Source of the DNA: a virus
Taxonomy: Duplodnaviria > Heunggongvirae > Uroviricota > Caudoviricetes
IMG/VR virus record: IMGVR_UViG_3300020685_000002
Length of the DNA stretch: 64,000 bases
Direction: 5' to 3' (one strand)
Shown: positions 1 through 64,000 of the stretch, one piece after another
Position numbering within the stretch: the stretch's first letter is position 1
How the letters are laid out: each line of letters begins with the position of its first letter
Notes under the pieces: model-generated
What the model was told of the DNA's origin: nothing
Seen by the model: the letters and a program-made list of their open reading frames with translations, nothing else
The model's database searches: none
Program-made: the position numbers and the translations under genes

Positions 1-1634
1 TTGGGAAAGATACTCCTGCGCAGGAAGTTTTACCCTCGTTTTCTCCACCTGTGCTAGATGATGGTGCTGTAACCATAACGGCTGCAGCACATTATGGAAC
101 AAGCATTGATTTAGATTCAAATTATAAGAATGATGTTGAGTTAATTACTCGGTATCGTGAAATGGCAATGCAACCAGAAATTGAAACTGCTGTTGACGAC
201 ATTATCAATGAAGCAGTAATTCATGACGAAGATGAATCAGTTAAAATTGTCTCAGATAATATCAAAGCCTCTCCAAAAGTAAGAGCTGCTATTGATGAAG
301 AATTCCAAAATATCTTAACTCTTTTAAATTTCAAAAATTTAGGCCAAGATATATTCAGAAGATATTATGTTGATGGAAGATTATTTTATAATATCATTCT
401 AGATAAAGAAAATCCACAAGCAGGTATTCAAGAATTACGTTATACTGATCCAAGAAAACTTACTAAAATCAGAGAAATAAAAAAAGTAAAAGATAAAACT
501 ACTGGTTTTGATATTGTGCAAGGATTTGCTGAATATTATATTTATTCAGATTCGATTTCTACAAAATCGAATTTATCTAATTCTGGACTAAGAATTGCTC
601 CAGATTCTATTATTTCTGTGACAAGCGGACTATTAGATTCAAAACGATCTATAATATTAAGTTATTTACATAAAAGTATTAAACCTCTCAATCAATTAAG
701 AATGATTGAAGATGCTACTATTATATATAAAATCTCTAGAGCTCCAGAAAGAAGAATATTTTATATAGATGTTGGAAATTTGCCGAAAATGAAGGCAGAA
801 CAATATCTTAAAGATATTATGACAAAATACAAAAATAAAGTTGTATATGATGCAAACACTGGTGCAATTCGTGATGATAGAAGATTTCTTTCTATGCAAG
901 AAGATTTCTGGTTACCAAGAAGAAATGGACAATCAACTGAAATTACAACATTACCATCATCAGCAGCATTTGATGATATGTCAATGATTGAATATTTTGA
1001 AAAGAAATTATATAAATCTTTAAATGTTCCATATTCAAGACTAATTCAATCTGATTCTCCTTTTGATGCAGGAAATCCGGACCAAATATCTAGAGACGAA
1101 ATTAAATTTGCAAAATTTATTAATAGATTAAGATTAAAATTTACTGATTTATTTGATCAAGCATTAAGAGTTCAATGTTACTTAAAAGGTATTTGTTCTC
1201 AAGAAGAATTTGATACATATAAACAACATATCTATTATGATTTTAAGATAGATAACCATTATGCAGAATTAATTGATGCACAACTATTGCAAAGTAGAAT
1301 GGGTGTTCTTGATTCTGTTGCCCCCTATGTTGGGAAATATTATTCACAACAATGGATTCAGAAAAATATATTACAATTTTCTGATGAAGATATTAAACAA
1401 ATGGCAAAAGAGATTACAGATGAAGTTAAAGATGGATGGTATCCTGACCCAAAACTTGCTGCAACAGATCCATCTTTAGGTGGTTTACCTCCTGATGGGA
1501 GCCAAGACTCTTTGCCTGTTTCAGATAATACTGATGCTAGCAACGATCAACAAGATGAACCACAAAATAAACCTGTAAAAAAACAAAAAGATTCTGATCA
1601 ACAATCTAATAACCCATATTATACTAATGGCTAA
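1..1634 (+). CDS. 20: Portal vertex protein gp20, 5'-truncated by the window edge. The track ORF starts at GTG 51, but the frame is open back to nt 3.
   Basis: By-eye alignment to T4 gp20 (PKLDDGAREF.. vs PPVLDDGAVTI.., LxDA..IYxIxRAPxRR, YDAxTGxI). The frame has no stop between nt 3 and 51, so the start lies upstream of the window. Confidence 0.9.
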   Translation, partial: GKDTPAQEVLPSFSPPVLDDGAVTITAAAHYGTSIDLDSNYKNDVELITRYREMAMQPEIETAVDDIINEAVIHDEDESVKIVSDNIKASPKVRAAIDEEFQNILTLLNFKNLGQDIFRRYYVDGRLFYNIILDKENPQAGIQELRYTDPRKLTKIREIKKVKDKTTGFDIVQGFAEYYIYSDSISTKSNLSNSGLRIAPDSIISVTSGLLDSKRSIILSYLHKSIKPLNQLRMIEDATIIYKISRAPERRIFYIDVGNLPKMKAEQYLKDIMTKYKNKVVYDANTGAIRDDRRFLSMQEDFWLPRRNGQSTEITTLPSSAAFDDMSMIEYFEKKLYKSLNVPYSRLIQSDSPFDAGNPDQISRDEIKFAKFINRLRLKFTDLFDQALRVQCYLKGICSQEEFDTYKQHIYYDFKIDNHYAELIDAQLLQSRMGVLDSVAPYVGKYYSQQWIQKNILQFSDEDIKQMAKEITDEVKDGWYPDPKLAATDPSLGGLPPDGSQDSLPVSDNTDASNDQQDEPQNKPVKKQKDSDQQSNNPYYTNG

Positions 1635-2046
1635 ACATATAAAAAAAGATTTACCACAAGTTTTGGTATTAAAACGGCAGTTTATTCAAAGATTTCCAAA
1701 TGGACAAATGGTTGCATTATATCATTCTGATCATTTAAATCAATTTGTTACTGTTCCTTTAGACAATTCACAATTTTCTTCTAATACAGTTGAAAGCGTT
1801 TTAGAAAGATTAAATTATATCTCAGAAAATGATGATGTCGAAACATTAGTATTTGAAGATCTATCTGAATTGAATATAAATAAAGAATGTGCTGATATAA
1901 TGTTAGAATTTATTGCATCTCAACCGGAATTATTAGAAGCAATTGTTGTTTCTGATAAAAAATTCTTAGAATTATTAGAACAGGCTGTAAATTTATCATC
2001 AGATATACCGGAATCTGAATCAAATCAGGAGTTAGAAGAACAATGA
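1627..2046 (+). CDS. Prohead core protein, gp67/gp68-like, with an acidic C-terminus.
   Basis: It sits between g20 and g21 as in T4. It is 139 aa with an acidic tail (ESESNQELEEQ) and overlaps the g20 stop. Confidence 0.45.
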   Translation: MAKHIKKDLPQVLVLKRQFIQRFPNGQMVALYHSDHLNQFVTVPLDNSQFSSNTVESVLERLNYISENDDVETLVFEDLSELNINKECADIMLEFIASQPELLEAIVVSDKKFLELLEQAVNLSSDIPESESNQELEEQ

Positions 2047-2693
2047 AATTATTAAACGAATTTACAGAATCGGTCTCAACTAATGTGTTGGTTGAAGAAA
2101 CGACTGGCAAAAAATCTTATAAAATTAATGGTCCATTTATTCATACAGAAGAAGCAAATAGAAATGGTCGTATTTATATAAAAGAACATATGCTTCCGGA
2201 AGTTTCTAGATATAAAAAAGATTTTGTAGATACAAGAAGAGCATTAGGAGAACTTTCTCACCCAGAAGGTCCAGCAATCAACCCTGATAAAGTTTCTCAT
2301 TTAATTACAAAATTAGAATTTGTTGATAATTTGTGCATTGGCGAGGCAACAATTCTAGATACCCCGAATGGTAATATCGTTAAATCATTTATTGATGCTG
2401 GAGTAAATTTTGGCGTCTCAACTAGAGGTCTTGGTTCGATCAAAGAATCTGGCGGTTTGAAATATGTCCAACCAGATTTTCGCTTAGTTACAGTAGATAT
2501 AGTTTTAGATCCATCTGGAAAAGCGTGTTATGTCGAAGGATTGATGGAAGGAAAAGAATGGATGTATGTTGATGGGAAAGGTTGGGTAGAACAATACCTT
2601 GAAGAATCGCGAAAAACCTTAAAAACACTAAAAGCTAAAGATGTTGAACCAATGGCGTTACAAATTTTTGAGAATTTTCTCGCAAAATTATAA
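2043..2693 (+). CDS. 21: Prohead core protease gp21.
   Basis: ALGELSHP....STRGLGS motifs match the T4 gp21 protease. The position is syntenic. Confidence 0.88.
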   Translation: MKLLNEFTESVSTNVLVEETTGKKSYKINGPFIHTEEANRNGRIYIKEHMLPEVSRYKKDFVDTRRALGELSHPEGPAINPDKVSHLITKLEFVDNLCIGEATILDTPNGNIVKSFIDAGVNFGVSTRGLGSIKESGGLKYVQPDFRLVTVDIVLDPSGKACYVEGLMEGKEWMYVDGKGWVEQYLEESRKTLKTLKAKDVEPMALQIFENFLAKL

Positions 2694-2696
2694 CTT

Positions 2697-2704
2697 TTAT
2701 AAAT
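2697..2704 (+). promoter_or_regulatory. T4-type late promoter box TATAAATA upstream of g22.
   Basis: An exact TATAAATA lies about 30 nt upstream of the g22 ATG, with an AAGAGGA ribosome-binding site. Confidence 0.5.
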
Positions 2705-2735
2705 AATACTAAACGAAATCTAAGAGGATATATAC

Positions 2736-3827
2736 ATGTCAAAAGAAAAAAATTTGAATCTTTCTGAAGCTGCATTAGAGATTCTGAACACAAACGTAAA
2801 AACAAAAGATGCTAGCCAAGATAAATTCGGCCAAGGCGAAAAATTAAAAGATACAGTAAATAAAAGTGCTTCTGATATCGGAAGTGCAAGTTTTGCAGAA
2901 TATGATTTGAAAGATGTTCCTACTGCAACTGCTCCAGGAGAAACTCCTCCTGTTGGCTCAGAACCAATTAAAAAATTAGCTCCTCAACCAGCAGAAACTT
3001 CAACAGCTGTTGATACTAAAGTTGACCAATTACCTAAAAAGGGAAAATTTGTTAACGAAGAGGAAGAAGTTGATGAAACTGAATCTGAAGAAGAAGTTAA
3101 TGAAGATATCGAAGCATTAATGGCTGGCGAAAACCTTTCTGAAGAATTTAAAAAGAAAGCTACTGCTATCTTTGAAGCTGCTGTTAAAGCAAAAGTTTCT
3201 GAATTAGCTGAAGAATTAGAAGCACAATATGTTGCTCAATTCGAAGAAGCTTATGAAGAAATGAAAGAAGATTTCTCAACAAAAGTAGACGAATATTTAG
3301 ATTACGTTGTTGAATCTTGGTTAGAAGAAAATACTCTTGCTATTGAATCAGGTCTAAGAACTGAAATAGCTGAAGGTTTTATGGAATCATTAAAAGCAGT
3401 GTTCGAAGAGCACTATATTGATATCCCTGAAGAAAAATTTGATGTAGTTGAAAGTTTAACTTCTAAAGTAGAAGTTTTAGAAAAACAAGTCAATGAAGAA
3501 ATGACAAAAAACATTAACTTGAAACAAAAATTGTCAGAACAAAAGAAAGTAGAAGCTCTTCATGCAGTTTGTGAAGGATTAACTTTATCTCAAGCAGAAA
3601 AAATTAAATCTATCGCCGAGGGTGTAGAATTTGTTTCTGATGAAGATTTCGTAAATCAAATGGAAGACATTAAAGAATCTTATTTCTCTACTGCTACTTC
3701 TGTTAAACCCGCTTCGAAAGAATCTTTGAACGATGTAGTAGAATTAATCGAAGAAAAAGAACAAAAAGTTGTTGATCCAGTTATCGCAGCTTATGCTTCT
3801 AAAATTTCTCAAACACTATTAAAATAA
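2736..3827 (+). CDS. 22: Prohead scaffolding core protein gp22.
   Basis: The protein is acidic and Glu/Lys-rich with coiled-coil character. It lies between g21 and g23. Confidence 0.8.
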   Translation: MSKEKNLNLSEAALEILNTNVKTKDASQDKFGQGEKLKDTVNKSASDIGSASFAEYDLKDVPTATAPGETPPVGSEPIKKLAPQPAETSTAVDTKVDQLPKKGKFVNEEEEVDETESEEEVNEDIEALMAGENLSEEFKKKATAIFEAAVKAKVSELAEELEAQYVAQFEEAYEEMKEDFSTKVDEYLDYVVESWLEENTLAIESGLRTEIAEGFMESLKAVFEEHYIDIPEEKFDVVESLTSKVEVLEKQVNEEMTKNINLKQKLSEQKKVEALHAVCEGLTLSQAEKIKSIAEGVEFVSDEDFVNQMEDIKESYFSTATSVKPASKESLNDVVELIEEKEQKVVDPVIAAYASKISQTLLK

Positions 3828-3861
3828 AAATACTTTAGAAAATAAAAAGGAGTTGTAAAAA

Positions 3862-5184
3862 ATGGCATTATTAAACGAAGAATTAAACCTAAAATGGGGT
3901 CCAATTTTAGAGCACCCTGAATTAACTAGCATTTCTGATCCATATAAAAAAGCAGTTACTGCTATTATTTTAGAAAATCAACAAAATGCAATGGATGCTG
4001 ATCGTCAAACTTTGAACGAAACAACAACTAACGTTGCTGGTGGTATTTCAAATTTTGATCCAATCTTAATCAGCTTAGTACGTCGTGCGCTTCCTAACTT
4101 AATTGCTTATGATATCGCTGGCGTTCAACCAATGACTGGCCCAACTGGTTTGATCTTTGCATTACGTTCACGTTACGGTTCACAATCTGGCGCCGAAGCT
4201 TTCTACAATGAAGCTAATACTATCTTCTCTGGTATTATTGGTAATACTCCAGCAGGTAATACTGGTTCTACTACTGCTTCTGCTGCTTCTGCAAATAGTG
4301 CTGTTGATTCTACTGGTCCATTAGCTTTATCTAGTTTTGATACTGGTACTGGTTTAACTACTGCTTTGGGTGAAGTTTTAGGTGCATCAAACGCTTTCCC
4401 TGAAATGGGTATCTCTATCGAGAAAGTAACTGTTTCTGCTAAAACTCGTGCATTGAAAGCTGAGTACTCTTTAGAAATGGCACAAGACTTAAAAGCAATT
4501 CATGGTCTTGACGCTGAAACTGAATTGTCTAATATTCTTTCTACTGAAATTTTATCAGAAATCAACCGTGAAGTTATCCGTACTATCTACACTGTAGCTA
4601 AAGCTGGTGCTCAATTCGGTACTGTAACTCCTGGTATATTTGATTTAGATACTGACTCAAATGGTCGTTGGTCAGTTGAGCGTTTCAAAGGTTTGATTTA
4701 TCATATCGAAAGAGAAGCTAACCAAATCGCGAAAACTACTCGTAGAGGAAAAGGTAACATCTTAATCGTTTCTTCTGATGTTGCTTCTGCTTTAGCAATG
4801 GCTGGTGTATTACAATATACTCCTGCTCTTTCTGCTGATCTACAAGTAGATGACACTGGAAATACTTTTGCTGGTTTGTTACATGGTCGTATCAAAGTTT
4901 ATATCGATCCTTATTTTGGTGGTTCTGCACAAAACGTAGAATTATGTACTGTTGGTTATAAAGGTACTTCTCCTTATGATTCAGGTTTATTCTACTGCCC
5001 ATACGTTCCTTTACAAATGGTTCGTGCAGTTGATCCTTCAACTTTCCAACCAAAAATTGGATTTAAGACTCGTTACGGTTTAGTTGCTAATCCTTTTGCT
5101 GAAGGTTTAAACCAAGGTTTAGGACAATTAAATGCTCGTGCAAACTTATATTACAGAATTTTTGCTATCAAAAACTTAATGTAA
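3862..5184 (+). CDS. 23: Major capsid protein gp23.
   Basis: The 440 aa protein sits in the syntenic position after g22. It has a strong AAGGAG ribosome-binding site and codon usage typical of a highly expressed gene. Sequence features match T4-like gp23 (LNEELNLKWGP.., GVQPMTGPTGLIFALR). Confidence 0.9.
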   Translation: MALLNEELNLKWGPILEHPELTSISDPYKKAVTAIILENQQNAMDADRQTLNETTTNVAGGISNFDPILISLVRRALPNLIAYDIAGVQPMTGPTGLIFALRSRYGSQSGAEAFYNEANTIFSGIIGNTPAGNTGSTTASAASANSAVDSTGPLALSSFDTGTGLTTALGEVLGASNAFPEMGISIEKVTVSAKTRALKAEYSLEMAQDLKAIHGLDAETELSNILSTEILSEINREVIRTIYTVAKAGAQFGTVTPGIFDLDTDSNGRWSVERFKGLIYHIEREANQIAKTTRRGKGNILIVSSDVASALAMAGVLQYTPALSADLQVDDTGNTFAGLLHGRIKVYIDPYFGGSAQNVELCTVGYKGTSPYDSGLFYCPYVPLQMVRAVDPSTFQPKIGFKTRYGLVANPFAEGLNQGLGQLNARANLYYRIFAIKNLM

Positions 5185-5211
5185 TAGAAACTATAACTTC
5201 GGTTATATTAG

Positions 5212-5239
5212 GAAAGGGGCTGAAAAGCCCCTTTTTTAT
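5212..5239. terminator. Rho-independent terminator that may serve both convergent genes.
   Basis: AAGGGGC-TGAAAA-GCCCCTT hairpin followed by T6. It lies between the g23 stop and the stop of the minus-strand gene. Confidence 0.75.
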
Positions 5240-5241
5240 GC

Positions 5242-6582
5242 TTAAAAGAAAGAATCAAAAGTAACAATTTCTTCTTCAATAAAATGATCTTTCCATAATT
5301 TATCAGCAACCCTTTTTACTTCAGGATTCTCTTTTCCAACAAGGGGTTGTTCATATTCTCCGCTATTATTACCTCCAAATGCAAGATTAATGAATTGTGA
5401 AGCAATAGTTTTTCTATCAAACGATAAAAGTTTCTTTTGATTGTTTTTAATAATTTTAAGATAATCTTTTTCATTAATATTAAAATATTGATTGATAAGA
5501 TCACCAAACTCTTTTGGTGTTGCATCATGAGGAATCATTAAATAATTTTCGTTTGGTTTAAATACTTCACCAATACCTTTTTCGTTGTCTGAAACTCCAA
5601 AATTTCTAGCAATAGGGACAACACCATTAAGCATAGAATCAACAATTACTCTATTAAAATGTTCTCCATAATTCATAGACCAACTAGGATCTAATAAAAA
5701 TTTACATGTATCAAGAATTTCGTCACGCTTATTTTCGGTAATAAATCCAATATATGAGAATTTTCCTGAATTTGCAGCATTGTCCCAAATTGGCATATTT
5801 AATCTATCACTACCAGCATTTGGATCTAATTGTTTTGTACAATGATATTCTGGCTTACACTTATCAACGGAAGTCATATAATTCCTTTCAATCCCATCAC
5901 CAGCTACAATAACATATCCATCAATATAGGGAACTGCTGCAATTAAATCATCAACCCTTTTCCACCGCTTAAATGTTTGTAAAGATAAAATTTTATCTTC
6001 TTTTAAAGCAAAAGATGGTATTTTCTGTTTTGATAAATCTTGAGGATTTAAAATTAAATTTCTTGGAACAGTTAAAAAATTAGCTGATTTTACTGCTGAT
6101 GGGTGAACACAAGCAAGACCTGAAAATTTATGTTGAAATTTATATATCCAAGAATAATTCTTAATAAGATTTCCGTCATGAATAACAACAATTTGTTTTG
6201 CTGTTACATCTTCAATCATTGGAGTCCAATCAAGAAAGTGTTCTGTTTCTGAATTTTTAAACCCAAAAATAGATTGCCAAATAACCAAATCATGTTTATT
6301 TGCATCTTCCACAAATCTAGAAATTTCATTAGTGTTCTTTAAAGCATAATACGGACAAATCCAACCCTTTCCTTGATGGACTGGATATCCAGTCCCCACA
6401 CCAATCTCATATCCTTCTTTTAAAGAATAATCAAGATCTCCTTTCTGAGGAGTTTTTGTTGGTTTCACAAATGCAAATGTCACATCATGACCAAGTTCTT
6501 TTAATCCAGCACATAACTGCTCATTATGATTAATAATTCCACCAAAATTATTAAACACATGCATAACTACAAATATTTTCAT
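5242..6582 (-). CDS. GT-B fold glycosyltransferase (GT1/GT4-like).
   Basis: N-terminus MKIFVVMHVFNNFGGIINH...GHDV is typical of a GT-B N-domain. The C-domain carries VIVAGDG and an E..F.RV..D.M..G.PI nucleotide-sugar-binding signature. Confidence 0.55.
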   Translation of the reverse strand: MKIFVVMHVFNNFGGIINHNEQLCAGLKELGHDVTFAFVKPTKTPQKGDLDYSLKEGYEIGVGTGYPVHQGKGWICPYYALKNTNEISRFVEDANKHDLVIWQSIFGFKNSETEHFLDWTPMIEDVTAKQIVVIHDGNLIKNYSWIYKFQHKFSGLACVHPSAVKSANFLTVPRNLILNPQDLSKQKIPSFALKEDKILSLQTFKRWKRVDDLIAAVPYIDGYVIVAGDGIERNYMTSVDKCKPEYHCTKQLDPNAGSDRLNMPIWDNAANSGKFSYIGFITENKRDEILDTCKFLLDPSWSMNYGEHFNRVIVDSMLNGVVPIARNFGVSDNEKGIGEVFKPNENYLMIPHDATPKEFGDLINQYFNINEKDYLKIIKNNQKKLLSFDRKTIASQFINLAFGGNNSGEYEQPLVGKENPEVKRVADKLWKDHFIEEEIVTFDSFF

Positions 6583-6594
6583 TTAATTCTCGCC

Positions 6595-8013
6595 TCAGAA
6601 GAAATCTTCAATACCATTTAATTCAAATGATTTTTTTAACCATGGATGATGTTTTTCTAACCATTCATCACCTTGATCGCCTTTGGATTTTAAATAATCA
6701 TACCACTCTTTTGCTCTAGCATAATCGTGATGTTTGTCTTCAGAGTCAGCCCACATTCCTGGACTTATTCCATTCCAACGGTTTCTTTGTTCTGGATGAT
6801 CTTTGTTTAATCTTCTTGATTCAACAAATATTCTTCTTTCTTGTTCATACTCAAAAGAACCTAATTCAGCCATAGATTCATGAGTAAATGCAATTATTGA
6901 TAATCTTTCTGCATCAGGATCCTCAAGAACAATTGGTGTATTTCCATGTAAACCAACAGTATTTAAAACTAATAATAAATCTCTTGGTCTAACATTTACA
7001 GCATAACCAATTTCAGGGAATGTTAGATAACCACCAGAAAACTTATCATTATTGCTCATGACACATAAATTTGCCATCCCTAATTCCATATTCTTGGCGT
7101 CATGATGTGCTGCAGTTCTAAAATTACGATTCACAGTTACTGTTGTAAATGGAGTTCCTGGAACTCGAAATTTAGAATCAATTTTTTCTGCTACTTCCAT
7201 TTGATTACTAAATCTCCATGGAAGTAATTCTTTAAATCCTTTAGATAAGGATTGTAAAAATGGATATGCTAATGCAAATTCTTCTGGATTATCTCTGGTA
7301 TAAGATGTTGCTCTACCATATGGAATTCTTGGATATCTTGAATACCAACCAGAAATGCCACTATTAACAACATTAGCATAAGTTGTATCGCTAATATAAT
7401 TATCTAAAATATCTTGTGCTTTCTTTTTTGCAATATCTACCTCTTCGTCACACAATGAATTTGCAAAATCATCAAATATAAAATTATTTGCTTTGATTTT
7501 TTCGGTCAACCAAACAACACCCCTACTCTCATCAGATTTTAATGTTTTATATTTCTCTCTAATTATATTAATTTCTTTTCTTGGATTTCTTTCTCCAAAA
7601 ATATCAGAAATATTATTTTTTAAAAAATGTTCAAGAATATCGAATTGCTCATCTGTAACCCATTCTCTTCCGCCACATGTACCTGTTCTTGGTCCACCAG
7701 CAATACCTCTATTTTGAGTTTCAACTGCTGCTTCTCGTAATCCAGCATAAGCTGAATCAGCTTCTTCTTGTGTAAAGAAGTTTTTACGGAATTTAAAAAC
7801 AATATTTTTTTCGTTCAACCCCTTTCCACAATGCCCACAATCCATATTTTTTTCACAATTTTCTTCAGCTGTGAAATCAGCACAATCTGGTGGTAAATAT
7901 ATATCACAATCTTCTTCTATCAATGTATGATAATGTGAATCATCTAACCATTGACCTATTAAATCTGGTCTTGGTATAACTTCTTCAGGTTTTAATACAA
8001 TTACTTTTGTCAT
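6595..8013 (-). CDS. 2OG-Fe(II) oxygenase of the P4H/lysyl-hydroxylase (P4Hc) type with a Cys-rich N-terminal region.
   Basis: AAHHDA...GG..F...LHG.TP....R.S.IAF resembles the PLOD/P4H HHDAS...H...R core (HxD..H plus a 2OG-binding Arg). The N-terminus carries the Cys-rich stretch CDIYLPPDC..CEKNMDCGHCGKG. Confidence 0.5.
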   Translation of the reverse strand: MTKVIVLKPEEVIPRPDLIGQWLDDSHYHTLIEEDCDIYLPPDCADFTAEENCEKNMDCGHCGKGLNEKNIVFKFRKNFFTQEEADSAYAGLREAAVETQNRGIAGGPRTGTCGGREWVTDEQFDILEHFLKNNISDIFGERNPRKEINIIREKYKTLKSDESRGVVWLTEKIKANNFIFDDFANSLCDEEVDIAKKKAQDILDNYISDTTYANVVNSGISGWYSRYPRIPYGRATSYTRDNPEEFALAYPFLQSLSKGFKELLPWRFSNQMEVAEKIDSKFRVPGTPFTTVTVNRNFRTAAHHDAKNMELGMANLCVMSNNDKFSGGYLTFPEIGYAVNVRPRDLLLVLNTVGLHGNTPIVLEDPDAERLSIIAFTHESMAELGSFEYEQERRIFVESRRLNKDHPEQRNRWNGISPGMWADSEDKHHDYARAKEWYDYLKSKGDQGDEWLEKHHPWLKKSFELNGIEDFF

Positions 8014-8092
8014 TTTTTGATCCTATTAATATTAATACTCATAGTTTACTATACTTTTTAAATAAAGTAAAGCGCTTTTTGTTATTTAGAAA

Positions 8093-8100
8093 AATATAAA
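8093..8100 (+). promoter_or_regulatory. Late promoter box TATAAATA upstream of g3.
   Basis: AAAATATAAATATAG lies about 30 nt upstream of the ATG at 8128. Confidence 0.45.
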
Positions 8101-8127
8101 TATAGTAATAAAACAAAGGAACTTAAA

Positions 8128-8658
8128 ATGGCTGCACAAGACTTTTCTCCATGTGATCAAGATATTTTGCAATCTGCAAAATTTATCTTTACTATTCCTA
8201 GATTAACCTCTACACAATTCTTTTGTCAGGCAGCAAATATTCCTGGAATATCAACACATGCAAAATATCAAACTACTACATTTTTAGACCTAGCAATTCC
8301 AGGCGATAAAATAATTTTTGAGGATTTAAATATAGAATTTTTGTTAGATGAGGAATTGCAGTCATGGATTGGAATAAGTGAATGGATGCGGGGTATTGCG
8401 TTTCCTGAAAATTTTGATCAATATATAAATTTAAGGCATCAATCAAAATATAGTGAACGAGTAGAATTCCCTCAATATGCTGATGCAGAATTGGTTGTTT
8501 TATCTTCATCAAATCAACCAACAGTAAAAGTATATTTTAAAGATTTATTTCCTATTTCTTTATCTGCGATAGACTTTGATATAAGATTGAGTTCTGAAAA
8601 AGTAATGACAGCATCTGCGTCCTTTAAATATAAAAGGTATGATGTAGAAATATTGTAG
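8128..8658 (+). CDS. 3: Tail completion and sheath stabiliser protein gp3 (tail-tube-like fold).
   Basis: It is 176 aa, the same length as T4 gp3. The g23-g3-uvsY-uvsW order is the one conserved in cyanomyoviruses. It shows weak tail-tube-family similarity. Confidence 0.55.
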   Translation: MAAQDFSPCDQDILQSAKFIFTIPRLTSTQFFCQAANIPGISTHAKYQTTTFLDLAIPGDKIIFEDLNIEFLLDEELQSWIGISEWMRGIAFPENFDQYINLRHQSKYSERVEFPQYADAELVVLSSSNQPTVKVYFKDLFPISLSAIDFDIRLSSEKVMTASASFKYKRYDVEIL

Positions 8659-8691
8659 TACCTATATAAATTTATTTGAGAATTAATTATT

Positions 8692-9132
8692 ATGCTAAAA
8701 CTTGATCAAATCATTGAGGAATGGAAATCTGATTGTAAAATAGATGAAACAGACCCTCAACACGAACTAATAAAAACCCCATTGCTCCATGCAAAATATA
8801 TTGAAATATTGTCTCAACAAAGACTAGCATCACATAAAATGAAATTTAACCACTCAAAAATGAAAAAAATCAGAAGGGAATATTATTTTGGGAATTTAGA
8901 CAAAGAAACCCTTGATGAATATGGGTGGGAGCAGTTTGATCTTAGGATTGGAACTAAAGGTAATGTAGATTACTACTTAGATTCAGACGAGAATTTAATA
9001 AGACTTCTTGAAAAAAAAGCTTATTATGATGAATGTGTATCAATATGCGAATCAATTCTAAAAGAATTGTCTGCTCGTACTTGGCAACTCAGGGAATTTA
9101 TGCAATATAACAAATTTTTGGCTGGTGGATAA
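8692..9132 (+). CDS. uvsY: Recombination mediator UvsY.
   Basis: The spacing pattern L..EL..D..ID.T.L....L.......YY.G......D.Y matches T4 UvsY. It is 146 aa and lies immediately upstream of uvsW. Confidence 0.7.
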   Translation: MLKLDQIIEEWKSDCKIDETDPQHELIKTPLLHAKYIEILSQQRLASHKMKFNHSKMKKIRREYYFGNLDKETLDEYGWEQFDLRIGTKGNVDYYLDSDENLIRLLEKKAYYDECVSICESILKELSARTWQLREFMQYNKFLAGG

Positions 9133-10637
9133 TGATAGAAGTACATAAAATAAACGAATCCTTTGTTATCCTTAAATGCGATAGAGGAATAGCCCAAGAA
9201 TTATCTGAATATTTTTCGTTTCTAGTTCCTGGTTACAAATATATGCCTGCATTTAAAAATAAAATGTGGGATGGAAAATTAAGATTAGCTAAACTTCTTC
9301 CAAATGGTGATGTTGAATTTTATGTCGGATTAATTAACCAACTAGAAATATTTTGTTCGGACAGAGAATATTCCCTAATTAAAAATTATGATGATCGTTT
9401 GAATTTAATTTCATCAGAAGAATTACAATGCTTTATTGAAAAATTAAATATACATTCTTACGGAAAACGTATTGAAGTTAGAGATTATCAATTTGAATGT
9501 GTGTTAGATTTTTTAAATACGAAAAGAATGGTAGGATTAAGTCCAACCAGTTCTGGAAAGAGTCTGATTCTTTATATTATAATACGCTATTTAATACAAA
9601 ATACTTGTAAAAAAACATTATTAATTGTACCAAATGTATCATTATGCCACCAATTAGCCTCAGATTTTGTAGATTATGCATCACACAATAAATGGGATTC
9701 TGATAATCATATACATCTAGTGTTTTCCGGAAAAGATAAAGATGCTGATAAAGAAATAATTTTATCTACATGGCAATCTTTATATACCATAAAAGATAAA
9801 AATTACTTTAAACAATTTGATCTTGTTATTTGTGATGAAGCGCATCTTTCTTCAGGAAAAGAAATAACTACTATAATAGAAAAGTGTATTAATGCTGAAT
9901 ATAGAATTGGTGTAACTGGTACTCTAAATGGTCAAAAAATACATTCATTGCAGTTAGAATCATTATTTGGTCCAGTAAAAAAAGTTATTACAACAAAAGA
10001 ATTAATGGATAATAATCAAGTAACAAATTTAGCCATTAAATGTATTGTATTAAAGTATCCAGAAGAAATAACAAAACTTACCCAAAATTTAAAATACCAA
10101 GAAGAATTAGATTTTATTATATCAAATAAAGAAAGAAATAAATTTATTAAAAATCTAACTTTATCTCTTAAAGGAAATACATTATTGTTGTATCAATTCG
10201 TAGAAAAGCATGGAGATGTGTTATATAACCTTATTTCTAATTCGAAATTTGCACAAGATAAAATTGTATACTATATACATGGAGATATAAAAGCGGAAGA
10301 AAGGGAATCTATAAGAAAGGCGATGGAGACTCAAAATAATGTTATTCTAATAGGTTCTGTTGGTACTGTTTCTACTGGAACAAATATTAAAAACTTACAC
10401 AACATTATTTTTGCAAGTCCAAGCAAATCAAGAGTTAGAAATCTCCAAGCAATTGGAAGGGTTCTTCGACTTAATGAGAATAAGGATAAAGCTATCCTTT
10501 ATGATTTAGCAGACGATCTGAGGTATAAAAAGCATCAAAATTATACTATTCTTCATTTTAAAGAAAGAATTAAAATTTACAATGAAGAAAAATTTAATTA
10601 TAAATTGATTAATATTGATCTAGATCAGACCCTATAG
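9132..10637 (+). CDS. uvsW: UvsW SF2 DNA/RNA helicase.
   Basis: Walker A (GLSPTSSGKSL), a DEAH box (VICDEAHLSS), and helicase C motifs including QAIGRVLR are present. It is 501 aa. Confidence 0.85.
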   Translation: MIEVHKINESFVILKCDRGIAQELSEYFSFLVPGYKYMPAFKNKMWDGKLRLAKLLPNGDVEFYVGLINQLEIFCSDREYSLIKNYDDRLNLISSEELQCFIEKLNIHSYGKRIEVRDYQFECVLDFLNTKRMVGLSPTSSGKSLILYIIIRYLIQNTCKKTLLIVPNVSLCHQLASDFVDYASHNKWDSDNHIHLVFSGKDKDADKEIILSTWQSLYTIKDKNYFKQFDLVICDEAHLSSGKEITTIIEKCINAEYRIGVTGTLNGQKIHSLQLESLFGPVKKVITTKELMDNNQVTNLAIKCIVLKYPEEITKLTQNLKYQEELDFIISNKERNKFIKNLTLSLKGNTLLLYQFVEKHGDVLYNLISNSKFAQDKIVYYIHGDIKAEERESIRKAMETQNNVILIGSVGTVSTGTNIKNLHNIIFASPSKSRVRNLQAIGRVLRLNENKDKAILYDLADDLRYKKHQNYTILHFKERIKIYNEEKFNYKLINIDLDQTL

Positions 10638-10740
10638 ATCTTAATTACGGCTAACTGGAGGCTTACTGTTTAATGATATTTTTTAATTGACCTTATAGTA
10701 TCAATTAGTAATTATCTATCTTCAAATGCTTTAAAATGAT

Positions 10741-11006
10741 GGTTGCGAGCGCAGCGAAGCAGGAGCGAAGCGACTTAATAAGACCTAATTGAATTTAATT
10801 AATACTATCTCTACTTTAAAAATATTAATTGAATTTAAACTACATCGAGTTGCTTTAACTCGTCGCTTCGCTCCTGCTTCGCTGCGCTCGCACAACATCT
10901 ATTTTGTTTAATATTAGATTTAAACTACATCGAGTTGCTTTAACTCGTCGCTTCGCTCCTGCTTCGCTGCGCTCGCACAACATCTATTTTGTTTAATATT
11001 AGATTT
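10741..11006. repeat. GC-rich inverted and tandem repeat element. A 34-nt arm at 10741-10774 is matched by its reverse complement inside each of two tandem 85-bp units (10837-10921 and 10922-11006).
   Basis: GGTTGCGAGCGCAGCGAAGCAGGAGCGAAGCGAC is matched by GTCGCTTCGCTCCTGCTTCGCTGCGCTCGCAC in both tandem units. The element is a sharp GC spike in an AT-rich intergenic region. Confidence 0.8.
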
Positions 11007-11482
11007 AAGCAGCAGCGAAGGATATGACACCCCATTTTCAGGGGGCATCAAAATTTTTTTTAGATTTATGACAGTAAGTATTTTTATTTGAATCCGCATT
11101 ATTGGGCTCTGTACCTTACCCCACTTACTACGATTTTTAAAGAGAACTCGGTGTCAGTTTCTCTATATAATGCTTTTTATGAATTCTAGATCGAATAAAA
11201 TATATTAACAAGTTAATGTTCTATTCTGACCTTTATTTAACCTTTTACGATTATCTTAACCGAATCCCAGAACGGCTGGTACGATTTAAGGCATCCCTTT
11301 CGGGGCAGAAGATAAAAGACTACGGTATGAAGCGTAGATTTGGAGTACCATCTCCTTTAAGAATGGATTTTCCGGTGAAATATAAATCGGCTCACCAACC
11401 TTTAAACTCATACATTTATAGTTAATATTTAGTCAATACTAAATACACATAAATCAAAGTCTACTATAACATTTAAAAAAAG

Positions 11483-11710
11483 TCAAGCATTATTTTTAAT
11501 TTTTTTCTTGTATCCTTTTTCGTAGCATAATTTTTTTCTAGGTTTCTTTTTTTGTTTTGTATATTTATGTTCTTCGTAATATGCTTCTAATTTTCTAAAC
11601 ATATTAATATCTGTTGTATACCAGCGCCTATATTGGTGGTCAAAGTAAATCCCAATTCTTTTAGCTCGGTCTAACTGTTCTTTATTATCAAATTGTAAAT
11701 ATGTTATCAT
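11483..11710 (-). CDS. Hypothetical small basic protein.
   Basis: The 75 aa ORF has plausible amino-acid composition (KRIGIYFDHQYRRWYT) and a Lys-rich C-terminus. It has no recognised family. Confidence 0.35.
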   Translation of the reverse strand: MITYLQFDNKEQLDRAKRIGIYFDHQYRRWYTTDINMFRKLEAYYEEHKYTKQKKKPRKKLCYEKGYKKKIKNNA

Positions 11711-11775
11711 ATTAAAATACCGTTTAAATAAAAATATATATAATTATATATTAATGTTATTTTGAGGTTTGTATT

Positions 11776-12159
11776 ATGATTGAAAAGTTTGAATTGAAAA
11801 TTATTAGAATGAAGACGGGCGAAGATCTTATTGGTTTTTGTTTTGAAGATAGAATTAATAATAAGATAATAATAAAATACCCAAAAACATTTTATTCCTA
11901 TATAGATCCAGATACAAGTGATGAAGAGATTGTCCTTATTGATTGGCTTCCTAAACTTGCTTTTTATTCGCAAGAAGTTAAATTTGATTCCAGCAACGTT
12001 TTATTTTCATCTTATACGAATACTGCATTTGGTTATCAATACCTTTCTGTGATACAAGATTCATTAGATGAGACGACAGAATTAGCAACAAAAATACAAA
12101 AATTGTTATCTGAAACAAAAGATTCTTTTCCTGAAGTTAAAAATGATATATTACATTAA
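11776..12159 (+). CDS. Hypothetical protein.
   Basis: The 127 aa ORF has balanced composition. The overlapping minus-strand ORF 11707..11973 is a low-complexity AT-rich artefact. Confidence 0.5.
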   Translation: MIEKFELKIIRMKTGEDLIGFCFEDRINNKIIIKYPKTFYSYIDPDTSDEEIVLIDWLPKLAFYSQEVKFDSSNVLFSSYTNTAFGYQYLSVIQDSLDETTELATKIQKLLSETKDSFPEVKNDILH

Positions 12160-12164
12160 AACTA

Positions 12165-12193
12165 TTGACTTTTTTATAATTCTATAGTATAAT
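12165..12193 (+). promoter_or_regulatory. Sigma70-consensus early promoter TTGACT-N17-TATAAT upstream of g55.
   Basis: Perfect -35 and -10 hexamers with 17-nt spacing lie 30 nt upstream of the g55 ATG. Confidence 0.6.
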
Positions 12194-12222
12194 TGGAAAA
12201 AGTGTAATAATATGAGGTTAAA

Positions 12223-12894
12223 ATGAAAGAATTAGATTTAGATTTAGATATAAGGTTTGATGAAGTCATACCAGAAGAAATTATTCCTGAGGAAATCTTT
12301 TTAGATGATCCTATAAAAGACGAAACTGTAAAAGTTAAAAGGAAGAAGGTTCCAAAGAATTATATTAATAATGCAGATTTTTATGAAGCTATTGTAGAAT
12401 ATAAGAAAAAATGTGATTTAGCTAAAGAAAATGGAACAAAAAAACCGATTGTTTCCAATTATATTGGTGAGTGTTTTACAAAGTTAGCAGAGGGTCTTTC
12501 TAGAAGACCAAATTTTTTCGGTTATTCTTATCGTGATGAAATGGTTTCTGATGGTATAGAAAATTGTTTGAGATATATTGAAAATTTTAATCCAGAAAAA
12601 ACAAAAAACCCTTTTGCATATTTTACCCAAATATTATGGTGGGCTTTTGTTCGTAGAATTAAAAAAGAAAAAACACAACAATACATCAAATATAAAGCTA
12701 CAGAAAATTTTGGTATTTTAGATACTGCTGAATTGATGGAATTGGGTGATGGAAATATTAAACAAATTGAAGTTTATGATAATTTATATGAGTATATTAA
12801 GAAATTTGAAGAAACATCTTTAAAGAAAACAGAAAAACCCATAAAAGAAAAGCAAATTAAAGTTTGTGGAATTGAAACTTTCTTGGAGGGTTAA
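12223..12894 (+). CDS. 55: Late transcription sigma factor gp55.
   Basis: AEGLSRRPNFFGYSYRDEMVSDGIE..NPFAYFTQI..FVRRIKKEK aligns with T4 gp55. Confidence 0.85.
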   Translation: MKELDLDLDIRFDEVIPEEIIPEEIFLDDPIKDETVKVKRKKVPKNYINNADFYEAIVEYKKKCDLAKENGTKKPIVSNYIGECFTKLAEGLSRRPNFFGYSYRDEMVSDGIENCLRYIENFNPEKTKNPFAYFTQILWWAFVRRIKKEKTQQYIKYKATENFGILDTAELMELGDGNIKQIEVYDNLYEYIKKFEETSLKKTEKPIKEKQIKVCGIETFLEG

Positions 12895-13961
12895 TGAAAT
12901 TCGTTTTTCTTGGCGATACACATTTCGGTTGTAGAAATGCGAATCAACACCTTCAAGGTTTATTTGAAAAATTTTATTCAGAAACATTCTTTCCATATTT
13001 ACTTAAAAATGATATAAAATTAGTTATACAACTTGGTGATATTTTTGATTCTAGAAAATATTCTAATCATAATGCTTTGCATGAAGCAAAGAAGATGTTT
13101 TTCTCTAAATTCGAAGAATATGATATAAAACTTATAACATTACTTGGGAATCATGATATTGCTTTTAAAGAATCGTTATCTGTCAGTTCGTCAGATTTAT
13201 TTTTATCTCAGTTTGAGAATGTTGAAGTAATAAAAGAACCATCTAGAATATTAAAAGATGGTGTTAGTATAGATATTATTCCGTGGATCTGTAAAGAAAA
13301 TTATGAAGAATGTGTTAAATTTATAAAACAATCAAGTTCTGAAATGTGTGTCGGCCATTTTGAAATCCAAGGTTTTAAAATGTATCAAGGTGGTATTTCT
13401 TCTGAGCATGGATTATCAGAAAAAACTTTTTCTAATTATGATAGAGTTTTGTCTGGCCATTATCATCACAGGTCTAAGAAAGGTAATATAGAATATATTG
13501 GTACACCTTATGAAATGACTTGGCAAGATTTTGGCGACCAAAAAGGTTTTCATTTGTTTGATACAGAAACTAGAAAACTACAATTTATTAAAAACCCCTT
13601 TTCAATTTATGTAAAGGTTGATTATGATGATACTGGTGTTGAAATAACAAATTCAAGTTATTTGGATAAAGAGTATCTTGAACAATTTAAATCTAAATAT
13701 GTAAAAATACAAGTAAAAGAAAAAACAAATCCATATCTTTATGATTTGTTTATTGATCAAGTATATGCACAAAACCCTATAGATGTTTCTACAATAGAAG
13801 AAATTGTTGATACTGAGGTTGAGGATTCTATTGATGAAACAGATGATACATTGACAATCACATACAAATATATTGATGGAATAAATCAACAAGATTTAGA
13901 TAAAGTTAAATTGAAAAATATAATGAATAGTTTATATAATGATGCGTTGGCGGTAGAATGA
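12894..13961 (+). CDS. 47: Recombination endonuclease subunit gp47 (Mre11-like).
   Basis: N-terminus MKFVFLGDTHFG plus GDIFD and GNHD calcineurin-like phosphoesterase motifs. Its start overlaps the g55 stop. Confidence 0.85.
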   Translation: MKFVFLGDTHFGCRNANQHLQGLFEKFYSETFFPYLLKNDIKLVIQLGDIFDSRKYSNHNALHEAKKMFFSKFEEYDIKLITLLGNHDIAFKESLSVSSSDLFLSQFENVEVIKEPSRILKDGVSIDIIPWICKENYEECVKFIKQSSSEMCVGHFEIQGFKMYQGGISSEHGLSEKTFSNYDRVLSGHYHHRSKKGNIEYIGTPYEMTWQDFGDQKGFHLFDTETRKLQFIKNPFSIYVKVDYDDTGVEITNSSYLDKEYLEQFKSKYVKIQVKEKTNPYLYDLFIDQVYAQNPIDVSTIEEIVDTEVEDSIDETDDTLTITYKYIDGINQQDLDKVKLKNIMNSLYNDALAVE

Positions 13962-15670
13962 TTATTTTTACAAAAGTAAGATTTAAAAATCTATTATCTT
14001 ATGGGAATACATTTACTGAAATTGAATTAAATACAGCAAATAAAACATTGTTGTGTGGAAAAAATGGTTTTGGTAAATCTGTTGCTATTGATGCAATAAC
14101 ATTTGCATTATATGGAAAGCCATTCAGGAAAATAAACAAATCGGGTTTATTAAATTCAATTAATAAATTAGAATTGGTTACTGAAATTGAATTCTCTATT
14201 GGGTCACATTATTATAAAATAATTCGTGGCATTAAACCAAATATCTTTGAAATTTATTGCAATGACGTTTTAGTGCAACAAGACGCAAAAGTTAAAGATT
14301 ATCAAGATCATCTAGAACGTTATATCCTCAAAATGAGCTATAAATCCTTTACTCAGGTGGTGATTTTAGGTTCAGCGAGATATACTCCGTTTATGCAATT
14401 ATCAGCTTCTGATAGACGCTCAGTTATTGAGGATTTACTTGATATCCAGATTTTTTCGAATATGAATCTTATTGTAAAGGATAAATTATCTGCGTTGAAA
14501 GAATCAATACAAGATTGTAAATATAATATAGAATTGTATAAAGATAAAATTGATATTCAGAAATCTAATATAAAGCAAAGTAAAAAAGCATCAGAAGAAA
14601 TAATATTAAAAAAAGAATCTTTAATTGCTAATACATTTAATGATGCTGAATTGCATCAAAATGAATTAAATACTTTGTTGGAAATTAATCAATCTTTATC
14701 TGAAATTATTTTAGATTTTGATTTAGTAGAATCAAAAAAACAAAAATTTGTTGTTATCCAAGAAAAATTTAAAACAAATAAGTTAAAATTTGAAAAAGAA
14801 AATTCTTTTTATGATTCTAATAATAATTGTCCAACATGCAAACAATCAATAGATTTGGAATTTAAATCGTCAATTGTTGAAAGTAATAATACAAAACTAC
14901 AACAATTAAAGGATGGTGAAGAGAAATTATCTGGAGAATTATTAAGTGTTAAAAAAAGATTAGAAGAAATTAATATAATAAACAAAACTATATCAGAAAA
15001 TAATATAGAAATTTCTAAACTTAATGCTTCTATCGTTTCAGCTCATAAATATATAAAATTGATTTCTCATGAATTGCAAGAACTAAATGTTGTAAATCAA
15101 ACTGAAGGGAGTGATAATTTACAGTCTTTGGTTGAGAGTCTTGATGTTTATGTTGAAAATTATGAAGAATATATAATTGAAAAATCTTATTATGATTTTA
15201 TATCTGTTATGTTGAAAGATGGTGGGATTAAAACGCGGATAATTAAACAATATCTTCCAGTTTTAAACAAATATATAAATCAATATTTGACTCAATTAGA
15301 TTTTTTTGTTAATTTTAATATAAATGAAAATTTTGAAGAAGTAATTAAATCTAGACATAGAGACGAATTTACATATTCAAATTTTTCTGAGGGCGAAAAG
15401 ATGAGATTAGATCTTGCTGTCTTATTTTCGTTTAGACAATTAGCAAGATTAAAAAATTCAGTAAATACAAATTTATTGATTTTGGACGAAGTTATGGATT
15501 CTAGCTTAGATGCTAATGGAACAGATGTTTTTATGGATCTCATTTCTTCTACAGATAAACATACAAATATTTTTGTAATAAGTCATAAAACGGATCAGAT
15601 TTCTGATAAGTTTGATAGAATATTACAATTTGATAAAGTGAAAAATTTCTCTAAAATGAAGGTGATCTAA
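13958..15670 (+). CDS. 46: Recombination endonuclease subunit gp46 (Rad50/SbcC-like ATPase).
   Basis: N-terminal Walker A (GKNGFGKS), a long coiled-coil middle with a CPTC zinc hook, and C-terminal signature and Walker B motifs (LILDEVMDSSLD). Confidence 0.85.
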   Translation: MIIFTKVRFKNLLSYGNTFTEIELNTANKTLLCGKNGFGKSVAIDAITFALYGKPFRKINKSGLLNSINKLELVTEIEFSIGSHYYKIIRGIKPNIFEIYCNDVLVQQDAKVKDYQDHLERYILKMSYKSFTQVVILGSARYTPFMQLSASDRRSVIEDLLDIQIFSNMNLIVKDKLSALKESIQDCKYNIELYKDKIDIQKSNIKQSKKASEEIILKKESLIANTFNDAELHQNELNTLLEINQSLSEIILDFDLVESKKQKFVVIQEKFKTNKLKFEKENSFYDSNNNCPTCKQSIDLEFKSSIVESNNTKLQQLKDGEEKLSGELLSVKKRLEEINIINKTISENNIEISKLNASIVSAHKYIKLISHELQELNVVNQTEGSDNLQSLVESLDVYVENYEEYIIEKSYYDFISVMLKDGGIKTRIIKQYLPVLNKYINQYLTQLDFFVNFNINENFEEVIKSRHRDEFTYSNFSEGEKMRLDLAVLFSFRQLARLKNSVNTNLLILDEVMDSSLDANGTDVFMDLISSTDKHTNIFVISHKTDQISDKFDRILQFDKVKNFSKMKVI

Positions 15671-15672
15671 CT

Positions 15673-16269
15673 ATGCAAGAAATAGTTTATAATACAAATG
15701 AATTAAACCCTCCAGCGAAAATAGTTCCAGAGTTTGAACCTTATACGTTGGCTCCTCAGGATGCTGAAATATTAGGATCGAAAATACAAATTTTTGATTT
15801 TGGATATCCAAATCATGATCCATTAGAAATTGGTTCTAGATTAGTAGAAACTGCAAAATTGCATAATTCTTTTGGGATTGCAGCAAATCAATGTGGTGAA
15901 AGATATAGGGTTTTTGTTGCTGGTGCTGATGAAAATTATATTGCATTTTTTAACCCAGAAATTATACTTGAATCTGAAGAAACGTCATTAATTCCTGAAA
16001 CAGATTTGAGTAATATGGGTTTGTTGTTGCATGTTAAACGGCCAAAATCTGTAACTGTTCAATTTCAAGATTTAAATGGTCAACTACAAACATTACACTT
16101 CGATGGTTTAACTGCAAGAATTGTACAACAATGTATTGACAGGTTAAATGGTATTGGGTTTGAGATGCGAGTTTCAAAATTGGTTCTTGATAGAGCAACT
16201 AAAGCTCTTGATAAAAAGGTTAAAAAATTCGTAAAACAAAATACTTATATAAAAACGGTGAGAAAATAA
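15673..16269 (+). CDS. Peptide deformylase-like protein with degenerate metal-binding and catalytic motifs.
   Basis: PDF motif 1 GIAANQCG is retained. Motif 2 EGCLS reads ETDLS and motif 3 QHExDH reads QQCIDR. The overall PDF fold alignment to E. coli Def is clear by eye. Confidence 0.6.
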   Translation: MQEIVYNTNELNPPAKIVPEFEPYTLAPQDAEILGSKIQIFDFGYPNHDPLEIGSRLVETAKLHNSFGIAANQCGERYRVFVAGADENYIAFFNPEIILESEETSLIPETDLSNMGLLLHVKRPKSVTVQFQDLNGQLQTLHFDGLTARIVQQCIDRLNGIGFEMRVSKLVLDRATKALDKKVKKFVKQNTYIKTVRK

Positions 16270-16292
16270 TTTTAATTTAAAGGTGAAATATT

Positions 16293-17087
16293 ATGGAAAT
16301 AAAAATTAGTAAAGAAACATTGGAAGGAAAATCAATATTTATTGCAACACCAATGTATGGTGGTCAATGCCTTGGTATGTATATGAAATCTTGTTTGGAC
16401 CTTCAAACATTATGTATCCAATATGGTGTTGAAATTAAATTCTCATTTCTTTTTAATGAGAGTCTTATCCAAAGAGCTAGAAATTATCTAGTTGATGAAT
16501 TTGTACGGTCTTCATGCACACATATGATGTTTATTGATGCAGATATTTCTTTCAATCCAATTGATATTCTTGCAATGATCTCTTTGGATAAAGATATTAT
16601 TGGCGCACCATATCCAAAGAAAACTATTAAGTGGTCTAATGTCAAAAAGGCTATTTTAAAAAATCCAGATATTGATGTTGGGGAATTAGAAAAACTTGGT
16701 GGTGATATTGTATTTAATCCAGTTGCTGGGACAGAAAGATTTAGTGTAACAGATCCTCTTGAAGTATTGGAAGTTGGTACTGGAATGATGATGATTCGTA
16801 GAGATGTTTTTGAGCGATATAAAGAAGCATATCCAGAATATTCTTATCTTCCTGATCATGTTGGTACTGCAAATTTTAGTGGTGATAGAGAGATTATGTC
16901 ATATTTTAATGTTGAGATTGATCCAGGATCAAGAAGAACTTTGAGTGAAGATTATCACTTCTGTCAGCATAGTAGAAAAATTGGTATTCAAATTTGGATG
17001 GCTCCATGGATTATTTGTGGTCATACTGGAACCTATATGTTCCAAGGAAGTCTTCCTTCAATTGCAGCAAATTTGGGCGAATTATAA
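16293..17087 (+). CDS. Putative GT-A fold glycosyltransferase-like protein.
   Basis: IATPMYGG and FIDADI (DxD-like) motifs plus a C-terminal ED..F signature. The family assignment is uncertain. Confidence 0.35.
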   Translation: MEIKISKETLEGKSIFIATPMYGGQCLGMYMKSCLDLQTLCIQYGVEIKFSFLFNESLIQRARNYLVDEFVRSSCTHMMFIDADISFNPIDILAMISLDKDIIGAPYPKKTIKWSNVKKAILKNPDIDVGELEKLGGDIVFNPVAGTERFSVTDPLEVLEVGTGMMMIRRDVFERYKEAYPEYSYLPDHVGTANFSGDREIMSYFNVEIDPGSRRTLSEDYHFCQHSRKIGIQIWMAPWIICGHTGTYMFQGSLPSIAANLGEL

Positions 17088-17094
17088 AAAGTGC

Positions 17095-17123
17095 TTGACA
17101 ATTTAAAATATATGCTATACAAT
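17095..17123 (+). promoter_or_regulatory. Sigma70-like promoter TTGACA-N17-TACAAT.
   Basis: Consensus -35 and a near-consensus -10 lie 32 nt upstream of the ATG at 17155. Confidence 0.5.
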
Positions 17124-17154
17124 AATATTGTAGTTTGAATTTGAGAAATATGTT

Positions 17155-17760
17155 ATGATTATTGGTTTATGTGGTTTAATTGGTTCAGGAAAAGGCACTG
17201 CTGGTGAAATCTTAGTGGAACATGGTTTTGTTCCACTATCATTTGCTGGTTCTCTTAAGGATGCTGTTTCTGCTATCTTTGGATGGGAAAGAGCATTACT
17301 TGAGGGTGATACTGATGAATCTAGAGATTTTAGAGAAGATGTTGATCCATTTTGGACAAAAAAGTTTGGAAGGGAGATTACCCCTAGAATTATATTACAG
17401 GAGTTTGGGACTGAGGTTGTTCGAAACAATTGTCTTGATTCTATTTGGGTTGATTCGCTTGAAAGAAAACTTTCTTTATATGAAAATGTTGTGGTTACAG
17501 ATGTTAGATTTTCTAATGAGATTGATTTCTTAAGAAACTTAAATGGTCAAATTATACAAATCAATAGAGGTGAATTACCTGAATGGTATTCTGTTGCTGA
17601 AAGAAACAATACATTGTATACTAATGATATTCTTTTTATAAGAGAATACCCAAGGATACATAAATCGGAATGGGGTTGGATAGGTAATAAAGGTATTGAC
17701 TATATAATTGACAATAATGGTTCAAAAGAAGATTTAGAACAAAAATTGTTGAACAGGTAG
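17155..17760 (+). CDS. Deoxynucleoside monophosphate kinase (T4 gp1-like P-loop kinase).
   Basis: P-loop GLIGSGKGT and a TDVRFSNEIDF region resemble T4 gp1 and the dephospho-CoA kinase fold. Confidence 0.55.
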   Translation: MIIGLCGLIGSGKGTAGEILVEHGFVPLSFAGSLKDAVSAIFGWERALLEGDTDESRDFREDVDPFWTKKFGREITPRIILQEFGTEVVRNNCLDSIWVDSLERKLSLYENVVVTDVRFSNEIDFLRNLNGQIIQINRGELPEWYSVAERNNTLYTNDILFIREYPRIHKSEWGWIGNKGIDYIIDNNGSKEDLEQKLLNR

Positions 17761-17782
17761 AATAGTGAAAAGTGAGCAGTGC

Positions 17783-17867
17783 TCTTAGGTACTCTAATGG
17801 TAAGAGATTTGACTGTTAATCAAACGTATACAGAAATGTTATGGGGGTTCGAGTCCCTCCCTAAGAG
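17783..17867 (+). tRNA. tRNA-like gene with anticodon GTT (Asn) and an unusual 18-nt variable region, flanked by a 16-bp extended inverted repeat.
   Basis: A cloverleaf can be drawn by hand. The acceptor is TCTTAGG/CCTAAGA, the D-arm is CTCT..AGAG, the anticodon stem is TTTGA/TCAAA with loop CTGTTAA, and the T-arm is GGGGG-TTCGAGT-CCCTC. The acceptor pairing extends outward as GAGCAGTGC...GCACTGCTC. Confidence 0.5.
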
Positions 17868-17985
17868 CACTGCTCATTTAAATAAATTACAAGGTAAAAT
17901 CTTGAAAGAAAACACTTCAAAGGTCGGGAGATACACTTTGAATAGTGGTGCAGTAAAAGTCTGTGATATCTCCCCCTTGTTTTGA

Positions 17986-18058
17986 GGATGGTAGCTCAAT
18001 GGTAGAGCAGTTTGTTAGAAATAACATTTAAGCATGGGTTCGAATCCCATCGTTCCTC
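17986..18058 (+). tRNA. Degenerate tRNA-like element or possible pseudo-tRNA.
   Basis: Canonical D-arm (GCTCAATGGTAGAGC) and T-arm (ATGGG-TTCGAAT-CCCAT) are present. The acceptor stem and anticodon arm cannot be folded cleanly. Confidence 0.3.
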
Positions 18059-18069
18059 ACTTAGTTTAT

Positions 18070-18145
18070 CTCTCTGTAGTGTAGTCTGGTAACATGATGC
18101 GTTTGGGGCGCATTGTCCTTCGTTCAAATCGAAGCAGAGAGACCA
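18070..18145 (+). tRNA. tRNA-Pro (anticodon TGG) with an encoded CCA end.
   Basis: The acceptor is CTCTCTG/CAGAGAG, the anticodon stem is ATGCG/CGCAT with loop TTTGGGG, the T-arm is CTTCG-TTCAAAT-CGAAG, and the 3' end reads A-CCA. Confidence 0.75.
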
Positions 18146-18149
18146 GTTT

Positions 18150-18240
18150 GGAAGAGTGGTTGAGTGGTTTAAGACAGCAGTCTTGAAAACTGTCGAGGGT
18201 TAATACCCCTCCGTGGGTTCGAATCCCACCTCTTCCGCCA
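18150..18240 (+). tRNA. tRNA-Ser (anticodon TGA), class II with a long variable arm and an encoded CCA end.
   Basis: The acceptor is GGAAGAG/CTCTTCC, the anticodon loop is CTTGAAA, the variable arm is long, the T-arm is GTGGG-TTCGAAT-CCCAC, and the 3' end reads G-CCA. Confidence 0.75.
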
Positions 18241-18245
18241 TTTTC

Positions 18246-18323
18246 GCACCACTAGCTCAATTGGTTAGAGCTCTCCGCTCATAACGGATAGGTTCTGGGT
18301 TCAAATCCCAGGTCGGTGCACCA
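18246..18323 (+). tRNA. tRNA with anticodon CAT (Met or Ile2). The acceptor stem is imperfect.
   Basis: D-arm AGCTCAATTGGTTAGAGCT, anticodon loop CTCATAA, T-arm CTGGG-TTCAAAT-CCCAG and a 3' CCA are present. Only 5 of 7 acceptor pairs can be drawn. Confidence 0.55.
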
Positions 18324-18334
18324 AATAAAATACT

Positions 18335-18363
18335 TGACAAAATCTTAATTATAAGTTATAATT
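18335..18363 (+). promoter_or_regulatory. Sigma70-consensus promoter TTGACA-N17-TATAAT upstream of g45.
   Basis: Perfect hexamers lie 36 nt upstream of the g45 ATG, directly after the tRNA cluster. Confidence 0.6.
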
Positions 18364-18398
18364 ATATCTGATTTAAAATTTTAACATGAGGAAATAAA

Positions 18399-19082
18399 AT
18401 GAAAATATCACCAGAAACAAATGCGATTCTAAAAAACTTCGCACATATTAATCAATCATTATTCTTTAAAAAAGGTTCTGTCATCTCAACTATGAGTCCA
18501 CAAAAGAATATTCTTGTTGATGCAACAATTACAGAAACTATACCACAAGATTTTGGTATTTACGATTTAAATAATTTTTTATCTGTGACATCATTATTTA
18601 AAGATGGCTCTGAATTAGAATTTGATCAAAATCATGTAATTATCAAAGGTTTGAATGGTAGGTCAAAAATTAAATACCGTATTACTGATCCATCAATGAT
18701 TGTAGTTGCTCCAGATAAACGTCCCAAACTTCCAGTTGTTGATGTTAAATTTACATTCTCAAAAGAAGATCTAGAATGGGTTATTAAAACAGCGTCTGTT
18801 ATTGGTGCACCACATTTAGCTGTTGAATCAGACGGTACAACTGTATCATTAGTGACATTTGATGAGAGTAATGATGCAGGTCATACAAACTCATTAGAAA
18901 TGAGTGATGTGGATCCAGAAGGAAATGTGTTTAAATTAGTTTATAAAACTGAAAATTTAAAAGTTATTCCTGATTCATATTCTGTTGAAATTAGTTCTAA
19001 AGGTATTTCAACATGGACTTCAATAACTAATGAAATTAAATATTACATTACATTAGAAACATCAAGTAAATTTGGAGGGTAA
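18399..19082 (+). CDS. 45: Sliding clamp gp45.
   Basis: N-terminus MKISPETNAILKNFAHINQSL matches T4 gp45 MKLSKDTTALLKNFATINSGI. It is 227 aa. Confidence 0.85.
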   Translation: MKISPETNAILKNFAHINQSLFFKKGSVISTMSPQKNILVDATITETIPQDFGIYDLNNFLSVTSLFKDGSELEFDQNHVIIKGLNGRSKIKYRITDPSMIVVAPDKRPKLPVVDVKFTFSKEDLEWVIKTASVIGAPHLAVESDGTTVSLVTFDESNDAGHTNSLEMSDVDPEGNVFKLVYKTENLKVIPDSYSVEISSKGISTWTSITNEIKYYITLETSSKFGG

Positions 19083-19083
19083 T

Positions 19084-19311
19084 TTGCAAACAATTGAATT
19101 TTTTTTGTCTGAAAATAGTATAAAAGTTTTAGATTCGCAACAATTAACTGAAAAACATAAATTATTAGTTAGTGTTGATATTGGCGATTTATCATATGAA
19201 AAAGCACAAGAATATTTGTCTGCTGTGACTGAAGCATTTAAAAGTGTTGTTGATCCAGCTTCAGTTTTGGTTTATCCAGATAGCATTGATGTAACATTGA
19301 TTGAACAATAA
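19084..19311 (+). CDS. Hypothetical small protein with a non-ATG (TTG) start.
   Basis: The ORF has no internal Met. TTG directly follows the g45 stop with a GGAGGG Shine-Dalgarno sequence. The composition is plausible. Confidence 0.3.
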   Translation: MQTIEFFLSENSIKVLDSQQLTEKHKLLVSVDIGDLSYEKAQEYLSAVTEAFKSVVDPASVLVYPDSIDVTLIEQ

Positions 19312-19327
19312 AATTAGGAAATATATT

Positions 19328-19609
19328 ATGAGTAATAAAATTAGTATTGAAACAGTATTTGGAACATTAGACGATAACCAATCACAAACTCTTCGTGAAG
19401 GTATTAAAGAAATATCTGTCCATCTGTCTAGGATGGATATTGAAAAGGAAGCGATTAAAGATATTGTCGCTTCCGTTTTTGATGAAACTAAAGTTCCTAA
19501 AAAAATGATTAATAGATTTGCTAAAGTTTATCATAAACAATGCTTTTCTGAAGTAGTTGTTGAAGACAACGAATTCCAATCACTATATTCTGCTTTATTT
19601 AGTAATTAA
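19328..19609 (+). CDS. Hypothetical protein.
   Basis: ATG at 19328 with an AGGAAA ribosome-binding site. The ORF is followed by a terminator. Confidence 0.45.
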   Translation: MSNKISIETVFGTLDDNQSQTLREGIKEISVHLSRMDIEKEAIKDIVASVFDETKVPKKMINRFAKVYHKQCFSEVVVEDNEFQSLYSALFSN

Positions 19610-19620
19610 ATTATGATTTT

Positions 19621-19650
19621 TGCCTCGCTGAGAAATTGGTGAGGCTTTTT
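19621..19650 (+). terminator. Rho-independent terminator.
   Basis: GCCTCGCTGAGAAATTGGTGAGGC hairpin followed by TTTTTT. Confidence 0.7.
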
Positions 19651-19667
19651 TATGTGAGATATATAAT

Positions 19668-20609
19668 ATGGTAAGAGAAGAGATTCTGTGGGCTCAAAAA
19701 TACAGACCAAATAAAATTGCAGATTGTATTCTTCCTGAATCAATCAAAACATCATTTCAAGAATTTGTTAACCAAGATAAAATCCCAAATCTGTTGATTT
19801 CTGGTTCTCAAGGTTCTGGTAAAACAACACTTGCAAAAGCTCTTTGTGAAGAAGTTGGTTGTGATTACATAATTATTAATGGATCTGATGAAAATGGTAT
19901 TGATGTTCTTCGTGGGAAAATTAAAAATTATGCTTCTTCAGTTTCTTTGAGTGGAGGGAGAAAGGTTGTAATTATTGATGAAGCGGATTATCTTAATGCA
20001 AATTCGTTACAACCAGCATTGCGTAACGCTATAGAAGAATTTTCTATTAATTGTTCTTTTATTTTCACATGCAATTATAAAAATAGAATTATTGAACCAT
20101 TACATTCAAGATGTTCTGTTATTGATGTGAAAATATCAAAGGAAGATAAACCTAAATTGATGGCTCAGTTTTTTAAACGAGTTTGTTGGATTTTAGGTGA
20201 AGAAAAGATAGAATATAATAAAGAAGTTGTAGCTCAAGTTATTTCTAAATATTATCCAGATAACCGTAGAATCCTTAATGAATTACAACGTTATGCGATG
20301 GGTGGAACAATTGATGTAGGTTTATTGTCTCAAGTTTCCGATATTCAATTAACACCTTTAATTACAGCGTTAAAAGAAAAGAATTTTGCAGATACTAGAA
20401 AATGGTTATCTGATAATGACGATATTGATTCTGTAACACTTTTCAGAAAATTGTATGATAATTCTTATGAATTGTTAAAACCAAATTCAATTCCACAATT
20501 AGTTTTATTGATAGCAAAATATCAATATCAAAACGCTTTCGTTGCTGATCAGCAAATTAATACGTTAGCATTGTTTACTGAAATGATGATAGAATTGGAA
20601 TATCAATAA
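19668..20609 (+). CDS. 44: Clamp loader large subunit gp44 (AAA+).
   Basis: Walker A (SGSQGSGKTT), a DEAD-like IIDEAD box and an SRC motif (SRCSVID). Confidence 0.85.
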   Translation: MVREEILWAQKYRPNKIADCILPESIKTSFQEFVNQDKIPNLLISGSQGSGKTTLAKALCEEVGCDYIIINGSDENGIDVLRGKIKNYASSVSLSGGRKVVIIDEADYLNANSLQPALRNAIEEFSINCSFIFTCNYKNRIIEPLHSRCSVIDVKISKEDKPKLMAQFFKRVCWILGEEKIEYNKEVVAQVISKYYPDNRRILNELQRYAMGGTIDVGLLSQVSDIQLTPLITALKEKNFADTRKWLSDNDDIDSVTLFRKLYDNSYELLKPNSIPQLVLLIAKYQYQNAFVADQQINTLALFTEMMIELEYQ

Positions 20610-20989
20610 TGGATTTATTTAAGGATTTGCTTCCAGGTATATTGCAAAAAAAGAATTATATCCTTAATGAAGATAACGAAAAAGAATATAAACCTTATAT
20701 TGTTAATATGGCATTATCGCAACATACTGATTGTGTATTATATGTAAATGAGATGAATCAATATCCAAGTCTTGATAATAAGATGCAATATGATTTTTAT
20801 TATTATGCTTTACGAGCCCAGAAACGTCCGTATCAAAAGTGGTTTAAATCTACAGAATCAAAAGACCTATTAAATGTGAAAGAATACTTTGGATTTTCTT
20901 CTGAGAAGGCAAAAGAAGCTTTGAGAATACTGACAACAGAACAATTAGGACATATAGCTAAAATTGTTGATAAAGGTGGTAGGGAATAG
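20609..20989 (+). CDS. 62: Clamp loader small subunit gp62.
   Basis: 126 aa ORF immediately downstream of g44 with overlapping stop and start, as in T4. Confidence 0.6.
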   Translation: MDLFKDLLPGILQKKNYILNEDNEKEYKPYIVNMALSQHTDCVLYVNEMNQYPSLDNKMQYDFYYYALRAQKRPYQKWFKSTESKDLLNVKEYFGFSSEKAKEALRILTTEQLGHIAKIVDKGGRE

Positions 20990-21050
20990 CAACATTTTAT
21001 GTTTTATAAATACTTTTATTTTAAAACATAAGGATTTATGGAGCTATATT

Positions 21051-21455
21051 ATGAGTGATATTTTTAATGGATTTGGGGTTGAGGTCTTCATTGATGAAGA
21101 AAATTTTTTAAAAATAAAAGAAACGTTATCAAGAATTGGTGTTTTATCAAAAAAAGATAATTCATTGTATCAGTCTTGTCATATATTACATAAACAAGGC
21201 AGATATGTTGTAATTCATTTTAAAGAATTATTTGCTCTTGATAATAAACTACATAGTATTGATGAAAATGATATTGCTAGAAGAAATACAATTGTAAAAT
21301 TATTACAAGATTGGGAACTTCTTGAGATTCAAAATCCAGATTCTTGTAAATCTCCATTAGTTCCAATATCTCAAATAAAAATTCTTTCTTATAAAGAAAA
21401 ATCTGATTATAATTTAGTTAGTAAATATAATATTGGCAAAATAAAATCAAAGTAA
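21051..21455 (+). CDS. regA: Translational repressor RegA. The true start is the internal ATG at 21051.
   Basis: VFIDEENFLKIKETLSRIGV...SLYQSCHILHKQGRYVVIHFKE..DWELLEI aligns closely with T4 RegA. Confidence 0.8.
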   Translation: MSDIFNGFGVEVFIDEENFLKIKETLSRIGVLSKKDNSLYQSCHILHKQGRYVVIHFKELFALDNKLHSIDENDIARRNTIVKLLQDWELLEIQNPDSCKSPLVPISQIKILSYKEKSDYNLVSKYNIGKIKSK

Positions 21456-21470
21456 ATTTGGAAATTAATC

Positions 21471-22265
21471 ATGCCTTGTCATAATGAATTAAATTCGCAA
21501 TTAAAGGGTCTTCAAGCTAGGTTAGAACAAGCTGAGAATGATATAAACGCACATTATGCTGGTATATCTCAATTAGCGTTGTCGTTAGCTGCAAATCCAT
21601 TTACTGCTGGAAGTGCAGCAGCTACTGCAGCAATTTATAATTTAAATCCTATAGGGATGAAAATCCTTCGTGCATTATTATCAGCCTTGATTCCAAAGGA
21701 ACTTCAAAATACAATGAGAATGTTGACCATGTTGTCGGCTTCAAGTATTGATGATTTAGCGGAAGGTATTGTTGATTCTGCTGCTGCACAAGTTGTTGGA
21801 GCTGTTAATTATGGTATTGATTCGATAACTGAAACAGCATTAAGTGAAATGATTTCTGTACAAAACGAATTAAATTCTTTGGTACCAAATGCGGTCAATG
21901 GGACCGTTCAAGCATTAGCAATGTCATCATTAAATAATGATAAATCTCATAATATTAATTTAGCGCAACAAGCATATGATGCTTGGTATTCAGCTTCTAT
22001 TGCTCCTGTTGGAGAATTTACACAAAGTCAAATTAATTCTTTAAGAGTTGCATATCTTAAGGCTCAACAAGTTGTTAATACAATTAATGCGGGTGCTGCT
22101 GGTGTTGTTGCTCAAGCTGGAGGTCTTTTATCTGGAGCTTCTCCAACCATCCAAGAAATAAATACTGCATTGCAACAATTTAATAATATTGCTGCTTTTA
22201 TTCTTACACAAAATGATATTTCAAGCTGTAAGTCTAAAGCAATGAAGATTGGACCACATACCTAA
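21471..22265 (+). CDS. Hypothetical Ala/Ser-rich protein.
   Basis: 264 aa ORF with good coding statistics and no recognised motif. Confidence 0.45.
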   Translation: MPCHNELNSQLKGLQARLEQAENDINAHYAGISQLALSLAANPFTAGSAAATAAIYNLNPIGMKILRALLSALIPKELQNTMRMLTMLSASSIDDLAEGIVDSAAAQVVGAVNYGIDSITETALSEMISVQNELNSLVPNAVNGTVQALAMSSLNNDKSHNINLAQQAYDAWYSASIAPVGEFTQSQINSLRVAYLKAQQVVNTINAGAAGVVAQAGGLLSGASPTIQEINTALQQFNNIAAFILTQNDISSCKSKAMKIGPHT

Positions 22266-22357
22266 ATAGAATTTGTAGGGTGTTCCTACAAAGCTTAAAC
22301 CTGCTTCGGGGGTTTAAGAATTTTTAAATAAAATCTTGCTTTTTAAAGGAGACTAAA

Positions 22358-22807
22358 ATGACACAATTAGAACAATTTAGAACAATTCACAATACTGCGT
22401 TAATAGGTTTTGATGATCTATTTCGTAGAATCAAAGAATTAGAAAGTCCAAAAACAAATTTCCCTCCCTATGATATAATTAAAACATCTGATGATGCTTT
22501 TGTTATTAAATTGGCTGTTGCTGGTTATACGAAAGATGATATTTCTGTAACATTAGATTCTGGAAGATTATTTGTGGATGGATCAATAAGACCTGATGAT
22601 TATTCATTAGATTCTTTATTGGATAAAAAAGAAAAATATCCCGAATATCTTTATAAAGGAATTTCGCAAAGGAATTTCAAAAGAGAATTTACTCTTGCAG
22701 ATACTGTTGAAGTTTCTGAAGTAAAATTGTCTGAAGGTATGTTATCTATACATTTAAAAAATGTAATTCCAGAAAGCCAAAAACCAAAAACTTTTGAAAT
22801 TATATAG
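22358..22807 (+). CDS. Small heat shock protein (Hsp20/alpha-crystallin family).
   Basis: The alpha-crystallin domain pattern is present (DIIKTSDDAFVIKLAVAGYTKDDISVTLDSGRLFVDG). An Hsp20 is common in cyanophages. Confidence 0.75.
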   Translation: MTQLEQFRTIHNTALIGFDDLFRRIKELESPKTNFPPYDIIKTSDDAFVIKLAVAGYTKDDISVTLDSGRLFVDGSIRPDDYSLDSLLDKKEKYPEYLYKGISQRNFKREFTLADTVEVSEVKLSEGMLSIHLKNVIPESQKPKTFEII

Positions 22808-22823
22808 GTTTAATGTTCTAAAT

Positions 22824-22852
22824 AAAACGGCAAATTAAACCTTGCCGTTTTA
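22824..22852 (+). terminator. Rho-independent terminator.
   Basis: AAACGGCAA-ATTAAACC-TTGCCGTTT hairpin followed by a T-rich run. Confidence 0.65.
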
Positions 22853-22893
22853 TCACTTTTATAGTATAATAAATTTTTAATTTAGGATTTTTT

Positions 22894-23409
22894 ATGAAAC
22901 AAAAATTTATTGACTATTTTATGTCTGTTGCAGAATTAACTGCAAATCTCTCTCATGCTAAAAAATTAAAAGTTGGTTCTGTTATTGTAAAAGATGATAG
23001 AATAATTTCTTGTGGATATAATGGATTACCTGCAGGATGGAATTCAAATATATGCGAGAAAGTTTCATTTCTTTCTGATGCTGAATATTTCAATTCTACA
23101 ACCGAAGAAAAGCAAAAATATACCCCAATAGATGGGATTTATTTTTGGAAGGGTTTAAAAACATATGATGAAGTAATACATTCTGAAGCAAATTCAATCT
23201 CAAGATTAGCGAGTTCAACTGAATCTGGCGTTGGTGCGATAATGTTTTGCACGCATTCTCCTTGCATTCAATGTAGTAAAATAATTTATAGTGCTGGAAT
23301 TAAAACTGTATATTATAAACACGAATATCGTTCAACAGAAGGAATAAAATTTTTAAAAATGTGTGGAGTTGAGATTATAAAATACATTGACGAAAGAGCT
23401 AATGTATAG
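22894..23409 (+). CDS. cd: dCMP deaminase.
   Basis: The zinc-binding motifs HSEANSI and PCIQCSK (H(A/S)E...PCxxC) are present. Confidence 0.8.
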   Translation: MKQKFIDYFMSVAELTANLSHAKKLKVGSVIVKDDRIISCGYNGLPAGWNSNICEKVSFLSDAEYFNSTTEEKQKYTPIDGIYFWKGLKTYDEVIHSEANSISRLASSTESGVGAIMFCTHSPCIQCSKIIYSAGIKTVYYKHEYRSTEGIKFLKMCGVEIIKYIDERANV

Positions 23410-23415
23410 TATAAT
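23387..23415 (+). promoter_or_regulatory. Sigma70-like promoter TTGACG-N17-TATAAT inside the 3' end of cd.
   Basis: Near-consensus hexamers with 17-nt spacing lie 30 nt upstream of the ATG at 23445. Confidence 0.5.
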
Positions 23416-23444
23416 ATAATCTTAAATACAATAAAGGAAAAATC

Positions 23445-23756
23445 ATGACAGATATTAGAATGTTTAGAACAATTAGTGGTGAAGATGTTATTGCGGAATT
23501 TGTGGAAACAAACAAAACAGGTGATGTTTATAAAAATGCCATACAATTAGTTATTGTGCCTAAAAGAAGTAATCCAGAAGAGCAATCCTATGCATTTGCA
23601 CCATTCCCACAATATGCTCAACAAAATACAGAAGGTAAAATTACATTTAATACAAATTTAATTTCATTTTTTATTGATATTGATGAACAATTCTTAGAAC
23701 AATATAATTCAATTTTCGGAATTATATCGGCACCTGCTCCAAAAATTATTATTTAA
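23445..23756 (+). CDS. Hypothetical protein.
   Basis: 103 aa ORF with a ribosome-binding site (AAAGGAAAAATC ATG). Confidence 0.45.
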   Translation: MTDIRMFRTISGEDVIAEFVETNKTGDVYKNAIQLVIVPKRSNPEEQSYAFAPFPQYAQQNTEGKITFNTNLISFFIDIDEQFLEQYNSIFGIISAPAPKIII

Positions 23757-23794
23757 AAATAATTCTAAATATGATAATTGATAGGAGTTGATAT

Positions 23795-26341
23795 ATGGAA
23801 AGTGAAGGTTCTTCCTTCTACACAAATGTAAGAGTTATTGGAAATAATATTTGTTATAGGGGTGTTGATGACTCGGGCCAACAGATCAGATTTAAATATG
23901 AATATAGCCCAAAGGTTTATGTTCCTTCTAATAAACAATCGAATTTTAAAACTTTGGATGGAAAGTATGTAGATGAAATTGAACCTGGATGTATCAAAGA
24001 AACAAGAGATTTCATAAAACGATATGAAGAAGTTGATAATTTCGATATTTATGGTGATATTGGATTTGATGTACAATACATTTCAGATAAGTTCCAATCT
24101 AATGTAGATTGGGATATAAATAAAATTTCAATTCATATCTTAGATATTGAAACTGCTTCTGAAAATGTAAATGCTGTGTCTCATAAATTAACAGCACCAG
24201 AAGAAATTCTTTTAATTTCTATGACTGAATTGTCTACAAAAAAAGTCACAACATTCACATCAAGAGATTACAATGGGACAAATGATGATAATGCTGAAAT
24301 TATTTTATGCCAAGATGAGTATTCGTTATTAAATCAATTTCTTGATCATTGGAATCGTATTGGTATTGATATCGTTTCTGGTTGGAATATTGATGGTTTT
24401 GATATACCATATTTGATTAATAGAATATCGAATGTTATGGGAGATGATCATGCTAAACGATTAAGTCCATGGAAAATGGTTTCTTCTAGAAAAATAAAAG
24501 GTAAGTTTGGTAAAGATGATATTGTTTATGATATTGCTGGAGTTAGTTGTTTGGATTTTATGCAACTATATCTCAAATTTACATATGTTAAAAGAGAAAT
24601 GTATTCTTTAGATTATATTTGTCAAGTTGAATTGGGTAAAGGTAAATTAGATCATAGTGAATTTGCTACATTTAAAGAATTTTACACTAAAGGATTTGAT
24701 AAGTTCATTGATTATAACATCATTGATACGATTCGAGTTATTGAACTTGAAGAGAAATTAAAGTTAATTGAACTTTGTTTAACAATGTCATATTTGGCAA
24801 AAATAAATTATAATGATGTATTCTCACAAATTAGAATGTGGGATTCAATCATTTATAATCATTTAAAACATCAGAACATTGTAATACCTAAAAAAGCATC
24901 TGGTTCTAAATCAGAACAATTTGAAGGCGCATTTGTAAAAGAACCAGTTCCTGGATTATACAATTGGGTTGTTAGTTTTGATGCAACTTCACTTTATCCT
25001 AGTATTATGCAGACATGGAATATTTCTCCAGAAACTTATATGGGTGTTGATACATCAATTTCTGTATCTGGGTTAATGGGTAAGAAATGTGAGATATCAG
25101 AAGAATATGCTACTGCTGCTAATGGAGCTATGTATAAAAGAGATAAGAAAGGGTTGCTTCCAGAACTTATTGATATTTACATGGCAAAAAGAAGATCTGC
25201 TAAAAATAGTATGATTGAAGCAGAAAAACAGTTGGAAAAATTAAAGAAAATTAAATTTGATTCTGATATTGATGAACAAAAAGAATACAAACGTCTTGTT
25301 AATGAAATATCTAAATTTAATAATGAACAAATGGCGTTTAAAATTGGTCTTAATAGTCTCTATGGGGCGATTGGAAATGCTTACTGTAGGTATTTTGAAT
25401 TAGAAAATGCAAGAGCTATTACTTTGACTGGACAATATATAATTAAAACGGTCGGTGAAGGATTGAATAGAGATCTTAGTAAATTATTTAAAATTGATGA
25501 TTACGATTGGTCTTTTTATTCTGATACAGATTCTTGTTATGTTTCTTTGGAACCTATGGTAAATAAGTTTTATAAGGATTTGTCTGATGAAAAACTTGTC
25601 AATCTTATTGATAAGATTTCTAAAGAAAAAATAACACCTATTATTAATGATAATTGTTTAGACCTTCAAACATATACAAATTCTTATAGAAATATGATTT
25701 CTTTTAAACAAGAGGGTATTTCTAGTAATGGCATTTGGGTTGCTAAAAAACGTTATTTTTTGAATGTTCTTGATAATGAAGGGGTAAGGTATGCTTCTCC
25801 AAAATTAAAAGTTATGGGTTTAGAAGTTGTAAAATCTTCAACTCCAGGTGTTGTAAGGGAGAAATTAAAGACGTGTTTATCTTTAATTCTTGATAACAAA
25901 GAAGATGATTTACAAAATTTTATTGAGGATTTTAGATTAGAATTTAAATCTCTTCCTGTTGAAGATATTGCATCTCCAAGAGGAGTTAATGGTATTGAAA
26001 AATATTCTAATTCCACTACGGTGTATAATTCTGGGTGTCCTTTGCATACAAAAGGTGCAATTATTTACAATAAAAAATTAAGGGAATTAAAGTTGGATAA
26101 TACTTATCCTATTGTTGGTGAAGGTGATAGAATTAAATATACATATTTAAAATCGCCAAACCCAATTAAAGATATTGTTATTGGATTTCCCTCTGAACTT
26201 CCAAAAGAATTTAAACTTGAAAATTATATCGATTATGATAAACAATTTGAAAAAACATTTTTAGAACCAATAAAATCTATCCTTCAAATATTAGATTGGA
26301 CAACTGAAAAAACCAATTCTATTGAAGACTTTTTTTCTTAA
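23795..26341 (+). CDS. 43: DNA polymerase gp43 (family B).
   Basis: Exonuclease motifs are present. Pol motif A reads DATSLYPSIM, KxxxNSxYG reads KIGLNSLYGA, and motif C reads YSDTDS. Confidence 0.9.
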   Translation: MESEGSSFYTNVRVIGNNICYRGVDDSGQQIRFKYEYSPKVYVPSNKQSNFKTLDGKYVDEIEPGCIKETRDFIKRYEEVDNFDIYGDIGFDVQYISDKFQSNVDWDINKISIHILDIETASENVNAVSHKLTAPEEILLISMTELSTKKVTTFTSRDYNGTNDDNAEIILCQDEYSLLNQFLDHWNRIGIDIVSGWNIDGFDIPYLINRISNVMGDDHAKRLSPWKMVSSRKIKGKFGKDDIVYDIAGVSCLDFMQLYLKFTYVKREMYSLDYICQVELGKGKLDHSEFATFKEFYTKGFDKFIDYNIIDTIRVIELEEKLKLIELCLTMSYLAKINYNDVFSQIRMWDSIIYNHLKHQNIVIPKKASGSKSEQFEGAFVKEPVPGLYNWVVSFDATSLYPSIMQTWNISPETYMGVDTSISVSGLMGKKCEISEEYATAANGAMYKRDKKGLLPELIDIYMAKRRSAKNSMIEAEKQLEKLKKIKFDSDIDEQKEYKRLVNEISKFNNEQMAFKIGLNSLYGAIGNAYCRYFELENARAITLTGQYIIKTVGEGLNRDLSKLFKIDDYDWSFYSDTDSCYVSLEPMVNKFYKDLSDEKLVNLIDKISKEKITPIINDNCLDLQTYTNSYRNMISFKQEGISSNGIWVAKKRYFLNVLDNEGVRYASPKLKVMGLEVVKSSTPGVVREKLKTCLSLILDNKEDDLQNFIEDFRLEFKSLPVEDIASPRGVNGIEKYSNSTTVYNSGCPLHTKGAIIYNKKLRELKLDNTYPIVGEGDRIKYTYLKSPNPIKDIVIGFPSELPKEFKLENYIDYDKQFEKTFLEPIKSILQILDWTTEKTNSIEDFFS

Positions 26342-26355
26342 TTAAAGGAAATATT

Positions 26356-27264
26356 ATGAGTTTACTTGAAAAACTTAAAAAAAATTCAACGATAAAAGAA
26401 TCATCTATTTTATCTGTATCAAAATTTTTTACTAAAAAGGATATGATAACAACTCCAATTCCTGCGTTTAATGTTGCATTATCAGGCAGATTGGATGGCG
26501 GATTAACTCCAGGACTTTCATTATTTTGTGGTCCTAGTAAACATTTTAAAAGCCTTTTTTGTTTGATTTTAGCTAAAGCATATATGGATAAATATCCAGA
26601 ATCTGTATTAGTATTTTATGATTGCGAATTTGGTACACCCGAAGCGTATTTTGATTCATTAGGTATGGATAAAGATAGAATTCTCCATACCCCAATTATG
26701 AATATGGAAGAGTTTAAATTTGATATTATTAATCACCTTCAAAATATTACTAGAGGCGACAAAGTAATATTTGTTGTTGATTCTTTAGGAAATATGGCTA
26801 GTAAAAAAGAAACTGATGATGCTATTGATGGTAAATCTGTTGCTGATATGACTCGTGCAAAATCTATGAAATCTATGTTTCGTATGATTACACCATATCT
26901 AGTTAAATATGATATTCCTATGGTAGCAGTAAATCATATCTATATGACTCAGGAAATGTTCAGTAAACCAGTCGTTAGCGGGGGTTGTGTTGTAGCAGGC
27001 ACTAAAATTCAAATGTTTGATAGATCGTTAAAATCTATTGAGGATATTACACCTGGATGTTTGGTTAAAACTCAAGATGGTCCTAAAATTGTTACACATA
27101 GTTGGAACCCAGAGACACTTTTAGATGGAAATCCAGAATGTTATAAAATTACATTTGAAGATGGTTACTCTGTAATTTGCTCTGATGAACACCCATTTCT
27201 TAAAAATTCAGAATTTGTATCGGCAAAGGAACTTAGTATTGGAGATGATATAACAACATTGTGA
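26356..27264 (+). CDS. uvsX: UvsX recombinase N-terminal fragment (N-extein 26356-26985) fused to a split-intein N-fragment (IntN 26986-27261, about 92 aa).
   Basis: The sequence aligns to T4 UvsX up to ..HIYMTQEMFSKPVVSGG. It then continues as CVVAGTKI.. with Hint blocks A and B and ends at a stop codon. Confidence 0.8.
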   Translation: MSLLEKLKKNSTIKESSILSVSKFFTKKDMITTPIPAFNVALSGRLDGGLTPGLSLFCGPSKHFKSLFCLILAKAYMDKYPESVLVFYDCEFGTPEAYFDSLGMDKDRILHTPIMNMEEFKFDIINHLQNITRGDKVIFVVDSLGNMASKKETDDAIDGKSVADMTRAKSMKSMFRMITPYLVKYDIPMVAVNHIYMTQEMFSKPVVSGGCVVAGTKIQMFDRSLKSIEDITPGCLVKTQDGPKIVTHSWNPETLLDGNPECYKITFEDGYSVICSDEHPFLKNSEFVSAKELSIGDDITTL

Positions 27265-27429
27265 AATACAAAAAGTGGAAAAAAATATATTTGATACTGT
27301 TATGGATAAAGATGTTTGGGCAACAACATCATCATTTCAAAAACGTGAAATTTGCATATATTGTGGGAAAGAAAGTGTGGTCGGTAATATTAAACGCTGG
27401 CATAATGATAATTGTAAAGAGAAAAAAAT

Positions 27430-27987
27430 ATGAAAATTGTTAATATAGAAAAAGTTGGTAAAAGAAACGTATTTGATATAACTGTTGCTGATAATCATCA
27501 ATATGTACTAGAAAATGGTGTTATCACACATAATACTGGTGTTTATCTTTCTGCTGATAATATTTACATCTTGGGCAGACAACAAGAAAAAGAAGGTACT
27601 GATGTTGTTGGGTATAATTTTATTATAAATGTTGAAAAATCAAGACATGTTCGTGAAAAATCAAAAATACCAATTACTGTAAAATATGAAGGCGGTTTAA
27701 GTTCTTGGTCAGGTTTAATTGATATGGCTCTAGAATCAGGACATGTTGTAAAACCATCTAATGGTTGGTATTCGCGAGTTAATACTGCGACAGGCGAGGT
27801 TGAAGAAAAGAAATATCGCCTTAAAGATACAGATACAAAGGACTTCTGGAATAAAATATTATTAGATAAAACTTTTCAAGATTGGATTAAATCTAATTAT
27901 CAAGTATCTCATGGAAATATTTTAGCTTCAGATAAAGATATAGAACAAACATTTGCAGAAATTGGGGATGATGATGAAGAATTATAA
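27430..27987 (+). CDS. uvsX: Split-intein C-fragment (IntC 27430-27534, 35 aa, ending ..VITHN) fused to the UvsX C-extein (from T at 27535).
   Basis: MKIVNIEKVGKRNVFDITVADNHQYVLENGVITHN carries intein blocks F and G. It is followed by TGVYLSADNIYILGRQ.., which continues the alignment to T4 UvsX (TGPMYSADTVFIIGKRQ). The gene has its own ribosome-binding site (AAAGAG) and ATG. Confidence 0.8.
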   Translation: MKIVNIEKVGKRNVFDITVADNHQYVLENGVITHNTGVYLSADNIYILGRQQEKEGTDVVGYNFIINVEKSRHVREKSKIPITVKYEGGLSSWSGLIDMALESGHVVKPSNGWYSRVNTATGEVEEKKYRLKDTDTKDFWNKILLDKTFQDWIKSNYQVSHGNILASDKDIEQTFAEIGDDDEEL

Positions 27988-28171
27988 AAATTGTGCTGAA
28001 TTGACAGGAGCAATATTTGCAATTTGTCTTATTGTTGTATTATTATCAGCATGGATAACTCATGTTGTTGTTTGTATTAAAACTGCATCTTGGGGTTTTT
28101 TGATTGCTGGTGCTATTGCATTTCCTGTTGCATGGGTTCATGGAATTGGATATTGGTTTAATATTTGGTAG
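27953..28171 (+). CDS. Small membrane protein with two predicted TM helices.
   Basis: Two hydrophobic segments (LTGAIFAICLIVVLLSAWI and GFLIAGAIAFPVAWV) are present. Confidence 0.4.
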   Translation: MQKLGMMMKNYKNCAELTGAIFAICLIVVLLSAWITHVVVCIKTASWGFLIAGAIAFPVAWVHGIGYWFNIW

Positions 28172-28180
28172 GAGAAAATA

Positions 28181-28519
28181 ATGCTTGACTATAAAGAGGA
28201 AATAGATTATACTTTCATTGAGGCTAATGGTGCTGCTGGTATAAAGATTATTAGTGGTAATTTTGAAGATGTAATTTATACATATTCTCGTGTTTCAATA
28301 TCAGAAGCAAAAGATGATGTTACAGATGAAGATCTTCCGGCAATGTTGAGTTTTAATTATGATATTGTTGATTCGTCTGGTTACACTGAAGAAGAGTTTC
28401 AGACAATTGAATTTAAAACTAAAATTGGTGATATTTTAATGTCAATTTTAGCAAAAAGTGCGGAGAATACTATTGAACTTGAACAAACTGATTCTAAAGA
28501 ATCTGCAATATTGGGATGA
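28181..28519 (+). CDS. Hypothetical acidic protein.
   Basis: 112 aa ORF with a ribosome-binding site (GGAGAAAATA ATG). Its 3' end overlaps the g41 start region. Confidence 0.4.
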   Translation: MLDYKEEIDYTFIEANGAAGIKIISGNFEDVIYTYSRVSISEAKDDVTDEDLPAMLSFNYDIVDSSGYTEEEFQTIEFKTKIGDILMSILAKSAENTIELEQTDSKESAILG

Positions 28520-29870
28520 TTATTCTCGAAAAGTTTTACCGTTTATAAAACAAGATTATTTTAGTGAAAGAAGTGAAAAATTAATATTTAATGAAATAAC
28601 TTCTTTCATTGGAGAATATGGTAATTTGCCAACTTATGAATCATTAATTATCCAATTAGAAAATAAATCTTTATCTGATGGAGAATATAGTGATGCAATT
28701 GGATTATTAAACGAGTTTCATGAATCGAAAGCAGAAACAGTTGAATTGGAATGGTTGATTGATAAAACAGAAACATTTTGTCAAGAAAAAGCAGTATATA
28801 ATGCTGTTGTTGAATCAATTTCAATTTTAGAAAATAAACATCCTGATTTATCTAAAGGATCTATTCCAAAATTGCTATCTGATGCATTAGCTATTTCTTT
28901 TGATTCTAGTGTTGGTCATGAATATGTTGATGATAGTGATTCGAGATATGAATACTATCATAGAACTGAAGAAAAAATTCCATTTAGTTTAAATTGGTTT
29001 AATAAGATAACAAATGGAGGTTTACCTAAGAAAACATTATCAATAATTCTAGCTGCTCCACATTCTGGAAAAAGTTTGATGATGTGCGATTTTGCAACAA
29101 GTTTTTATCAATCTGGTAAAAACGTTCTTTATATAACTGCTGAAATGGCAGAAGAAGAAATTGCAAAAAGAATTGATGCAAATTTATTAAATGTCTATAT
29201 GGACGATTTAATGAATATGACAAAAGCTCAATATGAGAAAAAAATAAATTTCGTAAAATCTAAAACTTCTGGAAAATTGTTTATAAAAGAATATCCAACA
29301 TCTTGTGCTTCTGTGACACATTTCAGAACTCTTTTAAATGAGTTAAGATTAAAAAAGAATTTTGTCCCTGATGTTATATTTGTTGATTATTTAAATATCA
29401 TAGCGTCTTCAAGAATGAAGATGTCGGGGGCAGTTAATTCCTACACATATATTAAAGCTATTGGTGAGGAATTAAGGGGTTTGGCTCAAGAGTTTAATGT
29501 TCCTATTGTGAGCGCCACACAGACCACCAGAGGCGCAGCAAATTCTAGTGATACCGATATGACCGATATCTCAGAAAGTTTCGGTATTGCTCATATTGCG
29601 GACTTTATGGTGTCTATTATTAACTCTGAAGAACTTCAAGAATTGAATCAATTGATGGTAAAACAATTAAAAAATAGATTTAGAGATTTAAATTTAAATA
29701 AACGTTTTGTTGTTGGAATTGATCGTGCAAAAATGAGGTTGTACGATGTTGAAGATTCAGCTCAAGACGGATTAGTTGATACTGGTTCTCCTGAACCTGA
29801 ATATAATGCTGCTTCTTTTGGAAGTAAAAAGAAAATAGATAAAAACTCATTTAGTGGATTCAAGGTATAA
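28458..29870 (+). CDS. 41: Replicative DNA helicase gp41 (DnaB-like). The precise start is uncertain.
   Basis: The N-terminus aligns to T4 gp41 (..YSRKVLPFIKQDYF vs ..YFSKVWPYMDSEYF). Walker A (AAPHSGKSL), a DnaB H3 motif (FVDYLNI) and an Arg finger are present. Confidence 0.8.
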   Translation: MRRILLNLNKLILKNLQYWDDYSRKVLPFIKQDYFSERSEKLIFNEITSFIGEYGNLPTYESLIIQLENKSLSDGEYSDAIGLLNEFHESKAETVELEWLIDKTETFCQEKAVYNAVVESISILENKHPDLSKGSIPKLLSDALAISFDSSVGHEYVDDSDSRYEYYHRTEEKIPFSLNWFNKITNGGLPKKTLSIILAAPHSGKSLMMCDFATSFYQSGKNVLYITAEMAEEEIAKRIDANLLNVYMDDLMNMTKAQYEKKINFVKSKTSGKLFIKEYPTSCASVTHFRTLLNELRLKKNFVPDVIFVDYLNIIASSRMKMSGAVNSYTYIKAIGEELRGLAQEFNVPIVSATQTTRGAANSSDTDMTDISESFGIAHIADFMVSIINSEELQELNQLMVKQLKNRFRDLNLNKRFVVGIDRAKMRLYDVEDSAQDGLVDTGSPEPEYNAASFGSKKKIDKNSFSGFKV

Positions 29871-29873
29871 AAT

Positions 29874-30209
29874 ATGGAAAAACGATATACAGTTGTTGGT
29901 GAAGATATTGATATATCTGATGGTTATCATACAATGTCAGAATTATATGCACATAGATGTACACTATTTGCTGCATTGTTAAAGTCTCACCCACAAGCTT
30001 CTTGGAAGAGTAAAAAACACAGCGATGGTACATCTTGGGATGGTTGGTTTATTGCTGGTATGAGATTACCAACAGGTGATGTTACATATCACCTTCCTGT
30101 AGACGAATTTTGGGAAATTCTTCCGATTGCTGAGTTGGAATTTGGTGTCGTTTGGGATGGTCATACATCTGATGATGTTGTGAGACGAATTATGGAATGG
30201 ATAAAATGA
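29874..30209 (+). CDS. Hypothetical protein.
   Basis: 111 aa ORF translationally coupled to g41. Confidence 0.4.
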   Translation: MEKRYTVVGEDIDISDGYHTMSELYAHRCTLFAALLKSHPQASWKSKKHSDGTSWDGWFIAGMRLPTGDVTYHLPVDEFWEILPIAELEFGVVWDGHTSDDVVRRIMEWIK

Positions 30210-30916
30210 GTAGTGCTGTTGTAATAATTCCAACAATTGGTTCTGTTGTTTTAGATCAAACATTAAAAAGTTTAGAGAATCAAACTCATAAAGATGTAAC
30301 AACATTAATTGTTGTTGATGGTCCTGAATATAAATCTAAAGTTGATAATATTATAGATAAACATCCAAATTTAAACAAACAGGTTGTTTATTTACAAGAA
30401 AATGTTGGCGCAAATGGATTTTATGGACAAAGAGTATATGCTGCATTTTCCCATTTAGTAAATAAAGATTATGTTTTCTATCTTGATCAAGATAATTGGT
30501 ATGAGCCTAATCATATTGAATATATGATTAATACAATAGAATCTACTGGATGCCAATGGGCATATAGTTTAAGAAATATATATTCTCCTGATGGCGATTA
30601 TTTGCTTCAAGATAATTGTGAAAGTTTGGGGAAATGGAACGCTTATACAAATACTAACATGGTTGATACTAATTGTTATTGTATTCCAAGAAATATAGCT
30701 GTAGAAATATCAAGATTTTGGCATTGTGGTTGGGGTGAAGATCGTGTTATTTTCTCTATTTTAAATGAACATTTTCCTAATTATGAATGTTCTGGTAAAT
30801 ATACAATAAATTATAGATTAGGTGGAAATGTGGGTTCTGTATCAAAAGATTTTTTTGAACAGGGAAACAGTGTAATTGATAGTCAATATAAAGGAAAATA
30901 TCCATGGGCGAAATAA
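30197..30916 (+). CDS. Glycosyltransferase family 2 (GT-A).
   Basis: N-terminal VVIIPTIGS pattern and a DQDN (DxD) motif. Confidence 0.55.
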   Translation: MDKMSSAVVIIPTIGSVVLDQTLKSLENQTHKDVTTLIVVDGPEYKSKVDNIIDKHPNLNKQVVYLQENVGANGFYGQRVYAAFSHLVNKDYVFYLDQDNWYEPNHIEYMINTIESTGCQWAYSLRNIYSPDGDYLLQDNCESLGKWNAYTNTNMVDTNCYCIPRNIAVEISRFWHCGWGEDRVIFSILNEHFPNYECSGKYTINYRLGGNVGSVSKDFFEQGNSVIDSQYKGKYPWAK

Positions 30917-31671
30917 AAATATTATGTTATATATTTTCTTGGAAAGGTCAGTTTGAAAATGCTGTCAAATTGCAAGAACAATTATCTCCGTTATTAGATG
31001 TAGTTGTAATAAATTCTGATGATGATAATACAAAAGAGGGTTGGATTAATATTGGGAACGAATGTTATTTTTCTGATCAGTTTAGAACTGCTCTAGATGC
31101 ATTTGATGATTCAAAATATGATGTTTTGTGGCATATTCAAGCTGATGCTTCTTATTCTGAGTGGGAACCAATTATAAAATCAGCAAGAGAAAGTTATAAT
31201 ACTTATAATTGGGGTGTATTTGCTCCAAATGTTAACGATACATTTTACATTTCAGAAAGAACTGATGTTTCAGATTTAGATGGAAATTTAAAACTTGTTG
31301 CAACAACTGATAATACTTGTTGGTTTATTCATAAAGATTATATTAATGCAATGAAAGCTAATTATCATTTAATGAGAGAAAATATTTTAGGTTGGGGTTG
31401 GGATTTAATTATTTGTGCTCTTAGTCATCTTGATGGTCGATATGTCATAAGAGATTATTCTTTCGAAGTTAATCATCCTACTTCAACAGGATATATGAAA
31501 GATAAAGCAGAGAAAGAAATGCAAGAAATGTTTCAAAAATGTGATTTAAAATTACAAGAAACTATTTATAATATTAAGGTAAAACCAAGAGAATTGGGAA
31601 AATTATATAATATTCAACAAGTTTCTAATTCTGCTGAAATAATTTATAATACTGCAACAGGAATTTATTGA
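30904..31671 (+). CDS. Hypothetical protein, possibly glycosyltransferase-like.
   Basis: The ORF lies inside the glycan island and is translationally coupled to its neighbours. No clear motif is present. Confidence 0.35.
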   Translation: MGEIKILCYIFSWKGQFENAVKLQEQLSPLLDVVVINSDDDNTKEGWINIGNECYFSDQFRTALDAFDDSKYDVLWHIQADASYSEWEPIIKSARESYNTYNWGVFAPNVNDTFYISERTDVSDLDGNLKLVATTDNTCWFIHKDYINAMKANYHLMRENILGWGWDLIICALSHLDGRYVIRDYSFEVNHPTSTGYMKDKAEKEMQEMFQKCDLKLQETIYNIKVKPRELGKLYNIQQVSNSAEIIYNTATGIY

Positions 31672-32510
31672 TGAAAATTTCATATTTAGATTTTTGGCCA
31701 GGATTTGATCCTTCTTCAAATTGGTTTAATTTACTATTGCGTGGTGCATTTCCTGACAGAGAAATAAAAATAACAGCACCTGAATATGCTGATGTTATTT
31801 TCTTTTCATGTTTTGGTAGTGAACATCAAGTATATAAAAATTCTAAAGCAATTAAAATTTTATATATTGGCGAAAATGAAAGACCCAATTATTCTGTTGC
31901 TGATTATTCGTTAAGTTTTGATTTTGATGATTATTCAGGAAGAAATTTTAGACTTCCTCATTGGTATCTATATATAAATTGGTGGGACGAACCAAATTTT
32001 CAACATGCTGAAATTCCATTGATTGCTTTGACTAAATGGATTGACTCTAAAGAAATTTGGAATAGAAAAGAATTTTGTTCTATAATAATTGGTAATCCAG
32101 TTCAAAATAGAATAGATACTGCAGCAAAATTAAACGAATTTAAACCTGTTCATGGATTTGGTAGGGTGTTTAATAATCCTGTAGATGATAAACTTAAACT
32201 TTTGTACAACTATAGGTGGAATATTTGTTTTGAGAATTCTATATATGATGGATATGTGACAGAAAAATTATTACAAGCTAAAATTTCTGGGTGTATTCCT
32301 TTATATTATGGATCTAATGCAGCTACTATAGATTTTAATAAAGATTGTTATCTTGATATTACAGGTCTTTCATTAGAACAAATTTATAAAAAAGTTGTAG
32401 ATATTGAAAATGATAAAAATCTATTTTTGGCTATTTCTTCTGAGCCATTATTTAATACTTTACCAACATTAGACCCATTATATAATTTTTTAAAGGATAA
32501 ATTAAAATAA
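31668..32510 (+). CDS. Alpha-1,3-fucosyltransferase-like (GT10 family).
   Basis: The GT10 signature WNICFENSIYDGYVTEKLLQAKISGCIPLYYG resembles the FxL/VxFENSxxxxYxTEK motif of FucT. Confidence 0.6.
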   Translation: MMKISYLDFWPGFDPSSNWFNLLLRGAFPDREIKITAPEYADVIFFSCFGSEHQVYKNSKAIKILYIGENERPNYSVADYSLSFDFDDYSGRNFRLPHWYLYINWWDEPNFQHAEIPLIALTKWIDSKEIWNRKEFCSIIIGNPVQNRIDTAAKLNEFKPVHGFGRVFNNPVDDKLKLLYNYRWNICFENSIYDGYVTEKLLQAKISGCIPLYYGSNAATIDFNKDCYLDITGLSLEQIYKKVVDIENDKNLFLAISSEPLFNTLPTLDPLYNFLKDKLK

Positions 32511-32511
32511 T

Positions 32512-33435
32512 ATGCAAAAAGATTTTTATGAAATAAATGATTTGATTGGTGAGCGATTACAATCTGGAGAACCATTTTCTGTTTTGCGTATTGATAATAC
32601 TGCTGGATATGTTCTTGATTGTTTACACGAAAAACAATCTCCAAGCGAAGAATTTTACAATAATTATACGTTAGTTGAAAGTGGAATTTATCCGACTGAT
32701 TTAAATTATTCATTTCAGGTTGTGATGCCTAAAACTATAGAAATGATGAAACAATGTAATATTTTAGGGTTTGTTGATGTTTCTGGTAAAATTAAAGCAA
32801 ATGAAAATAAATTTTTAGATCAATTCCCAGATAAACCCACATTTTTTGATTTTCATATTTTTGATGCTGGATATATAATGGGGTATTCTAAGTTTGGAAA
32901 ACTAGAAAATCCTTGGACAAAATATCTCAAAGGGAAAAAGGTTCTTATTATTTCTTCCCATGCAAAAACGATTTTACATCAATGGAAAAATATTAATAAA
33001 ATATGGGGCGATAGAGTAGAAGAAATAGTTCCTTTTGAATTGGTTGATGCAATCAGTACGCCATTTCATCCTGCTATTGATGATAGACAATATAAAGATT
33101 GTGGTGATTTTGAGCAATTAGTAAATATAACGAAAGATAGAATTGATCAATATGATTATGATGTATTATTAACAAGCGTTACAACACAATCTCCGTTTTA
33201 TGCAAATCATGCTAGAGAAAGAGGAAAGGTTGGTATACAAACTGGCGGTGCTTTACAGTTATTTTTTGGTATTTTAGGTGGAAGATGGTTGAATCCTGAT
33301 TATTATAATTATTGTTATCCATCACCAGAAAAATTATTTAATGAGTATTGGATTTATCCTCTTGAAGAAGATGAACCACAAAAACGAAACGAAATTGGAT
33401 TTCTTGAAACCTCAACTGCATATTGGAAAGTATAA
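32512..33435 (+). CDS. Hypothetical protein (glycan island).
   Basis: 307 aa ORF with no recognised motif. Confidence 0.35.
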   Translation: MQKDFYEINDLIGERLQSGEPFSVLRIDNTAGYVLDCLHEKQSPSEEFYNNYTLVESGIYPTDLNYSFQVVMPKTIEMMKQCNILGFVDVSGKIKANENKFLDQFPDKPTFFDFHIFDAGYIMGYSKFGKLENPWTKYLKGKKVLIISSHAKTILHQWKNINKIWGDRVEEIVPFELVDAISTPFHPAIDDRQYKDCGDFEQLVNITKDRIDQYDYDVLLTSVTTQSPFYANHARERGKVGIQTGGALQLFFGILGGRWLNPDYYNYCYPSPEKLFNEYWIYPLEEDEPQKRNEIGFLETSTAYWKV

Positions 33436-33438
33436 ATT

Positions 33439-34773
33439 ATGAATAATAATGATTTAAGTGAAATTTTAGCATCAGTAAAAAGTTATGCTGAAAATAATTT
33501 GTTGACAAAAAAATGGGAAGCTGGTATTGATTATGTAAATTATGCTGGTCCATTTTTTGATCATAATGAATATGTTGCTGCCGTAAATACTATTTTAAAT
33601 GGTTGGCTTGTGATGGGAAATGATAGTTTAAAATTTGAACATAAATTTCCTAAATTTTTTGGTAAAAATCATGGGATTCTAACAAATAGTGGATCTAGTT
33701 CAAATTTGTTAATGATGTATAGCCTAACAAGCAAAAACGGTCATAATTTCCCAAAAGGAACAAAAGTCTTGATGCCTATTGCTGGTTTCCCGACAACATT
33801 AAATCCGACACTTCAAGTTGGATTTGAACCTATATTTCTTGATATCGAATTAGATACTTTAAATCTTGATTTAACTAAAGCTGAAGACTTGATAAAAGAA
33901 CATGACATTAAAATAATAACATTTGCTCATGTTTTAGGTAATCCGCCAGATATGGACAAATTGATGGATTTAGTTAACAAATATAATTTGATTCTTTTGG
34001 AAGATTGTTGTGATGCTTTAGGTTCTAGTTATGATGGAAAACCATTAGGCAGTTTTGGTGAGATGGCTTCTTGTAGTTTTTATCCAGCACATCATATTAC
34101 AATGGGTGAAGGTGGATTTGTTTCTTGTAACACTAAAGAACAAGAAGTTATTTTAAGAAGTTTAAGAGAGTGGGGTCGTGGTTGTTATTGTGTTGGTCCC
34201 AAAGCAAATACCCTAAAATGTGGAACATGTAAAAATAGATTTAGTAATTGGATTCCAGCATTGGAAAATGAAACTTTTGATCACAAATATGTTTATGATG
34301 AAATTGGATTTAATTTAAAGCCTATTGAAATGCAAGCATCAATTGGTCTTCATCAAATTGAGAAATTGGATACTATTGGACAATTAAGAAAGAAAAATTA
34401 TAATCTGTTATTTCAAATTTATGAAAAATATGAAGAATTCTTTCATCTTCCAAGAGCTAGAGATAAATCTGATGTGAGTTGGTTTGCTTTTCCATTGACT
34501 ATTAGAAAAGGTGCTCCATTTACACGATTTGAGTTTGTTAATTATCTTGAAAATAAAAAAATTCAAACTAGACCATATTTTGCTGGAAATATTATGTTAC
34601 AACCTGCGTATACACATATTATGGATACAAATACTGCAAAAGTGAATTATCCAAATGCAACATATACTACTACACATACATTATTCCATGGAACAAGTCC
34701 AGTAATTAGCGATGATCAAATTGCCTATATAAAAATAGTAGTAGATGATTTTATGAAACAGTTTATAGGATAG
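33439..34773 (+). CDS. DegT/DnrJ-family PMP-dependent sugar 3-dehydratase, RfbH/DdhC (E1)-like.
   Basis: The aminotransferase class-V-like fold is present. The PLP-Lys position reads His (SFYPAHHITMGEGG). A Cys cluster, CYCVGPKANTLKCGTC, matches what is expected of an E1 iron-sulfur site. Confidence 0.55.
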   Translation: MNNNDLSEILASVKSYAENNLLTKKWEAGIDYVNYAGPFFDHNEYVAAVNTILNGWLVMGNDSLKFEHKFPKFFGKNHGILTNSGSSSNLLMMYSLTSKNGHNFPKGTKVLMPIAGFPTTLNPTLQVGFEPIFLDIELDTLNLDLTKAEDLIKEHDIKIITFAHVLGNPPDMDKLMDLVNKYNLILLEDCCDALGSSYDGKPLGSFGEMASCSFYPAHHITMGEGGFVSCNTKEQEVILRSLREWGRGCYCVGPKANTLKCGTCKNRFSNWIPALENETFDHKYVYDEIGFNLKPIEMQASIGLHQIEKLDTIGQLRKKNYNLLFQIYEKYEEFFHLPRARDKSDVSWFAFPLTIRKGAPFTRFEFVNYLENKKIQTRPYFAGNIMLQPAYTHIMDTNTAKVNYPNATYTTTHTLFHGTSPVISDDQIAYIKIVVDDFMKQFIG

Positions 34774-34776
34774 GTT

Positions 34777-35463
34777 ATGATTTTATTGGCATCTATTCAT
34801 ACCCCATTAAATGGGTATGAACAAAATGATTTTTCTGAAGTTGCAAATATTACTTGGAATTTAAATAAGGTAAATTATGCTAAAAAACATAATTATCTTG
34901 CAATAAGTAAATCGAATGGTTTTTATAATGTTCAAATAGGGTTTGAAAAAATAATTTTTCTTTATGATTTGTTAGTTAGCGTTCCTCAGTGTTCTTGGAT
35001 TTGGTGGACTGGTTGTGATACACTAATTACAAATTTTAATGTTAGAGTTGAAGAAAAGCTTGAAGAAGCATTAAACATAAATCCAAACGCAAATATTATT
35101 ATGAGTGGTGATTTTAATTTCCCTATTAATAGTGATTCTATTTTGATTAAAAATACTGAAGAATCGAAATTGTGGTTAAAATTTATACTTGATAATTTTG
35201 AGGTATATTCACAAAAACCATATTTTGAACAAGAATGTATGATTGATTTTTTATCAAATTTTGATAAACTGATTCAAATAATGCCACAAAATTTTATGAA
35301 TAGTTATGATGAAAATTCGGCTGATAGTGAAAAGATAAAATTTGATACAAAAGGTAATAGAGGTAATTGGGAAAAGGGTGATTGGTTACTACATCTTGCT
35401 GGAATTAGCTGGCAAAAACGTGCCCAATTGGTTAAACAATATTCTAAAGAAATAATATATTAA
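34777..35463 (+). CDS. Hypothetical protein, putative nucleotide-sugar transferase-like.
   Basis: A WIWWTGCD motif is reminiscent of the GT34/DUF273 family. This is a weak call. Confidence 0.3.
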   Translation: MILLASIHTPLNGYEQNDFSEVANITWNLNKVNYAKKHNYLAISKSNGFYNVQIGFEKIIFLYDLLVSVPQCSWIWWTGCDTLITNFNVRVEEKLEEALNINPNANIIMSGDFNFPINSDSILIKNTEESKLWLKFILDNFEVYSQKPYFEQECMIDFLSNFDKLIQIMPQNFMNSYDENSADSEKIKFDTKGNRGNWEKGDWLLHLAGISWQKRAQLVKQYSKEIIY

Positions 35464-35464
35464 T

Positions 35465-36091
35465 ATGAAAGATCAAGAACTTATTGAATTTGAAAACAAA
35501 GTTGCTGATTTGTTTAATAATAAACAAATTAGAGCTCCTATCCATTTATATCATGGAAATGAAAAGCAAATACAAACAGTATTTGAAAAAATAGATACTG
35601 AAAATGACTGGGTTTGTTGTACATGGAGAAATCACTATCAATGCTTATTAAAAGGTGTTCCTGAAGAATTGTTGATAGAGAAAATCCTTGCTGGTAAAAG
35701 TATGGTAATAAACTTGGAACAATATAAAATTGTATGTTCAAGTATTGTTGGTGGAATTCCTAGTATTGCAGCTGGTATTGCAAAAGCAATCCAACTTAAA
35801 GAAGAAAAATCTAGAGTCTGGTGTTGGTTAGGGGATATGAGTGCTGAAACTGGAGCTTTTCATGAAGCATATAAATATGCTGTTGGATTTAATCTTCCAA
35901 TAACATTTATTGTTGAAGATAATGGATTAAGTGTTACATCTCCAACTTCAGAAATTTGGGGTAGACAAACTCCTTGGTATTTACCTGAAGAGTTTACTGG
36001 TGATAAATTTGAATCAGAACATTTAATATACTACAAATATAAAAACGAAAAATATCCTCATGCTGGTGCTGGGGTTAGGGTGGAATTTTAA
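35465..36091 (+). CDS. TPP-dependent enzyme, alpha (N-terminal, TPP-binding) subunit (transketolase or E1-alpha-like).
   Basis: TPP-binding motif LGDMSAETGAFHEAYKYAVGFNLPITFIVEDN (GDG-N24-N type). Confidence 0.55.
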   Translation: MKDQELIEFENKVADLFNNKQIRAPIHLYHGNEKQIQTVFEKIDTENDWVCCTWRNHYQCLLKGVPEELLIEKILAGKSMVINLEQYKIVCSSIVGGIPSIAAGIAKAIQLKEEKSRVWCWLGDMSAETGAFHEAYKYAVGFNLPITFIVEDNGLSVTSPTSEIWGRQTPWYLPEEFTGDKFESEHLIYYKYKNEKYPHAGAGVRVEF

Positions 36092-36092
36092 T

Positions 36093-36635
36093 ATGAATGA
36101 ACAACAATTATATAATAATGAATTGATCGCTGCCATGAAATGGCTTTCTGAGCAAGAAAATACTTTATTTTTGGGTCAGGCTGTTAAATATCCAGGAACT
36201 GGATTATTTCAAACATTACATTCTGTTCCTGACGAATTGAAACTTGAATTTCCTGTTACCGAAAATTTACAAATAGGATTTAGTATTGGAATGGCATTAA
36301 ATGGTATTGTTCCAATTTCTATTTTCCCAAGGTGGAATTTTCTTGTTTGTGCCGCCGATCAACTCGTCAATCATTTAGATAAATTGCCGTCAATGAGTCT
36401 TGGTGAATATAACCCAAAAGTTATCATTAGAGTTGCTGTTGGGTCAGAATTACCTATCGATCCACAAGACCAACATAAAGGTAATTTTTCTGAAGGATTT
36501 AGAAATTTGTTTAAACATGTAGATATTATTGAATTACACACACCTGATGATATTTTAAAAAGTTATCAGTATGCATATAATAGAACTGATAATAAAAGTA
36601 CAATATTAGTAGAATTTTCTGATTATGGAAAATGA
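36093..36635 (+). CDS. TPP-dependent enzyme, beta (pyrimidine-binding/C-terminal) subunit.
   Basis: A transketolase C-terminal/E1-beta-like region is present. The start codon directly follows the alpha-subunit stop. Confidence 0.5.
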   Translation: MNEQQLYNNELIAAMKWLSEQENTLFLGQAVKYPGTGLFQTLHSVPDELKLEFPVTENLQIGFSIGMALNGIVPISIFPRWNFLVCAADQLVNHLDKLPSMSLGEYNPKVIIRVAVGSELPIDPQDQHKGNFSEGFRNLFKHVDIIELHTPDDILKSYQYAYNRTDNKSTILVEFSDYGK

Positions 36636-37419
36636 TTCTGATATTTTAATATTAGGATCTACAGGATTTATTGGTAATTTTCTTTCAAAGAATTTAAATT
36701 GTGTTTCATTGTCTAGAAACGATGTCAATTTTTTGGATTTTGATTCTTTGTATAAATGTATAAAAAAAATAAAACCAAAAGTTGTTGTTAATTGTGCGTC
36801 TAATGTTGATACCCAATTAACAACATTTAAATTTGAATGTTTCCATGAAAACTTAACATTATATAATAATATATATAAAATGAAAGACGAATTTGAATTT
36901 GTTCTTCATTTTGGTTCTGGGGCTGAATTTGATAGATCTTCTTCTATTGATTATGTTAAAGAATACGAAATCTTTAAAAAATTCCCAAAAGATCATTATG
37001 GTTTTAGTAAAAATATAATTTCAAGAAATATTTATGAGGTTGATAATTTTTATAACCTTAGATTATTCGGTTGTTTTCATGGCTCAGAAAAATCTAGATT
37101 GTTGTATAAGGTATTATTAGAAGATAATATAATACTAGAAGATAAGTTGTTTGATTATTTTTGGTTGAATGATGTTCTTGAAGTTATAAATTATTATTTA
37201 AATCCGAAAAACGAAAAAATAAAAGATTTGAATTTGGTATATAAAGAAAAATATCTGTTAAGTGAGTTTGTAAATAAATTTTTAACATTCCATAACATTC
37301 AAAAAACAATTAAATTCAAAGATTCACATATAAATTATACAGGTTCGTCTAAAGTATTAGATTCATTAAATTTAAATTTTGGCGGTATTGAAAAGGGCAT
37401 TAAGGATTATTTTAAATGA
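36625..37419 (+). CDS. NAD(P)-dependent sugar epimerase/reductase (SDR; RmlD or 4-reductase-like).
   Basis: Rossmann motif LILGSTGFIGNFL. Confidence 0.5.
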   Translation: MENDSDILILGSTGFIGNFLSKNLNCVSLSRNDVNFLDFDSLYKCIKKIKPKVVVNCASNVDTQLTTFKFECFHENLTLYNNIYKMKDEFEFVLHFGSGAEFDRSSSIDYVKEYEIFKKFPKDHYGFSKNIISRNIYEVDNFYNLRLFGCFHGSEKSRLLYKVLLEDNIILEDKLFDYFWLNDVLEVINYYLNPKNEKIKDLNLVYKEKYLLSEFVNKFLTFHNIQKTIKFKDSHINYTGSSKVLDSLNLNFGGIEKGIKDYFK

Positions 37420-38363
37420 AAAAGATTATTTATATTACAGGATGTCTAGGGTTTATAGGTTCTGAAATAACAAGAGCATATTTAGATAAAGGTTGGTATG
37501 TTATTGGTGTTGATAAAGTCACATATGCTGCAAATGAATCATTAATACCAGAATTTGAATCATATTCAAATTTTAAATTTATAAAATCAGATATAAACGA
37601 TTTAGAATATCTTTATGATTGTGATTATATTATTAACACAGCAGCCGAAACACATGTAGACAATTCTATAATAAGTTCTAGCGAATTTTTAAATAGTAAC
37701 ATTAATGGTGTGCATCATCTATTGGAGTTAATAAAACAAAAACATAAATTTAAAATGCCAACATTACTACATTTCAGTACTGATGAAGTTTATGGTGATA
37801 TAGTTGATGGGTTTCATAAAGAATATGATTTATTAAAACCTTCAAATCCTTATTCGGCAACAAAAGCTTCTGCGGATATGCTTGTTCTTGCATGGAATAG
37901 AACTTTTAATATTCCTTATGTTATTGTACGTCCAACAAATAATTATGGTATTGGTCAGTATGTTGAAAAATTAATACCTAAAACATGTAAATATCTGCAA
38001 TTAGATAGAAAAATTCCTGTACATGAAAATGGAAAACCAAAACGAACTTGGTTACATGTTTCTGATACTGTTTCAGCAGTTATACATATAATTGAATCGG
38101 GAGTAACAAATTCAATTTTTAATATTTCTGGAAATTATGAAGATGAGAATATTAAAGTAGTTGACAAAATCATAAAATTATATTATAATACTTCTATAGA
38201 TTATAATAATTATGTTGATTTTAAATATAATAGGATTGGTCAAGATGTTAGGTATGCTATTGATGATTCAAAATTAAAATCTCTTGGATGGAATCCTGTT
38301 GCAAATTTTGATTTAGAATTAGAGAAAATTGTTGAATATAATAAAAATCACTTTATATGGTGA
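37416..38363 (+). CDS. NDP-sugar 4,6-dehydratase or epimerase (extended SDR).
   Basis: Rossmann motif TGCLGFIGS, catalytic YSATKAS (YxxxK) and an STDEVYGD motif. Confidence 0.6.
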   Translation: MKKIIYITGCLGFIGSEITRAYLDKGWYVIGVDKVTYAANESLIPEFESYSNFKFIKSDINDLEYLYDCDYIINTAAETHVDNSIISSSEFLNSNINGVHHLLELIKQKHKFKMPTLLHFSTDEVYGDIVDGFHKEYDLLKPSNPYSATKASADMLVLAWNRTFNIPYVIVRPTNNYGIGQYVEKLIPKTCKYLQLDRKIPVHENGKPKRTWLHVSDTVSAVIHIIESGVTNSIFNISGNYEDENIKVVDKIIKLYYNTSIDYNNYVDFKYNRIGQDVRYAIDDSKLKSLGWNPVANFDLELEKIVEYNKNHFIW

Positions 38364-38381
38364 TTAATTGAAGGTGAACTT

Positions 38382-39389
38382 ATGAAGAAAGCGTTAATAT
38401 TTGGTGTAACTGGTCAAGATGGGAGTTATCTTTCTGAAATTCTTTTAGAAAAAGGTTATGAGGTTCATGGTGTAAAACGAAGAAGTTCTTCATATAATAC
38501 ATCACGAATCGATCATATCTATGAAAACAAAAACTTTAAATTACATTATGGTGATGTTACTGATTCGCTTAATGTGACAAGTCTTATTCAAGCAATTCAG
38601 CCTGATGAGATCTATAATTTGTCCGCTCAATCTCATGTAAAAGTTTCTTTTGAAATTCCAGAATATACTGCGAATGTTGATGCTGTAGGTACTCTTAGAG
38701 TTCTTGAATCTATTCGTTTACTTGGTATGGAAAATCGAGTTAAATTTTATCAAGCATCAACTTCTGAATTGTATGGTTTAGTGCAAGAAATTCCACAAAA
38801 AGAAACAACTCCATTTTATCCAAGAAGTCCATATGGCGTTGCTAAACTCTATGGATTTTGGATTGTAAAAAATTATAGAGAATCATATAATATATTTGCG
38901 TGTAATGGTATTTTATTTAATCACGAATCTGAGAGAAGAGGTGAAACTTTTGTCACTCAGAAAATTGTAATGGGATTAAATGATATTTCTCAAGGCAAAT
39001 CAGACATATTGACGCTTGGTAATTTAAATGCATTAAGAGATTGGGGTCATGCTAAAGATTATTGTTATGCCATGCATTTAATGCTCCAACAAGATACTCC
39101 AGATGATTATGTCGTTGCTACTGGCGAACAATATTCCGTTAGACAATTTGTAGAAGCTTGCGCCCCGCATTTTAATATGAACATTGAATGGCAAGGTGAA
39201 GGCTTGGATGAAACTGGAATTGATGTTAATACTGGAAAAACTATAATTGCAGTTGATCCTAAGTATTTTAGACCAGCAGAAGTTGCAACATTATTAGGTG
39301 ATTCTACAAAAGCTAGAACTGTATTAGGATGGAAACCAGAATATAGTTTTATTGATTTGGTTGAAGAAATGTGTTTAGGGGTTCAATAG
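38382..39389 (+). CDS. gmd: GDP-mannose 4,6-dehydratase.
   Basis: [15 protein letters not shown]..., [21 protein letters not shown] and NHESERRG are hallmark Gmd motifs. Confidence 0.85.
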
Positions 39390-40148
39390 GTGAGCATAGT
39401 TTTACGTGAAGAATCTGGTCGTGGATTTTTGTCAAATTATATTACAATTTTAAATTCGTATAAAAAGTTTGTTGGTAAAGAAGGAATATCTTATAAAGAT
39501 ATACACATTTCAACAGAACATTTTAAATTGTATGGTGGAAATCCTAGAGAATGGTTTGATGTTTATAATTTTTCTGATGGCGACGAAAACTCGGAATTCT
39601 GGAGTACTGGAGAGTTAAATGAAATTGAAGAATATCCAAATGTTGAATCCTTAAATTTATTAAGTTATTCAAAGTTTATACCATATAATACAAGACTTAA
39701 AACATTTCTTAATAAAAATATAAAATCATTAAATAAATGTTTAGGTGTTCATTATAGAGGGACTGATCATTTTAATGCTGTTATTAAACCTGATATTATG
39801 TTTCTTAATGTAGAAGAACAGTTAAAAACAGGTAAATATGAGCAAATTTTTATTTGTAGCGAACAACAAAACTTTATTGATCTTATAGCAGGTTTTGTTC
39901 AAATTAATTTTAATGACGTTGATATAATTGTTAATGATGTTGAACGATGTGATTCAACTCCTGTATTTTATTTAGATACCAATAAGATATCATTAGGCGA
40001 TCAAGTTTTATTGGATGCTCATATGTTATCAGCTTGTGATTTTGTATTGGGTAAATCATCAAACATTGTTAGTTATGCACGGATTCTAAATTTAAGTTTG
40101 AATGGTTTTTATTTAGATACTCAAAAATATTTTTTAATTGGTAATTAA
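39390..40148 (+). CDS. Hypothetical protein with a fucosyltransferase-like HxRxxD motif (GTG start).
   Basis: An HYRGTDH motif and a C-terminal SSN..SYA region are reminiscent of GT11/GT23/GT65 motif sets. This is a weak call. Confidence 0.3.
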   Translation: MSIVLREESGRGFLSNYITILNSYKKFVGKEGISYKDIHISTEHFKLYGGNPREWFDVYNFSDGDENSEFWSTGELNEIEEYPNVESLNLLSYSKFIPYNTRLKTFLNKNIKSLNKCLGVHYRGTDHFNAVIKPDIMFLNVEEQLKTGKYEQIFICSEQQNFIDLIAGFVQINFNDVDIIVNDVERCDSTPVFYLDTNKISLGDQVLLDAHMLSACDFVLGKSSNIVSYARILNLSLNGFYLDTQKYFLIGN

Positions 40149-40150
40149 TT

Positions 40151-41083
40151 ATGGAAAAGAATTCAAAAATTTATGTTGCTGGCCATAATGGCTTAGTTGG
40201 TTCGGCAATTGTTAGAAAATTAAAAGAATTAGGATATACTAATCTTGTTTTAAAAACAAGAAAAGAATTAGATCTTAGGAATCAATATGCTGTTGACAGG
40301 TTTTTTGATATTGAGCGACCTGAATATGTTTTTGTTGCTGCAGCAAAAGTTGGTGGAATTAATTACAATAAAATGTATCCTGCAGAATTTATTACTGAAA
40401 ATTTACAAATTCAAACAAATATAATCAAAAGTGCTTTTGATTATAGAATAAAAAAGATTTGTCAATTGGGTACTGCTTGCATTTATCCTAAAATAACAGA
40501 ACAACCAATAAAAGAAGAATACTTAATGACAGGTCCATTAGAACATACTAATGAAGCTTATGCATTAGCTAAAATTTCTGGTTTGATGATGTGTAAAAAA
40601 TATTATGAACAATATGGATTTAAAAGTATTAATGTGATGCCAACAAATCTTTATGGTATAAATGATAGATTTGATGTGAATCATGGTCATGTTATTCCTG
40701 GATTAATTAATAAATTTTTAGAAGCTAAAGAAAGCAATTCTAGTAGTGTAGAATGTTGGGGAACTGGTACTCCTACAAGAGAATTTTTATTTTCTGATGA
40801 TTTAGCTGATGCATTGATTTTTCTGATGAATACTCAAGAATATGTTGATTTGATTAATATTGGTATTGATAATGAAATTACTATTAAAGAATTGGCAGAA
40901 AAGATTAAAGATTTGGTTGGATATGAAGGTGAAATAATTTGGAATTCTGATAAACCGGATGGAACTCCAAGAAGAAAGATGTGTAATGCTAAATTGAAAG
41001 AACTTGGTTGGAAACCAAAATATACTTTAGAAGAAGGATTAAAAATAACATTAGATTGGTATTTGGAAAACATTAGGTCATAA
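40151..41083 (+). CDS. GDP-L-fucose synthase (Fcl/WcaG) or GDP-colitose synthase ColC-like 3,5-epimerase/4-reductase.
   Basis: IYVAGHNGLVGSAI, VFVAAAKVGGI, YALAKISG (YxxxK) and PTNLYG motifs. Confidence 0.75.
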   Translation: MEKNSKIYVAGHNGLVGSAIVRKLKELGYTNLVLKTRKELDLRNQYAVDRFFDIERPEYVFVAAAKVGGINYNKMYPAEFITENLQIQTNIIKSAFDYRIKKICQLGTACIYPKITEQPIKEEYLMTGPLEHTNEAYALAKISGLMMCKKYYEQYGFKSINVMPTNLYGINDRFDVNHGHVIPGLINKFLEAKESNSSSVECWGTGTPTREFLFSDDLADALIFLMNTQEYVDLINIGIDNEITIKELAEKIKDLVGYEGEIIWNSDKPDGTPRRKMCNAKLKELGWKPKYTLEEGLKITLDWYLENIRS

Positions 41084-41085
41084 TA

Positions 41086-42264
41086 ATGAAAAAATTGAAA
41101 TTGAAATGTGGTTGGAAATTGATGAATAATTCTATCACAATAAAAGATAGAATTAATTTGGCTAAATTTGTTTTATTTTCTGATAGATTCACTATGGCAG
41201 ATAAAGTAAACCAAGTAGAGAAAGAATGGGCTGAATGGGTTGGCGCTAAACATTCTTTATTTGTTTCTTCTGGAAGTACTGCAAATTTTTTATTATTAGC
41301 TGCGATTAAAGAAAAATTTAATTTAAAACAAAAAGATAAAGTTTTAGTTTCTTCTTGTACTTGGATGACAAATGTTTCTCCAGTAATGCAATTAGGTTTT
41401 ACTCCTATCTTTTGTGATGTTTCTTTTGATAATTTCAGTTTTGATGAATCTGAATTAGCATATATTTCAGAAAAACATCCTGACATTAAAGTTGTTTTTA
41501 CAACACACCTTTTGGGATTTAATTCAGATACTAAAATATTAGAATCATATTTTCCAAATGCTATCATATTAGAAGATGCGTGTGAAGCAATGGGCGCAAA
41601 AGCTAATGATGGAACTTATCTTGGTGCAAATTCTTTAGGGTGTACATTCAGTTCATATTTTGGTCATACTATTTCTTCAATTGAAGGTGGTTTTGTTACT
41701 ACAAATGATACAGAATTATATGATTTGATGAAAATGAAAAGAAGTCATGGTTTAGCGAGAGAATCAATATTTTTTGATGATTATGCTGCCAAATATCCTT
41801 ATATTGATAAACAGTTTTTATTTATTACTGATGGTTATAATTTCAGAAACCACGAAATATGTGCAATTTTAGCTTCTTCTCAGATTAAAAGATTAAAATC
41901 CTTTGTTGATATTAGAAGTAAAAATCATAAATTGTTTTCTGAGATGACTGAAAAATATTTAGATAAAATTCAACAGATTAAATTTTATGAAACTAGTGCG
42001 AGTTTTTGTTTTCCTATTATATGTAAGGATGCAGAATCGTTATCTAAATTAAAAACGTTGTTGGTAGAATATGATATTGAATATAGACCAATTTTATCTG
42101 GAAATTTATTAAAACATCCATTTCTAAAAGATTATATATTGACAACGAATCGTTTAGTCGCTAATGTTGATGTATTACACACTAATGGATTATATATAGG
42201 AAATAATCAATTTGTATCTGAAAAACATTTAAAGTTATTGGATAAAGTTTTAAGTTTATTATAA
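41086..42264 (+). CDS. DegT-family PMP-dependent dehydratase, ColD-like (GDP-4-keto-6-deoxymannose 3-dehydratase).
   Basis: A DegT fold is present. His replaces the PLP-Lys in SYFGHTISSIEGG, which is the ColD hallmark. Confidence 0.55.
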   Translation: MKKLKLKCGWKLMNNSITIKDRINLAKFVLFSDRFTMADKVNQVEKEWAEWVGAKHSLFVSSGSTANFLLLAAIKEKFNLKQKDKVLVSSCTWMTNVSPVMQLGFTPIFCDVSFDNFSFDESELAYISEKHPDIKVVFTTHLLGFNSDTKILESYFPNAIILEDACEAMGAKANDGTYLGANSLGCTFSSYFGHTISSIEGGFVTTNDTELYDLMKMKRSHGLARESIFFDDYAAKYPYIDKQFLFITDGYNFRNHEICAILASSQIKRLKSFVDIRSKNHKLFSEMTEKYLDKIQQIKFYETSASFCFPIICKDAESLSKLKTLLVEYDIEYRPILSGNLLKHPFLKDYILTTNRLVANVDVLHTNGLYIGNNQFVSEKHLKLLDKVLSLL

Positions 42265-42271
42265 GGGTTTT

Positions 42272-43117
42272 ATGAATTCAATTAGAGAAAAGGTAAAAGA
42301 ACTTAGTGTTGTTTTTGTAGGTCCAACAAGAGATAGTTCTGGAAATCTTACAAAAATATTTGAGAATATTGAAAGAATTGGTGGACTATTTAAATCTTTT
42401 TCTTGTGTATTTGTGGAAAGTGATTCTTCTGATAATACTTTAGAAATTCTTAAAAATTATAAAAGTGGTCGCGATAATATTCATATACTTTCTTTAGGGA
42501 AATTAGAAGATAGAATTAATTCTAGAACATGTAGGATTGCTACAGCAAGAAATGTTGGGATTGAATATTGTGAACAAAATAATATCTTAGATACTCATGA
42601 TTATTATATTCATATGTGTGTTGATGATGTTAATAGTGAAAAGATTGAAGAAGAAGATTTCTTAAGTTGCTTTAAATACGACATATCTTCTTGGGAAGGT
42701 ATGACAGCAAATCAGTTAAATTATTATGATATTTGGTGTTTACGAGCAAAAGGTTGGGTTGAAAATGATTGTTGGTATGCAATTCATAATAGACCTTCTT
42801 ATATGTCTTATGATGAAGCATTTATAATGTATGTAGGATCTAAATTTATACAAATTCCAAAAAATTACGGTTTAATTGAAGTTGATGCTGCTCATGGCGG
42901 TTTTGGAATCTACAAAAGTTCTTTTGCTAAAGGTTCTCGGTATAGAGGTTCTTCTGAAGCTGGTAATGCAGAAGAATGTGATTTAGTAAATTTCTGTAGT
43001 GATGTTAAGAAGAAAGGTGGAAGAATATTTATAAACTCAGAATTGATGAATATGAATAATGTAAATAATAGACATGATACCACAGTTCAAAGTTTACGAT
43101 CTTTAGGTAAATTGTAA
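42272..43117 (+). CDS. Hypothetical protein (glycan island).
   Basis: 281 aa ORF with no clear motif. Confidence 0.35.
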   Translation: MNSIREKVKELSVVFVGPTRDSSGNLTKIFENIERIGGLFKSFSCVFVESDSSDNTLEILKNYKSGRDNIHILSLGKLEDRINSRTCRIATARNVGIEYCEQNNILDTHDYYIHMCVDDVNSEKIEEEDFLSCFKYDISSWEGMTANQLNYYDIWCLRAKGWVENDCWYAIHNRPSYMSYDEAFIMYVGSKFIQIPKNYGLIEVDAAHGGFGIYKSSFAKGSRYRGSSEAGNAEECDLVNFCSDVKKKGGRIFINSELMNMNNVNNRHDTTVQSLRSLGKL

Positions 43118-43902
43118 TGGGAAATATTACTAATACAAATATTCATGGGTCGTGTCTATTAGGGTCTCAAATGTTTGAGTATTCTTATTTAATTGCTGTT
43201 TCTTTAGAAAATCCTGGAGTTGTTCCAGGATTTTATTTAAAAAATCTTCCTGGAATGTTTGGTTTGTTAATAAATTTTCCATTTATACATAAACCTAAAA
43301 TTTTTGAAGGAGAATGTGATTATTCTGGTATAAACTACAATCCTTCTGATGTTTTAGCTTTTGATCGTAATTATGATATACATTTCAATTTCGATTATAG
43401 CATTTTTCATAAACATAAAGAATATTTGTTAAATTTATATACATTTTTGCCAGAAATATATTCTAATTGTAATACATGGATAAAAGATAATTCTTCACCA
43501 GACGAATTGTTAGTTTCAATCCATTTTAGAAGAGGCGATTATTTATCGATTTCTTCATTAAACCTTTCTTTAGAATATTTTTATGGAGCAGTTGAAACAA
43601 TTAAAAATAAACTTCCAAATTCAACATTAAAATTTGTGTGTTTTTCTAATGATATTACATGGGTGAAAGAGAAATTTGTTGGTATAGATAATATGATATT
43701 TGTTGAATCGTTATCTGATCCTGAACAAATGTGTTTAATGTCTTTATGTGACCATAATATCATTGCAAATAGTAGTTATAGTTGGTGGGGTGCATATTTA
43801 AATAAGACACCTGAAACAATAACTATTTGTCCATCAAGTTATGGTAGTGCAGATGTAATAAGTTATTATCCTGATGAATGGATAAGAATGAACGTGCTTT
43901 AA
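43117..43902 (+). CDS. Alpha-1,2-fucosyltransferase-like (GT11 family).
   Basis: GT11 motifs HFRRGDY (HxRRGD) and SSYSWWGAYL. Confidence 0.65.
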   Translation: MGNITNTNIHGSCLLGSQMFEYSYLIAVSLENPGVVPGFYLKNLPGMFGLLINFPFIHKPKIFEGECDYSGINYNPSDVLAFDRNYDIHFNFDYSIFHKHKEYLLNLYTFLPEIYSNCNTWIKDNSSPDELLVSIHFRRGDYLSISSLNLSLEYFYGAVETIKNKLPNSTLKFVCFSNDITWVKEKFVGIDNMIFVESLSDPEQMCLMSLCDHNIIANSSYSWWGAYLNKTPETITICPSSYGSADVISYYPDEWIRMNVL

Positions 43903-43913
43903 TTGAGATTAAT

Positions 43914-44918
43914 ATGATAATAGAATCTGATGTAAATAATATAATAAAATCTATAGATTTTGAAAAACTAAGGAATAAATCTATCTTAATCACAGGATCT
44001 TCTGGGTTATTAGGAATTTATTTTGTTTCTTGTTTAAAAACAATACAGAAAGAATATAATATTGATGCTTATTTTTGGATAAAAAGTGATATTGATTCAA
44101 ATTTTAAATCCTTTTTTGATTTTGATTGTCATATAATTAAGGAAGATATTAGCGATCTAAAAGCATTCGATTCATTACCTATGTTTGATTTTATTATTCA
44201 TTCATCAGGTTATGGTCAGCCAGATAAATTCTTAGAAGATCAGATAAAAACCATCCAAATAAACACCACAGCTACAATTAATTTATTTGAAAAATTAAAT
44301 CCAAATGGAACATTTTTATTTTTAAGTTCTAGTGAAGTTTATAATGGTTTAGATAAGTTTTCTGTGTCAGAAGATGAGATCGGGGTATCAAATACAACTA
44401 ACCCTAGAGCGTGTTATATTGAATCAAAGCGTTGTGGTGAAGCTATTTGTCATATTCAAAAAAATATGGGTAAAGATGTAAAAATTGCTAGATTGAGTTT
44501 AACATATGGTCCAGGAACAAAACCGTTTGATACTAGGGTTGTTAGTTCTTTGATTCAAAAATCTATATTAAATGATTCTATAGAATTGAGAGATAGGGGC
44601 GAAGCTATTAGAACTTATTGTTATATTTCTGATGTAATAGAAATGATGTGGAATATTATTTTGCATGGAAAAGAAGTGACTTATAATGTTGGTGGAAATA
44701 CTACATTTAGTATATTTGAAATGGCAAATATTATCTCTACTAAAACGAATAAACCAATACTTTTGCCAGAAACATCAAAAACGTTAACTGGCAGCCCTAA
44801 AGTTGTTAATATTAATATTGATAAGTATATATCCGAATTTAACAAAACTTCATTCATTGCTCTTGATGAAGGTTTAAATAATACAATTCTTTGGCAACAA
44901 CATATATACAAAATTTAA
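43914..44918 (+). CDS. NAD-dependent epimerase/dehydratase (SDR). The track ORF begins at 43878, but the ATG at 43914 is the likely start.
   Basis: ILITGSSGLLG Rossmann motif, SSSEVYNG and catalytic YIESKRCGE (YxxxK). Confidence 0.55.
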   Translation: MIIESDVNNIIKSIDFEKLRNKSILITGSSGLLGIYFVSCLKTIQKEYNIDAYFWIKSDIDSNFKSFFDFDCHIIKEDISDLKAFDSLPMFDFIIHSSGYGQPDKFLEDQIKTIQINTTATINLFEKLNPNGTFLFLSSSEVYNGLDKFSVSEDEIGVSNTTNPRACYIESKRCGEAICHIQKNMGKDVKIARLSLTYGPGTKPFDTRVVSSLIQKSILNDSIELRDRGEAIRTYCYISDVIEMMWNIILHGKEVTYNVGGNTTFSIFEMANIISTKTNKPILLPETSKTLTGSPKVVNINIDKYISEFNKTSFIALDEGLNNTILWQQHIYKI

Positions 44919-44998
44919 CATCAGAAAATGTGATAATATTTGAAGTTCAACATGGTGATAAGTGTATTGAAGAAGATATTATTAGAATTTAATTGATT

Positions 44999-45006
44999 TA
45001 TAAATA
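44999..45006 (+). promoter_or_regulatory. Late promoter box TATAAATA.
   Basis: GATTTATAAATACTT lies about 30 nt upstream of the ATG at 45036. Confidence 0.45.
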
Positions 45007-45035
45007 CTTAAATAACTTTTAAATTTTGGGTACTT

Positions 45036-45968
45036 ATGAAATCTTTTAGACAATTTATCGTAGAATCTGTTAGACAAGGTTTACCACACATTTCTACAAT
45101 GACACATGAACAATTCGGTAATCTTACAAAAGGTGGAAAAGTTCATATTAATCATGTAACAGAAAAAACTGATGGTCAAACAATGGTTTTTGGGCATGAT
45201 GAACATGGTTTTTATACTCAATCTTCTGGTTCTGGAAATGAAAAAATGCGAGCTCCGGAACATTATGCTGAAAGAGCAAAACGTAGAGCAGAAGAAACAG
45301 GAAAACCATTTGATCCAACTTCGTCAAACGCATTTGGTGATATCCATAAGCACCTCCAAAATAATAAAGCCCTCCAAGAACACCTAAAATCAACATATAA
45401 AAAAACTGGTAATGAAGTAAAAGTTAGGGGAGAATCTTTTTATAAACCTTGGGGTAGACCTAGCGAAGTTCCTGGAGAAGTAAAATTTGTTGGCACTTCC
45501 TATGACCCTAGTCATATGGGAACGGTTGGTAAATTTGTGATTCATAGTAAATTGCCAGAAAATCAAGGTCATGATTTAGAACATTTTAAAAAGAATTTAT
45601 CTGATAAAAATATAAATTTTGATGATGATATTATAGAGCATAAGTCTGGTCATGTTGATGTTTCTCCAGAAAAGAAAGATTTTGATGATTTAAATCATGA
45701 ATTATTAAAATCAAGAAAAACTAAAAAAAATTCAGAAGATAAAGAAGTTGAGACTGCTAAATTTAATGCAATAAAACAAAAAGTTTCTGATAAAGTTGAT
45801 TCTCACATCAAATCTCAAAATATTAAACCGAAATGGGGTACAGGTACTGAAGGTGCTGTAATACACCCTCCAAAAGAAAATCCTGATGCTCCAAGATTTA
45901 AAGTGACAAGTGATGCATTTAGAAAATATAAAAGTTCCGATGAATCTAAAAACTTATTAAAGAGATAA
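45036..45968 (+). CDS. Capsid-targeted (CTS-bearing) internal protein, possibly an Rnl1-like RNA ligase.
   Basis: The N-terminus MKSFRQFIVE|S matches the T4 CTS MKTYQEFIAE. Candidate ligase motifs are KTDG (motif I), VKFVGTS (motif III), EGAVIHP (motif IV) and RFKVTSDAF, which resembles the T4 Rnl1 motif V HFKIKSDWY. Confidence 0.5.
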   Translation: MKSFRQFIVESVRQGLPHISTMTHEQFGNLTKGGKVHINHVTEKTDGQTMVFGHDEHGFYTQSSGSGNEKMRAPEHYAERAKRRAEETGKPFDPTSSNAFGDIHKHLQNNKALQEHLKSTYKKTGNEVKVRGESFYKPWGRPSEVPGEVKFVGTSYDPSHMGTVGKFVIHSKLPENQGHDLEHFKKNLSDKNINFDDDIIEHKSGHVDVSPEKKDFDDLNHELLKSRKTKKNSEDKEVETAKFNAIKQKVSDKVDSHIKSQNIKPKWGTGTEGAVIHPPKENPDAPRFKVTSDAFRKYKSSDESKNLLKR

Positions 45969-45972
45969 TTAA

Positions 45973-47448
45973 ATGCTAAATTTTAAACAATTTTTACAAG
46001 TTTTAACAGAAGGCGGGAACATTAAGATTGGAGAATCAGAGGCTAATCCAATTCATATTACACCTGAAAATAGAAAATCTGTTACTTCTGATATTGGTGG
46101 TTTTTTACATGGATTGAGTAATTCTCATAAAATGGTTCATGGTTCTCATTTATTTGGAAATAATTCTTCGGCACTTGATGATGGGTCAGCATTTTCTGGT
46201 TCCACTCATCATTTATTTGATAAAACGATCAGTGATAAAGAATTCGCAAAACATAAACCTGTTGTTGGTGATATTGATGTAAAAGTTCCAAAACAACATC
46301 TTGCTACATTAGAACATCATTTAGTTCCAGGAAAACAAATAGGAAAATATACTGTTGTTGGTGTTAAACATGGAGCTGGTGGACATCATGCTTTAATAAA
46401 ACACGAAAATGGACAAATACATCAAATAGATTTTGAAGGTTCAAATTATGAAAATGATAAACCATCAGATTTTGATAAATTCGCACATAGTTCTAATTGG
46501 AAAGATGTAAAAGAAGGAATTAAAGGCGCACATCATAAGATGCTATTGAATGCGATTGGAACTGATAAACACAAATTTTCAATTCTTTATGGTTTAGGTT
46601 CTAGAGAAGGAACTGACCCAAAATGGGAAAACAATAAAAATAAAATATCTTCTACATTATTTGGAGAAAAAGCTCCAGTTAAAAATTTAGAGTCGTTTCA
46701 TGGATTAGTTAAAAGTATTAAAAATCATATTCCAGAAGAAAAACATCAAGAAATTTATGACAAATTTAAAGATTCTGCAAAATCTTCTAGAGGAATAAAT
46801 TTTTCTTCTGCATTATCTCATATGAGAAAACATCTTAATGTTCATGATAATACTATTCAAGAATCTGTTGAAGAAGTACATCATGCATCAGTAGTGCCAA
46901 TAACTGGGTTTGTTCCAATTTCTCATGAAGGGCATAAATTGGATTTAGGAAATACCCTAAATAGATTACCTGGAAGTAAACATATCGGAATTTCAGGAAA
47001 ATCTGATGCTTATTCTCCAGAAGAAAGAAAGGATGTTCTTGAAAGGCAATGGGGAAAAGGAGTAACGGCACATAATGTTTCCGGTGCTGGGCAAACAATA
47101 AGAGCAGCATATGATTCTTTACCAAAAACAGGAAAAAAAGTATTGCATTTATTGGTGGGTCATGATAGAAAATCCCTTGCCGATGGATTAAAGTCTTCTT
47201 TAGAAGCAGGAAAACTTAAGGAAATGCATGGTTTAGCTTTTGATGAAATACACATTCATCATCCAGAAGATACAAAAAGAAGTCATGGTATGAGTGGAAC
47301 AAAAATGAGAGAAGCTGCAGCAGCAGGTAACATAGAAGAATTCCATAAACATTTAGGTCCAAATTTTACTAGAAAAGAAGCTGAAGAACATATGTCAAGA
47401 TTCCAAACTGGTATTAAAAATGGAACAATTCCTCTAAAAAGAAAATAA
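45973..47448 (+). CDS. CTS-bearing His-rich internal protein.
   Basis: The N-terminus is MLNFKQFLQVLTE|G. The protein carries many His clusters (HGAGGHHALIKHENGQIH). Confidence 0.5.
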   Translation: MLNFKQFLQVLTEGGNIKIGESEANPIHITPENRKSVTSDIGGFLHGLSNSHKMVHGSHLFGNNSSALDDGSAFSGSTHHLFDKTISDKEFAKHKPVVGDIDVKVPKQHLATLEHHLVPGKQIGKYTVVGVKHGAGGHHALIKHENGQIHQIDFEGSNYENDKPSDFDKFAHSSNWKDVKEGIKGAHHKMLLNAIGTDKHKFSILYGLGSREGTDPKWENNKNKISSTLFGEKAPVKNLESFHGLVKSIKNHIPEEKHQEIYDKFKDSAKSSRGINFSSALSHMRKHLNVHDNTIQESVEEVHHASVVPITGFVPISHEGHKLDLGNTLNRLPGSKHIGISGKSDAYSPEERKDVLERQWGKGVTAHNVSGAGQTIRAAYDSLPKTGKKVLHLLVGHDRKSLADGLKSSLEAGKLKEMHGLAFDEIHIHHPEDTKRSHGMSGTKMREAAAAGNIEEFHKHLGPNFTRKEAEEHMSRFQTGIKNGTIPLKRK

Positions 47449-47450
47449 CT

Positions 47451-48356
47451 ATGCAAAAATATCAAGCAATCTTTGTTATTGGTAGTCCAGGTTCTGGTAA
47501 AGATGTTATTATCAGAGATACAATTTCAAATTTCAACATTGTTGAATTTACATCAACACAAATAGATGAGATGTTATCTGATGACTCTGTATTTAAAAGA
47601 GCAAAATACGAAAAAAGAAATTCTCTTTTAGAAAGAAAATCTATTTTAGTAACCGCAAATTCTTTTGACTTGGGATTTATTCTTACAAAATCTGTATTAG
47701 AATCTGTTGGATATACTCCACATTTAATTTTTGTTGAAGCCAATCTTTCTGTTTCTTATGATAGATTACATAATAGAAATAATCTTAAAGAGTCTCTTGA
47801 AAGAATAAGTATTGGAAATAATAATAAATCTTCTATTTTAGAATTATTTGATTCTTTGTTTGTTGTTGACAATTCAGAAAATTTAGATTTAACTGAATCA
47901 AGAGAATTTATTTCAGATATTTTGAGCGAATTATCATTTAAATCGGATCTAACTGTTGAGCGTGTATTAAATGTAAATTTGAGAGATAAATTACAAAAAA
48001 CATCAAAACCAACAATATCAAGACAAGTTCCTGGACCTGCTGCAATAGTTTTACCTATTATTGATAGTTTTGATTCTAAAGAAAAGAAAAAAACAATAAA
48101 AAAATACCCAAAAACACCAAGTTATTTTTTTGATGGTAGTGGAGATCAACAACCAAACATTGCGTTGGGTGAAGCGGAAGATTGGCCTATTGCTTCTCCA
48201 GGATTTGGTGATGCAATGATGGGAGCTCCTGGACAACAATCTTCTGCTCCAGTAACTAATTTGGGTTCTGATCAACAAAAACAAGATATAAAAAAAGTTT
48301 TGAATAAAATTAAAAAAATTCATTTTAAAACTGCAATACCAAAACAAATTGGATAA
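47451..48356 (+). CDS. P-loop kinase, polynucleotide-kinase-like.
   Basis: AIFVIGSPGSGKDV resembles the T4 Pnk kinase motif IILTIGCPGSGKST. There is no CTS. Confidence 0.4.
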   Translation: MQKYQAIFVIGSPGSGKDVIIRDTISNFNIVEFTSTQIDEMLSDDSVFKRAKYEKRNSLLERKSILVTANSFDLGFILTKSVLESVGYTPHLIFVEANLSVSYDRLHNRNNLKESLERISIGNNNKSSILELFDSLFVVDNSENLDLTESREFISDILSELSFKSDLTVERVLNVNLRDKLQKTSKPTISRQVPGPAAIVLPIIDSFDSKEKKKTIKKYPKTPSYFFDGSGDQQPNIALGEAEDWPIASPGFGDAMMGAPGQQSSAPVTNLGSDQQKQDIKKVLNKIKKIHFKTAIPKQIG

Positions 48357-48388
48357 AATATTTTAAATCATTTAAGTAAGGAATTTTA

Positions 48389-48928
48389 ATGAAACTTCAA
48401 GATATACAAAAAATGTTAAGTGAGAGAAAATTAACAAAAGCAGAATCAAAAAAGAAAGAAGAAATTGCTCAAGCAATGGAAAAAGAACATCCTGGGATGG
48501 GTTCGACTCCAGAAGGAATGTCAAAAAAAATGGCAATTGCAACTGCTCAAGCAAAAAAGTGCTGTGAAGAAATAGAAGGCGAATTAGAAACTGAAGAAAC
48601 TTTAGATGAAGTTTCTAATTATGATTTAGTTGTAAACTATTATAGACATTTAGGTTTAGATCCATATAAACTACGTGGCGTAGTTGGCAAACAATTAAGA
48701 ACAAAAATTAAAACTTCTCCAGCATTTCAAGCATGGGCAAGAATTAATTCTAGTTTTGAATATGAAAAGAAATATACTCAAATTATCGAAAAAATAAAAG
48801 AAGCTAAAAAAGAAGCAAAGGGAAAAGTTCAAATTGATTTTTTTGGATATCCTGAATCAACAGCAAATACTTCTAATTCAGATAAAGATATTGCTCAAAC
48901 TGATGATAATTTCATAACCCCAAATTAA
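48389..48928 (+). CDS. Hypothetical Lys/Glu-rich protein.
   Basis: 179 aa ORF with a ribosome-binding site (AAGGAA). Confidence 0.4.
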   Translation: MKLQDIQKMLSERKLTKAESKKKEEIAQAMEKEHPGMGSTPEGMSKKMAIATAQAKKCCEEIEGELETEETLDEVSNYDLVVNYYRHLGLDPYKLRGVVGKQLRTKIKTSPAFQAWARINSSFEYEKKYTQIIEKIKEAKKEAKGKVQIDFFGYPESTANTSNSDKDIAQTDDNFITPN

Positions 48929-48982
48929 AATTTTTAATAAATACTATTATAATTTTTATCATATTAAAAAAGGAATAAAACT

Positions 48983-49555
48983 ATGTCAGGTTGGAAAAAT
49001 ACAGACGCTCAAGCAAATAACGAACCATCTTATATTACCCATATTGGGATGCCACAACCAATAACAAATAATTATAGCAACAATACGGTTTTAGTTGATG
49101 CTTCTCGTTTAGCAAATGCTAATGTTCAATTTGGAGTTTCTTCAAAAGGAACATCACATACTGGTTGGGTTCATTACCAACATGGAACAGGTCCTTTGGC
49201 TTCTATTACTGTTGCTAATGTTACTCCAGGACTTGTATATTCTAATGATTATTTAACTATTGTTGGCGCAAATACAGCTTCTTTTGTTAATACTCCTTAT
49301 GTCGCAGCTAATGCTCAAATTATTGTTACTGGTGCAAACACAATTACCATTCAAATTAATAGTGTCGGTTCTGGTTTTATTCAAGACCCAACTGTAGTTT
49401 CTTCTACTTCAGGTAATGCAAATAATGCAACTTTAGTATTTACTGGTAAAGCAGGCGGAAGAGCTAATAGAGTTAAATCTGAAGTTTTAGTTGCTTTGTC
49501 ATCTCCTACTTCAACAAATGCTAATGGCGCTGAACCTTGGTTCCATGGCGTATAA
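48983..49555 (+). CDS. Putative virion structural protein, beta-rich.
   Basis: A Thr/Asn/Val/Gly-rich 190 aa protein with a ribosome-binding site (AAAGGAATAAAACT ATG). An AATAAATA late-promoter-like box lies upstream. Confidence 0.4.
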   Translation: MSGWKNTDAQANNEPSYITHIGMPQPITNNYSNNTVLVDASRLANANVQFGVSSKGTSHTGWVHYQHGTGPLASITVANVTPGLVYSNDYLTIVGANTASFVNTPYVAANAQIIVTGANTITIQINSVGSGFIQDPTVVSSTSGNANNATLVFTGKAGGRANRVKSEVLVALSSPTSTNANGAEPWFHGV

Positions 49556-49558
49556 TTT

Positions 49559-49945
49559 ATGAAGTCGTTTAAAGAATTTAAATCGTATCTACAGGAGCAT
49601 CAATCTCCTGTAGCATATATTGATACTACTGGAACTCAAGATATCGCTATTCCTGAAATTCGTAATGAATTAAACCGCCATATAAGTTTGATTTTTCGTC
49701 AAAGTTTTGTGACAGTTGAATCTGCAGTGCAAAGATTAGCAAAACTTTTATCTATGTATAGTCTTGATATTCCACAAGTTGATTCAAATGATAAAGATTC
49801 GGATACATTAAAAATAATTGTTGGGCATAATAATACAAAATGGGACGAATTTGATGGAAAAGTTGAAAATGATAACCCATGGATTTTAATATTTTCGTAT
49901 AAATTAGAAGACGGATTGTATAAGTGCTCAGCTAAAATAAAATAA
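49559..49945 (+). CDS. Small CTS-bearing internal protein.
   Basis: The N-terminus is MKSFKEFKSYLQE|H. It is 128 aa. Confidence 0.5.
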   Translation: MKSFKEFKSYLQEHQSPVAYIDTTGTQDIAIPEIRNELNRHISLIFRQSFVTVESAVQRLAKLLSMYSLDIPQVDSNDKDSDTLKIIVGHNNTKWDEFDGKVENDNPWILIFSYKLEDGLYKCSAKIK

Positions 49946-49951
49946 TATATT

Positions 49952-50338
49952 ATGTTTGATGAATTGACTCCAGAAAATTTTGTATTATTTGCTGCAAAAC
50001 ACTATTGGTCTATACACTATTCAATGGCTGAGTTTGAATCAGATTTACAAAGAATAGTGTATATAAAAAGGCTTTTGAAGAAATACAAAAAAACTGGAGT
50101 CGTTTCAGAAAGGTTAATTCTTAATCATCTTATATTATTGTATAATGTCTTTGAACCGACCGTTGCTGTTAATAGAATGTTATTTTTTAAAATAGATTCA
50201 GATTGTTACTCTAGTTTAAAAACGTTTCTGGTATATTTAAATAGGATACCAGAAACAATTATAATAAATAATAATATAGTTGTTTCTTCAGATATTCAAG
50301 TAGATATGAATGTTGCAAATTTATTAAGGGTTTTATGA
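49952..50338 (+). CDS. Hypothetical protein.
   Basis: 128 aa ORF. Confidence 0.4.
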   Translation: MFDELTPENFVLFAAKHYWSIHYSMAEFESDLQRIVYIKRLLKKYKKTGVVSERLILNHLILLYNVFEPTVAVNRMLFFKIDSDCYSSLKTFLVYLNRIPETIIINNNIVVSSDIQVDMNVANLLRVL

Positions 50339-51174
50339 AAGGTTTTAAACAATTTGTATTAGAAAAAGTAGAACATGAAAATCCGAATGCCGGAAGTTTA
50401 CACGTTCTAGATGTTGATGATACATTAGTACACCCAAAAGCACAAATCCATGTTGTTCAAAATGGAGAAAGAGTTAAATCGCTACATAATTCCGAATTTA
50501 ATACCCACAAACTAGAACCTGATCAACACTATGATTTTAGTGAATTTAGAAATTCTGATACGTTTAGCAAATCTGCTCCAATTCAAAAAATGATTTCTAA
50601 AGTAAAAGCAATCCATAAGAATATCTCAAGTAATCCAAATCATAGAATTATTATCAATACTGCTAGATCAGATATGGATAATAAACATACATATCTTAAT
50701 ACTTTTAAGAAATTTGGTCTTCCGATTAACGATATACATGTATATAGAGCTGGTAATGATACTGGATCGGATACAGTTGCTGTTAAAAAGGCAAATGTAA
50801 TATCAAAAATATTAGAAAAACAACCATATAAAAAAGTTCATGTATATGATGACGGAAAAGAAAATTTAGATGCCGTTCATAAATTAAAACAAAAACACCC
50901 TGAAACAGAATTTCATACCTATCATGTTCAACATGATGGTTCTGTTAAAAAATACAAACCTACAAATTTAAATGAAGATGGTGGTGCTGCAGGCGGTATT
51001 GGCGGTGGTGGTGGAAATACTGTCGGTGGCGGAGCAATAGCTGGAGTTGGGGTAAATAATCCTTCTGTTGGGCCAAATCAAGGGGAACCTGGAGTTTTTC
51101 CAAAATATAAAAAAAGAAAATCGGATTTTCCAAAAAGTCCTGTCTTAACACAAATTCTTGCGAGAAAAAACTAA
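50335..51174 (+). CDS. CTS-bearing HAD-superfamily phosphatase (PNK 3'-phosphatase-like) with a Gly-rich C-terminal tail.
   Basis: The N-terminus is MKGFKQFVLEKVE. HAD motif I reads VLDVDDTLV (compare T4 Pnk VIFDVDGTL), motif II reads IINTARS, motif III supplies a Lys, and motif IV reads VYDDGKENLD. The C-terminus has GGAAGGIGGGGGNTVGGG. Confidence 0.6.
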   Translation: MKGFKQFVLEKVEHENPNAGSLHVLDVDDTLVHPKAQIHVVQNGERVKSLHNSEFNTHKLEPDQHYDFSEFRNSDTFSKSAPIQKMISKVKAIHKNISSNPNHRIIINTARSDMDNKHTYLNTFKKFGLPINDIHVYRAGNDTGSDTVAVKKANVISKILEKQPYKKVHVYDDGKENLDAVHKLKQKHPETEFHTYHVQHDGSVKKYKPTNLNEDGGAAGGIGGGGGNTVGGGAIAGVGVNNPSVGPNQGEPGVFPKYKKRKSDFPKSPVLTQILARKN

Positions 51175-51175
51175 A

Positions 51176-51715
51176 ATGGACAAATATCTAAATAAAATTA
51201 AATCAATCGTTGATAATAATGGTTTTGAGCGTCATTATAAAGAAACAGAAATTGTTGAATCTGTTGATGATACGTTAGAGAGAGTATTGTTTGAAGCAAG
51301 AAGTCCAGCCAATCCCCCAGAAGAAGCTAACGATCCATCTTCAAAAGAAGGAATTTCAAATACTGTTGCTAGTGAATTTTTTGCTAGAGCAAGAGCTTTA
51401 GCGACTGTTACTCATTTTGCACATTTAAGTACAGATTCGTTTTCTGAACATATAGCTTTAGCTACATTTTATGAAGAAATTGTTGAATCTATTGATACTT
51501 TTTGTGAAGCGTATATTGGAAAATATGGTAAATTTATAAATCTTCCTCCAATCGCTGCTGAGATGCAACAAGCAGTTGATGCAATAATTGAATTTAGAGA
51601 TTGGATGGATAAGAATCGTAGTTTAATTACTGATGATAGTTCTCTACAAAATATAATAGATGAAACAGAACAATTATGTAATAGTACAGTATATAAATTA
51701 CAGAAATTAAACTAA
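51176..51715 (+). CDS. Hypothetical protein.
   Basis: ATG at 51176 directly after the upstream stop. It is 180 aa. Confidence 0.4.
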   Translation: MDKYLNKIKSIVDNNGFERHYKETEIVESVDDTLERVLFEARSPANPPEEANDPSSKEGISNTVASEFFARARALATVTHFAHLSTDSFSEHIALATFYEEIVESIDTFCEAYIGKYGKFINLPPIAAEMQQAVDAIIEFRDWMDKNRSLITDDSSLQNIIDETEQLCNSTVYKLQKLN

Positions 51716-51928
51716 ATTATTTTCTCTTTTTAGGTATTTTTTATGGTAACTTATGAACAAATAAATACTACGTTATATTATAATGAAGTATTGTCTACTA
51801 AGAAAGAAGAAAGAATAGATTTTAATAAATGTCAGAAAATATTAGATTCTTTTGAGTCGTATTCTAAAAAATTAGATAAATTAATAGAAACTGTAAATAC
51901 CGAAAAAAATAATTATAAGGATTAAGTT

Positions 51929-52369
51929 ATGGCAGAAAACCAACTTGAAAATTCTATTATTATGGATTTAAAAGTTGAAGTGGCTATGTTAAAAAAAGAA
52001 GTTTCGTTCATTAATAAATTATTTGAAAAAATGGATGTTGTGATTAATAAAATTGATTCACAACATGACATATTAATAGACAAAACTACTAAAGTTGAAT
52101 CAACCCTTTCTTTTACTAAAGAAGAATTGGTTAATTTATATACATCTTTTGAACAAACTGAAAAAGAAATTTCTGAAAGAATAAATTCTATAGAAAGATT
52201 ATTAACAGAAGAAATTAAAACAATTAATCACGATTTGTCAGTAAGATTAGATAAACAAGAAAAAATTACTGGTAATCTATCAAATATAAAGATGATGGCT
52301 TTAGGAATGATTGCTCTTGTTACTTGGTTAGCTTCTAATCTTGATTTTATAAAAAATGTGTTACATTAA
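51929..52369 (+). CDS. Coiled-coil protein with a C-terminal transmembrane segment.
   Basis: A heptad-rich body is followed by the C-terminal hydrophobic segment MMALGMIALVTWLASNL. Confidence 0.4.
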   Translation: MAENQLENSIIMDLKVEVAMLKKEVSFINKLFEKMDVVINKIDSQHDILIDKTTKVESTLSFTKEELVNLYTSFEQTEKEISERINSIERLLTEEIKTINHDLSVRLDKQEKITGNLSNIKMMALGMIALVTWLASNLDFIKNVLH

Positions 52370-52404
52370 AATAACTTTACAAATTGTGTATTTTATAGTA
52401 TAAT

Positions 52405-52434
52405 AAAGCCTGGATATAATTTCAGGCTTTTTTA
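52405..52434 (+). terminator. Rho-independent terminator.
   Basis: AAGCCTG-GATATAATTT-CAGGCTT hairpin followed by TTTT. Confidence 0.65.
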
Positions 52435-52444
52435 TGGATATTGT

Positions 52445-53455
52445 ATGAGTATTTACATTGATCGAAAATATATTCTTTTGTTATCTCCAAAATTAGAACA
52501 ATTTAAACAAAAGAATACAAATCTTTTTAATATGCGTTGTCCATATTGTGGGGATTCAGAGAAAAACAAATCAAAAGCAAGGGGATTTGTTTATGAAAAA
52601 GATAATCATTATTTTTTTCGTTGTCATAATTGCGAAACTGGAACAACTTTAAGAAATTTAATTAAATTCCTAGATCCATATCTTGAGAAAGAATATGTTA
52701 TGGAAAATTTTAAAGATTTGAGTTCTGAAAAAAAAATTAAAATCCCTAAAATTCCTAAAATTCCAATATTTAAAACAAAAGAAGCTGTAAAACCAAAACT
52801 GGATTTACCAACAATTTCGTCATTATCTGATGATCATATTGCAAAACAATATATACTAAAAAGAAAGCTTCCAGATTATTCTCTAGATCTTTTATATTTT
52901 GCGGAAGATTTTAAATCTTTTACAGAAAGTGTTTCTGATAAAAAATTAGATAGAACAAGCCCAAGAATTGTGATTCCATTTTTCTCTGTTGATGGGAAAT
53001 TGATTGCATTTCAAGGAAGAGCTTTAGATGATTATTCGATGAGATATATCACAGTTAAAATTGATAGAGATGTTGAAAAAATATTTGGTTTAGATAGGGT
53101 TAATACAAAAAAACAAATTATTGTAGTTGAAGGACCGTTTGATAGTTTGTTCATACCAAATGCAGTCGCCGTTGCCGACTCCAATTTAGCTGCTGCAGGT
53201 AATATTTTTGATAAAGGTACTTTGGTATTAGTTCCTGACAACGAGCCCAGAAACCGAAATATAGTAGAAAATGTTGAGAGGTTTATAAAATCTGGATTTT
53301 CTGTTTGTTTATTTCCTGAATCTATTAAAGAAAAGGATATTAATGAAATGGTACTTTCTGGGTTGACGAAAGAGGAAATATCAGGTATAATAAATCAATA
53401 TACATATAAAGATTTAAGGGCGAAATTAGAATTTATAAGATGGAGAAAAGTTTGA
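52445..53455 (+). CDS. 61: DNA primase gp61.
   Basis: Zinc ribbon CPYCGDS...CHNC and a TOPRIM region (VVEGPFDSLF). Confidence 0.8.
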   Translation: MSIYIDRKYILLLSPKLEQFKQKNTNLFNMRCPYCGDSEKNKSKARGFVYEKDNHYFFRCHNCETGTTLRNLIKFLDPYLEKEYVMENFKDLSSEKKIKIPKIPKIPIFKTKEAVKPKLDLPTISSLSDDHIAKQYILKRKLPDYSLDLLYFAEDFKSFTESVSDKKLDRTSPRIVIPFFSVDGKLIAFQGRALDDYSMRYITVKIDRDVEKIFGLDRVNTKKQIIVVEGPFDSLFIPNAVAVADSNLAAAGNIFDKGTLVLVPDNEPRNRNIVENVERFIKSGFSVCLFPESIKEKDINEMVLSGLTKEEISGIINQYTYKDLRAKLEFIRWRKV

Positions 53456-53609
53456 AAAGTGAAAAATTTAAAACGACTTTAAAATTTAAAGTTAATGGTG
53501 TGGAATATGTAAGGGTCGATGGGATTTGGTTCAAATATTTGAATGATGCCTATATGCCATCAAAAGATTCAACGGTATTAGAACAATTATACAAAGAGAA
53601 ATATATATG
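53440..53609 (+). CDS. Small hypothetical protein of about 55 aa.
   Basis: ATG at 53440 overlapping the g61 end. The composition is plausible (MEKSLKSEKFKTTLKFKVNGVEYVRVDG..). Confidence 0.3.
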
Positions 53610-54434
53610 ATGAAATCTCAAATTCAAGTTAAGATGATTGAAGATTCAATTTCAAAAACTAATAGAATCTGTACATTACAATTAAAATATCATAGATATA
53701 TACATGCGGAATTTATGACACATCGTGTTTTTTCTAGATCTGCATCCAGTTCAAGAGCAATACCAATCAAAAAAATTATATCAGAAGTTTGGAATAATCC
53801 AGCAACGCCATTGCATTGGGGTCAAAATATTTCTGGTATGCAAGCTAAAACTGAATTAACTGGTATTAAATTATACTTAGCAAAAACCTTTTGGAATCTT
53901 GCTTCTAAATTTGCTTGTATTCTTGCATATTTTATGTACAATATAGGATTACACAAACAAATTGGAAATAGAATATTAGAACCATTTTCTTTTATTAATG
54001 TCATTTTAACATCTACTGAATTTGATAATTTTTTTGAATTAAGGATTCATCCCGATGCTCAACCAGAAATACAAGAATTAGCTAAACAAATTAAAGAAGC
54101 TATTGATAATAGTAATCCAAAGTCTTTAGAAGATGGTGATTGGCATCTCCCTTATATTTCATATGAAGAAAGAGAATTATTTGATGTTACTGATCTGTTA
54201 AAAGCTTCTACAGCAAGGTGTGCTAGAGTTTCATATAATAATCATGATGGAAGTTTGCCTTCTGTTACTAAAGATATTCAATTACACGATAGATTGGTTG
54301 GTTCTAAACCATTACATGCTTCTCCTGCCGAACATCCAGCAAAAGCAGAAGGAAATGATACATTTTATAAGAATTTTAAAGGATGGAATCAATATAGAAC
54401 TATTCTTGAAGATACAGTTTTTAACAAACGATAG
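53607..54434 (+). CDS. thyX: Flavin-dependent thymidylate synthase ThyX.
   Basis: HRVFSRSASSSRA resembles the ThyX signature RHRx7S. Confidence 0.7.
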   Translation: MMKSQIQVKMIEDSISKTNRICTLQLKYHRYIHAEFMTHRVFSRSASSSRAIPIKKIISEVWNNPATPLHWGQNISGMQAKTELTGIKLYLAKTFWNLASKFACILAYFMYNIGLHKQIGNRILEPFSFINVILTSTEFDNFFELRIHPDAQPEIQELAKQIKEAIDNSNPKSLEDGDWHLPYISYEERELFDVTDLLKASTARCARVSYNNHDGSLPSVTKDIQLHDRLVGSKPLHASPAEHPAKAEGNDTFYKNFKGWNQYRTILEDTVFNKR

Positions 54435-54443
54435 GAACATATT

Positions 54444-54860
54444 ATGAGTAAAATAGATACAAAAGATTATCAAGATTTCGTAAAGAAGACAATTTCTCCT
54501 GCATCAAGTGATGTTTCATCATTTTTGACAAGATTAGACTCTTTATATGTTGATTCTATCCCACTACAAATAAAACTTCCAGAATTATTAACAGCATCTG
54601 CTGGATTATCTGCTGAATCAGGGGAATTTACTGAAGTTGTTAAGAAAATATTATTCCAAGGGAAACCATTGGACGAAGATAATATCTATCATATGAAAAG
54701 AGAATTGGGTGATATTTGTTGGTATCTTGCTGTTGCATGTACAGCACTAAATACTACACTAGAAGATATTCTTGTTATGAATGTTGAAAAGTTATCAGCT
54801 CGTTATCCTCAAGGGTTTGAGATTATTAAATCTGAAATTCGTCAAGATGGTGATATTTAA
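54444..54860 (+). CDS. mazG: MazG-like nucleoside triphosphate pyrophosphohydrolase.
   Basis: ESGEFTE...ELGDICWYLA EExxE/ExxD MazG motifs. Confidence 0.7.
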   Translation: MSKIDTKDYQDFVKKTISPASSDVSSFLTRLDSLYVDSIPLQIKLPELLTASAGLSAESGEFTEVVKKILFQGKPLDEDNIYHMKRELGDICWYLAVACTALNTTLEDILVMNVEKLSARYPQGFEIIKSEIRQDGDI

Positions 54861-54877
54861 AAATAAAATATAAAAGG

Positions 54878-55876
54878 ATGGTTATGGGAATAAGAATACT
54901 AACTCCTAAAACAATTTATACAACGGATTATCCTACTGCTATAGAATTTGCAGAAAAACAAGCTGAGGTATTTTGGCTTCCTACTGAAATTGAAGTAGAA
55001 AAAGATCTTCATGAGTTAAAAACAAATTTTACTGAAGCAGAATATCATGGTGTTATTTCAACATTAAAATTATTCACTCTTTATGAATTAAATGTTGGAA
55101 ATGATTATTGGCAAAATTATATTTCTAAAGTTTTTCCGAGACCAGATATTCAAAGAATGGCTGCAACATTTTCTTTTATGGAATTGGGTGTTCATGCACC
55201 ATTCTATAATAAAATTAATGAAGTTCTTGGTTTAGATAATGATGAGTTCTATACTGATTATTTAAATGATGAAGTTCTTGCAAATAGAATGGCTTGGATA
55301 GGTAAACGAACTGAGAAAAGAAATACTGTTTATGACGTATTAAAATCAGTTGGTATTTTCTCTATGATTGAAGGTGCAATTCTTTATTCAAGTTTTGCTT
55401 TCTTGAAACATTTCAATTCTGCAGGTAAAAATAAATTAGTAGCTATTAATGCTGGAATCAATTTCTCTGCGATTGATGAAACTTTACATTCACAAGCTGG
55501 CGGTTGGTTATTTAGAACATTATTAAAAGAAGCTAAAGAAGATGGTCAAGTAACAGATATATTTGTTGAAGAATTAATTCGAGAACTTGAAGAAACTGCT
55601 AAAGTGATATTAGAACACGAATCAATAATTATTGATAAAATATTTGAGAAAGGTCAAATTAAAGGTATTACTGAAAATCAATTGAAACGGTTTGTTGAAT
55701 CTAGATTAGATATTTGTTTAGAAAATCTTGGATATAAAGGAATTTTTAAACCAACGTATAATCCGATTAAATCTTGGTTCTATAAAGATCTAGAATCTTC
55801 TACGTTGCACGACTTTTTTTCGTCGCAAGGTTCTGATTATAATAGAAATTGGATTGAAAATAAATTTAAATGGTAA
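54878..55876 (+). CDS. nrdB: Ribonucleotide reductase small subunit (class I beta).
   Basis: Diiron ligand pattern (E..H, SFAFLKHF, ETLHSQ) and a C-terminal tail. Confidence 0.8.
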   Translation: MVMGIRILTPKTIYTTDYPTAIEFAEKQAEVFWLPTEIEVEKDLHELKTNFTEAEYHGVISTLKLFTLYELNVGNDYWQNYISKVFPRPDIQRMAATFSFMELGVHAPFYNKINEVLGLDNDEFYTDYLNDEVLANRMAWIGKRTEKRNTVYDVLKSVGIFSMIEGAILYSSFAFLKHFNSAGKNKLVAINAGINFSAIDETLHSQAGGWLFRTLLKEAKEDGQVTDIFVEELIRELEETAKVILEHESIIIDKIFEKGQIKGITENQLKRFVESRLDICLENLGYKGIFKPTYNPIKSWFYKDLESSTLHDFFSSQGSDYNRNWIENKFKW

Positions 55877-57018
55877 CTGAAATGAAAGAATTATCAATAT
55901 ACGACGAATTAGGTGAAGAAAGAAAAAAATTGCAAGGTGAAGGTAAATTACCAATGTGGTGTTCGACTATTGCATGGCAAATGCTTAAAGAAAATTATCT
56001 TTCTGAAAAATATCCTGATTTAAAATCAGTATATACACGTGTAGCTAAACATGCTGCGCAATATACTACAAATCCTGATGAATGGGAACAAAAATTCTTT
56101 GATCTATTCTGGAAAGGATATTTGGCAGCTTCAACTCCTGTATTGTCTAATATGGGAACAGGATTTGGTTGTTCTGTAAGTTGTTCAGGCGGATATATCA
56201 ATGATTCAGTTTATGATTTCTATGATGCACAAAAAGAAGCTGCAGTTCTATCAAAAAATGGTTTTGGTACATCAGGCTATCTTGGTGCAATTAGACCAAG
56301 AGGTTCTAAAATTTTTGGAATGAAAGGTAGTGCTTCTGGTGTCCTTCCAGTATTCAAAGATTTTATACAAATGTCTAGAGATATTTCTCAAGGTTCACAA
56401 AGACGAGGTGCTTGGGCTGGGTATCTTGAAATTGATCATGATGATTTTTATGAATTGGTAAATTATATCGGTAAGAATCCTGACGATGCAAATATTGGAT
56501 GGATTATCACAAAAAACTTTATTGATAGATTAGATGCTGGTGATAATGATGCAATTTCTAGATATCAAAAAGCGTTAAAGTTGAAAATGATTACTGGAAA
56601 GGGTTATTTCATTAAAATTGATGCTATTAATGAACAAAATCCACAAATGTATAAAGATAAAGGTTTATCTGTAAAAGCATCAAATTTGTGTTTAACTGGT
56701 GATACTAGAATTAATATTAAAGGTGATATTAGTGGCGAACTACAAGTATCAATGGAAGGGTTAAATAATTATTTAGGTAAAAATGATGATGTAGAAAATT
56801 GGAAGGTTTGGTCATATAACACAGAAACTAACATGAGCGAATGGAAAAAAATTATAAAATCTGCACAAACATCAATATCGACTAAGATAATGAATATTAC
56901 AGACGAAATAACTGGAAAATCTATAAAATGTACGCCAGATCATAAGATTTTTACCGAGAACCGTGGATATGTTTGTGCAAAAGATTTAATGGAAAATGAT
57001 GTATTATTATTAAAATAG
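55870..57018 (+). CDS. nrdA: Class I RNR large-subunit N-terminal fragment (no ATP cone), ending ..ASNL, fused to a split-intein N-fragment (IntN 56689-57015, about 109 aa).
   Basis: RNR alpha core motifs (GCSVSC.., SQGSQRRGAWAGYL) lead up to the active-site SNL. The sequence then continues as CLTGDTRINIKGD.. (Hint block A) to a TAG stop. Confidence 0.75.
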   Translation: MVTEMKELSIYDELGEERKKLQGEGKLPMWCSTIAWQMLKENYLSEKYPDLKSVYTRVAKHAAQYTTNPDEWEQKFFDLFWKGYLAASTPVLSNMGTGFGCSVSCSGGYINDSVYDFYDAQKEAAVLSKNGFGTSGYLGAIRPRGSKIFGMKGSASGVLPVFKDFIQMSRDISQGSQRRGAWAGYLEIDHDDFYELVNYIGKNPDDANIGWIITKNFIDRLDAGDNDAISRYQKALKLKMITGKGYFIKIDAINEQNPQMYKDKGLSVKASNLCLTGDTRINIKGDISGELQVSMEGLNNYLGKNDDVENWKVWSYNTETNMSEWKKIIKSAQTSISTKIMNITDEITGKSIKCTPDHKIFTENRGYVCAKDLMENDVLLLK

Positions 57019-57193
57019 TTTTGTGTACTGAAATATGACGAAAATATTCCTAGTTCATTTGGCGGAACTTATAGAGAAAATATTACTACTAAAAAGATTC
57101 AAAAATTACTTATAGATAAGTTTGGTGCAATTGATAAACAGTTGGGTTCATATGCTAAACACCATACAAATAAAATAAAAGAGGAAATTGAAA

Positions 57194-58189
57194 ATGAGTT
57201 TAAAAATTGAGTATTTAGAAAATGAAGAAGCGGTATATGATATATCTGTAGAAGATAACCACAATTTTTTTGCTAATGGTATATTAGTACATAATTGCAC
57301 GGAAATCACATTATTTTCTGATGAGGATCATACATTTTCTTGTGTTCTTTCATCTATGAATGCGTCTCTTTATGATGAATGGAAAGATACAGATGCTGTG
57401 TTTAATGCTACAGTATTCTTGGATTGCGTCAATCAAGATCTAATTGAAATTGGTAAAAACACTAAGGGAATGGAAAGGGTTGTTAGATTTGCTGAAAAAT
57501 CAAGAGCATTGGGATTAGGTCTTCTTGGTTTTCATACTTATCTTCAAGATCATTTAATTGCTTTTGAATCTTTAGAAGCTAATTTTAAAAATGTAGAAAT
57601 ATTTAAACATCTTGATGCAGAATCAAAACGTGCTTCTGAATGGATGGCTAAAGAATTTGGTGAACCTGAATGGTGTAAAGGGTATGGAGTAAGAAATACC
57701 CATAGAATTGCAGTGGCACCAAATCTTTCTTCTGCGTTAATCTGTGGTTCTGTGAGTCAAGGTATTGAACCTATCTATAAAAATGCTTATGTTCAAAATA
57801 CAGCAGCAGGAAAAATGGATAGGGTTAATCCTTCATTATTAACGTTGATGAAAAAAATAAATGTATATTCAGAAGAAACTGTTAAAGATATTATTTCTAA
57901 TAATGGTTCTGTTCAGCATGTAGATTGGTTAACAGATGAAGAAAAAATAGTATTTAAAACTGCTTTTGAAATTAATCAGCATAGTATAATTAGATTGGCT
58001 TCTACAAGACAAAAATATATTGACCAAGCTCAATCTATAAATCTTTTCTTCTCTGCTGATGAAGATGAAGAATATATTTCAGAAGTCCATAAAGCTGCCT
58101 TTAAAGATCCTTATATTAAATCGTTGTATTATATTAGATCTGAAACTGGGGTTAATGTTTCAAAAGAGTGTCTGAGTTGTCATGGTTGA
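57194..58189 (+). CDS. nrdA: Split-intein C-fragment (IntC 57194-57295, 34 aa, ending ..ILVHN) fused to the RNR large-subunit C-extein, which begins with the catalytic C of SNL|CTEI.
   Basis: MSLKIEYLENEEAVYDISVEDNHNFFANGILVHN carries intein blocks F and G. CTEITLF.. then restores the SNLCxEI motif. The gene has its own AAGAGGA ribosome-binding site and ATG, in a different frame from the N-fragment. Confidence 0.75.
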   Translation: MSLKIEYLENEEAVYDISVEDNHNFFANGILVHNCTEITLFSDEDHTFSCVLSSMNASLYDEWKDTDAVFNATVFLDCVNQDLIEIGKNTKGMERVVRFAEKSRALGLGLLGFHTYLQDHLIAFESLEANFKNVEIFKHLDAESKRASEWMAKEFGEPEWCKGYGVRNTHRIAVAPNLSSALICGSVSQGIEPIYKNAYVQNTAAGKMDRVNPSLLTLMKKINVYSEETVKDIISNNGSVQHVDWLTDEEKIVFKTAFEINQHSIIRLASTRQKYIDQAQSINLFFSADEDEEYISEVHKAAFKDPYIKSLYYIRSETGVNVSKECLSCHG

Positions 58190-58201
58190 TATAGAGTTAT
58201 T

Positions 58202-58459
58202 ATGAAAATTGAAATTATTAAAGAGTTTAATATTGAATTAAAAGGTTTTAAGTGTACTGTTACTTATGATGAAGCAAAATATCTTTATGATGAACTCAAT
58301 AAAGAGTTTGGGTATAATGCTGAAAAGATCTGGGAAGATACATTGCCTGAAGGTGACTATATATTCAAAACGAAAGATAGATATGATATTCAGCAAGTGC
58401 CATATGTAGATGATGTTCCAGATGGTAATTATGTTTTTTCGTGTAAAAGTAAAGGTTGA
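58202..58459 (+). CDS. Hypothetical protein.
   Basis: 85 aa ORF. Confidence 0.4.
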   Translation: MKIEIIKEFNIELKGFKCTVTYDEAKYLYDELNKEFGYNAEKIWEDTLPEGDYIFKTKDRYDIQQVPYVDDVPDGNYVFSCKSKG

Positions 58460-58638
58460 TTATGAATATATATTTTAAATGTGTGTTTTATTTTTTATTA
58501 TTTTTTGGTGTTGAGGGGTTTTTGTTGCCAAACTTATTCTCTTCAGAATCAGATTATGGTGTGTTACTTGGGTTAATGATCGCTGTATTGTTTATCCCAA
58601 TTTCTTTTTGGTATATTAAGTGGAGTTTTAAAAAGTGA
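58456..58638 (+). CDS. Small membrane protein (2 TM).
   Basis: Two hydrophobic helices. It is translationally coupled to its neighbours. Confidence 0.35.
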   Translation: MIMNIYFKCVFYFLLFFGVEGFLLPNLFSSESDYGVLLGLMIAVLFIPISFWYIKWSFKK

Positions 58639-59492
58639 AACAAATTATAATATTATGTTTAGCGTTATTTCTTGTTGCGTGTTCTGATGTTCCTAATGGC
58701 TATGTTGGAATTAAAATAAACAAATTGGGTTCTGATAAAGGTATTGAAAATCAAACCCTTCCTGTTGGTAGGTATTGGTTAACACCTAATGAACAACTGT
58801 TTATTTTTCCAATGTTTACTCAAACACATGTCTGGACTCAAAATGTAACTGAAGGATCTCCTACAGATGAAAGTTTTTCTTTTCAAACTATTGAAGGGAT
58901 GACTGTTAATACAGATATTGGTATAACATATTCTCTGGACCCAAATAAAGTTTCTATTGTCTTCCAAAAATATCGTAAAGGTATTGATGAAATTACTAGC
59001 TCTGTTCTGAGATCTATGGTTAGAGATTCTCTAATTAATGCTGCTTCAACAAAACCTATTGAAACTGTTTATGGATCGGGTAAAGCTTCTCTTATCAAAG
59101 AAGTTGAAGATTCTGTTAAAATTCAATGTGTTGAAATTGGGATAAATATTGAACATGTATACTGGGTTGGTGGATTAAGATTGCCTGAATCAATTATTTC
59201 TTCTATTAATGCAAAAGCAGCTGCCTCTCAGATGACTGCTCAGAGGGAACAAGAAATCCAACAATCTAAAGCGGAAGCTGATAAGAAAATCCAAGAAGCT
59301 AGAGGTGATGCGGAATCAACTCTTCTGAGAGCAAATGCTGAAGCTCAAGCAATTTTAATTAAAGGTAAAGCTATTTCTGATAATCCTCAGATTATTGAAT
59401 TGTCAAAAATTGAAAAATGGAATGGAATTTTACCACAAATCACTGGTAATGCAGGCACTTTAGTCCAGCTAAGTCCAGTTCAGGTCAAATAA
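58635..59492 (+). CDS. SPFH/band-7 (stomatin/prohibitin/HflK-like) lipoprotein.
   Basis: Signal peptide with a lipobox (LFLVAC|S). The SPFH domain pattern is followed by a coiled-coil region AQREQEIQQSKAEADKKIQEARGDAE. Confidence 0.55.
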   Translation: MKQIIILCLALFLVACSDVPNGYVGIKINKLGSDKGIENQTLPVGRYWLTPNEQLFIFPMFTQTHVWTQNVTEGSPTDESFSFQTIEGMTVNTDIGITYSLDPNKVSIVFQKYRKGIDEITSSVLRSMVRDSLINAASTKPIETVYGSGKASLIKEVEDSVKIQCVEIGINIEHVYWVGGLRLPESIISSINAKAAASQMTAQREQEIQQSKAEADKKIQEARGDAESTLLRANAEAQAILIKGKAISDNPQIIELSKIEKWNGILPQITGNAGTLVQLSPVQVK

Positions 59493-59526
59493 ATAGATAA
59501 AATAAACGAAAAAAGAAAGGATTCAA

Positions 59527-59670
59527 ATGAAATATCAAATAATCTGTGAAGAATGTGACTCTGAATATATTATCTTCTCTGAAGATGATCTCTATCAAGA
59601 TGATCCCTCTTTCTGTGCAATTTGCTCTGAACCTATTTCTCCTGATATTATTGAAGAAGATGAAGAATAA
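59527..59670 (+). CDS. Small zinc-ribbon protein (47 aa, below the track length cutoff).
   Basis: ATG with an AAGGA ribosome-binding site. CEECDS...CAICSE forms two CxxC pairs. The C-terminus is acidic. Confidence 0.4.
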   Translation: MKYQIICEECDSEYIIFSEDDLYQDDPSFCAICSEPISPDIIEEDEE

Positions 59671-59925
59671 AATCTTCTAATGAATTCTAATGAATTCTAA
59701 TGAATTCTAATGAAGAATAAAATCTAACCTTCTCCCGAGGTCAGGTAATGGGAGTATTCTCCTAGTCCTTTTGCTGTTTCGACTATAACTAAACAGTATC
59801 CCTCTAAATCTCTCCTCTGAGGCTAAATCTCAACTCTTCTATACCTTTCTCCCTCTACTAATAAATCACCACTCCAATCTCTCCTAAATATCTCTATCTG
59901 AAACTTATATCTCTCTCTCTATCTA

Positions 59926-60369
59926 ATGGAAAATCTAATCCAACCCTCCTGGATCTACCAATCTCTTCCTCTTCTATCTCCTCCTGAAAATGCTATTGCC
60001 TTTGTCTATCTTATCTATAATCCCTCTACTAATAAATCCTATATCGGGAAAAAACAATTCTTCTCGAAAAAAATCTCGCAAAAATCTATTACTCAAATTG
60101 ATGGCTCTAAAATTGTAAAAAAGAAAAAATTGACTGTGGAATCTGATTGGAAATCCTATAATGGCTCTAACTCTTCTCTTATTGAACATGCTAAAATACA
60201 TCTTCTTGAAAAAACAATTCTCCATATCTGCTACTCAAAATCTCATGCTTCCTATCTGGAACTGAAAGAACAAATGTCTAGGGATGTTATTCTCTCTTCT
60301 CTCTACTATAATGACTGGGTCTCTGCTAAAATTACTAGGAAACATCTGCAAAAATTTCAAAAATTCTGA
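59926..60369 (+). CDS. GIY-YIG family endonuclease (seg-like homing endonuclease).
   Basis: The GIY-YIG core VYLIYNPSTNKSYIGKK is present. The gene sits in a CT-rich compositional island. Confidence 0.6.
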   Translation: MENLIQPSWIYQSLPLLSPPENAIAFVYLIYNPSTNKSYIGKKQFFSKKISQKSITQIDGSKIVKKKKLTVESDWKSYNGSNSSLIEHAKIHLLEKTILHICYSKSHASYLELKEQMSRDVILSSLYYNDWVSAKITRKHLQKFQKF

Positions 60370-60442
60370 TTTTTATTGCTTGACTTTTCTATCTTCTTAT
60401 AGTATAATATCTCTATGAATTTGATAATTGTGTCTGTGATAA

Positions 60443-60912
60443 TGGTGTCTTTGTATGATCTGAATCTTTGAATCTTTGTTCGAATCTTTGAATCTTTGTT
60501 CGAATCTTCGAATCTTTGAATCTTTGTTTGAATCTTTGTTCGAATCTTTGAATCTTTGTTCGAATCTTCGAATCTTTGTTCGAATCTTTGAATCTTTGAA
60601 TCTTTGAATCTTTGTTCGAATCTTTGTTCGAATCTTTGAATCTTTGTTCGAATCTTTGTTCGAATCTTTGAATCTTTGTTCGAATCTTTGTTCGAATCTT
60701 TGTTCGAATCTTCGAATCTTCGAATCTTCGAATCTTTGAATCTTTGTTCGAATCTTTGTTCGAATCTTTGAATCTTTGTTCGAATCTTTGAATCTTTGAA
60801 TCTTTGTTCGAATCTTTGAATCTTTGAATCTTTGTTCGAATCTTTGAATCTTTGAATCTTTGTTCGAATCTTTGAATCTTTGTTCGAATCTTTGTTCGAA
60901 TCTTTGTTCGAG
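60443..60912. repeat. Tandem repeat array of about 470 bp built from 8-mer GAATCTT(T/C) units with frequent GTTC insertions giving 12-mers.
   Basis: GAATCTTTGTTCGAATCTTTGAATCTTT.. is repeated about 45 times. All frames contain stops, so the array is non-coding. Confidence 0.9.
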
Positions 60913-60957
60913 AAAATATTAATTAAAGAAATTATAAATAGGTCTAAGTCAACTAAG

Positions 60958-61200
60958 AACTATTTACAGTTATTTACAGTTATTTACAGTTAATTACAGT
61001 TAATTACAGTTATTTACAGTTAATTACAGTTAATTACAGTTAATTACAGTTAATTGCAGTTAGATCCAGCTATTTACAGTTAATTGCAGTTAGACCCAGC
61101 TATTTACAGTTAATTACAGTTAGATCCAGCTAATTACAGATATTTACAGCTAATTACAGTTAATTACAGTTAGATCCAGATATTTACAGATAGATTCAGA
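60958..61200. repeat. Tandem 10-bp repeat array (T(A/T)ATTACAGT, about 22 copies, with TAGATCCAGC variants).
   Basis: The 10-bp period matches helical phasing. The array is non-coding. Confidence 0.85.
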
Positions 61201-61441
61201 TAAATACGATGTTATCTTTCTCTAATATATAAAGAGTAATTGGTATTTATTCAGGTTAAATCAAGAAAAGAACAATTGCGGGACAATTTCCGTTAAAAGA
61301 TATTAGAATACTAGATATAGTGTTTGTGCACTAGATATAGTATTTTATTTTAGGCAATACTATATGTAGTAGTAGACCCTTAGGGGTAGATACTAGATGT
61401 AGTAGTAATTTATAAAAACATTCAGAAAAAGGTGAAAAATT

Positions 61442-61669
61442 ATGGCAGAACAAGAGATTAAAACAGAAGAAGCGACAATCACATTCCGAGGAAAGGAATA
61501 TTTTGTGAAGGATTTAAGCCCCGAAGCAAACAGATACGTTGAGCAGATATTAGATTTAGAGAAGAAGATCAGAAGTACAGGATTAGATTTAGAGCAGTAT
61601 CATTTCGCCAACGAGTATTTCAACGAGATGTTATTCAGAGCATTAGAGCCAGTAGAAGAAGAAGAGTAG
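61442..61669 (+). CDS. Hypothetical small acidic protein.
   Basis: Ribosome-binding site AAAAAGGTGAAAAATT ATG. The ORF is followed by a strong terminator. Confidence 0.45.
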   Translation: MAEQEIKTEEATITFRGKEYFVKDLSPEANRYVEQILDLEKKIRSTGLDLEQYHFANEYFNEMLFRALEPVEEEE

Positions 61670-61680
61670 AAGAGAGAGAG

Positions 61681-61710
61681 AGGGGAGTTATAGAGACTCC
61701 CCTTTTTTTT
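61681..61710 (+). terminator. Rho-independent terminator.
   Basis: GGGGAGT-TATAGAG-ACTCCCC hairpin followed by T8. Confidence 0.8.
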
Positions 61711-62194
61711 ATTGTTGATTAGTTTTATAGAGAAAGCTCCTAGATAGAGATTCCCCATTAGATTTAGTAACTTGATTAGTCAATTCAAATTGAGTAATCG
61801 AGGAGTCGAAGGGACCGATATTAGTAGCAGTTTTAGCACCACTAGAACCAGAAGACTGTATATTCACATTAGCAGAAGCAGACCAAGTTGACAGAGTAAT
61901 AGATTGATATGGGAGAAGCCATAGATCCCAAGGAGTTGCAGTAAACACCGCAGTACCAGAAGTAGTATCCCCTTGATTCCAAGTAGGTTCAACCGAGCCA
62001 GAGACCCCATTAGTAGTACAGATATAGTAATAGCCATTATCTACAGAAGGACGAACAACATCATCCAGACGATAGACAGCATTTGGCACAACTGTTTGCG
62101 CACCCCAGAAAACAGATACAATAGTAGTATCATCAGGATCAACAAACCCAGATATTTTCAGAGGACCTTTTTGGTTAGGAGAATATGTTTGCAT
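61709..62194 (-). CDS. Putative tail-fibre-associated or structural protein.
   Basis: A Ser/Thr/Gly/Asn-rich beta-type composition. It lies immediately downstream of the repetitive fibre-like gene on the minus strand. Confidence 0.4.
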   Translation of the reverse strand: MQTYSPNQKGPLKISGFVDPDDTTIVSVFWGAQTVVPNAVYRLDDVVRPSVDNGYYYICTTNGVSGSVEPTWNQGDTTSGTAVFTATPWDLWLLPYQSITLSTWSASANVNIQSSGSSGAKTATNIGPFDSSITQFELTNQVTKSNGESLSRSFLYKTNQQ

Positions 62195-62198
62195 AGAA

Positions 62199-64000
62199 TT
62201 ATTCCAATTTAATTAGTATGTTATTATCAGGTTGTTTAATAAGATACTTATTATCCCCTTCTAGGATTTTAACAGAGGTATCTAAAGGTTTAATCAAGTA
62301 AGTATAATCAGGAGCTTTAATTAATATTCTGTGAGTATTACCATAAATAAGAGTAACTAGAGCTACTGGAAATACATTACAAATAGCAGAGATATTACCT
62401 GCCAAAAGAATATTTGTTCTTAGATTCGATGTAGCTGTAGAAACTGCAGCTACATTAGAAGCTAATTGTATACTTGTTATTAAATTAATTGGCCTAATAG
62501 TAGAAACTGCAGCTACATTAGAAGCTAATTGTATACTTGTTATTAAATTAATTGGCCTAATAGTAGAGAATACAGATACAATTGATGCAAGTTGTATACT
62601 TGTATATAGAGTAGCATTAGTCGATACAACACAAAGATCAACAGAAGCAAGTTGAATATTTGTATGTAGATTAGCATTAGTCGATACAACAGAAGTAACA
62701 ATAGAAGCTAATTGTATACTTGTGTGTAAAGTGGCATTAGTTGATACAACACATAGATCAACAGAAGCAAGTTGAATATTTGTATGTAGATTAGCATTAG
62801 TCGATACAACAGAAGTAACAATAGAAGCTAATTGTATACTTGTGTGTAAAGTGGCATTAGTCGATACAACACATAAATCAATAGAAGCTAATTGAATATT
62901 TGTTCTTAGATTCGATGTAGCTGTAGAAACAACAGTTACATTTGATGTTAGTTCTATGCTTGTATGTAGAGTAGCATTAGTCGATACAATACATAAATCA
63001 ACAGAAGTTAGTTGAATGTTTGTATTTAAATTAATTGGACTAATTGATACAACAGATGCTAAAGTATTTGATGCAAGTTGTATACTTGTATGTAGAGTAG
63101 CATTAGTAGATACAACACACAGATCAATAGAAGCTAGTTGTATGTTTGTATTTAGATTCGATGTAGCTGTAGAAACTGTAGATACATTAGAAGCTAATTG
63201 TATGTTTGTATTTAAATCAATTGGGTTAATTGATACGACAGATGCTAAAGTATTTGATGCTAATACAATATTTGTATTTAACGAAGCATTAGTCGATACA
63301 ACACACAGATCAACAGAAGCTAGTTGTATGTTTGTATTTAAATCAGCAGGGCTAATAGATACAACAGAAGAAATATTTGATGCTAATACAATATTTGTAT
63401 TTAACGAAGCATTTGTCGCTACAACACACAGATCAACAGAAGCTAGTTGTATAGCAGTTGTTAGGCTAGAAGAAGCAGTAGAAACAACAGATACATTAGA
63501 AGCCAGTTTGATATTTGTGTTAAGAACAGCATTAGTTGATACAACACATAAATCAACAGAAGCTAGTTGTATAGCAGTTGTTAGATTAGAAGAAGCAGTA
63601 GAAACAACAGATACATTAGAAGCTAGTTTGATATTTGTGTTAAGAACAGCATTAGTTGATACAACACACAGATCAACAGAAGCTAGTTGTATAGCAGTTG
63701 TTAGGCTAGAAGAAGCAGTAGAAACAACAGATACATTAGAAGCTAGTTGGATGTTTGTATTTAAATTAACAGAAGTAACAGATACAACAGATGTTAAGAT
63801 ATTTGATGCTAATGTAATATATGTTCTTAAATCAATTGGACTAATTGATACGACAGATGCTAAAGTATTTGATGCTAATGTGATATTTGTTCTTAACGAA
63901 GCATTAGTCGATACAACACACAGATCAACAGAAGCTAGTTGGATGTTTGTATTTAAATTAACAGAAGTAACAGATACAACAGATGTTAAGATATTTGATG
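62199..64000 (-). CDS. Large repetitive fibre-like protein (3' end at 62199). The reading frame stays open on the minus strand across the hand-translated segments (62403-62470 and 62581-62640), and the 60-bp repeat extends to the window end. It is made of tandem 20-aa repeats.
   Basis: The track shows only the last 68 codons, from an internal TTG. Manual translation upstream gives stop-free repeats such as ..TNIQLASNVAAVSTIRPINLI.. . The DNA is built from about 60-bp tandem units and the repeats contain no Met. Confidence 0.6.
   Translation of the reverse strand, partial: SNILTSVVSVTSVNLNTNIQLASVDLCVVSTNASLRTNITLASNTLASVVSISPIDLRTYITLASNILTSVVSVTSVNLNTNIQLASNVSVVSTASSSLTTAIQLASVDLCVVSTNAVLNTNIKLASNVSVVSTASSNLTTAIQLASVDLCVVSTNAVLNTNIKLASNVSVVSTASSSLTTAIQLASVDLCVVATNASLNTNIVLASNISSVVSISPADLNTNIQLASVDLCVVSTNASLNTNIVLASNTLASVVSINPIDLNTNIQLASNVSTVSTATSNLNTNIQLASIDLCVVSTNATLHTSIQLASNTLASVVSISPINLNTNIQLTSVDLCIVSTNATLHTSIELTSNVTVVSTATSNLRTNIQLASIDLCVVSTNATLHTSIQLASIVTSVVSTNANLHTNIQLASVDLCVVSTNATLHTSIQLASIVTSVVSTNANLHTNIQLASVDLCVVSTNATLYTSIQLASIVSVFSTIRPINLITSIQLASNVAAVSTIRPINLITSIQLASNVAAVSTATSNLRTNILLAGNISAICNVFPVALVTLIYGNTHRILIKAPDYTYLIKPLDTSVKILEGDNKYLIKQPDNNILIKLE
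62400..64000. repeat. About 26 tandem imperfect copies of a 60-bp unit (..TCGATACAACACA(G/T)A(G/A)ATCAACAGAAGC(A/T)AGTTG(A/T)AT(A/G)TTTGTAT(G/T)TAG(A/G)TTAGCATTAG..) lying within the fibre-like CDS.
   Basis: The unit is visible directly. The 60-bp period keeps the frame (20 aa). Confidence 0.85.

Follow-up and report, generated by a model that had tools for sequence, protein, structure and literature searches.

A TET/JBP-type dioxygenase and glycosyltransferase gene pair inserted beside the major capsid gene of a T4-like phage: a predicted DNA-hypermodification cassette with putative sliding-clamp tails

Two adjacent minus-strand genes between the gp23 and gp3 genes of a T4-like phage, found in a window of 64,000 nucleotides (the whole stretch of DNA that was analysed), are best explained by base chemistry, as a two-gene, apparently co-transcribed DNA-hypermodification cassette, a reading to which a probability of roughly 0.6 is assigned. 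That the cassette serves DNA-base modification and is built on a TET/JBP enzyme is very likely. In the first proposed step an Fe(II)/2-oxoglutarate (2OG) dioxygenase would hydroxylate the 5-methyl group of thymine in already polymerised phage DNA to give 5-hydroxymethyluracil (5hmU); in the second, a GT4-type GT-B glycosyltransferase (GT) would move a sugar from a nucleotide-sugar to the 5hmU hydroxyl to give a base-J-like glycosyl-5hmU. The dioxygenase belongs to the TET/JBP family by profile and fold, and thymine as its substrate, taken jointly with glycosyl-5hmU as the product, is probable on the basis of sequence. In a third step the enzymes may ride the gp45 clamps left on newly replicated DNA, modifying it just behind the fork, and the modification would presumably shield phage DNA from host nucleases. 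The pair is a phage 5-methylpyrimidine dioxygenase (5mYOX)-GT hypermodification cassette of a kind already known; it is new in its N-terminal Cys4 domain and in its putative clamp tethering.

The dioxygenase gene (6595-8013, minus strand) encodes 472 residues and is a TET/JBP-family 5mYOX of long form, predicted to act on thymine; the GT gene (5242-6582, minus strand) encodes a 446-residue protein with a GT-B fold of the GT4-type, retaining class, predicted to be a DNA (5hmU) glycosyltransferase. Both reading frames lie where the earlier note had placed them, and the insertion that it described at the g23-g3 junction is borne out by the flanks, which are the gene of the gp23 major capsid protein (3862-5184, plus strand; Pfam Gp23, E 2.8e-144) and that of a gp3 tail completion and sheath stabiliser homologue (8128-8658, plus strand; phrog_45, Phage_TTP_2), the latter matching annotated gp3 of cyanomyoviruses by tblastn. 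Transcription of the two genes converges with that of gp23 and diverges from that of gp3. In two cultured relatives, S-SM2 and pelagimyophage Mosig, the order is gp23-(small ORF)-gp3 with no insert, and the cassette is therefore a real 2.9-kb insertion. In sister lineages the same slot is occupied by the dioxygenase together with a TAGT or with a kinase. The name cyanomyovirus attached earlier to this junction is not established, as gp23 is ~61-62% identical to those of cyano-, pelagi-, Methylophilales and Stenotrophomonas T4-like phages alike, and a near-identity DNA search found no close cultured relative.

In the gap where the gp23 and GT genes converge, a terminator-like hairpin, GGGGCT-GAAA-AGCCCC followed by TTTTTT, can be recognized by eye (5216-5237, plus strand); it is absent from the list of an automatic terminator scan, and the sigma-70 and terminator scans gave signal no higher than shuffled expectation. 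A late-promoter-like box, TATAAATA, stands upstream of gp3 (8095-8102) and none stands before the cassette. Since such boxes are no commoner in the window than expected (12 found, ~17 expected), the late-promoter evidence on cassette timing was dropped and the argument from expression timing is given no weight.

The dioxygenase matches the Pfam Tet_JBP family (PF12851) at 97.2 bits (cutoff 34.9; E 7.6e-28) over profile positions 10-164 of 164, and the limits of this match delineate a DSBH catalytic domain of residues 226-379 (6877-7338, minus strand). TET2 ranks first among its PDB sequence matches and is also its best structural match, in a hit list that contains no JBP catalytic-domain structure for comparison, and the TET class scores far above other 2OG oxygenase classes in fold comparison. 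The H-x-D...H...R.S core noticed earlier is present as H303-x-D305 (7099-7107), H356 (6946-6948) and R370 (6904-6906), all on the minus strand, which together with S372 are invariant in 45 homologues; in a separate database set the iron/2OG motif is found in 119 of 120 homologues. These residues align to the iron and 2OG ligands of TET2, with H303, D305, H356 and R370 opposite H1382, D1384, H1881 and R1896. Homologues in Cr30, DLP_6 and S-CBWM1 carry the label "SNF2 DNA repair protein", which looks like a carried-over misnomer because neither an SNF2 domain nor a J-binding domain is present.

No P4H or PLOD family, by contrast, is matched at E <= 1 in Pfam, and the PLOD/prolyl-4-hydroxylase resemblance initially perceived is merely that of the generic DSBH fold. 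Profile and fold scores rule out a P4H/PLOD assignment, so that the question of P4Hc versus TET/JBP is answered on the TET/JBP side. The evidence does not support what had been the leading idea, that in the manner of collagen and PLOD or of mimivirus L230 the oxygenase would hydroxylate Pro or Lys of gp23 or other virion proteins for glycosylation by the GT; the earlier note had named DNA-base modification with base-J logic as the alternative target, and it is this alternative that the evidence favors. Other phages carry the same pair in the replication module, adjoining a dNMP kinase and gp45, and proximity to the capsid gene is therefore incidental. Where the dioxygenase has another partner in the gp23/gp3 slot, it is an enzyme acting on DNA bases (TAGT or P-loop kinase); a polymerase-type tail closes both proteins of the pair; and, as weak evidence, the cassette lies on the other strand and lacks the late-promoter box. 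Hydroxylation and glycosylation of virion proteins is accordingly considered barely credible.

The catalytic domain is preceded by a family-specific N-terminal domain of residues 1-215 (7369-8013, minus strand), the Cys-rich extension of the earlier description, and the four residues of its Cys4 cluster (C44, C53, C59 and C62; 7828-7884) are indeed nearly invariant in the 45-homologue alignment. The domain is conserved in the long-form family, whose members are 440-480 residues in length, and is lacking from short phage TETs. The idea that it is a ParB fused to the enzyme, or some DNA-binding domain already known, was dropped because no similarity was detected by PDB profile search, in Pfam, or by hhalign against a ParB-like protein. 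An exhaustive search of 1.84 billion proteins yielded only 83 representatives, all of them this fusion or fragments.

Thymine as the probable target is suggested by the genes with which the dioxygenase family associates. A neighbour survey covered 90 loci whose dioxygenase homologues are 48-70% identical; immediately downstream of these stand a GATase (44 loci), an amino-acid:DNA transferase (AADT, PF18724; 34), a P-loop nucleotide kinase (PF18751; 24) and, as glycosyltransferases, the GT-B of the present pair (16) and a TAGT (PF20691; 14). The TAGT and 5-HMUDK families were reportedly defined by Iyer et al. in 2013. In the window the GT is the sole hypermodification partner of the dioxygenase. 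The P-loop kinase and AADT families act on 5hmdU in DNA, and for TET_JBP genes next to such enzymes the production of 5hmU in situ has been argued before (PMC8989533; PMC13229309). The window also encodes ThyX and a dCMP deaminase, from which it follows that the DNA contains thymine.

On a cytosine route, a C5-methyltransferase (C5-MT) elsewhere in the phage or in the host would produce 5mC, which the dioxygenase would convert to 5hmC for glycosylation by the GT, as in the characterised clade A/B TET-GT pathways of phages. Phage TETs with this chemistry and with GT partners are experimentally established (PMC8256090; bioRxiv 2023.12.21.572611), and T and 5mC are both substrates of some phage 5mYOX (PMC8256090). 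The best structural match, TET2, is a 5mC enzyme, and exactly this MT-TET arrangement is found in Melnitz (Kyanoviridae), where an HhaI-type MT precedes the TET gene. The Melnitz TET is, however, of the short form and only 26% identical to the dioxygenase. A regular expression for C5-MT motif IV (PC[QP]x[FWY]S), which detects the Melnitz MT as a positive control, found no match in six frames of the window, 64 kb of a genome of probably at least 140 kb, and none within +/-10 kb of 90 homologues (92 loci scanned), and PF00145 does not occur in the precomputed Pfam lists. Since in characterised cases the C5-MT is an immediate neighbour, and since the recurrent partners of this dioxygenase family are 5hmU-specific enzymes, the cytosine route is judged improbable.

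The neighbouring protein was rightly recognized as a GT-B enzyme. It has two Rossmann-like domains, the C-terminal one matching PF00534 (Glycos_transf_1), and an E-x7-E-type donor-site motif; its fold and its linkage to the dioxygenase gene are shown, its acceptor and its sugar predicted. The sugar linkage is probably alpha, by analogy with the fold of retaining GT4 enzymes and of T4 alpha-GT. The top fold matches of the GT are lipid and polysaccharide GT4 enzymes, with T4 alpha-GT equally close at ~10% sequence identity. Such matches, together with the large sugar island at 30-45 kb and the many loci in which the dioxygenase is found without any GT, would fit a GT that is engaged with the island in host-surface or polysaccharide work and merely adjoins a dioxygenase whose own end product is 5hmU. 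This is nevertheless very improbable in view of the spacing of only 12 nt between the two genes, where a GAGG Shine-Dalgarno (SD) sequence overlaps the dioxygenase stop codon, and of the position of the GT, which immediately follows the dioxygenase in 15 of 16 loci and in the remaining one lies two genes farther along within the cassette. The GT family has no tblastn match in 50,697 phage records, yet it occurs with the dioxygenase family on long contigs, and the two genes are kept together at two unrelated places in the genome. In addition, this GT has at its C-terminus the tail characteristic of the DNA-directed enzymes, which is absent from the 7 other GT-like genes of the window and from every GT of the sugar island. 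The spacing, the overlapping SD and the retention of the pair in two positions thus argue that the GT would work with the dioxygenase.

The tail in question, of the form [S/G]-[L/I]-[E/D]-x-[F/L]-F(G), is shared by the dioxygenase and both of its glycosyltransferase partners, the GT and the alternative TAGT. The dioxygenase ends in NGIEDFF (6598-6618, minus strand), with F471 and F472 invariant in 45 homologues and with a C-terminus that in the predicted structure is flexible, of low pLDDT, with a short helix; the GT ends in VTFDSFF (5245-5265, minus strand), with F446 invariant in 39 sequences. Both are putative gp45-binding peptides. NGIEDFF is nearly identical to the tail SIEDFFS (26318-26338, plus strand) of the gp43 DNA polymerase of the same genome (gene 23795-26341, Pfam DNA_pol_B), and a second reference client, the gp55 late sigma factor (12223-12894, phrog_234, E 1.9e-57), ends in GIETFLEG (12868-12891, plus strand). 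The gp45 sliding clamp, the proposed docking platform, is encoded at 18399-19082 on the plus strand (Pfam gp45-slide_C, E 3.2e-9) alongside the clamp-loader subunits gp44 (19668-20609) and gp62 (20609-20989). A 62-residue ORF with a tail-like end (17797-17985) overlaps a tRNA and was discarded as spurious.

Among the surveyed loci the strict tail is carried by 83 of 90 dioxygenases, all 16 GT-B proteins and 13 of 14 TAGTs, as against 22 of 1212 other ORFs, and in an independent database set by 110 of 119 dioxygenases and 114 of 120 GTs, although these counts come from related loci of common ancestry and do not represent independent events. The 22 are TAGTs, cassette kinases, AADTs, a cassette gene and a 189-aa ORF adjoining the clamp loader, the AADT and kinase families carrying the tail only in part. 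The polymerases in 27 loci end in SSLEDFFG, and the enzyme tails co-vary within genomes with those of polymerase and gp55, some as identical 8-mers; the short TETs of non-T4-like phages have no such tail. T4 gp43 ends in EKASLDFLFG and binds gp45 through that end (PMC6212786), the gp55 C-terminus is a clamp-binding epitope in T4-family phages, and the tails of T4 gp43, gp55 and gp33 are interchangeable gp45 ligands (PMC2988020). T4 alpha-GT also binds gp45 (PMC13216743) and is an earlier example of a DNA GT bound to the clamp. In the literature searched no mention was found of clamp-binding tails on 5mYOX or GT enzymes. From the peptides, the odds that the dioxygenase and the GT are tethered to the gp45 clamp through their tails appear about even, and the shared polymerase-type tail suggests that DNA would be decorated right behind the replication fork.

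Alternatively the base chemistry may be as proposed and the tail bind some other replisome or nucleoid partner, associate the enzymes with each other, or act as a stability signal, the DNA being found unaided or by the N-terminal domain. The extra 215 residues of the dioxygenase could indeed supply DNA binding, T4 ligase demonstrates that clamp motifs can be internal so that a terminal position is not required, and the kinship of the loci inflates the tail counts. The match to polymerase and gp55, whose T4 orthologues bind gp45 by that very terminus, the co-variation of the tails, their absence from homologues in non-T4-like phages and the T4 alpha-GT precedent all argue against a role of the tail apart from the clamp, which is considered unlikely.

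Docking on the clamp would substitute for the ParB-like activator of short phage T-dioxygenases. Some clade C1 5mYOX that lack ParB were reported to show no activity on T or 5mC in E. coli (PMC13229309), which weighs against the proposed reading. A search of the window for the ParB-like cluster and for HTVC112P gp17 returned no homologue, and a weakly ParB-like gene is present in only 8 of the 90 family loci. A wider and more tentative generalization from these sequences, held at somewhat less than even odds, is that in a widespread group of uncultured T4-like aquatic myoviruses the entire thymine-hypermodification toolkit docks on gp45 through polymerase-type tails, modification being coupled to replication, the clamp replacing the ParB of small phages, and the product in this phage being alpha-glycosylated 5hmU, a phage analogue of base J. 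The toolkit in that reading comprises the long-form TET/JBP dioxygenase, the GT4 and TAGT glycosyltransferases, a GNAT, and some kinases and AADTs. Post-replicative thymine hypermodification by phage TET/JBP enzymes was shown only recently, and published work does not settle why some 5mYOX are inactive when expressed by themselves or by what means they reach DNA, the sole activator of 5mYOX known so far being ParB. A clamp-docking tail common to the dioxygenase and its interchangeable partners offers a testable answer for T4-like phages and, if true, adds a new class of client to the sliding-clamp "toolbelt". It is further predicted that abundant environmental phages contain a base-J-like sugar-thymine, with a bearing on restriction evasion, sequencing and cloning.

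Among known systems, the T4-family gp45 clients gp43, gp55 and gp33 bear at the extreme C-terminus S-L-[DE]-x-hydrophobic-F-(G) after a variable linker, as do the enzymes here. The known clients are replication and transcription proteins, whereas the present ones would be DNA-base-modifying enzymes, and in the literature searched base-modifying dioxygenases, TAGTs and GT4 enzymes are not among the listed gp45 clients. T4 alpha-GT differs from the GT here in its ~10% identity and in acting on 5hmC that is incorporated before replication.

The phage C5-MT/TET/GT clusters that yield glycosylated 5hmC (Burke et al. 2021; Pyle et al. 2023, Cell Rep 2024) likewise combine a dioxygenase with a GT, and their GT-B members resemble T4 glucosyltransferases; the authors of those studies already remarked that an MT is missing from most 5mYOX-GT contigs, for which 5hmU is the probable product, and that structural genes, gp45 or a clamp are close to some of them (PMC8256090; bioRxiv 2023.12.21.572611). 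The present locus differs from the clusters in having no MT and in its predicted acceptor, 5hmU. No experimental demonstration of phage glycosylation of 5hmU was found in the literature searched.

The T-acting phage 5mYOX (ParB-independent clade C2 and ParB-dependent C1, O'Toole et al. 2026, PMC13229309; TET89, Burke et al. 2021, PMC8256090) resemble the dioxygenase family here in matching PF12851, in having TET2 as best structural relative, in lacking an adjacent C5-MT, and in their GT, GATase, P-loop kinase and AADT partners; post-replicative conversion of T to 5hmU has been proposed as the priming step for hypermodification (PMC13229309). Characterised members are apparently ~300 aa long, judging from C280 as the last conserved residue and from isolate homologues of 288-328 aa, and to this size the present family adds the 215-aa Cys4 domain and the polymerase-type tail. 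Unlike the ParB-dependent enzymes, the dioxygenase here has no ParB-like gene in its window.

Base J of kinetoplastids arises by the same two steps on DNA, a TET/JBP dioxygenase (JBP1/2) producing 5hmU that is then glycosylated by JGT. JGT belongs to the TAGT family, and it is a TAGT-family GT (PF20691) that sister phage lineages place in the same genomic slot. In the present cassette, in contrast, the GT is of the GT-B/GT4 type and not a GT-A TAGT, the linkage is more likely to be alpha than beta, and the dioxygenase, without a J-binding domain or an SNF2 domain, is found in a viral context.

The dioxygenase ORF (6595-8013, minus strand, 472 aa) and the adjoining glycosyltransferase (GT) ORF (5242-6582, minus strand, 446 aa) lie between the capsid gene gp23 (3862-5184, plus strand; Pfam Gp23, E 2.8e-144) and a plus-strand gene for a 176-aa protein at 8128-8658, itself followed by UvsY and UvsW. 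Cultured cyanomyoviruses have homologues of this 176-aa protein that are annotated gp3 (tail completion and sheath stabiliser protein). The opposite-strand, two-gene insertion proposed in the earlier note, 2.9 kb long, is real, because Synechococcus phage S-SM2 and Pelagibacter phage Mosig have the uninterrupted order gp21-gp22-gp23-(small ORF)-gp3-uvsY-uvsW-gp55 with no insert. The interruption of the junction thus stands, but its cyanomyovirus label is insecure, since gp23 is ~61-62% identical alike to those of cyano-, pelagi-, Methylophilales and Stenotrophomonas T4-like phages. The gp3 homologue is at most 41% identical to that of any cultured phage, and a DNA search of phage records with the window gave no close match. 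The two inserted genes are spaced by 12 nt, with a GAGG overlapping the stop codon of the upstream gene, and co-transcription with translational coupling is most likely. The gp23 and GT genes converge on a clean hairpin with a T-run (5216-5237, plus strand) that separates them. Beyond UvsW, 578 nt of slightly higher GC than the surroundings (10638-11215), a gap also present in the close relatives L005-L007, contains no ORF of at least 60 aa (one minus-strand ORF of 59 aa, 10920-11099), no tRNA and no Rfam match.

The earlier note took the oxygenase to be of the P4H/PLOD type and called for a decision between P4Hc and TET/JBP. Pfam and TET2 matches decide for TET/JBP: residues 226-379 score 97.2 bits (cutoff 34.9) for Tet_JBP (PF12851), the sole Pfam family, with no P4H or PLOD family found even at E <= 1; and human TET2 is the only meaningful PDB sequence match, with H303/D305 and H356/R370/S372 aligning with its iron and 2-oxoglutarate ligands. 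In PHROGs the full-length match is to phrog_24024, of unknown function. The enzyme is accordingly assigned by sequence to the TET/JBP class. The H-x-D...H...R.S core and the Cys-rich N-terminal extension are both present and conserved, as had been described. Residues 1-215 conserve FKFRK, NRG, two Trp and four near-invariant Cys, and are predicted to fold confidently except for a low-confidence loop carrying the four Cys. This domain has no detectable relative in PDB or Pfam and no likeness to a ParB-like protein, and is confined to the present fusion (83 representatives among the 1.84 billion proteins searched). Relatives of the dioxygenase number 2705 in the database at E <= 1e-5, and 566 IMG/VR contigs encode them; nearly all of the best 120 are full length, with 119 having at least 430 aa, and show 50% identity or more. 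In Cr30, DLP_6 and S-CBWM1 the homologues bear the annotation "SNF2 DNA repair protein", apparently a wrong name inherited from JBP2. Caulobacter phage Cr30 (L001) and Stenotrophomonas phage DLP_6 (L002) are cultured T4-like phages with full-length long-form dioxygenases, and Cr30 carries an amino-acid:DNA transferase (AADT) cluster gene six ORFs downstream; hypermodified thymine may be present in both isolates, which could serve as experimental models.

The partner is assigned to the GT-B glycosyltransferases, as first suggested. Its C-terminal half matches Pfam Glycos_transf_1, with weak matches to GT4 N-terminal families, and its E-x7-[DE] donor-site motif (E307...D315) is kept in 119/120 homologues. 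Among the predicted viral structures that the GT matches are SP-15 glycosyltransferases and proteins bearing the name DNA alpha-GT. Relatives number in the hundreds in metagenomes, with none in 50,697 phage records.

ORFs were called in 92 loci, neighbours clustered and cluster representatives annotated. The dioxygenase is the constant first gene and is followed by exchangeable cassettes: glutamine amidotransferase (GATase; 44 loci), AADT (PF18724; 34), P-loop nucleotide kinase (PF18751; 24), GT-B of the window type (16), TET-associated glycosyltransferase (TAGT, PF20691; 14), another GT1 (7), and GNAT acetyltransferases in two clusters of 17 and 12 genes. The gp23/gp3 slot of sister lineages holds dioxygenase plus TAGT (L013, L016, L018-L021) or dioxygenase plus kinase (L014, L015). 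No ParB-like, partner kinase, AADT, GATase or TAGT gene is found in the window, and its cassette is a minimal dioxygenase-GT pair. In a second context such a pair stands immediately before an Anp1-like gene, dNMP kinase, gp45 and gp44 (e.g. L037, L054, L080); nearness to the capsid gene, which had been read as pointing to a virion-protein target, is therefore incidental.

DNA-base modification, previously offered as the alternative target, is the best reading from the Tet_JBP class and the partner genes: thymine would be oxidized to 5-hydroxymethyluracil (5hmU) by the dioxygenase and converted by the GT to glycosyl-5hmU, a base-J-like product. The kinase and transferase partner families have been shown to act on 5-hydroxymethyl-dU in DNA, and TET_JBP genes beside such enzymes, on contigs without a dUMP hydroxymethylase, have been read as converting thymine in situ to 5hmU (PMC8989533). 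Later work demonstrated thymine dioxygenases of phages and gives a C5-MT for only ~6% of pathways of 5-methylpyrimidine dioxygenases (5mYOX) (PMC13229309). C5-MT motif IV is absent from the six-frame translation of the 64-kb window and from every one of the 92 loci scanned; as a positive control, the same regex finds the HhaI-type methylase directly before the short dioxygenase (26% identical) of Methylophilales phage Melnitz, a clear example of the 5mC-type arrangement. In this Kyanoviridae phage (L097), positions 1-5395 encode, in this order, DNA polymerase, the HhaI-type C5 methylase, the short TET (328 aa), which ends in a gp55-like tail, NLNDFLGE, that the methylase lacks, and a 427-aa ORF. 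The window encodes ThyX and dCMP deaminase, and the phage therefore makes thymidylate. The sugar linkage is probably alpha, because the GT fold is of the retaining type and resembles GT4 and T4 alpha-GT. A 16-gene sugar island (30197-44918) includes GT2, GT10 fucosyltransferase-like, GT-D, GT34 and GT11 genes, two DegT aminotransferases, a split E1/transketolase-like pair, GDP-mannose 4,6-dehydratase (GMD) and several epimerases; it looks like an O-antigen, polysaccharide or LPS-type cluster and is a possible but uncertain source of sugar for the DNA GT.

The dioxygenase alignment has an invariant F-F at its C-terminal end. Comparison of the C-termini of all 75 window ORFs showed like ends on DNA polymerase gp43 (...NSIEDFFS), the dioxygenase (...NGIEDFF), the GT (...VTFDSFF) and the late sigma factor gp55 (...GIETFLEG; phrog_234), with further matches only in the prohead protease, three residues from its end, and in a spurious 62-aa ORF (17797-17985) overlapping tRNA-Asn. 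The stretch between dNMP kinase and gp45 holds a cluster of five tRNA genes (Asn, Ser, Pro, Ser, Met; 17783-18323). Scored across the 92 loci, which are related by ancestry, a strict pattern ([LIMF][DE]x[FLM]F plus 0-1 terminal residue) is found in 83/90 dioxygenases, 16/16 GT-Bs, 13/14 TAGTs and 22/1212 of all other ORFs, the 22 being 13 TAGTs, 2 kinases of the slot, 2 AADTs, 2 copies of a cassette gene and 3 of a 189-aa ORF by the clamp loader. A looser form occurs on 16/17 cassette GNATs and 11/34 AADTs, and none on capsid, tail, portal, UvsX/Y/W, DnaB or GATase proteins of these loci. Independent database homologues carry the strict tail in 110/119 dioxygenases and 114/120 GTs (consensus [S/G]-[L/I]-[E/D]-x-[F/L]-F-(G)), and polymerases in 27 loci end in SSLEDFFG or a close variant.

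The tails co-vary within genomes (3.83 vs 3.26 of 5 positions identical; 0/2000 shuffles reach the observed value), and some genomes have an identical 8-mer on dioxygenase and GT (STLEDLFG; STLDDMFG). Such lineage-specific co-variation is seen in the Met-Phe variant of L080, L081 and L089, where dioxygenase and GT end STLDDMFG and the ORF of 189 aa that follows gp44, probably a small subunit of the clamp loader, ends STLDHMFV. In models the dioxygenase and GT tails are flexible low-confidence ends with a short helix, and linkers of variable length precede them. The tail is absent from the short dioxygenases of the small non-T4-like phages HTVC112P (302 aa) and P12024L (288 aa), and from the 7 other GT-like genes of the window, sugar-island GTs included. 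At 1545-3079, Pelagibacter phage HTVC112P (L095) has a ParB-like gene immediately upstream of its short TET/JBP gene (annotated "DnaJ / SNF2 DNA repair"), and is a cultured phage with the ParB-dependent arrangement already described in print. Also tailless is an Anp1-like/GT-A-like gene at 16293-17087 (phrog_1574, unknown function), which might also be a modification gene; 12 other phages have an orthologue just downstream of the dioxygenase-GT cassette, ahead of dNMP kinase and gp45, and in 10 of these it directly follows the GT.

T4 gp43 ends EKASLDFLFG, a peptide that binds the gp45 clamp (PMC6212786), and the window encodes gp45 (18399-19082, plus strand) together with clamp-loader subunits. 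A clamp-bound DNA GT has a precedent in T4 alpha-glucosyltransferase, which was found to co-purify with gp45 (Sommer 2004, as reproduced in PMC13216743). It is proposed, on motif identity, enrichment, co-variation and controls among loci related by ancestry, that the dioxygenase and its partners are gp45 clients; modification enzymes of T4-like phages would thus be held by the clamp via polymerase-type C-terminal tails. No mention of such tails on 5mYOX or partner enzymes was found in the literature searched; recent work proposes that ParB, a DNA clamp of another kind, stabilises short 5mYOX on DNA.

Elsewhere in the window, at 26356-27987 and 55870-58189 (also 29079-29870), intein-like C-terminal blocks ...VADNHQYVLENGVITHNT and ...VEDNHNFFANGILVHNC appear to interrupt UvsX-like and NrdA-like genes, and the gp41/DnaB-like ORF looks truncated as well; 59926-60369 encodes a SegE-like GIY-YIG homing endonuclease.

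A 5hmU product of MT-less 5mYOX is a prediction already in print, and base chemistry of this kind was to be expected; the idea of a clamp toolbelt comes as a surprise, is cheap to test and bears on how 5mYOX enzymes get activated. The cassette is the same in kind as the phage 5mYOX-GT hypermodification cassettes, a class established since 2021, and under the best reading its logic is like that of the base J pathway, with a GT-B replacing the TAGT/JGT type. Unlike characterised 5mYOX, the window dioxygenase is long-form, its cassette is without a ParB partner, and dioxygenase and partner enzymes share a polymerase-type tail.

Follow-up and report, generated by a model that had tools for sequence, protein, structure and literature searches.

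A predicted naturally split intein in the fractured uvsX gene of an uncultured T4-like phage

Fractured genes and the uvsX locus

Genes fractured by split inteins together with a free-standing homing endonuclease were described in 2009 (Dassa et al., NAR, PMC2677866). The examples reported there were found in metagenomic reads and comprise the genes for gp41, IMPDH, DnaE, NrdA, NrdJ, ligase, and terminase; UvsX is absent from this list and figures in that work only as a neighboring gene (PMC2677866). A full-text literature search likewise found no report of an intein within UvsX. The locus analyzed here lies in a 64,000-nt stretch of DNA (the window) from an uncultured T4-like phage, and it shares several features with the fractured genes of Dassa 2009 and with the cyanophage-like gp41-1 (6QAZ). 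These are adjacent same-strand ORFs encoding host-N plus IntN and IntC plus host-C, a split where endonucleases usually insert in the HINT fold, an IntN of ~90 aa and an IntC of ~35 aa, a free-standing NUMOD endonuclease between the halves in the ancestral form (represented here by a second contig, L004), and a host gene of DNA metabolism in a T4-like phage. The uvsX locus is a new and widespread example of a known gene arrangement, and adds UvsX to the list of fractured genes. It differs from gp41-1 in the Thr at +1 of its intein, in an endonuclease that has shrunk to a 56-codon tail in the window, and in the modest similarity between the two inteins (HMMER aligns residues 13-127, E=1.7e-9). 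The gp41-7 locus ('step III' of Dassa 2009, in which the endonuclease has been lost) likewise has adjacent split halves with no functional endonuclease between them. Because the free-standing endonuclease is reduced to a relic, we assign the window to this endonuclease-less state, although unlike gp41-7 it has an endonuclease-bearing sister that is 98-99% identical (L004) and a recognizable 3' relic.

The comparison extends to three better-known systems. The naturally split class-1 inteins of Npu and Ssp DnaE resemble the uvsX intein, whose own IntN is acidic and whose IntC starts basic, in their IntC of ~35 aa, but the dnaE halves lie at distant loci ('step IV' of Dassa), whereas those of uvsX are 165 nt apart and probably belong to one transcript. 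In Aeh1, nrdA is also an essential-type gene of a T4-like phage that has been cut by a free-standing homing endonuclease gene, mobE (PMC3045599); the NrdA pieces are intein-free and assemble non-covalently, whereas the uvsX pieces carry intein halves with all of the splicing residues. The inteins of M. tuberculosis RecA (PI-MtuI) and P. horikoshii RadA interrupt the core of a RecA-family recombinase as well, but they are contiguous and cis-splicing, whereas the uvsX intein is split and sits in a ...SGG-TG... motif. These two inteins occupy other insertion sites than the uvsX intein. The features of the locus are as follows.

26356-27264, plus strand: ORF1, 302 aa, consisting of the 210-aa N-terminal part of UvsX (ending ...SKPVVSGG) and a 92-aa IntN, followed by TGA
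26356-26985, plus strand: uvsX N-extein, 210 codons, ending ...NHIYMTQEMFSKPVVSGG and aligning with T4 UvsX (PDB 3IO5)
26986-27264, plus strand: IntN, 92 codons from Cys1 (CVVAGTKI...) to ...DDITTL, with block B SDEH and its TGA at 27262-27264
27261-27267, plus strand: GTGAAAT deletion scar, a 7-nt microhomology in single copy here, containing the IntN stop codon
27263-27433, plus strand: relic of a homing endonuclease gene, corresponding to the last 56 codons of the L004 enzyme
27265-27429, plus strand: spacer between the uvsX ORFs, exactly 165 nt
27275-27433, plus strand: frame-2 mini-ORF within the relic, 52 aa from GTG, with a zinc-finger-like tail, C-x2-C-x13-RWHxDNC
27416-27421, plus strand: AAAGAG, putative Shine-Dalgarno sequence of ORF2, 8 nt 5' of the ATG
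27430-27987, plus strand: ORF2, 185 aa, consisting of a 35-aa IntC and UvsX residues 211-360
27430-27534, plus strand: IntC, 35 codons, MKIVNIEKVGKRNVFDITVADNHQYVLENGVITHN (MKIV...GVITHN), with the block F Asp and the terminal His-Asn
27535-27987, plus strand: uvsX C-extein, 150 codons plus stop, its first residue being the +1 Thr (TGVYLSAD...)

An earlier sequence-only reading had placed uvsX in two pieces, with the downstream gene starting 165 bp away at its own ATG and with intein fragments of about 92 and 35 aa; the ORF coordinates bear out the arrangement and both sizes. The separate ribosome-binding site claimed for ORF2 has a putative counterpart in AAAGAG, albeit a weak one. ORF1 and ORF2 are both in frame 1, and because frame-1 stops are numerous in the spacer, readthrough of ORF1 into ORF2 is excluded and a frameshift joining the two was rejected as well. 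Joining at the RNA level, as by a group I intron, was also rejected, as the spacer is just 165 nt long, gave no Rfam match at E<=1 (a single chance match to a snoRNA lies outside it), and has no stable RNA structure beyond that of shuffled sequences (folding z-score +0.85). Neither a promoter nor a terminator was found in the spacer above shuffled expectation. The phage as a whole is AT-rich, with 29.7% G+C.

Intein identity and the UvsX restored in silico

Fused in silico, the two halves pass the Pfam Intein_splicing model (44.2 bits against a gathering cut-off of 35.8). Their best match in the PDB is the naturally split gp41-1, 6QAZ (E=1.7e-9 with the single sequence and 1.5e-12 with a profile), with which the split point also aligns. 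The profile matches structures of Npu DnaE (E=6e-10, 4KL6) and detects the Mtu RecA mini-intein (E=6e-6) and the Pho RadA intein (E=3.5e-5) as well. Its top match, the designed repeat protein Tako8, was dropped as a repeat artifact with no significant individual stretch. Modeling the fused intein with AlphaFold2 from its sequence alone gave an uninformative result (pLDDT 36.5), and the HINT fold therefore rests on sequence homology.

The residues of the splicing chemistry point in the same direction. Cys1 (CVVAGTKI) provides the block A nucleophile of a class-1 intein, block B reads S-D-E-H, which we count as a match with Ser66 in place of the more usual Thr of TxxH, and the C-terminal end reads VFDITV...VITHN followed by T. 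In an alignment of 11 diverged alleles, C1, S66 and H69 of block B, D108 of block F, H126, N127, and the +1 Thr (T128) are all invariant, and alleles that keep all of these residues share only 47-77% identity with the window intein. In some more distant alleles the penultimate His is replaced by Ser. Thr at +1 is less usual among characterized natural split inteins, that of DnaE having Cys at this position. The net charge of IntN is -7, and that of IntC is +3 over its first 13 residues and 0 overall, local charges that may be opposed where the halves meet. Taken together, the evidence supports placing the uvsX intein, which occupies a conserved site, among the naturally split inteins of class 1. 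Its family includes dozens of diverged split inteins related to gp41-1 and with a Thr +1 junction, which are candidate orthogonal tools for protein ligation.

The exteins fit the same picture. The 360-aa product obtained by splicing in silico is colinear with T4 UvsX (3IO5), aligning at E=4.4e-109 and without a gap at the junction; the C-extein matches Pfam T4_UVSX_C (4.9e-18). The insertion site falls inside the conserved core motif of UvsX, and inteinless close relatives (L014-L017, L019, and L022) read ...SGGTGVY... uninterrupted. Between the window and L006, the pair for which we quote dN/dS since dS is saturated in most others, dN is 0.169 and dS 1.162 for the intein, compared to 0.270 and 1.313 for the exteins. 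These values suggest purifying selection on both, the estimates being rough because dS is near saturation for most pairs.

Endonuclease loss and the spread of the alleles

In the contig L004 the intein recurs, 98-99% identical in nucleotides, and its halves flank a gene for a 292-aa homing endonuclease. L004 has two copies of the heptamer GTGAAAT (2573-2579 and 3327-3333) where the window has one, and the window corresponds to L004 minus the 754 nt between the two repeats. Nucleotide identity to L004 is 98.6% for IntN, 98.2% for the relic (against the 3' end of the endonuclease gene), and 99.0% for IntC, but falls outside the intein to 75.7% and 69.0% in the exteins and 55% at the 3' end of polB, with breakpoints within 6-7 nt of the intein boundaries. 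We propose from this pattern that the IntN-endonuclease-IntC cassette moved recently between diverged phages. Such mobility depends for homing endonucleases on a recombinase, either UvsX or host RecA (PMC2988022). The L004 endonuclease matches NUMOD3 (1.5e-7) and PHROG homing endonucleases (~4e-14 and ~8e-14), and we class it as a homing endonuclease of PHROG families 314, 7504, and 655. Although it carries a visible YIVY...YIGS motif, its GIY-YIG membership is unproven, and we do not call it a GIY-YIG enzyme because neither Pfam, in which NUMOD3 alone passes, nor BLASTP against the GIY-YIG endonuclease of Thanatos-1, which gave no significant match, confirmed that domain.

The best 80 relatives of the intein in IMG/VR are all in uvsX and at the same site. 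More than half (44 of the 80) are split with spacers of 578-1438 nt and have a free-standing endonuclease, 21 are split with spacers of 27-324 nt, 12 are contiguous, and 3 run off the end of their contigs. Of the contiguous alleles, L087, L090, and L094 retain a Met where IntC begins and may be re-fusions of split ancestors. The site thus holds contiguous mini-inteins, split inteins with an endonuclease, and split inteins without one, and the contiguous and inteinless uvsX genes that the sequence-only reading suggested looking for in related genomes both exist. A single intein family shows all of the proposed life-cycle stages (contiguous inteins, and split ones that have an endonuclease, a decaying one, or none), and the nearly identical pair formed by the window and L004 ties one endonuclease loss to a 754-nt microhomology deletion.

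The arrangement is common in T4-like phages and not peculiar to this one. Cultured phages that infect E. coli, Proteus, Yersinia, Salmonella, Shewanella, and Vibrio have it too, some of them in GenBank; carriers include Proteus phage Pm5461, Escherichia phages HY03 and ELT1, and Shewanella phage Thanatos-1. The presence in cultured phages therefore makes a natural fractured gene open to genetics. A megablast search with 24 kb around the locus found no close relative of the source phage among cultured phages, and identity between its DNA polymerase and the cyanophage enzymes does not exceed 47%. Intein insertion sites cluster at three separate positions within 12 residues of this UvsX motif, and the ribonucleotide reductase gene of the window contains a second split intein.

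A probable route to intact UvsX and its alternatives

UvsX is very probably made by trans-splicing of the split intein encoded by the two ORFs. ORF1 and ORF2, adjacent and on the same strand, would probably be expressed from one transcript, with ORF2 translated independently, to give UvsX(1-210)-IntN(92 aa) and IntC(35 aa)-UvsX(211-360). The acidic IntN and the basic start of IntC would be expected to pair into a complete HINT fold and to splice in trans by the canonical class-1 mechanism, in which Cys1 would undergo the N-S acyl shift, Thr+1 would serve in transesterification, and the terminal Asn would cyclize. The predicted product is the 360-aa UvsX with the native junction ...VVSGG-TGVY..., spanning ...PVVSGGTGVYLSADNIYILGR. 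As for the origin of the locus, a free-standing homing endonuclease gene probably inserted between blocks B and F and thereby split the intein, after which IntN, endonuclease, and IntC moved as one unit. A later microhomology-mediated deletion between the GTGAAAT copies in this phage removed the promoter region, the start codon, and the N-terminal nuclease-type region of the endonuclease gene, leaving the mini-ORF beside the start of ORF2.

Since 12 of the 80 loci, in other phages, hold a contiguous mini-intein at this site, the stop and the spacer might be taken for sequencing or assembly errors in an intein that is truly contiguous. We give this virtually no credence, as the spacer is not only rich in in-frame stops but also homologous to the 3' end of an endonuclease gene, and split alleles are present in many other contigs and in finished phage genomes. 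In the sequence collection, 34 blocks index the exact ORF1 protein, 24 contigs carrying it were read, and contigs from three samples (SRR398176, ERZ27271902, and ERZ27271912) show no difference from the window across the full 1632 nt; short of one systematic error common to all public assemblies, the error by which the earlier reading expected its claim might fall is refuted. It is also improbable that UvsX functions as an unspliced complex, its two pieces joined non-covalently through the intein halves or through contacts of their own. Gene-in-pieces enzymes of this kind are known in T4-like phages, with Aeh1 nrdA as the example (PMC2677866, PMC3045599), but Cys1, the block B His, the block F Asp, the terminal His-Asn, and Thr+1, which are needed for splicing only, are invariant here, and an unspliced 127-aa HINT domain would stay inside the core motif. 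Less probable still is that uvsX is a decaying pseudogene whose recombinase function has been lost or is supplied by another gene or by the host. The gene is certainly interrupted, the endonuclease within it is visibly decaying, and the visible genome is limited to 64 kb. However, exteins and intein halves alike remain intact and show dN/dS values well under 1, both ORFs are free of frameshifts and internal stops, many diverged lineages, viable cultured phages among them, retain the architecture, and no uvsX or recA paralog was detectable within the window. T4 mutants in uvsX are impaired but viable, and the description of the recombinase as essential in the sequence-only reading was therefore overstated. 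Its central claim of a fractured uvsX with a naturally split intein stands, given the splicing residues, the homology to gp41-1, the colinearity with T4 UvsX, the signs of selection, the inteinless and contiguous alleles, and the identical assemblies.

The mini-ORF had been put forward as either a relic or the functional core of a homing endonuclease, and only the former holds: it corresponds to the last 52-56 codons of the 292-aa enzyme (in tblastn, amino-acid identity to the L004 endonuclease is 98% across its residues 237-292), whereas the nuclease catalytic domain is absent, the PHROG-matching regions of the L004 enzyme (residues 2-185 and 11-108) having been deleted. The relic matches the homing endonuclease family phrog_655 weakly (E=0.0099), no Pfam domain was found in the mini-ORF, and the same C-x2-C...RWHxDNC tail closes the endonucleases of many related loci. 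The mini-ORF is a 3' remnant of the endonuclease and probably inert. That it instead encodes a small DNA-binding zinc-finger protein, or serves as a translational bridge balancing the two halves, is unlikely, and would supplement rather than replace the split-intein explanation. Such activity might be read from the overlap of the relic's TGA with the ATG of ORF2, from the distance of just 10 nt between the ORF1 stop and the GTG at 27275, and from the C-x2-C...RWHxDNC motif, which is intact in eight independently truncated loci (the window, L002, L089, L095, L112, L130, L136, and L150). The same motif is broken in three other relics (L012, L127, and L159), and many split alleles show no trace of a relic (L084, L093, L102, L107, L131, L143, L153, and L160, with spacers of 27-166 nt). 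Moreover, neither that GTG nor the ATG at 27302 is preceded by a Shine-Dalgarno sequence. The intact motif in the window weighs little because the deletion is recent (~98% identity to L004), and the position of the endonuclease tail beside the indispensable start of ORF2 accounts for its being lost last.

A further reading, which we consider unlikely, has the split intein acting as a post-translational gate on UvsX, with the tail ORF as a translational bridge or a zinc-finger regulator of the ratio of the halves. If true, UvsX would form only once both halves had accumulated and the Cys1 chemistry was permitted. Such a gate could fit the clustered insertion sites and the second split intein, both of which selfish homing could explain equally.

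Anatomy of the fractured uvsX gene

The uvsX gene of the window is divided between two open reading frames that share frame 1 and are separated by a 165-nt spacer, in the following order (/ marks a splice junction throughout):

ORF1, 26356..27264, + strand: 302 aa, ending in TGA; 210 UvsX residues ending ...NHIYMTQEMFSKPVVSGG, followed by a 92-residue stretch, CVVAGTKI to DDITTL
Mini-ORF, 27275..27433, frame 2: 52 aa from GTG, carrying C-x2-C...H-x3-C
ORF2, 27430..27987, + strand: 185 aa; 35 residues MKIV...NGVITHN, then TGVYLSAD... and the remaining UvsX (Pfam T4_UVSX_C, 4.9e-18)

This layout, including the 92- and 35-aa fragments, the separate ATG, and the mini-ORF, is as the sequence-only reading described it. 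The mini-ORF stop TGA overlaps the ORF2 ATG, and AAAGAG is found 8 nt upstream of that ATG. Frame 1 is closed by numerous stops within the spacer, so readthrough cannot join the two ORFs. In a public collection, 34 index blocks contain the exact ORF1 protein, and among the 24 contigs carrying it that were read, three places from different samples (SRR398176, ERZ27271902, ERZ27271912) are identical to the window at 1632 of 1632 positions, which rules out an assembly artefact.

Homology identifies the two extra segments as the N- and C-terminal parts of a single intein. On its own, either half matches Pfam Intein_splicing below threshold, and joined in silico they score 44.2 bits (cut-off 35.8). 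Among solved structures, the intein best matches 6QAZ, the cyanophage-like gp41-1 intein, which is itself naturally split (E=1.7e-9 with the single sequence, 1.5e-12 with the family profile); the gp41-1 split point aligns with the IntN/IntC break in the window. Inteins of Npu DnaE, Mtu RecA, and Pho RadA rank next. The residues Cys1, Ser66 and His69 (block B, S-x-x-H), Asp108 (block F), His126, Asn127, and Thr+1 do not vary across 11 aligned alleles that share 47-77% identity with that of the window. IntN has a net charge of -7 and the first 13 residues of IntC +3; a single-sequence AlphaFold2 model of the joined intein was uninformative (pLDDT 36.5). The intein is under purifying selection similar to that on the exteins (dN 0.169 and dS 1.162 for the intein, 0.270 and 1.313 for the exteins, window versus related locus L006; most of the remaining pairs have saturated dS).

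The comparisons with T4 UvsX and with related genomes that the sequence-only reading proposed both agree with its account of the locus. The 360-aa protein spliced in silico is colinear with T4 UvsX (3IO5; E=4.4e-109) and ungapped at the junction (...mtqemfskpvvsgg/tgvylsad... in the window, ...ETQEMFSKTVMGGG/TGPMYSAD... in T4). Close inteinless relatives (L014-L017, L019, L022) carry an uninterrupted ...SGGTGVY..., and contiguous inteins occur elsewhere at the same site. Intron models gave no match at the locus, and there is no second uvsX or recA paralogue within the 64-kb window. Trans-splicing is the best-supported reading of the fractured gene. A single transcript would span ORF1 and ORF2, with translation of ORF2 beginning at its own ATG; IntN and IntC would then assemble into a HINT fold, and class-1 trans-splicing via Cys1, Thr+1, and Asn127 would yield the 360-aa UvsX. 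Mutants of T4 that lack functional uvsX are viable, though impaired, and to call this recombinase essential, as had been done, is therefore too strong.

Loss of a homing endonuclease and mobility of the cassette

The mini-ORF had been proposed to be either a relic or the functional core of a homing endonuclease. The same cassette in contig IMGVR_UViG_3300027896_001022 (L004) has a 919-nt spacer encoding a 292-aa protein that matches NUMOD3 (1.5e-7) and PHROG homing-endonuclease families (3.7e-14 and 7.8e-14), and the window spacer matches residues 237-292 of this protein at 98%. GTGAAAT occurs twice in L004, at 2573-2579 (where it overlaps the stop codon of IntN) and 3327-3333, and once in the window, at 27261-27267; the window therefore corresponds to L004 minus 754 nt. 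Along with the start codon and the entire N-terminal nuclease-type region, this deletion took a late-promoter-like element, TATAAATA. The mini-ORF is therefore a relic, what is left of the C-terminal end of a homing endonuclease, and not a functional core. The T4-type late-promoter-like TATAAATA lies immediately after the IntN stop and ahead of the endonuclease start in L004 (~2580-2600) and in L086 (~2790-2800), and such elements have been reported for fractured-gene endonucleases (Dassa et al. 2009, PMC2677866). In the window spacer, neither a promoter nor a terminator rises above shuffled expectation, and there is no RNA structure (folding z = +0.85).

C-x2-C-x12-13-RWHxDNC is the usual endonuclease C-terminus at many related loci. 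It is intact in the truncated relics of L002, L089, L095, L112, L130, L136, and L150 and broken in L012 (Cys to Gly), L127, and L159 (CxxC lost in both), and no relic is detectable in many short spacers among the related split loci. This pattern fits progressive decay, in which the endonuclease tail is probably the final part to disappear, since the start of ORF2, right beside it, is indispensable.

Nucleotide identity between the window and L004
IntN: 98.6%
Relic: 98.2%
IntC: 99.0%
uvsX N-extein: 75.7%
uvsX C-extein: 69.0%
polB 3' end: 55%

Dense mismatches end 7 nt before the intein and restart 6 nt past its end. Such a pattern of identity is the mark of a recent lateral transfer in which the complete IntN-endonuclease-IntC unit moved by homing from one phage to another, diverged one.

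The uvsX intein family and known fractured genes

In an IMG/VR profile search, all of the best 80 loci had the intein in uvsX at the same GG/C...HN/TG site. Of these loci, 44 are split around a 578-1438 nt spacer and 21 around one of 27-324 nt, 12 have a contiguous mini-intein of 129-160 aa, and 3 run off contig ends. Cultured phages with finished genomes also carry the endonuclease-bearing split allele (among them Proteus Pm5461 and PM2, Yersinia TG1, Escherichia HY03 and ELT1, Salmonella pSe_SNUABM_01, Shewanella Thanatos-1, and Vibrio vB_VmeM-32), and there it is annotated only as two recombination proteins and a homing endonuclease. The endonuclease between the same halves varies by lineage and comes from unrelated families: that of Thanatos-1 (L003 2778-3431) is of the Pfam GIY-YIG/SegE type without a zinc-finger tail, that of L004 (2621-3499) has NUMOD3 and a zinc-finger tail, and BLASTP between the two gives no significant match. 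The variation implies that a single split point has been invaded, or its endonuclease replaced, more than once.

The locus has the fractured-gene organisation that Dassa et al. (2009, PMC2677866) described for the hosts gp41, IMPDH, DnaE, NrdA, NrdJ, ligase, and terminase; their paper names UvsX solely as a neighbouring gene, and the one endonuclease-less locus, gp41-7, represents step III of their model. Full-text literature searches turned up no account of a UvsX intein, and the fractured uvsX is a new member of a known arrangement. Every life-cycle stage is represented within this one intein family, with one endonuclease loss pinned down to the nucleotide and cultured carriers of split uvsX available.

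Several further observations concern this family. Among seven distinct alleles with a contiguous mini-intein, three (L087, 2501-2893; L090; L094) retain a Met at the very position where IntC starts in split alleles (...RIMKIAKI, ...EIMKIKSI, ...NTMKIISI), so some contiguous inteins may be re-fusions of split ones rather than ancestors. In the contiguous 160-aa alleles L097-L099 (C-junction ITHN/TKLELASQG), the sequence after the intein does not resemble UvsX, which has TGxxYSAD there, and there may be a further insertion, frameshift, or rearrangement downstream. Ser replaces the penultimate His in a split sub-lineage (L130, L156-L158, L162, L163; C-junction VVSN/TG). Two more insertion sites lie at most 12 residues from that of the window, both split with an endonuclease ORF between the halves (open frames of ~283-349 codons): ...NHIYM/C...SHN/TQEMY (L021, L047, ~4600-5800) and ...NHIYMEQG/C...AHN/SMYPK (L024, 679-2202; L025). 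The surrounding UvsX motif is an intein hot-spot. Directly upstream of the fractured uvsX of vB_VmeM-32, the DNA polymerase (L002 221-1790) is annotated as two CDS (221-1096 and 1185-1790) and may be another gene in pieces.

A fractured ribonucleotide reductase gene

The class-I-type ribonucleotide reductase large subunit of the window is fractured like uvsX, as two ORFs with a split intein (55870-58189):

First ORF, 55870..57018: its last 109 aa form an IntN from 56689 (SNL/CLTGDTRINIK...)
IntN, 56689-57015: followed by stop TAG, 57016-57018
IntC, 57194-57295: 34 aa, ATG at 57194, opening the second ORF and ending ...NFFANGILVHN/CTEI
C-extein: from 57296

The insertion immediately precedes the active-site Cys, on the N-terminal side of the NLC-TE active-site motif, in agreement with the NrdA integration point of Dassa et al. 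(2009, PMC2677866). Both halves match Pfam Ribonuc_red_lgC and Intein_splicing, and the joined intein halves score 66.8 bits. No endonuclease is present between them in the 175-nt spacer, where the IntN frame is open for 63 codons past the TAG stop; this stretch has no PHROG match and could be another endonuclease relic.

Follow-up and report, generated by a model that had tools for sequence, protein, structure and literature searches.

A predicted two-branch sugar-nucleotide and glycosyltransferase island immediately 3' of gp41 in the genome of an uncultured T4-like myophage

We propose that the 64,000-nucleotide stretch of viral DNA analysed here (IMG/VR record IMGVR_UViG_3300020685_000002; hereafter the window) carries a functional, phage-resident glycan-biosynthesis island that is selectively maintained and not decaying. 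Judged from the sequence, its enzymes would follow a two-branch logic, one branch starting from GDP-mannose and the other from an NDP-glucose, and would serve about eight predicted glycosyltransferases, three of them of fucosyltransferase type. Taken jointly, and with the choice of acceptor set aside, the two-branch logic and the functionality of the island seem to us reasonably probable; the observations behind them are family membership, catalytic motifs, purifying selection and gene linkage. Phage LPS islands are known, but fucose/colitose and branched dideoxy-sugar chemistry have not been described in them before.

The window comes from an uncultured myophage whose T4-like identity, already assigned in the preliminary description, is borne out by gp20, gp23, gp46/47, gp44, gp43, UvsX, gp41 and gp61. 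Seventeen consecutive ORFs of 180-444 aa, all on the + strand and spaced by -25 to +18 nt, fill positions 30197-44918 (14.7 kb), exactly the contiguous block that had been delimited before. In a clade of uncultured T4-like myophages this variable slot immediately follows gp41. The first island ORF (o01) shares 4 nt with the upstream WDGH gene. The earlier placement of the island was right about g41 but not about structural genes downstream, as the 3' flank consists of three unassigned Lys/His-rich ORFs followed by primase, ThyX, MazG and RNR. A T4 late-promoter consensus, TATAAATA (44999..45006, + strand), is found in the 117-nt gap 3' of the island, 29 nt upstream of the next start codon, and is weak evidence for the 3' boundary of the island transcription unit; across the window the motif is not enriched (12 observed vs 16.7 expected).

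The first branch comprises a GDP-mannose 4,6-dehydratase (Gmd; o11, 38382..39389; TIGR01472 5.6e-164, 545 bits, above the cutoff of 415), an Fcl/ColC-type GDP-4-keto-6-deoxymannose epimerase/reductase (o13, 40151..41083; NF047922 2.4e-125, 418 bits, below the cutoff of 500) and a ColD-type GDP-4-keto-6-deoxymannose 3-dehydratase (o14, 41086..42264, with certain gene calls starting at 41122; PDB ColD 2gms 1.6e-50 over residues 27-381). The epimerase/reductase holds Cys110 in an ACIYP context and His180 in an HVIP context, plus a YALAK motif, and in alignments with the H188N and H188K mutant entries His194 of the 3-dehydratase falls opposite ColD His188. All three earlier assignments, including the His-for-Lys replacement, survive the profile, PDB and motif checks; the enzyme identities stand, as does the idea of a GDP-fucose/colitose branch with fucosyltransferases. 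Gmd would turn host GDP-mannose into GDP-4-keto-6-deoxymannose, which the Fcl/ColC-type enzyme would convert to GDP-L-fucose; if the ColD-type dehydratase acted before it, GDP-L-colitose would result. With a single Fcl-like enzyme, the sequence does not decide between the two syntheses.

A pathway overlooked in the preliminary description is predicted from an RmlB-type dehydratase, an E1-type dehydratase, a two-subunit ThDP enzyme (35465-36635) and a small SDR. The RmlB-type NDP-glucose 4,6-dehydratase (o10, 37416..38363) scores 290 bits against TIGR01181, below the cutoff of 365, and 68 bits against the CDP-glucose type; its best PDB matches are all dTDP-glucose 4,6-dehydratases (1.6e-66), and it bears TDE and YSATK motifs. 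The E1/RfbH-type PMP and [2Fe-2S] NDP-4-keto-6-deoxyhexose 3-dehydratase (o05, 33439..34773; NF011936 430 bits, above the cutoff of 423; PDB 3bcx 1.6e-95) retains both the SFYPAHH motif, which contains the catalytic His, and the Cys cluster DCC / CYC...CGTC. Its earlier identification as an RfbH/E1-like enzyme therefore stands; its assignment to a colitose-like route does not, as it sits instead in the separate NDP-glucose pathway, in the context of the RmlB-type and ThDP enzymes.

The ORFs at 35465 and 36060/36093, previously counted among unassigned putative transferases, are rejected as such and represent the two halves of a minimal E1-like ThDP enzyme. The PP (diphosphate-binding) half (o07, 35465..36091, 208 aa; E1_dh 1.8e-17; PDH E1alpha 1.4e-22) has a GD-X27-NG motif at residue 123. 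The Pyr half (o08, 36093..36635, 180 aa, taken from ATG 36093, the mechanical ORF beginning at 36060; Transket_pyr 3.6e-4; PDH E1beta 1e-9) has PVTEN at residue 65, presumably the catalytic-Glu context of E1beta. Both are very far from canonical E1 (best PDB match 5e-5). The PP half has 3504 metagenomic homologs, the best 120 of which are all 205-225 aa long; fused PP and Pyr versions occur in S-SM2, P-TIM68 and P0279, whereas the genes are separate here. The small divergent SDR (o09, 36625..37419, 264 aa; Epimerase 7e-7; RmlD N-terminus 4e-6), whose sole PDB match is RmlD (5.5e-4), is a candidate for a YerF-like role, reducing either the branch or the 4-keto group. It brings the extra SDRs, earlier given as two, to three (36625, 37416 and 43878).

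For this second branch we infer substrates, products and an order of steps as follows. Host NDP-glucose, probably dTDP-glucose, would be converted to NDP-4-keto-6-deoxyglucose by the RmlB-type dehydratase, the nucleotide carrier being deduced solely from the dehydratase type. The E1-type PMP/[2Fe-2S] enzyme would then remove the 3-OH with the help of general host reductases, as with SpnQ, which acts on dTDP sugars and is served by general ferredoxin or flavodoxin reductases (PMC8987622). The two-subunit ThDP enzyme would place an acyl branch, acetyl if the donor is pyruvate, on the C-4 ketone, and reduction by the small SDR would give a yersiniose-like octose. YerE uses pyruvate to branch CDP-3,6-dideoxy-4-ketoglucose, and the branch is then reduced by YerF (PMC9306805); the actinomycete E1-like pairs AviB1/B2 and Pau11/12 perform the same job as YerE (PMC4753412). 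Our likening of the phage pair to AviB1/B2 follows their reported role.

The second-branch genes are linked across related viral loci. Among 80 loci seeded with E1a, E1b is present in 78, an RmlB-type gene in 74 and an RfbH-type gene in 57; among 80 seeded with RfbH, 71 have a ThDP enzyme beside it. Three mutually exclusive architectures fill this position (mini-E1a/b in 25, YerE/ALS-type in 24 + 1, split transketolase-like in 21), and the genes mostly begin at the RfbH stop codon (23/24 loci for mini-E1a). The viral YerE-type protein has as its best solved relative JanthE, a characterised YerE-like carboligase (9.5e-118). Of 159 viral loci, 149 carry a member of the RmlB-type family and 107 one of the small SDR family, the latter usually following directly, overlapping the E1b end in 21/22 loci and the YerE-like end in 7/13. 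The mutual exclusivity of the ThDP architectures after RfbH points to a yersiniose-like, C-4-branched 3,6-dideoxyhexose as the product. The mini pair co-occurs with a YerE-like gene in nine E1a-seeded loci, so their functions may not be fully interchangeable. Moreover, RfbH is missing within 8 kb in about a quarter of the E1a loci, and the ThDP acceptor may therefore be a 4-keto-6-deoxy sugar and not its 3-deoxy derivative.

Profiles and motifs confirm the GT2, GT10 and GT11 enzymes recognised earlier. The first island gene encodes the GT2-family enzyme (o01, 30197..30916, start 30206 per gene callers; PF00535 2.2e-12), a homolog of which (44-71% aa identity) lies downstream of gp41 in relatives, mostly immediately, even where the remaining island differs. 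The GT10 alpha-1,3/4-fucosyltransferase-like protein (o03, 31668..32510, ATG 31671; FucT_N 1.2e-17; Glyco_transf_10 7.5e-10) bears a FENS...YVTEK motif (FENSIYDGYVTEK at residue 188), and the GT11 alpha-1,2-fucosyltransferase-like protein (o16, 43117..43902; PF01531 1.1e-23) has HFRRGDY at residue 136 and SSYSWWGAYL at residue 219.

Two proteins left unassigned before can be placed by predicted fold. One (o02, 30904..31671; 233 metagenomic homologs), without a match in Pfam or NCBIfam profile searches, is modelled as a GT-A-fold glycosyltransferase (AF2 pLDDT 90.7), with Foldseek PDB matches from 6e-9 that include B4GALNT1, ppGalNAc-T2, chlorovirus HAS, TarP and mimivirus R699. The other (o12, 39390..40148; AF2 pLDDT 91.5), unmatched in the Pfam profile search and of a family that has no Pfam model, appears to be a fucosyltransferase-superfamily enzyme of GT23/GT65/GT37-like fold: all 39 Foldseek PDB matches at E<=1e-3 are GDP-fucose transferases (FUT8, NodZ, POFUT1/2, AtFUT1). 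Among its homologs, 24 in 5.8e9 proteins, H121, R123 and G124 show no variation, and T125 and D126 almost none.

A GT34-like (GMA12/MNN10 family) enzyme (o06, 34777..35463; PF05637 6.1e-18) sits between RfbH and the ThDP pair in this island, a point against the proposed second branch; it is not at this position in locus L138, and its family occurs in 25 related loci. Weaker assignments are a putative GT-D-like transferase (o04, 32512..33435; PF22882 5.3e-6, 26.4 bits against a cutoff of 27; NF040628 2.5e-4), kept in 21 related viral loci, and a putative GT-A/GT2-like transferase (o15, 42272..43117; PF00535 1e-3 and PF10111 1.9e-3, both sub-cutoff), with homologs in three near-syntenic viral loci. 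The last gene encodes an extended SDR nearest UDP-glucuronate decarboxylase (UXS; o17, 43878..44918; Epimerase 4e-32; best PDB matches human UXS 2b69 and 4gll, 7.5e-26; YIESK motif), which may supply a pentose donor.

Could these genes be misassigned or pseudogenes? The families are confirmed, and dN/dS is low: 0.057, 0.086 and 0.097 for o05, o07 and o08, with 0.097 for gp41, and 0.22-0.54 for the island glycosyltransferases (0.54 for o01 vs L138). Mean GC3 resembles that of the phage core (0.143 in the island vs 0.160 in nine core genes), and the island is 99.99-100% identical across the eight contigs compared, of at least 24 from separate samples. These three properties are the reason why we consider the island functional.

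Profile scans of 44 ORFs turned up neither a sugar-1-phosphate nucleotidyltransferase nor an E3 reductase, so the completeness earlier ascribed to the pathway does not hold. An initiating transferase, flippase, polymerase or ligase was likewise not found among these ORFs, and TM segments are predicted in none of the island proteins; in 159 related loci only 6 of 3546 ORFs have at least four hydrophobic segments, none of them Wzx- or Wzy-sized. About eight soluble glycosyltransferases would assemble an oligosaccharide in the cytoplasm. To what would it be attached? We place the phage virion proteins marginally first, a tentative choice, because neither this island nor the related viral loci encode export machinery and because the experimentally resolved sugar clusters of lytic viruses, as far as we know, serve virion or DNA glycosylation. 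Against the virion, the island is grouped with replication genes and not with structural genes; among the contrary points we also count that colitose and yersiniose are, to our knowledge, otherwise reported from bacterial surface polysaccharides. A host envelope glycan is a comparably plausible acceptor. DNA is added as a third candidate, since a TET/JBP dioxygenase gene adjoins a GT-B gene in the same phage, but we think it improbable; some other acceptor is unlikely, though less so than DNA.

The unusual size and content claimed for the island were overstated. T4-like cyanophages with large LPS-type clusters have been on record since 2010 (PMC3037559, PMC12801897), and AMG pipelines go as far as filtering such clusters out (PMC11360552). 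Cultured ACG-2014f cyanophages carry the same Gmd-Fcl-ColD-GT11 module under generic annotation, their gp223 being 72% identical in amino acid sequence to the Gmd described here and gp225 49% identical to the ColD-type dehydratase, and RfbH-type genes are present on more than 100 IMG/VR contigs.

The island at 30197-44918 consists of 17 ORFs of 180-444 aa, all intact and all on the + strand, which follow one another with gaps of -25 to +18 nt, the first overlapping the upstream gene by 4 nt. According to profiles, motifs and folds they encode about eight glycosyltransferases (GTs), three of them fucosyltransferase-type, and nine sugar-nucleotide enzymes. The preliminary description had called this a contiguous island in a T4-like phage, and both points held: T4 core genes flank it on either side, and PHROG and Pfam searches of the window identified portal gp20, scaffold, gp23, a UvsW-type helicase, gp46/47, gp44, gp43, UvsX, gp41 and gp61, together with ThyX, MazG and RNR. 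The gp23 protein is ~62% identical to that of S-SKS1, the Pelagibacter phages Mosig and HTVC008M and the Methylophilales phage Melnitz. With megablast the island matched none of 50,697 phage records, so that no cultured phage is alike at the DNA level; the flank matched in short RNR segments only.

Upstream of the island lie gp41 and then a small WDGH-domain gene. Downstream, where structural genes had been expected, a 117-nt gap is instead followed by three Lys/His-rich ORFs without family assignment (d1-d3) and then a primase. The late-promoter consensus TATAAATA is found in this gap at 44999, 29 nt before the next ATG. The consensus is not enriched (12 found vs 16.7 expected), and the argument on expression timing, a weak one, is the position of the copy at 44999. 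A sigma-70 scan remained at chance level (116 promoter-like sites vs 127 expected) and a terminator scan was uninformative (5 found vs 3.9 expected), while position alone suggests that the island is co-transcribed with the replication genes. A perfect sigma-70 consensus (TTGACA-17-TATAAT, 12/12) is present at 38161-38189 inside o10, the 4,6-dehydratase gene, and precedes gmd by ~190 nt. Either the GDP-sugar half of the island has an internal promoter here, or the match has arisen by chance in AT-rich DNA. Rfam returned five tRNAs only, clustered at 17783-18320 (41-60 bits), and no non-coding RNA inside the island. Behind TATAAATA, the second Lys/His-rich ORF (d2, 45973-47448, 491 aa) has weak PHROG ‘cytidyltransferase’ matches in its C-terminal half (3.9e-9 and 2e-6) and an HxGH-like motif (SHEGH). 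We considered d2 as the missing nucleotidyltransferase and rejected it, as it has no Pfam match, belongs to the wrong superfamily for sugar-1-phosphates and lies beyond the late-promoter-like site.

The identities first proposed for Gmd and for the Fcl/ColC-like, ColD-like, RfbH/E1-like, GT2, GT10 and GT11 proteins were upheld by profiles, PDB matches and motifs. In the branch leading from GDP-mannose, Gmd (o11) reaches 545 bits against TIGR01472, above the equivalog cutoff of 415. The Fcl-like protein o13 keeps the catalytic Cys, the His and the YxxxK motif and scores 418 bits, below the Fcl equivalog cutoff of 500; as the single reductase it may yield fucose, colitose or both. The ColD-like protein o14 matches the ColD structure 2gms (1.6e-50), and its His194 aligns with ColD His188, a position fixed unambiguously by the H188N and H188K mutant entries, whose substituted residues fall in that column. 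Neither the o14 translation nor its alignment to ColD shows a Cys-cluster motif. The protein is thus of the DegT family, has a His in place of the Schiff-base Lys and lacks an Fe-S motif, which agrees with ColD under the features that tell 3-dehydratases from aminotransferases, and E1/SpnQ from ColD (PMC8987622). With the GDP-L-colitose pathway of E. coli O55/O111, Y. pseudotuberculosis and V. cholerae O139 the island shares the Gmd equivalog, the ColD-type enzyme with its diagnostic His and an Fcl-family epimerase/reductase, but it lacks ManB and ManC: no NTP_transferase or phosphomannomutase match was found in the 17 island ORFs and the 27 other ORFs that were profile-scanned. The interpretation offered in the preliminary description stands for these GDP-sugar enzymes; it missed a predicted second pathway, formed by an RmlB-type dehydratase, an RfbH-type dehydratase, a ThDP enzyme and a small SDR.

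In this second pathway, the RfbH-type protein o05 scores 430 bits against NF011936, above the RfbH equivalog cutoff of 423, and matches Yersinia E1 (PDB 3bcx) at 1.6e-95. It keeps the SFYPAHH motif with the catalytic His as well as the DCC and CYC...CGTC cysteines for a [2Fe-2S] cluster. The protein o10 reaches 290 bits against the dTDP-glucose-type profile and 68 bits against the CDP-glucose-type TIGR02622, and by these scores it is an RmlB-type (dTDP-glucose-type) 4,6-dehydratase rather than a CDP-glucose-type one. The ORFs o07 (35465-36091) and o08 (36093-36635) encode the PP and Pyr halves of a ThDP enzyme related to pyruvate dehydrogenase E1 alpha and beta. They match E1_dh and Transket_pyr, and not the TPP_enzyme_N/M/C domains of the YerE/ALS type. 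At only 208 and 180 aa, the two proteins are reduced to the PP and Pyr cores: the E1_dh profile is covered from 4 to 170 of 300, o08 has the Pyr domain only, and the equivalog scores of 80 and 38 bits are far under the cutoffs of 394 and 321, so that neither is a full-length E1 chain. A GD-X27-NG motif is found in o07 and a PVTEN motif in o08; the latter we take to be the catalytic-Glu context of E1 beta.

Among 3504 metagenomic homologs of o07 the top 120 are all 205-225 aa long. Fused forms of the mini-E1 alpha were also examined for clues to its substrate. Fusions of PP and Pyr of ~400 aa exist, which confirm the two halves as parts of one enzyme. In the other long forms the additional part is a homing-endonuclease or HNH domain, a kinase-like domain or an intein, so that only the PP+Pyr fusions are informative. 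In one 550-aa homolog (P0320) an apparent Hint-type intein sits at the ThDP-binding GDG motif, and two others (P0315 and P0285) have LAGLIDADG-like or HNH-like domains at the N-terminus, as judged by eye from the sequences.

In the simplest reading, sequential action of o10, o05, o07/o08 and the small SDR o09 would produce a C-4-branched 3,6-dideoxyhexose. In the synthesis of yersiniose, CDP-3,6-dideoxy-4-ketoglucose receives a two-carbon branch from YerE, which is then reduced by YerF (PMC9306805); a pathway of this type has 3,6-dideoxy-4-C-(1-hydroxyethyl)hexose as its product. The island shares with the yersiniose A pathway of Yersinia pseudotuberculosis (DdhA-C/AscA-C plus E3, YerE, YerF) the order E1-type 3-dehydratase, ThDP enzyme, reductase; the E1-type 3-dehydratase of Yersinia is by eye ~50% identical to o05, and related viral loci have a true YerE-like enzyme at the same position. 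The Yersinia carboligase, however, is an ALS-type flavoprotein, whereas the island has a two-subunit E1-like mini-enzyme, which makes this an analogy and not membership. In addition, the Yersinia pathway uses a CDP-glucose-type 4,6-dehydratase where the island has the RmlB (dTDP) type, and it includes a cytidylyltransferase and an E3 reductase, neither of which is in the island. Neither a sugar-1-phosphate nucleotidyltransferase (including glucose-1-phosphate cytidylyltransferase) nor an E3 (AscD) [2Fe-2S] flavin reductase turned up among the island ORFs and those scanned elsewhere in the window. Among the 40 commonest families of 159 related loci, an E3-type reductase is absent from the 31 that were identified or profile-scanned, the remaining 9 being without annotation. 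With an RmlB-type partner and no E3 partner, o05 resembles SpnQ, which acts on dTDP sugars and uses general ferredoxin or flavodoxin reductases (PMC8987622). The ThDP pair resembles, by description, the actinomycete pairs AviB1/AviB2 (avilamycin) and Pau11/Pau12 (paulomycin): these too are two polypeptides related to pyruvate dehydrogenase E1 within a deoxysugar pathway, and the branching step, a C-4 acetyl branch from pyruvate, has been assigned to them as a proposed or shown activity (PMC4753412). Solved E1 alpha chains measure ~365-400 aa, compared to the 208 and 180 aa of o07 and o08.

To what extent does the genomic context support a branching role? Relatives of o05 at 65-76% identity occur on more than 100 IMG/VR viral contigs. 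We clustered de novo 3546 ORFs from 159 viral loci of the RfbH or E1 alpha type; the RmlB-type dehydratase family is represented in 149 of the 159, the RfbH-type dehydratase in 145, the o09-type small SDR in 107, E1 alpha in 104 and E1 beta in 101. In 80 viral loci seeded with the E1 alpha half, the beta half is present in 78, an RmlB-type enzyme in 74 and an RfbH-type enzyme in 57. Conversely, a ThDP enzyme stands beside RfbH in 71 of 80 RfbH-seeded loci, in one of three architectures that never co-occur there: the mini-E1 pair (25 loci), a 575-aa ALS-type (YerE-like) enzyme (24 loci plus one C-terminal fragment) and a split, transketolase-like PP+Pyr pair (21 loci). The viral ALS-type protein has as its best solved relative JanthE, a characterised YerE-like carboligase, by a clear margin (397 vs 263 bits). 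The third architecture (L002-L008, L017, L020, L036 and other loci; for example 11313-12398 in L006) combines a PP protein of ~200 aa with a Pyr protein of ~160 aa (Transket_pyr, 2.4e-18), and two RmlB-type genes often lie downstream of it. The start of the ThDP gene mostly falls on the RfbH stop codon: in 23 of 24 cases E1 alpha is no more than 50 nt away, and in 13 of 24 the YerE-like gene is no more than 15 nt away. The small SDR overlaps the end of E1 beta in 21 of 22 loci and that of the ALS-type gene in 7 of 13. In the window, the GT34-like gene o06 separates o05 from the ThDP pair.

An alternative is that o07/o08 do not branch a sugar at all but act as a decarboxylase or a transketolase-type enzyme, making an acyl or glycolaldehyde donor or modifying another intermediate, while o09 simply reduces the RfbH product, giving an abequose- or paratose-type 3,6-dideoxyhexose without a branch. 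Several contexts fit this. Fused o07+o08 homologs are found in the cyanophages S-SM2 and P-TIM68 among heptose-type genes (kinase, isomerase, nucleotidyltransferases, Zn-ADH) and without RfbH, and RfbH is missing nearby in about a quarter (18 of 72) of the E1 alpha loci with enough flank. The mini pair and a YerE-like gene occur together in nine E1 alpha-seeded loci, and the o09-type SDR, whose family resembles RmlD-type 4-reductases, is also present in YerE-type loci. Nevertheless, three architectures, one of them the biochemically defined YerE type, share one place at the RfbH stop codon and exclude one another across 80 loci; the 4-keto-sugar-forming enzyme is linked almost universally (74/80); and for avilamycin and paulomycin, branching by E1-like pairs has been proposed or shown (PMC4753412). 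We consider the alternative unlikely. Under the branching reading, the occurrence of three ThDP architectures in one slot makes a C-branching function likely for the ~200-aa family, and the abundant ~200-aa proteins labelled “pyruvate dehydrogenase E1 alpha” are then likely mis-annotated. If confirmed, this would mean that branched-chain and 3,6-dideoxy sugar chemistry has a major reservoir in phages, which would also be a source of compact carboligases for biocatalysis. Because the enzymes are small and soluble, reconstitution in vitro is feasible without culturing the phage.

The transferases of the island are of several kinds. The GT2 match of o01 was confirmed. o03 has FucT_N and GT10 domains with the FENS..YVTEK motif, and o16 a GT11 domain with the motifs HFRRGDY and SSYSWWGAYL, in agreement with the CAZy definitions of GT10 and GT11, respectively. 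The preliminary description had also named unassigned putative transferases; o02 and o12 are transferases by fold, o06 by profile, and o04 and o15 are weakly assigned ones, but the ORFs at 35465 and 36093 are the ThDP halves and not transferases. o12 (ORF 39390) falls into no Pfam family. Its AlphaFold model (pLDDT 91.5) gave 39 significant PDB matches, all of them GDP-fucose transferases (FUT8, NodZ, POFUT1/2, AtFUT1), and its HxRGTD motif is conserved, without any exception at H121, R123 and G124 and with few at T125 and D126. By predicted fold and by the HxR..D donor-binding motif, not by sequence family, o12 is a member of the fucosyltransferase superfamily (GT23/GT65/GT68/GT37). A GT-A fold is predicted for o02 (ORF 30904, pLDDT 90.7), and o06 (ORF 34777) is a GT34-like transferase by profile. 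o04 (32512, GT-D-like) and o15 (42272, GT2-like) are weak candidates. The remaining SDR, o17 (ORF 43878), is closest to UDP-glucuronate decarboxylase. Outside the island, the ORF at 16293-17087 (264 aa) has a sub-threshold match to Anp1, a GT62 mannosyltransferase (6e-5, 23 bits vs a cutoff of 28.8), and may be an additional transferase.

The position of the island is shared within its clade. In relatives with a gp41 57-75% identical to ours, a GT2 homolog (44-71% identical) lies downstream of gp41, in most of them directly after it, and differing sugar genes come next. One relative (L086) has in this place an HtrL-like gene, a HAD-nucleotidyltransferase fusion, a TylF-type O-methyltransferase and another SDR; in two others (L003 and L138) the island is present in partly syntenic form but lacks ColD or the GT34-like gene. 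The site after gp41 is a variable glycan slot.

Since 2010 it has been asked whether the sugar islands of aquatic T4-like phages are functional or “stuffer”, and what they glycosylate. Large LPS-type clusters are documented in T4-like cyanophages, for which Sullivan et al. raised the question of functional versus stuffer DNA (PMC3037559). For the present island, this possibility would mean that part of a bacterial O-antigen cluster was captured recently and does nothing for the phage during its life cycle, and the lack of nucleotidyltransferases and export genes in its pathways fits it. Against L138, a relative whose gp41 is 85% identical, dN/dS is 0.057 for o05, 0.086 for o07 and 0.097 for o08, as low as for the replicative helicase gp41 (0.097). 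Four GTs have values of 0.22-0.54, so that the transferases evolve faster than the sugar enzymes. The composition of the island (GC 0.281, GC3 0.143) equals that of nine core genes (0.290 and 0.160), every one of the 17 ORFs is intact, and sugar cassettes are found at the same site throughout the clade. Moreover, peptide motifs of mini-E1 alpha and o05 retrieved 102 and 111 viral loci, while the same motifs, which are narrow patterns, gave no confirmed relative in 185,579 cellular species representatives; the RmlB-RfbH-ThDP-SDR module is, on these patterns, apparently virus-restricted. Finally, o07 homologs carry homing-endonuclease domains and, once, an intein in the GDG motif, as is typical of phage genes. 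We therefore regard recent capture without function as very improbable, and reject the pseudogene or stuffer reading on dN/dS and composition. Of the two outcomes that the preliminary description had named as fatal to it, membership of unrelated families and decay to pseudogenes, the profiles and the selection data speak for neither. At the level of sequence, the island genes are functional and long phage-resident.

The same genotype was found on at least 24 contigs from separate runs (SRR398176, SRR4029378-424, ERZ272719xx). Eight contigs compared with the window (L130-L137; P0121 and P0145 are also listed) are 99.99-100% identical over up to 20.8 kb, and an identical o02 protein is present on 34 contigs of up to 119 kb; the longest contigs with this genotype measure 113-119 kb. 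This recurrence points to a persistent, abundant natural population.

As contiguous GTs and nucleotide-sugar enzymes within a T4-like genome, the island belongs with the phage LPS-type sugar islands. It can be compared with the cyanophage LPS clusters (P-SSM2, S-SSM7, S-SM2, P-TIM68, S-SCSM1/2R, ACG-2014f), as had been proposed at the outset for P-SSM2 and S-SM2. All are multi-kb single-strand blocks, known from genes, with nucleotide-sugar enzymes and many GTs including GT10 and GT11, and S-SM2 and P-TIM68 also have the fused o07+o08 homolog. S-SCSM2R, for example, encodes 13 GTs, GT10 and GT11 among them (PMC12801897). In contrast, the cyanophage clusters lie near hli/psbA or phoH and tRNAs, while the island follows gp41; the island has no nucleotidyltransferase, kinase or heptose genes; and the RmlB-RfbH-ThDP-SDR module is extra in the island, no cultured phage record exceeding ~41% identity for RfbH. 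The GDP-sugar genes have closer cultured counterparts in the ACG-2014f cyanophages, where Gmd (72% identical), an Fcl-like protein (49%), a ColD-like protein (49%, His kept) and a GT11-like protein follow in the same order as in the island. In NC_026927.1 this module occupies 10077-13990; the lineage comprises 54 records, the ColD-like protein keeps TFSFYFGHH, and the genes are annotated only as ‘nucleotide-sugar epimerase’, ‘aminotransferase’ and ‘glycosyltransferase’. Judging by its genes, it looks like an unrecognised colitose-type module, in an isolate open to laboratory tests.

In virome surveys gmd, fcl and rfbH are counted among the AMGs (PMC10653327), and one global catalogue deliberately leaves out contigs with LPS islands (PMC11360552). 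Our literature search found no report tying colitose, yersiniose-type sugars or ThDP branching enzymes to viruses, and Kavagutti 2019 makes no mention of the island genes. The kind of element is known, but there appears to be no earlier description of the chemistry predicted here, of the RmlB-RfbH-ThDP-SDR module or of ThDP architectures that replace one another. The island offers a concrete case for the question of function, with purifying selection of helicase strength, a module on well over a hundred viral contigs and three interchangeable ThDP architectures.

What, then, is the acceptor of the glycan? Three targets are recognised for phage transferases, namely DNA, host serotype and the virion (PMC12619734). 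We rank virion proteins and the host envelope side by side as the leading candidates, each held tentatively; some other acceptor is less probable, and DNA is improbable. The systems for virion glycosylation in chlorovirus PBCV-1, the mimivirus fibril clusters and mycobacteriophages (capsid and tail) share with the island sugar-nucleotide synthesis and soluble GTs without export machinery. PBCV-1 encodes Gmd and GMER, comparable to the Gmd and Fcl-type pair of the island. These systems, however, have glycosylated virion proteins, whereas the island is known from genes alone, and we know of no virion reported to bear colitose or a branched dideoxy-octose. Mycobacteriophage capsid and tail glycosylation is among the examples cited in PMC12619734.

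Remodelling of the host envelope, the other leading candidate, would require the island enzymes to act on undecaprenyl-linked O-antigen, capsule or core intermediates of the host, with host flippase, polymerase and ligase exporting the product; the changed surface could, for example, counter superinfection or the sticking of progeny to debris. All enzyme families in the island are typical of O-antigen clusters, bacterial GT10 and GT11 enzymes fucosylate LPS, and the fast evolution of the GTs (dN/dS 0.22-0.54) fits an arms race at the cell surface. Colitose occurs in LPS O-antigens and yersiniose in Gram-negative O-antigens (PMC8987622, PMC4753412), and envelope modification is the standard reading for cyanophage LPS clusters (PMC3037559, PMC12801897). 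No transmembrane segment is predicted in any island protein, which is no counter-argument because O-unit transferases are normally soluble or peripheral. On the other hand, Pfam detected no initiating phosphoglycosyl transferase, flippase or transporter (Wzx, ABC), polymerase (Wzy) or ligase in the island or the other window ORFs scanned, so that it does not qualify as a Wzx/Wzy- or ABC-dependent O-antigen cluster. The 159 related loci lack this machinery as well, with at least four hydrophobic segments in only 6 of their 3546 ORFs. About eight transferases imply a largely new unit, which the host Wzx/Wzy would have to accept, and demonstrated serotype conversion by phages is, as far as known, the work of membrane proteins of temperate phages. 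In addition, the motifs of the RfbH and mini-E1 alpha clades, which find over 100 viral loci, matched none of the 185,579 cellular species representatives; this speaks for a long stay in viruses and against imitation of a gene cluster of the present host. Envelope remodelling is a plausible but tentative reading.

DNA was added as a candidate acceptor because of a gene pair elsewhere in the window. Directly after gp23, a Tet_JBP 2OG/Fe dioxygenase gene (6595-8013, minus strand; PF12851, 7.6e-28) adjoins a GT-B gene with a Glycos_transf_1 domain (5242-6582, minus strand). By its domains, the segment 5242-8013 looks like a 5mYOX-GT DNA hypermodification module. In known 5mYOX-GT clusters, GTs related to LPS enzymes place mono- to trisaccharides on 5hmC (bioRxiv 10.1101/2023.12.21.572611), and sugar epimerases sometimes co-occur (PMC13229309). 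The island might then supply rare NDP-sugars and extending GTs for glycans on 5-hydroxymethyl pyrimidines formed by the dioxygenase, the adjacent GT-B or the conserved GT2 initiating, so that a glycan of fucose/colitose and a C-4-branched dideoxy-octose would be built on phage DNA. The island abuts replication genes and its proteins are all soluble, and the dioxygenase is kept clade-wide: 18 related IMG/VR loci, not counting a 19th that is a near-identical copy, have it between gp23 and UvsW at 62-73% aa identity, next to a variable slot of 0.9 to 3.8 kb between dioxygenase and gp23. No GT1 homolog was detectable beside the dioxygenase in those 18 loci.

The dioxygenase, however, lies 22 kb from the island on the opposite strand, and it is retained in relatives with quite different islands, which indicates no specific co-variation. 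Reported DNA glycans comprise at most three sugars (hexose, HexNAc or heptose), and the island is much larger than the known DNA-glycan clusters. GT10, GT11 and GT23-like enzymes are known to use glycan or protein acceptors, and no C5-methyltransferase was found among the window ORFs scanned. A DNA glycan from the island is thus improbable compared to the two leading candidates. If true, it would be by far the most elaborate DNA glycan known, and the ‘LPS islands’ of aquatic T4-like phages would have to be re-read as DNA-modification machinery.

Some minor features of the window concern its interrupted genes. UvsX is distributed over two ORFs (26356-27264 and 27430-27987), each with an extra tail or head and separated by ~165 nt. 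The relative L138 encodes UvsX in one gene of 360 aa, and no Rfam intron was detected at the split. The RNR large subunit is likewise found in two ORFs (55870-57018 and 57188-58189). Intein_splicing matches in both ORFs at the junction identify the interruption as an intein, which may be degraded or contain an insert that was not recognised. A SegE-type GIY-YIG homing endonuclease is encoded at 59926-60369 (1.4e-24), in a region where the GC skew changes sign.
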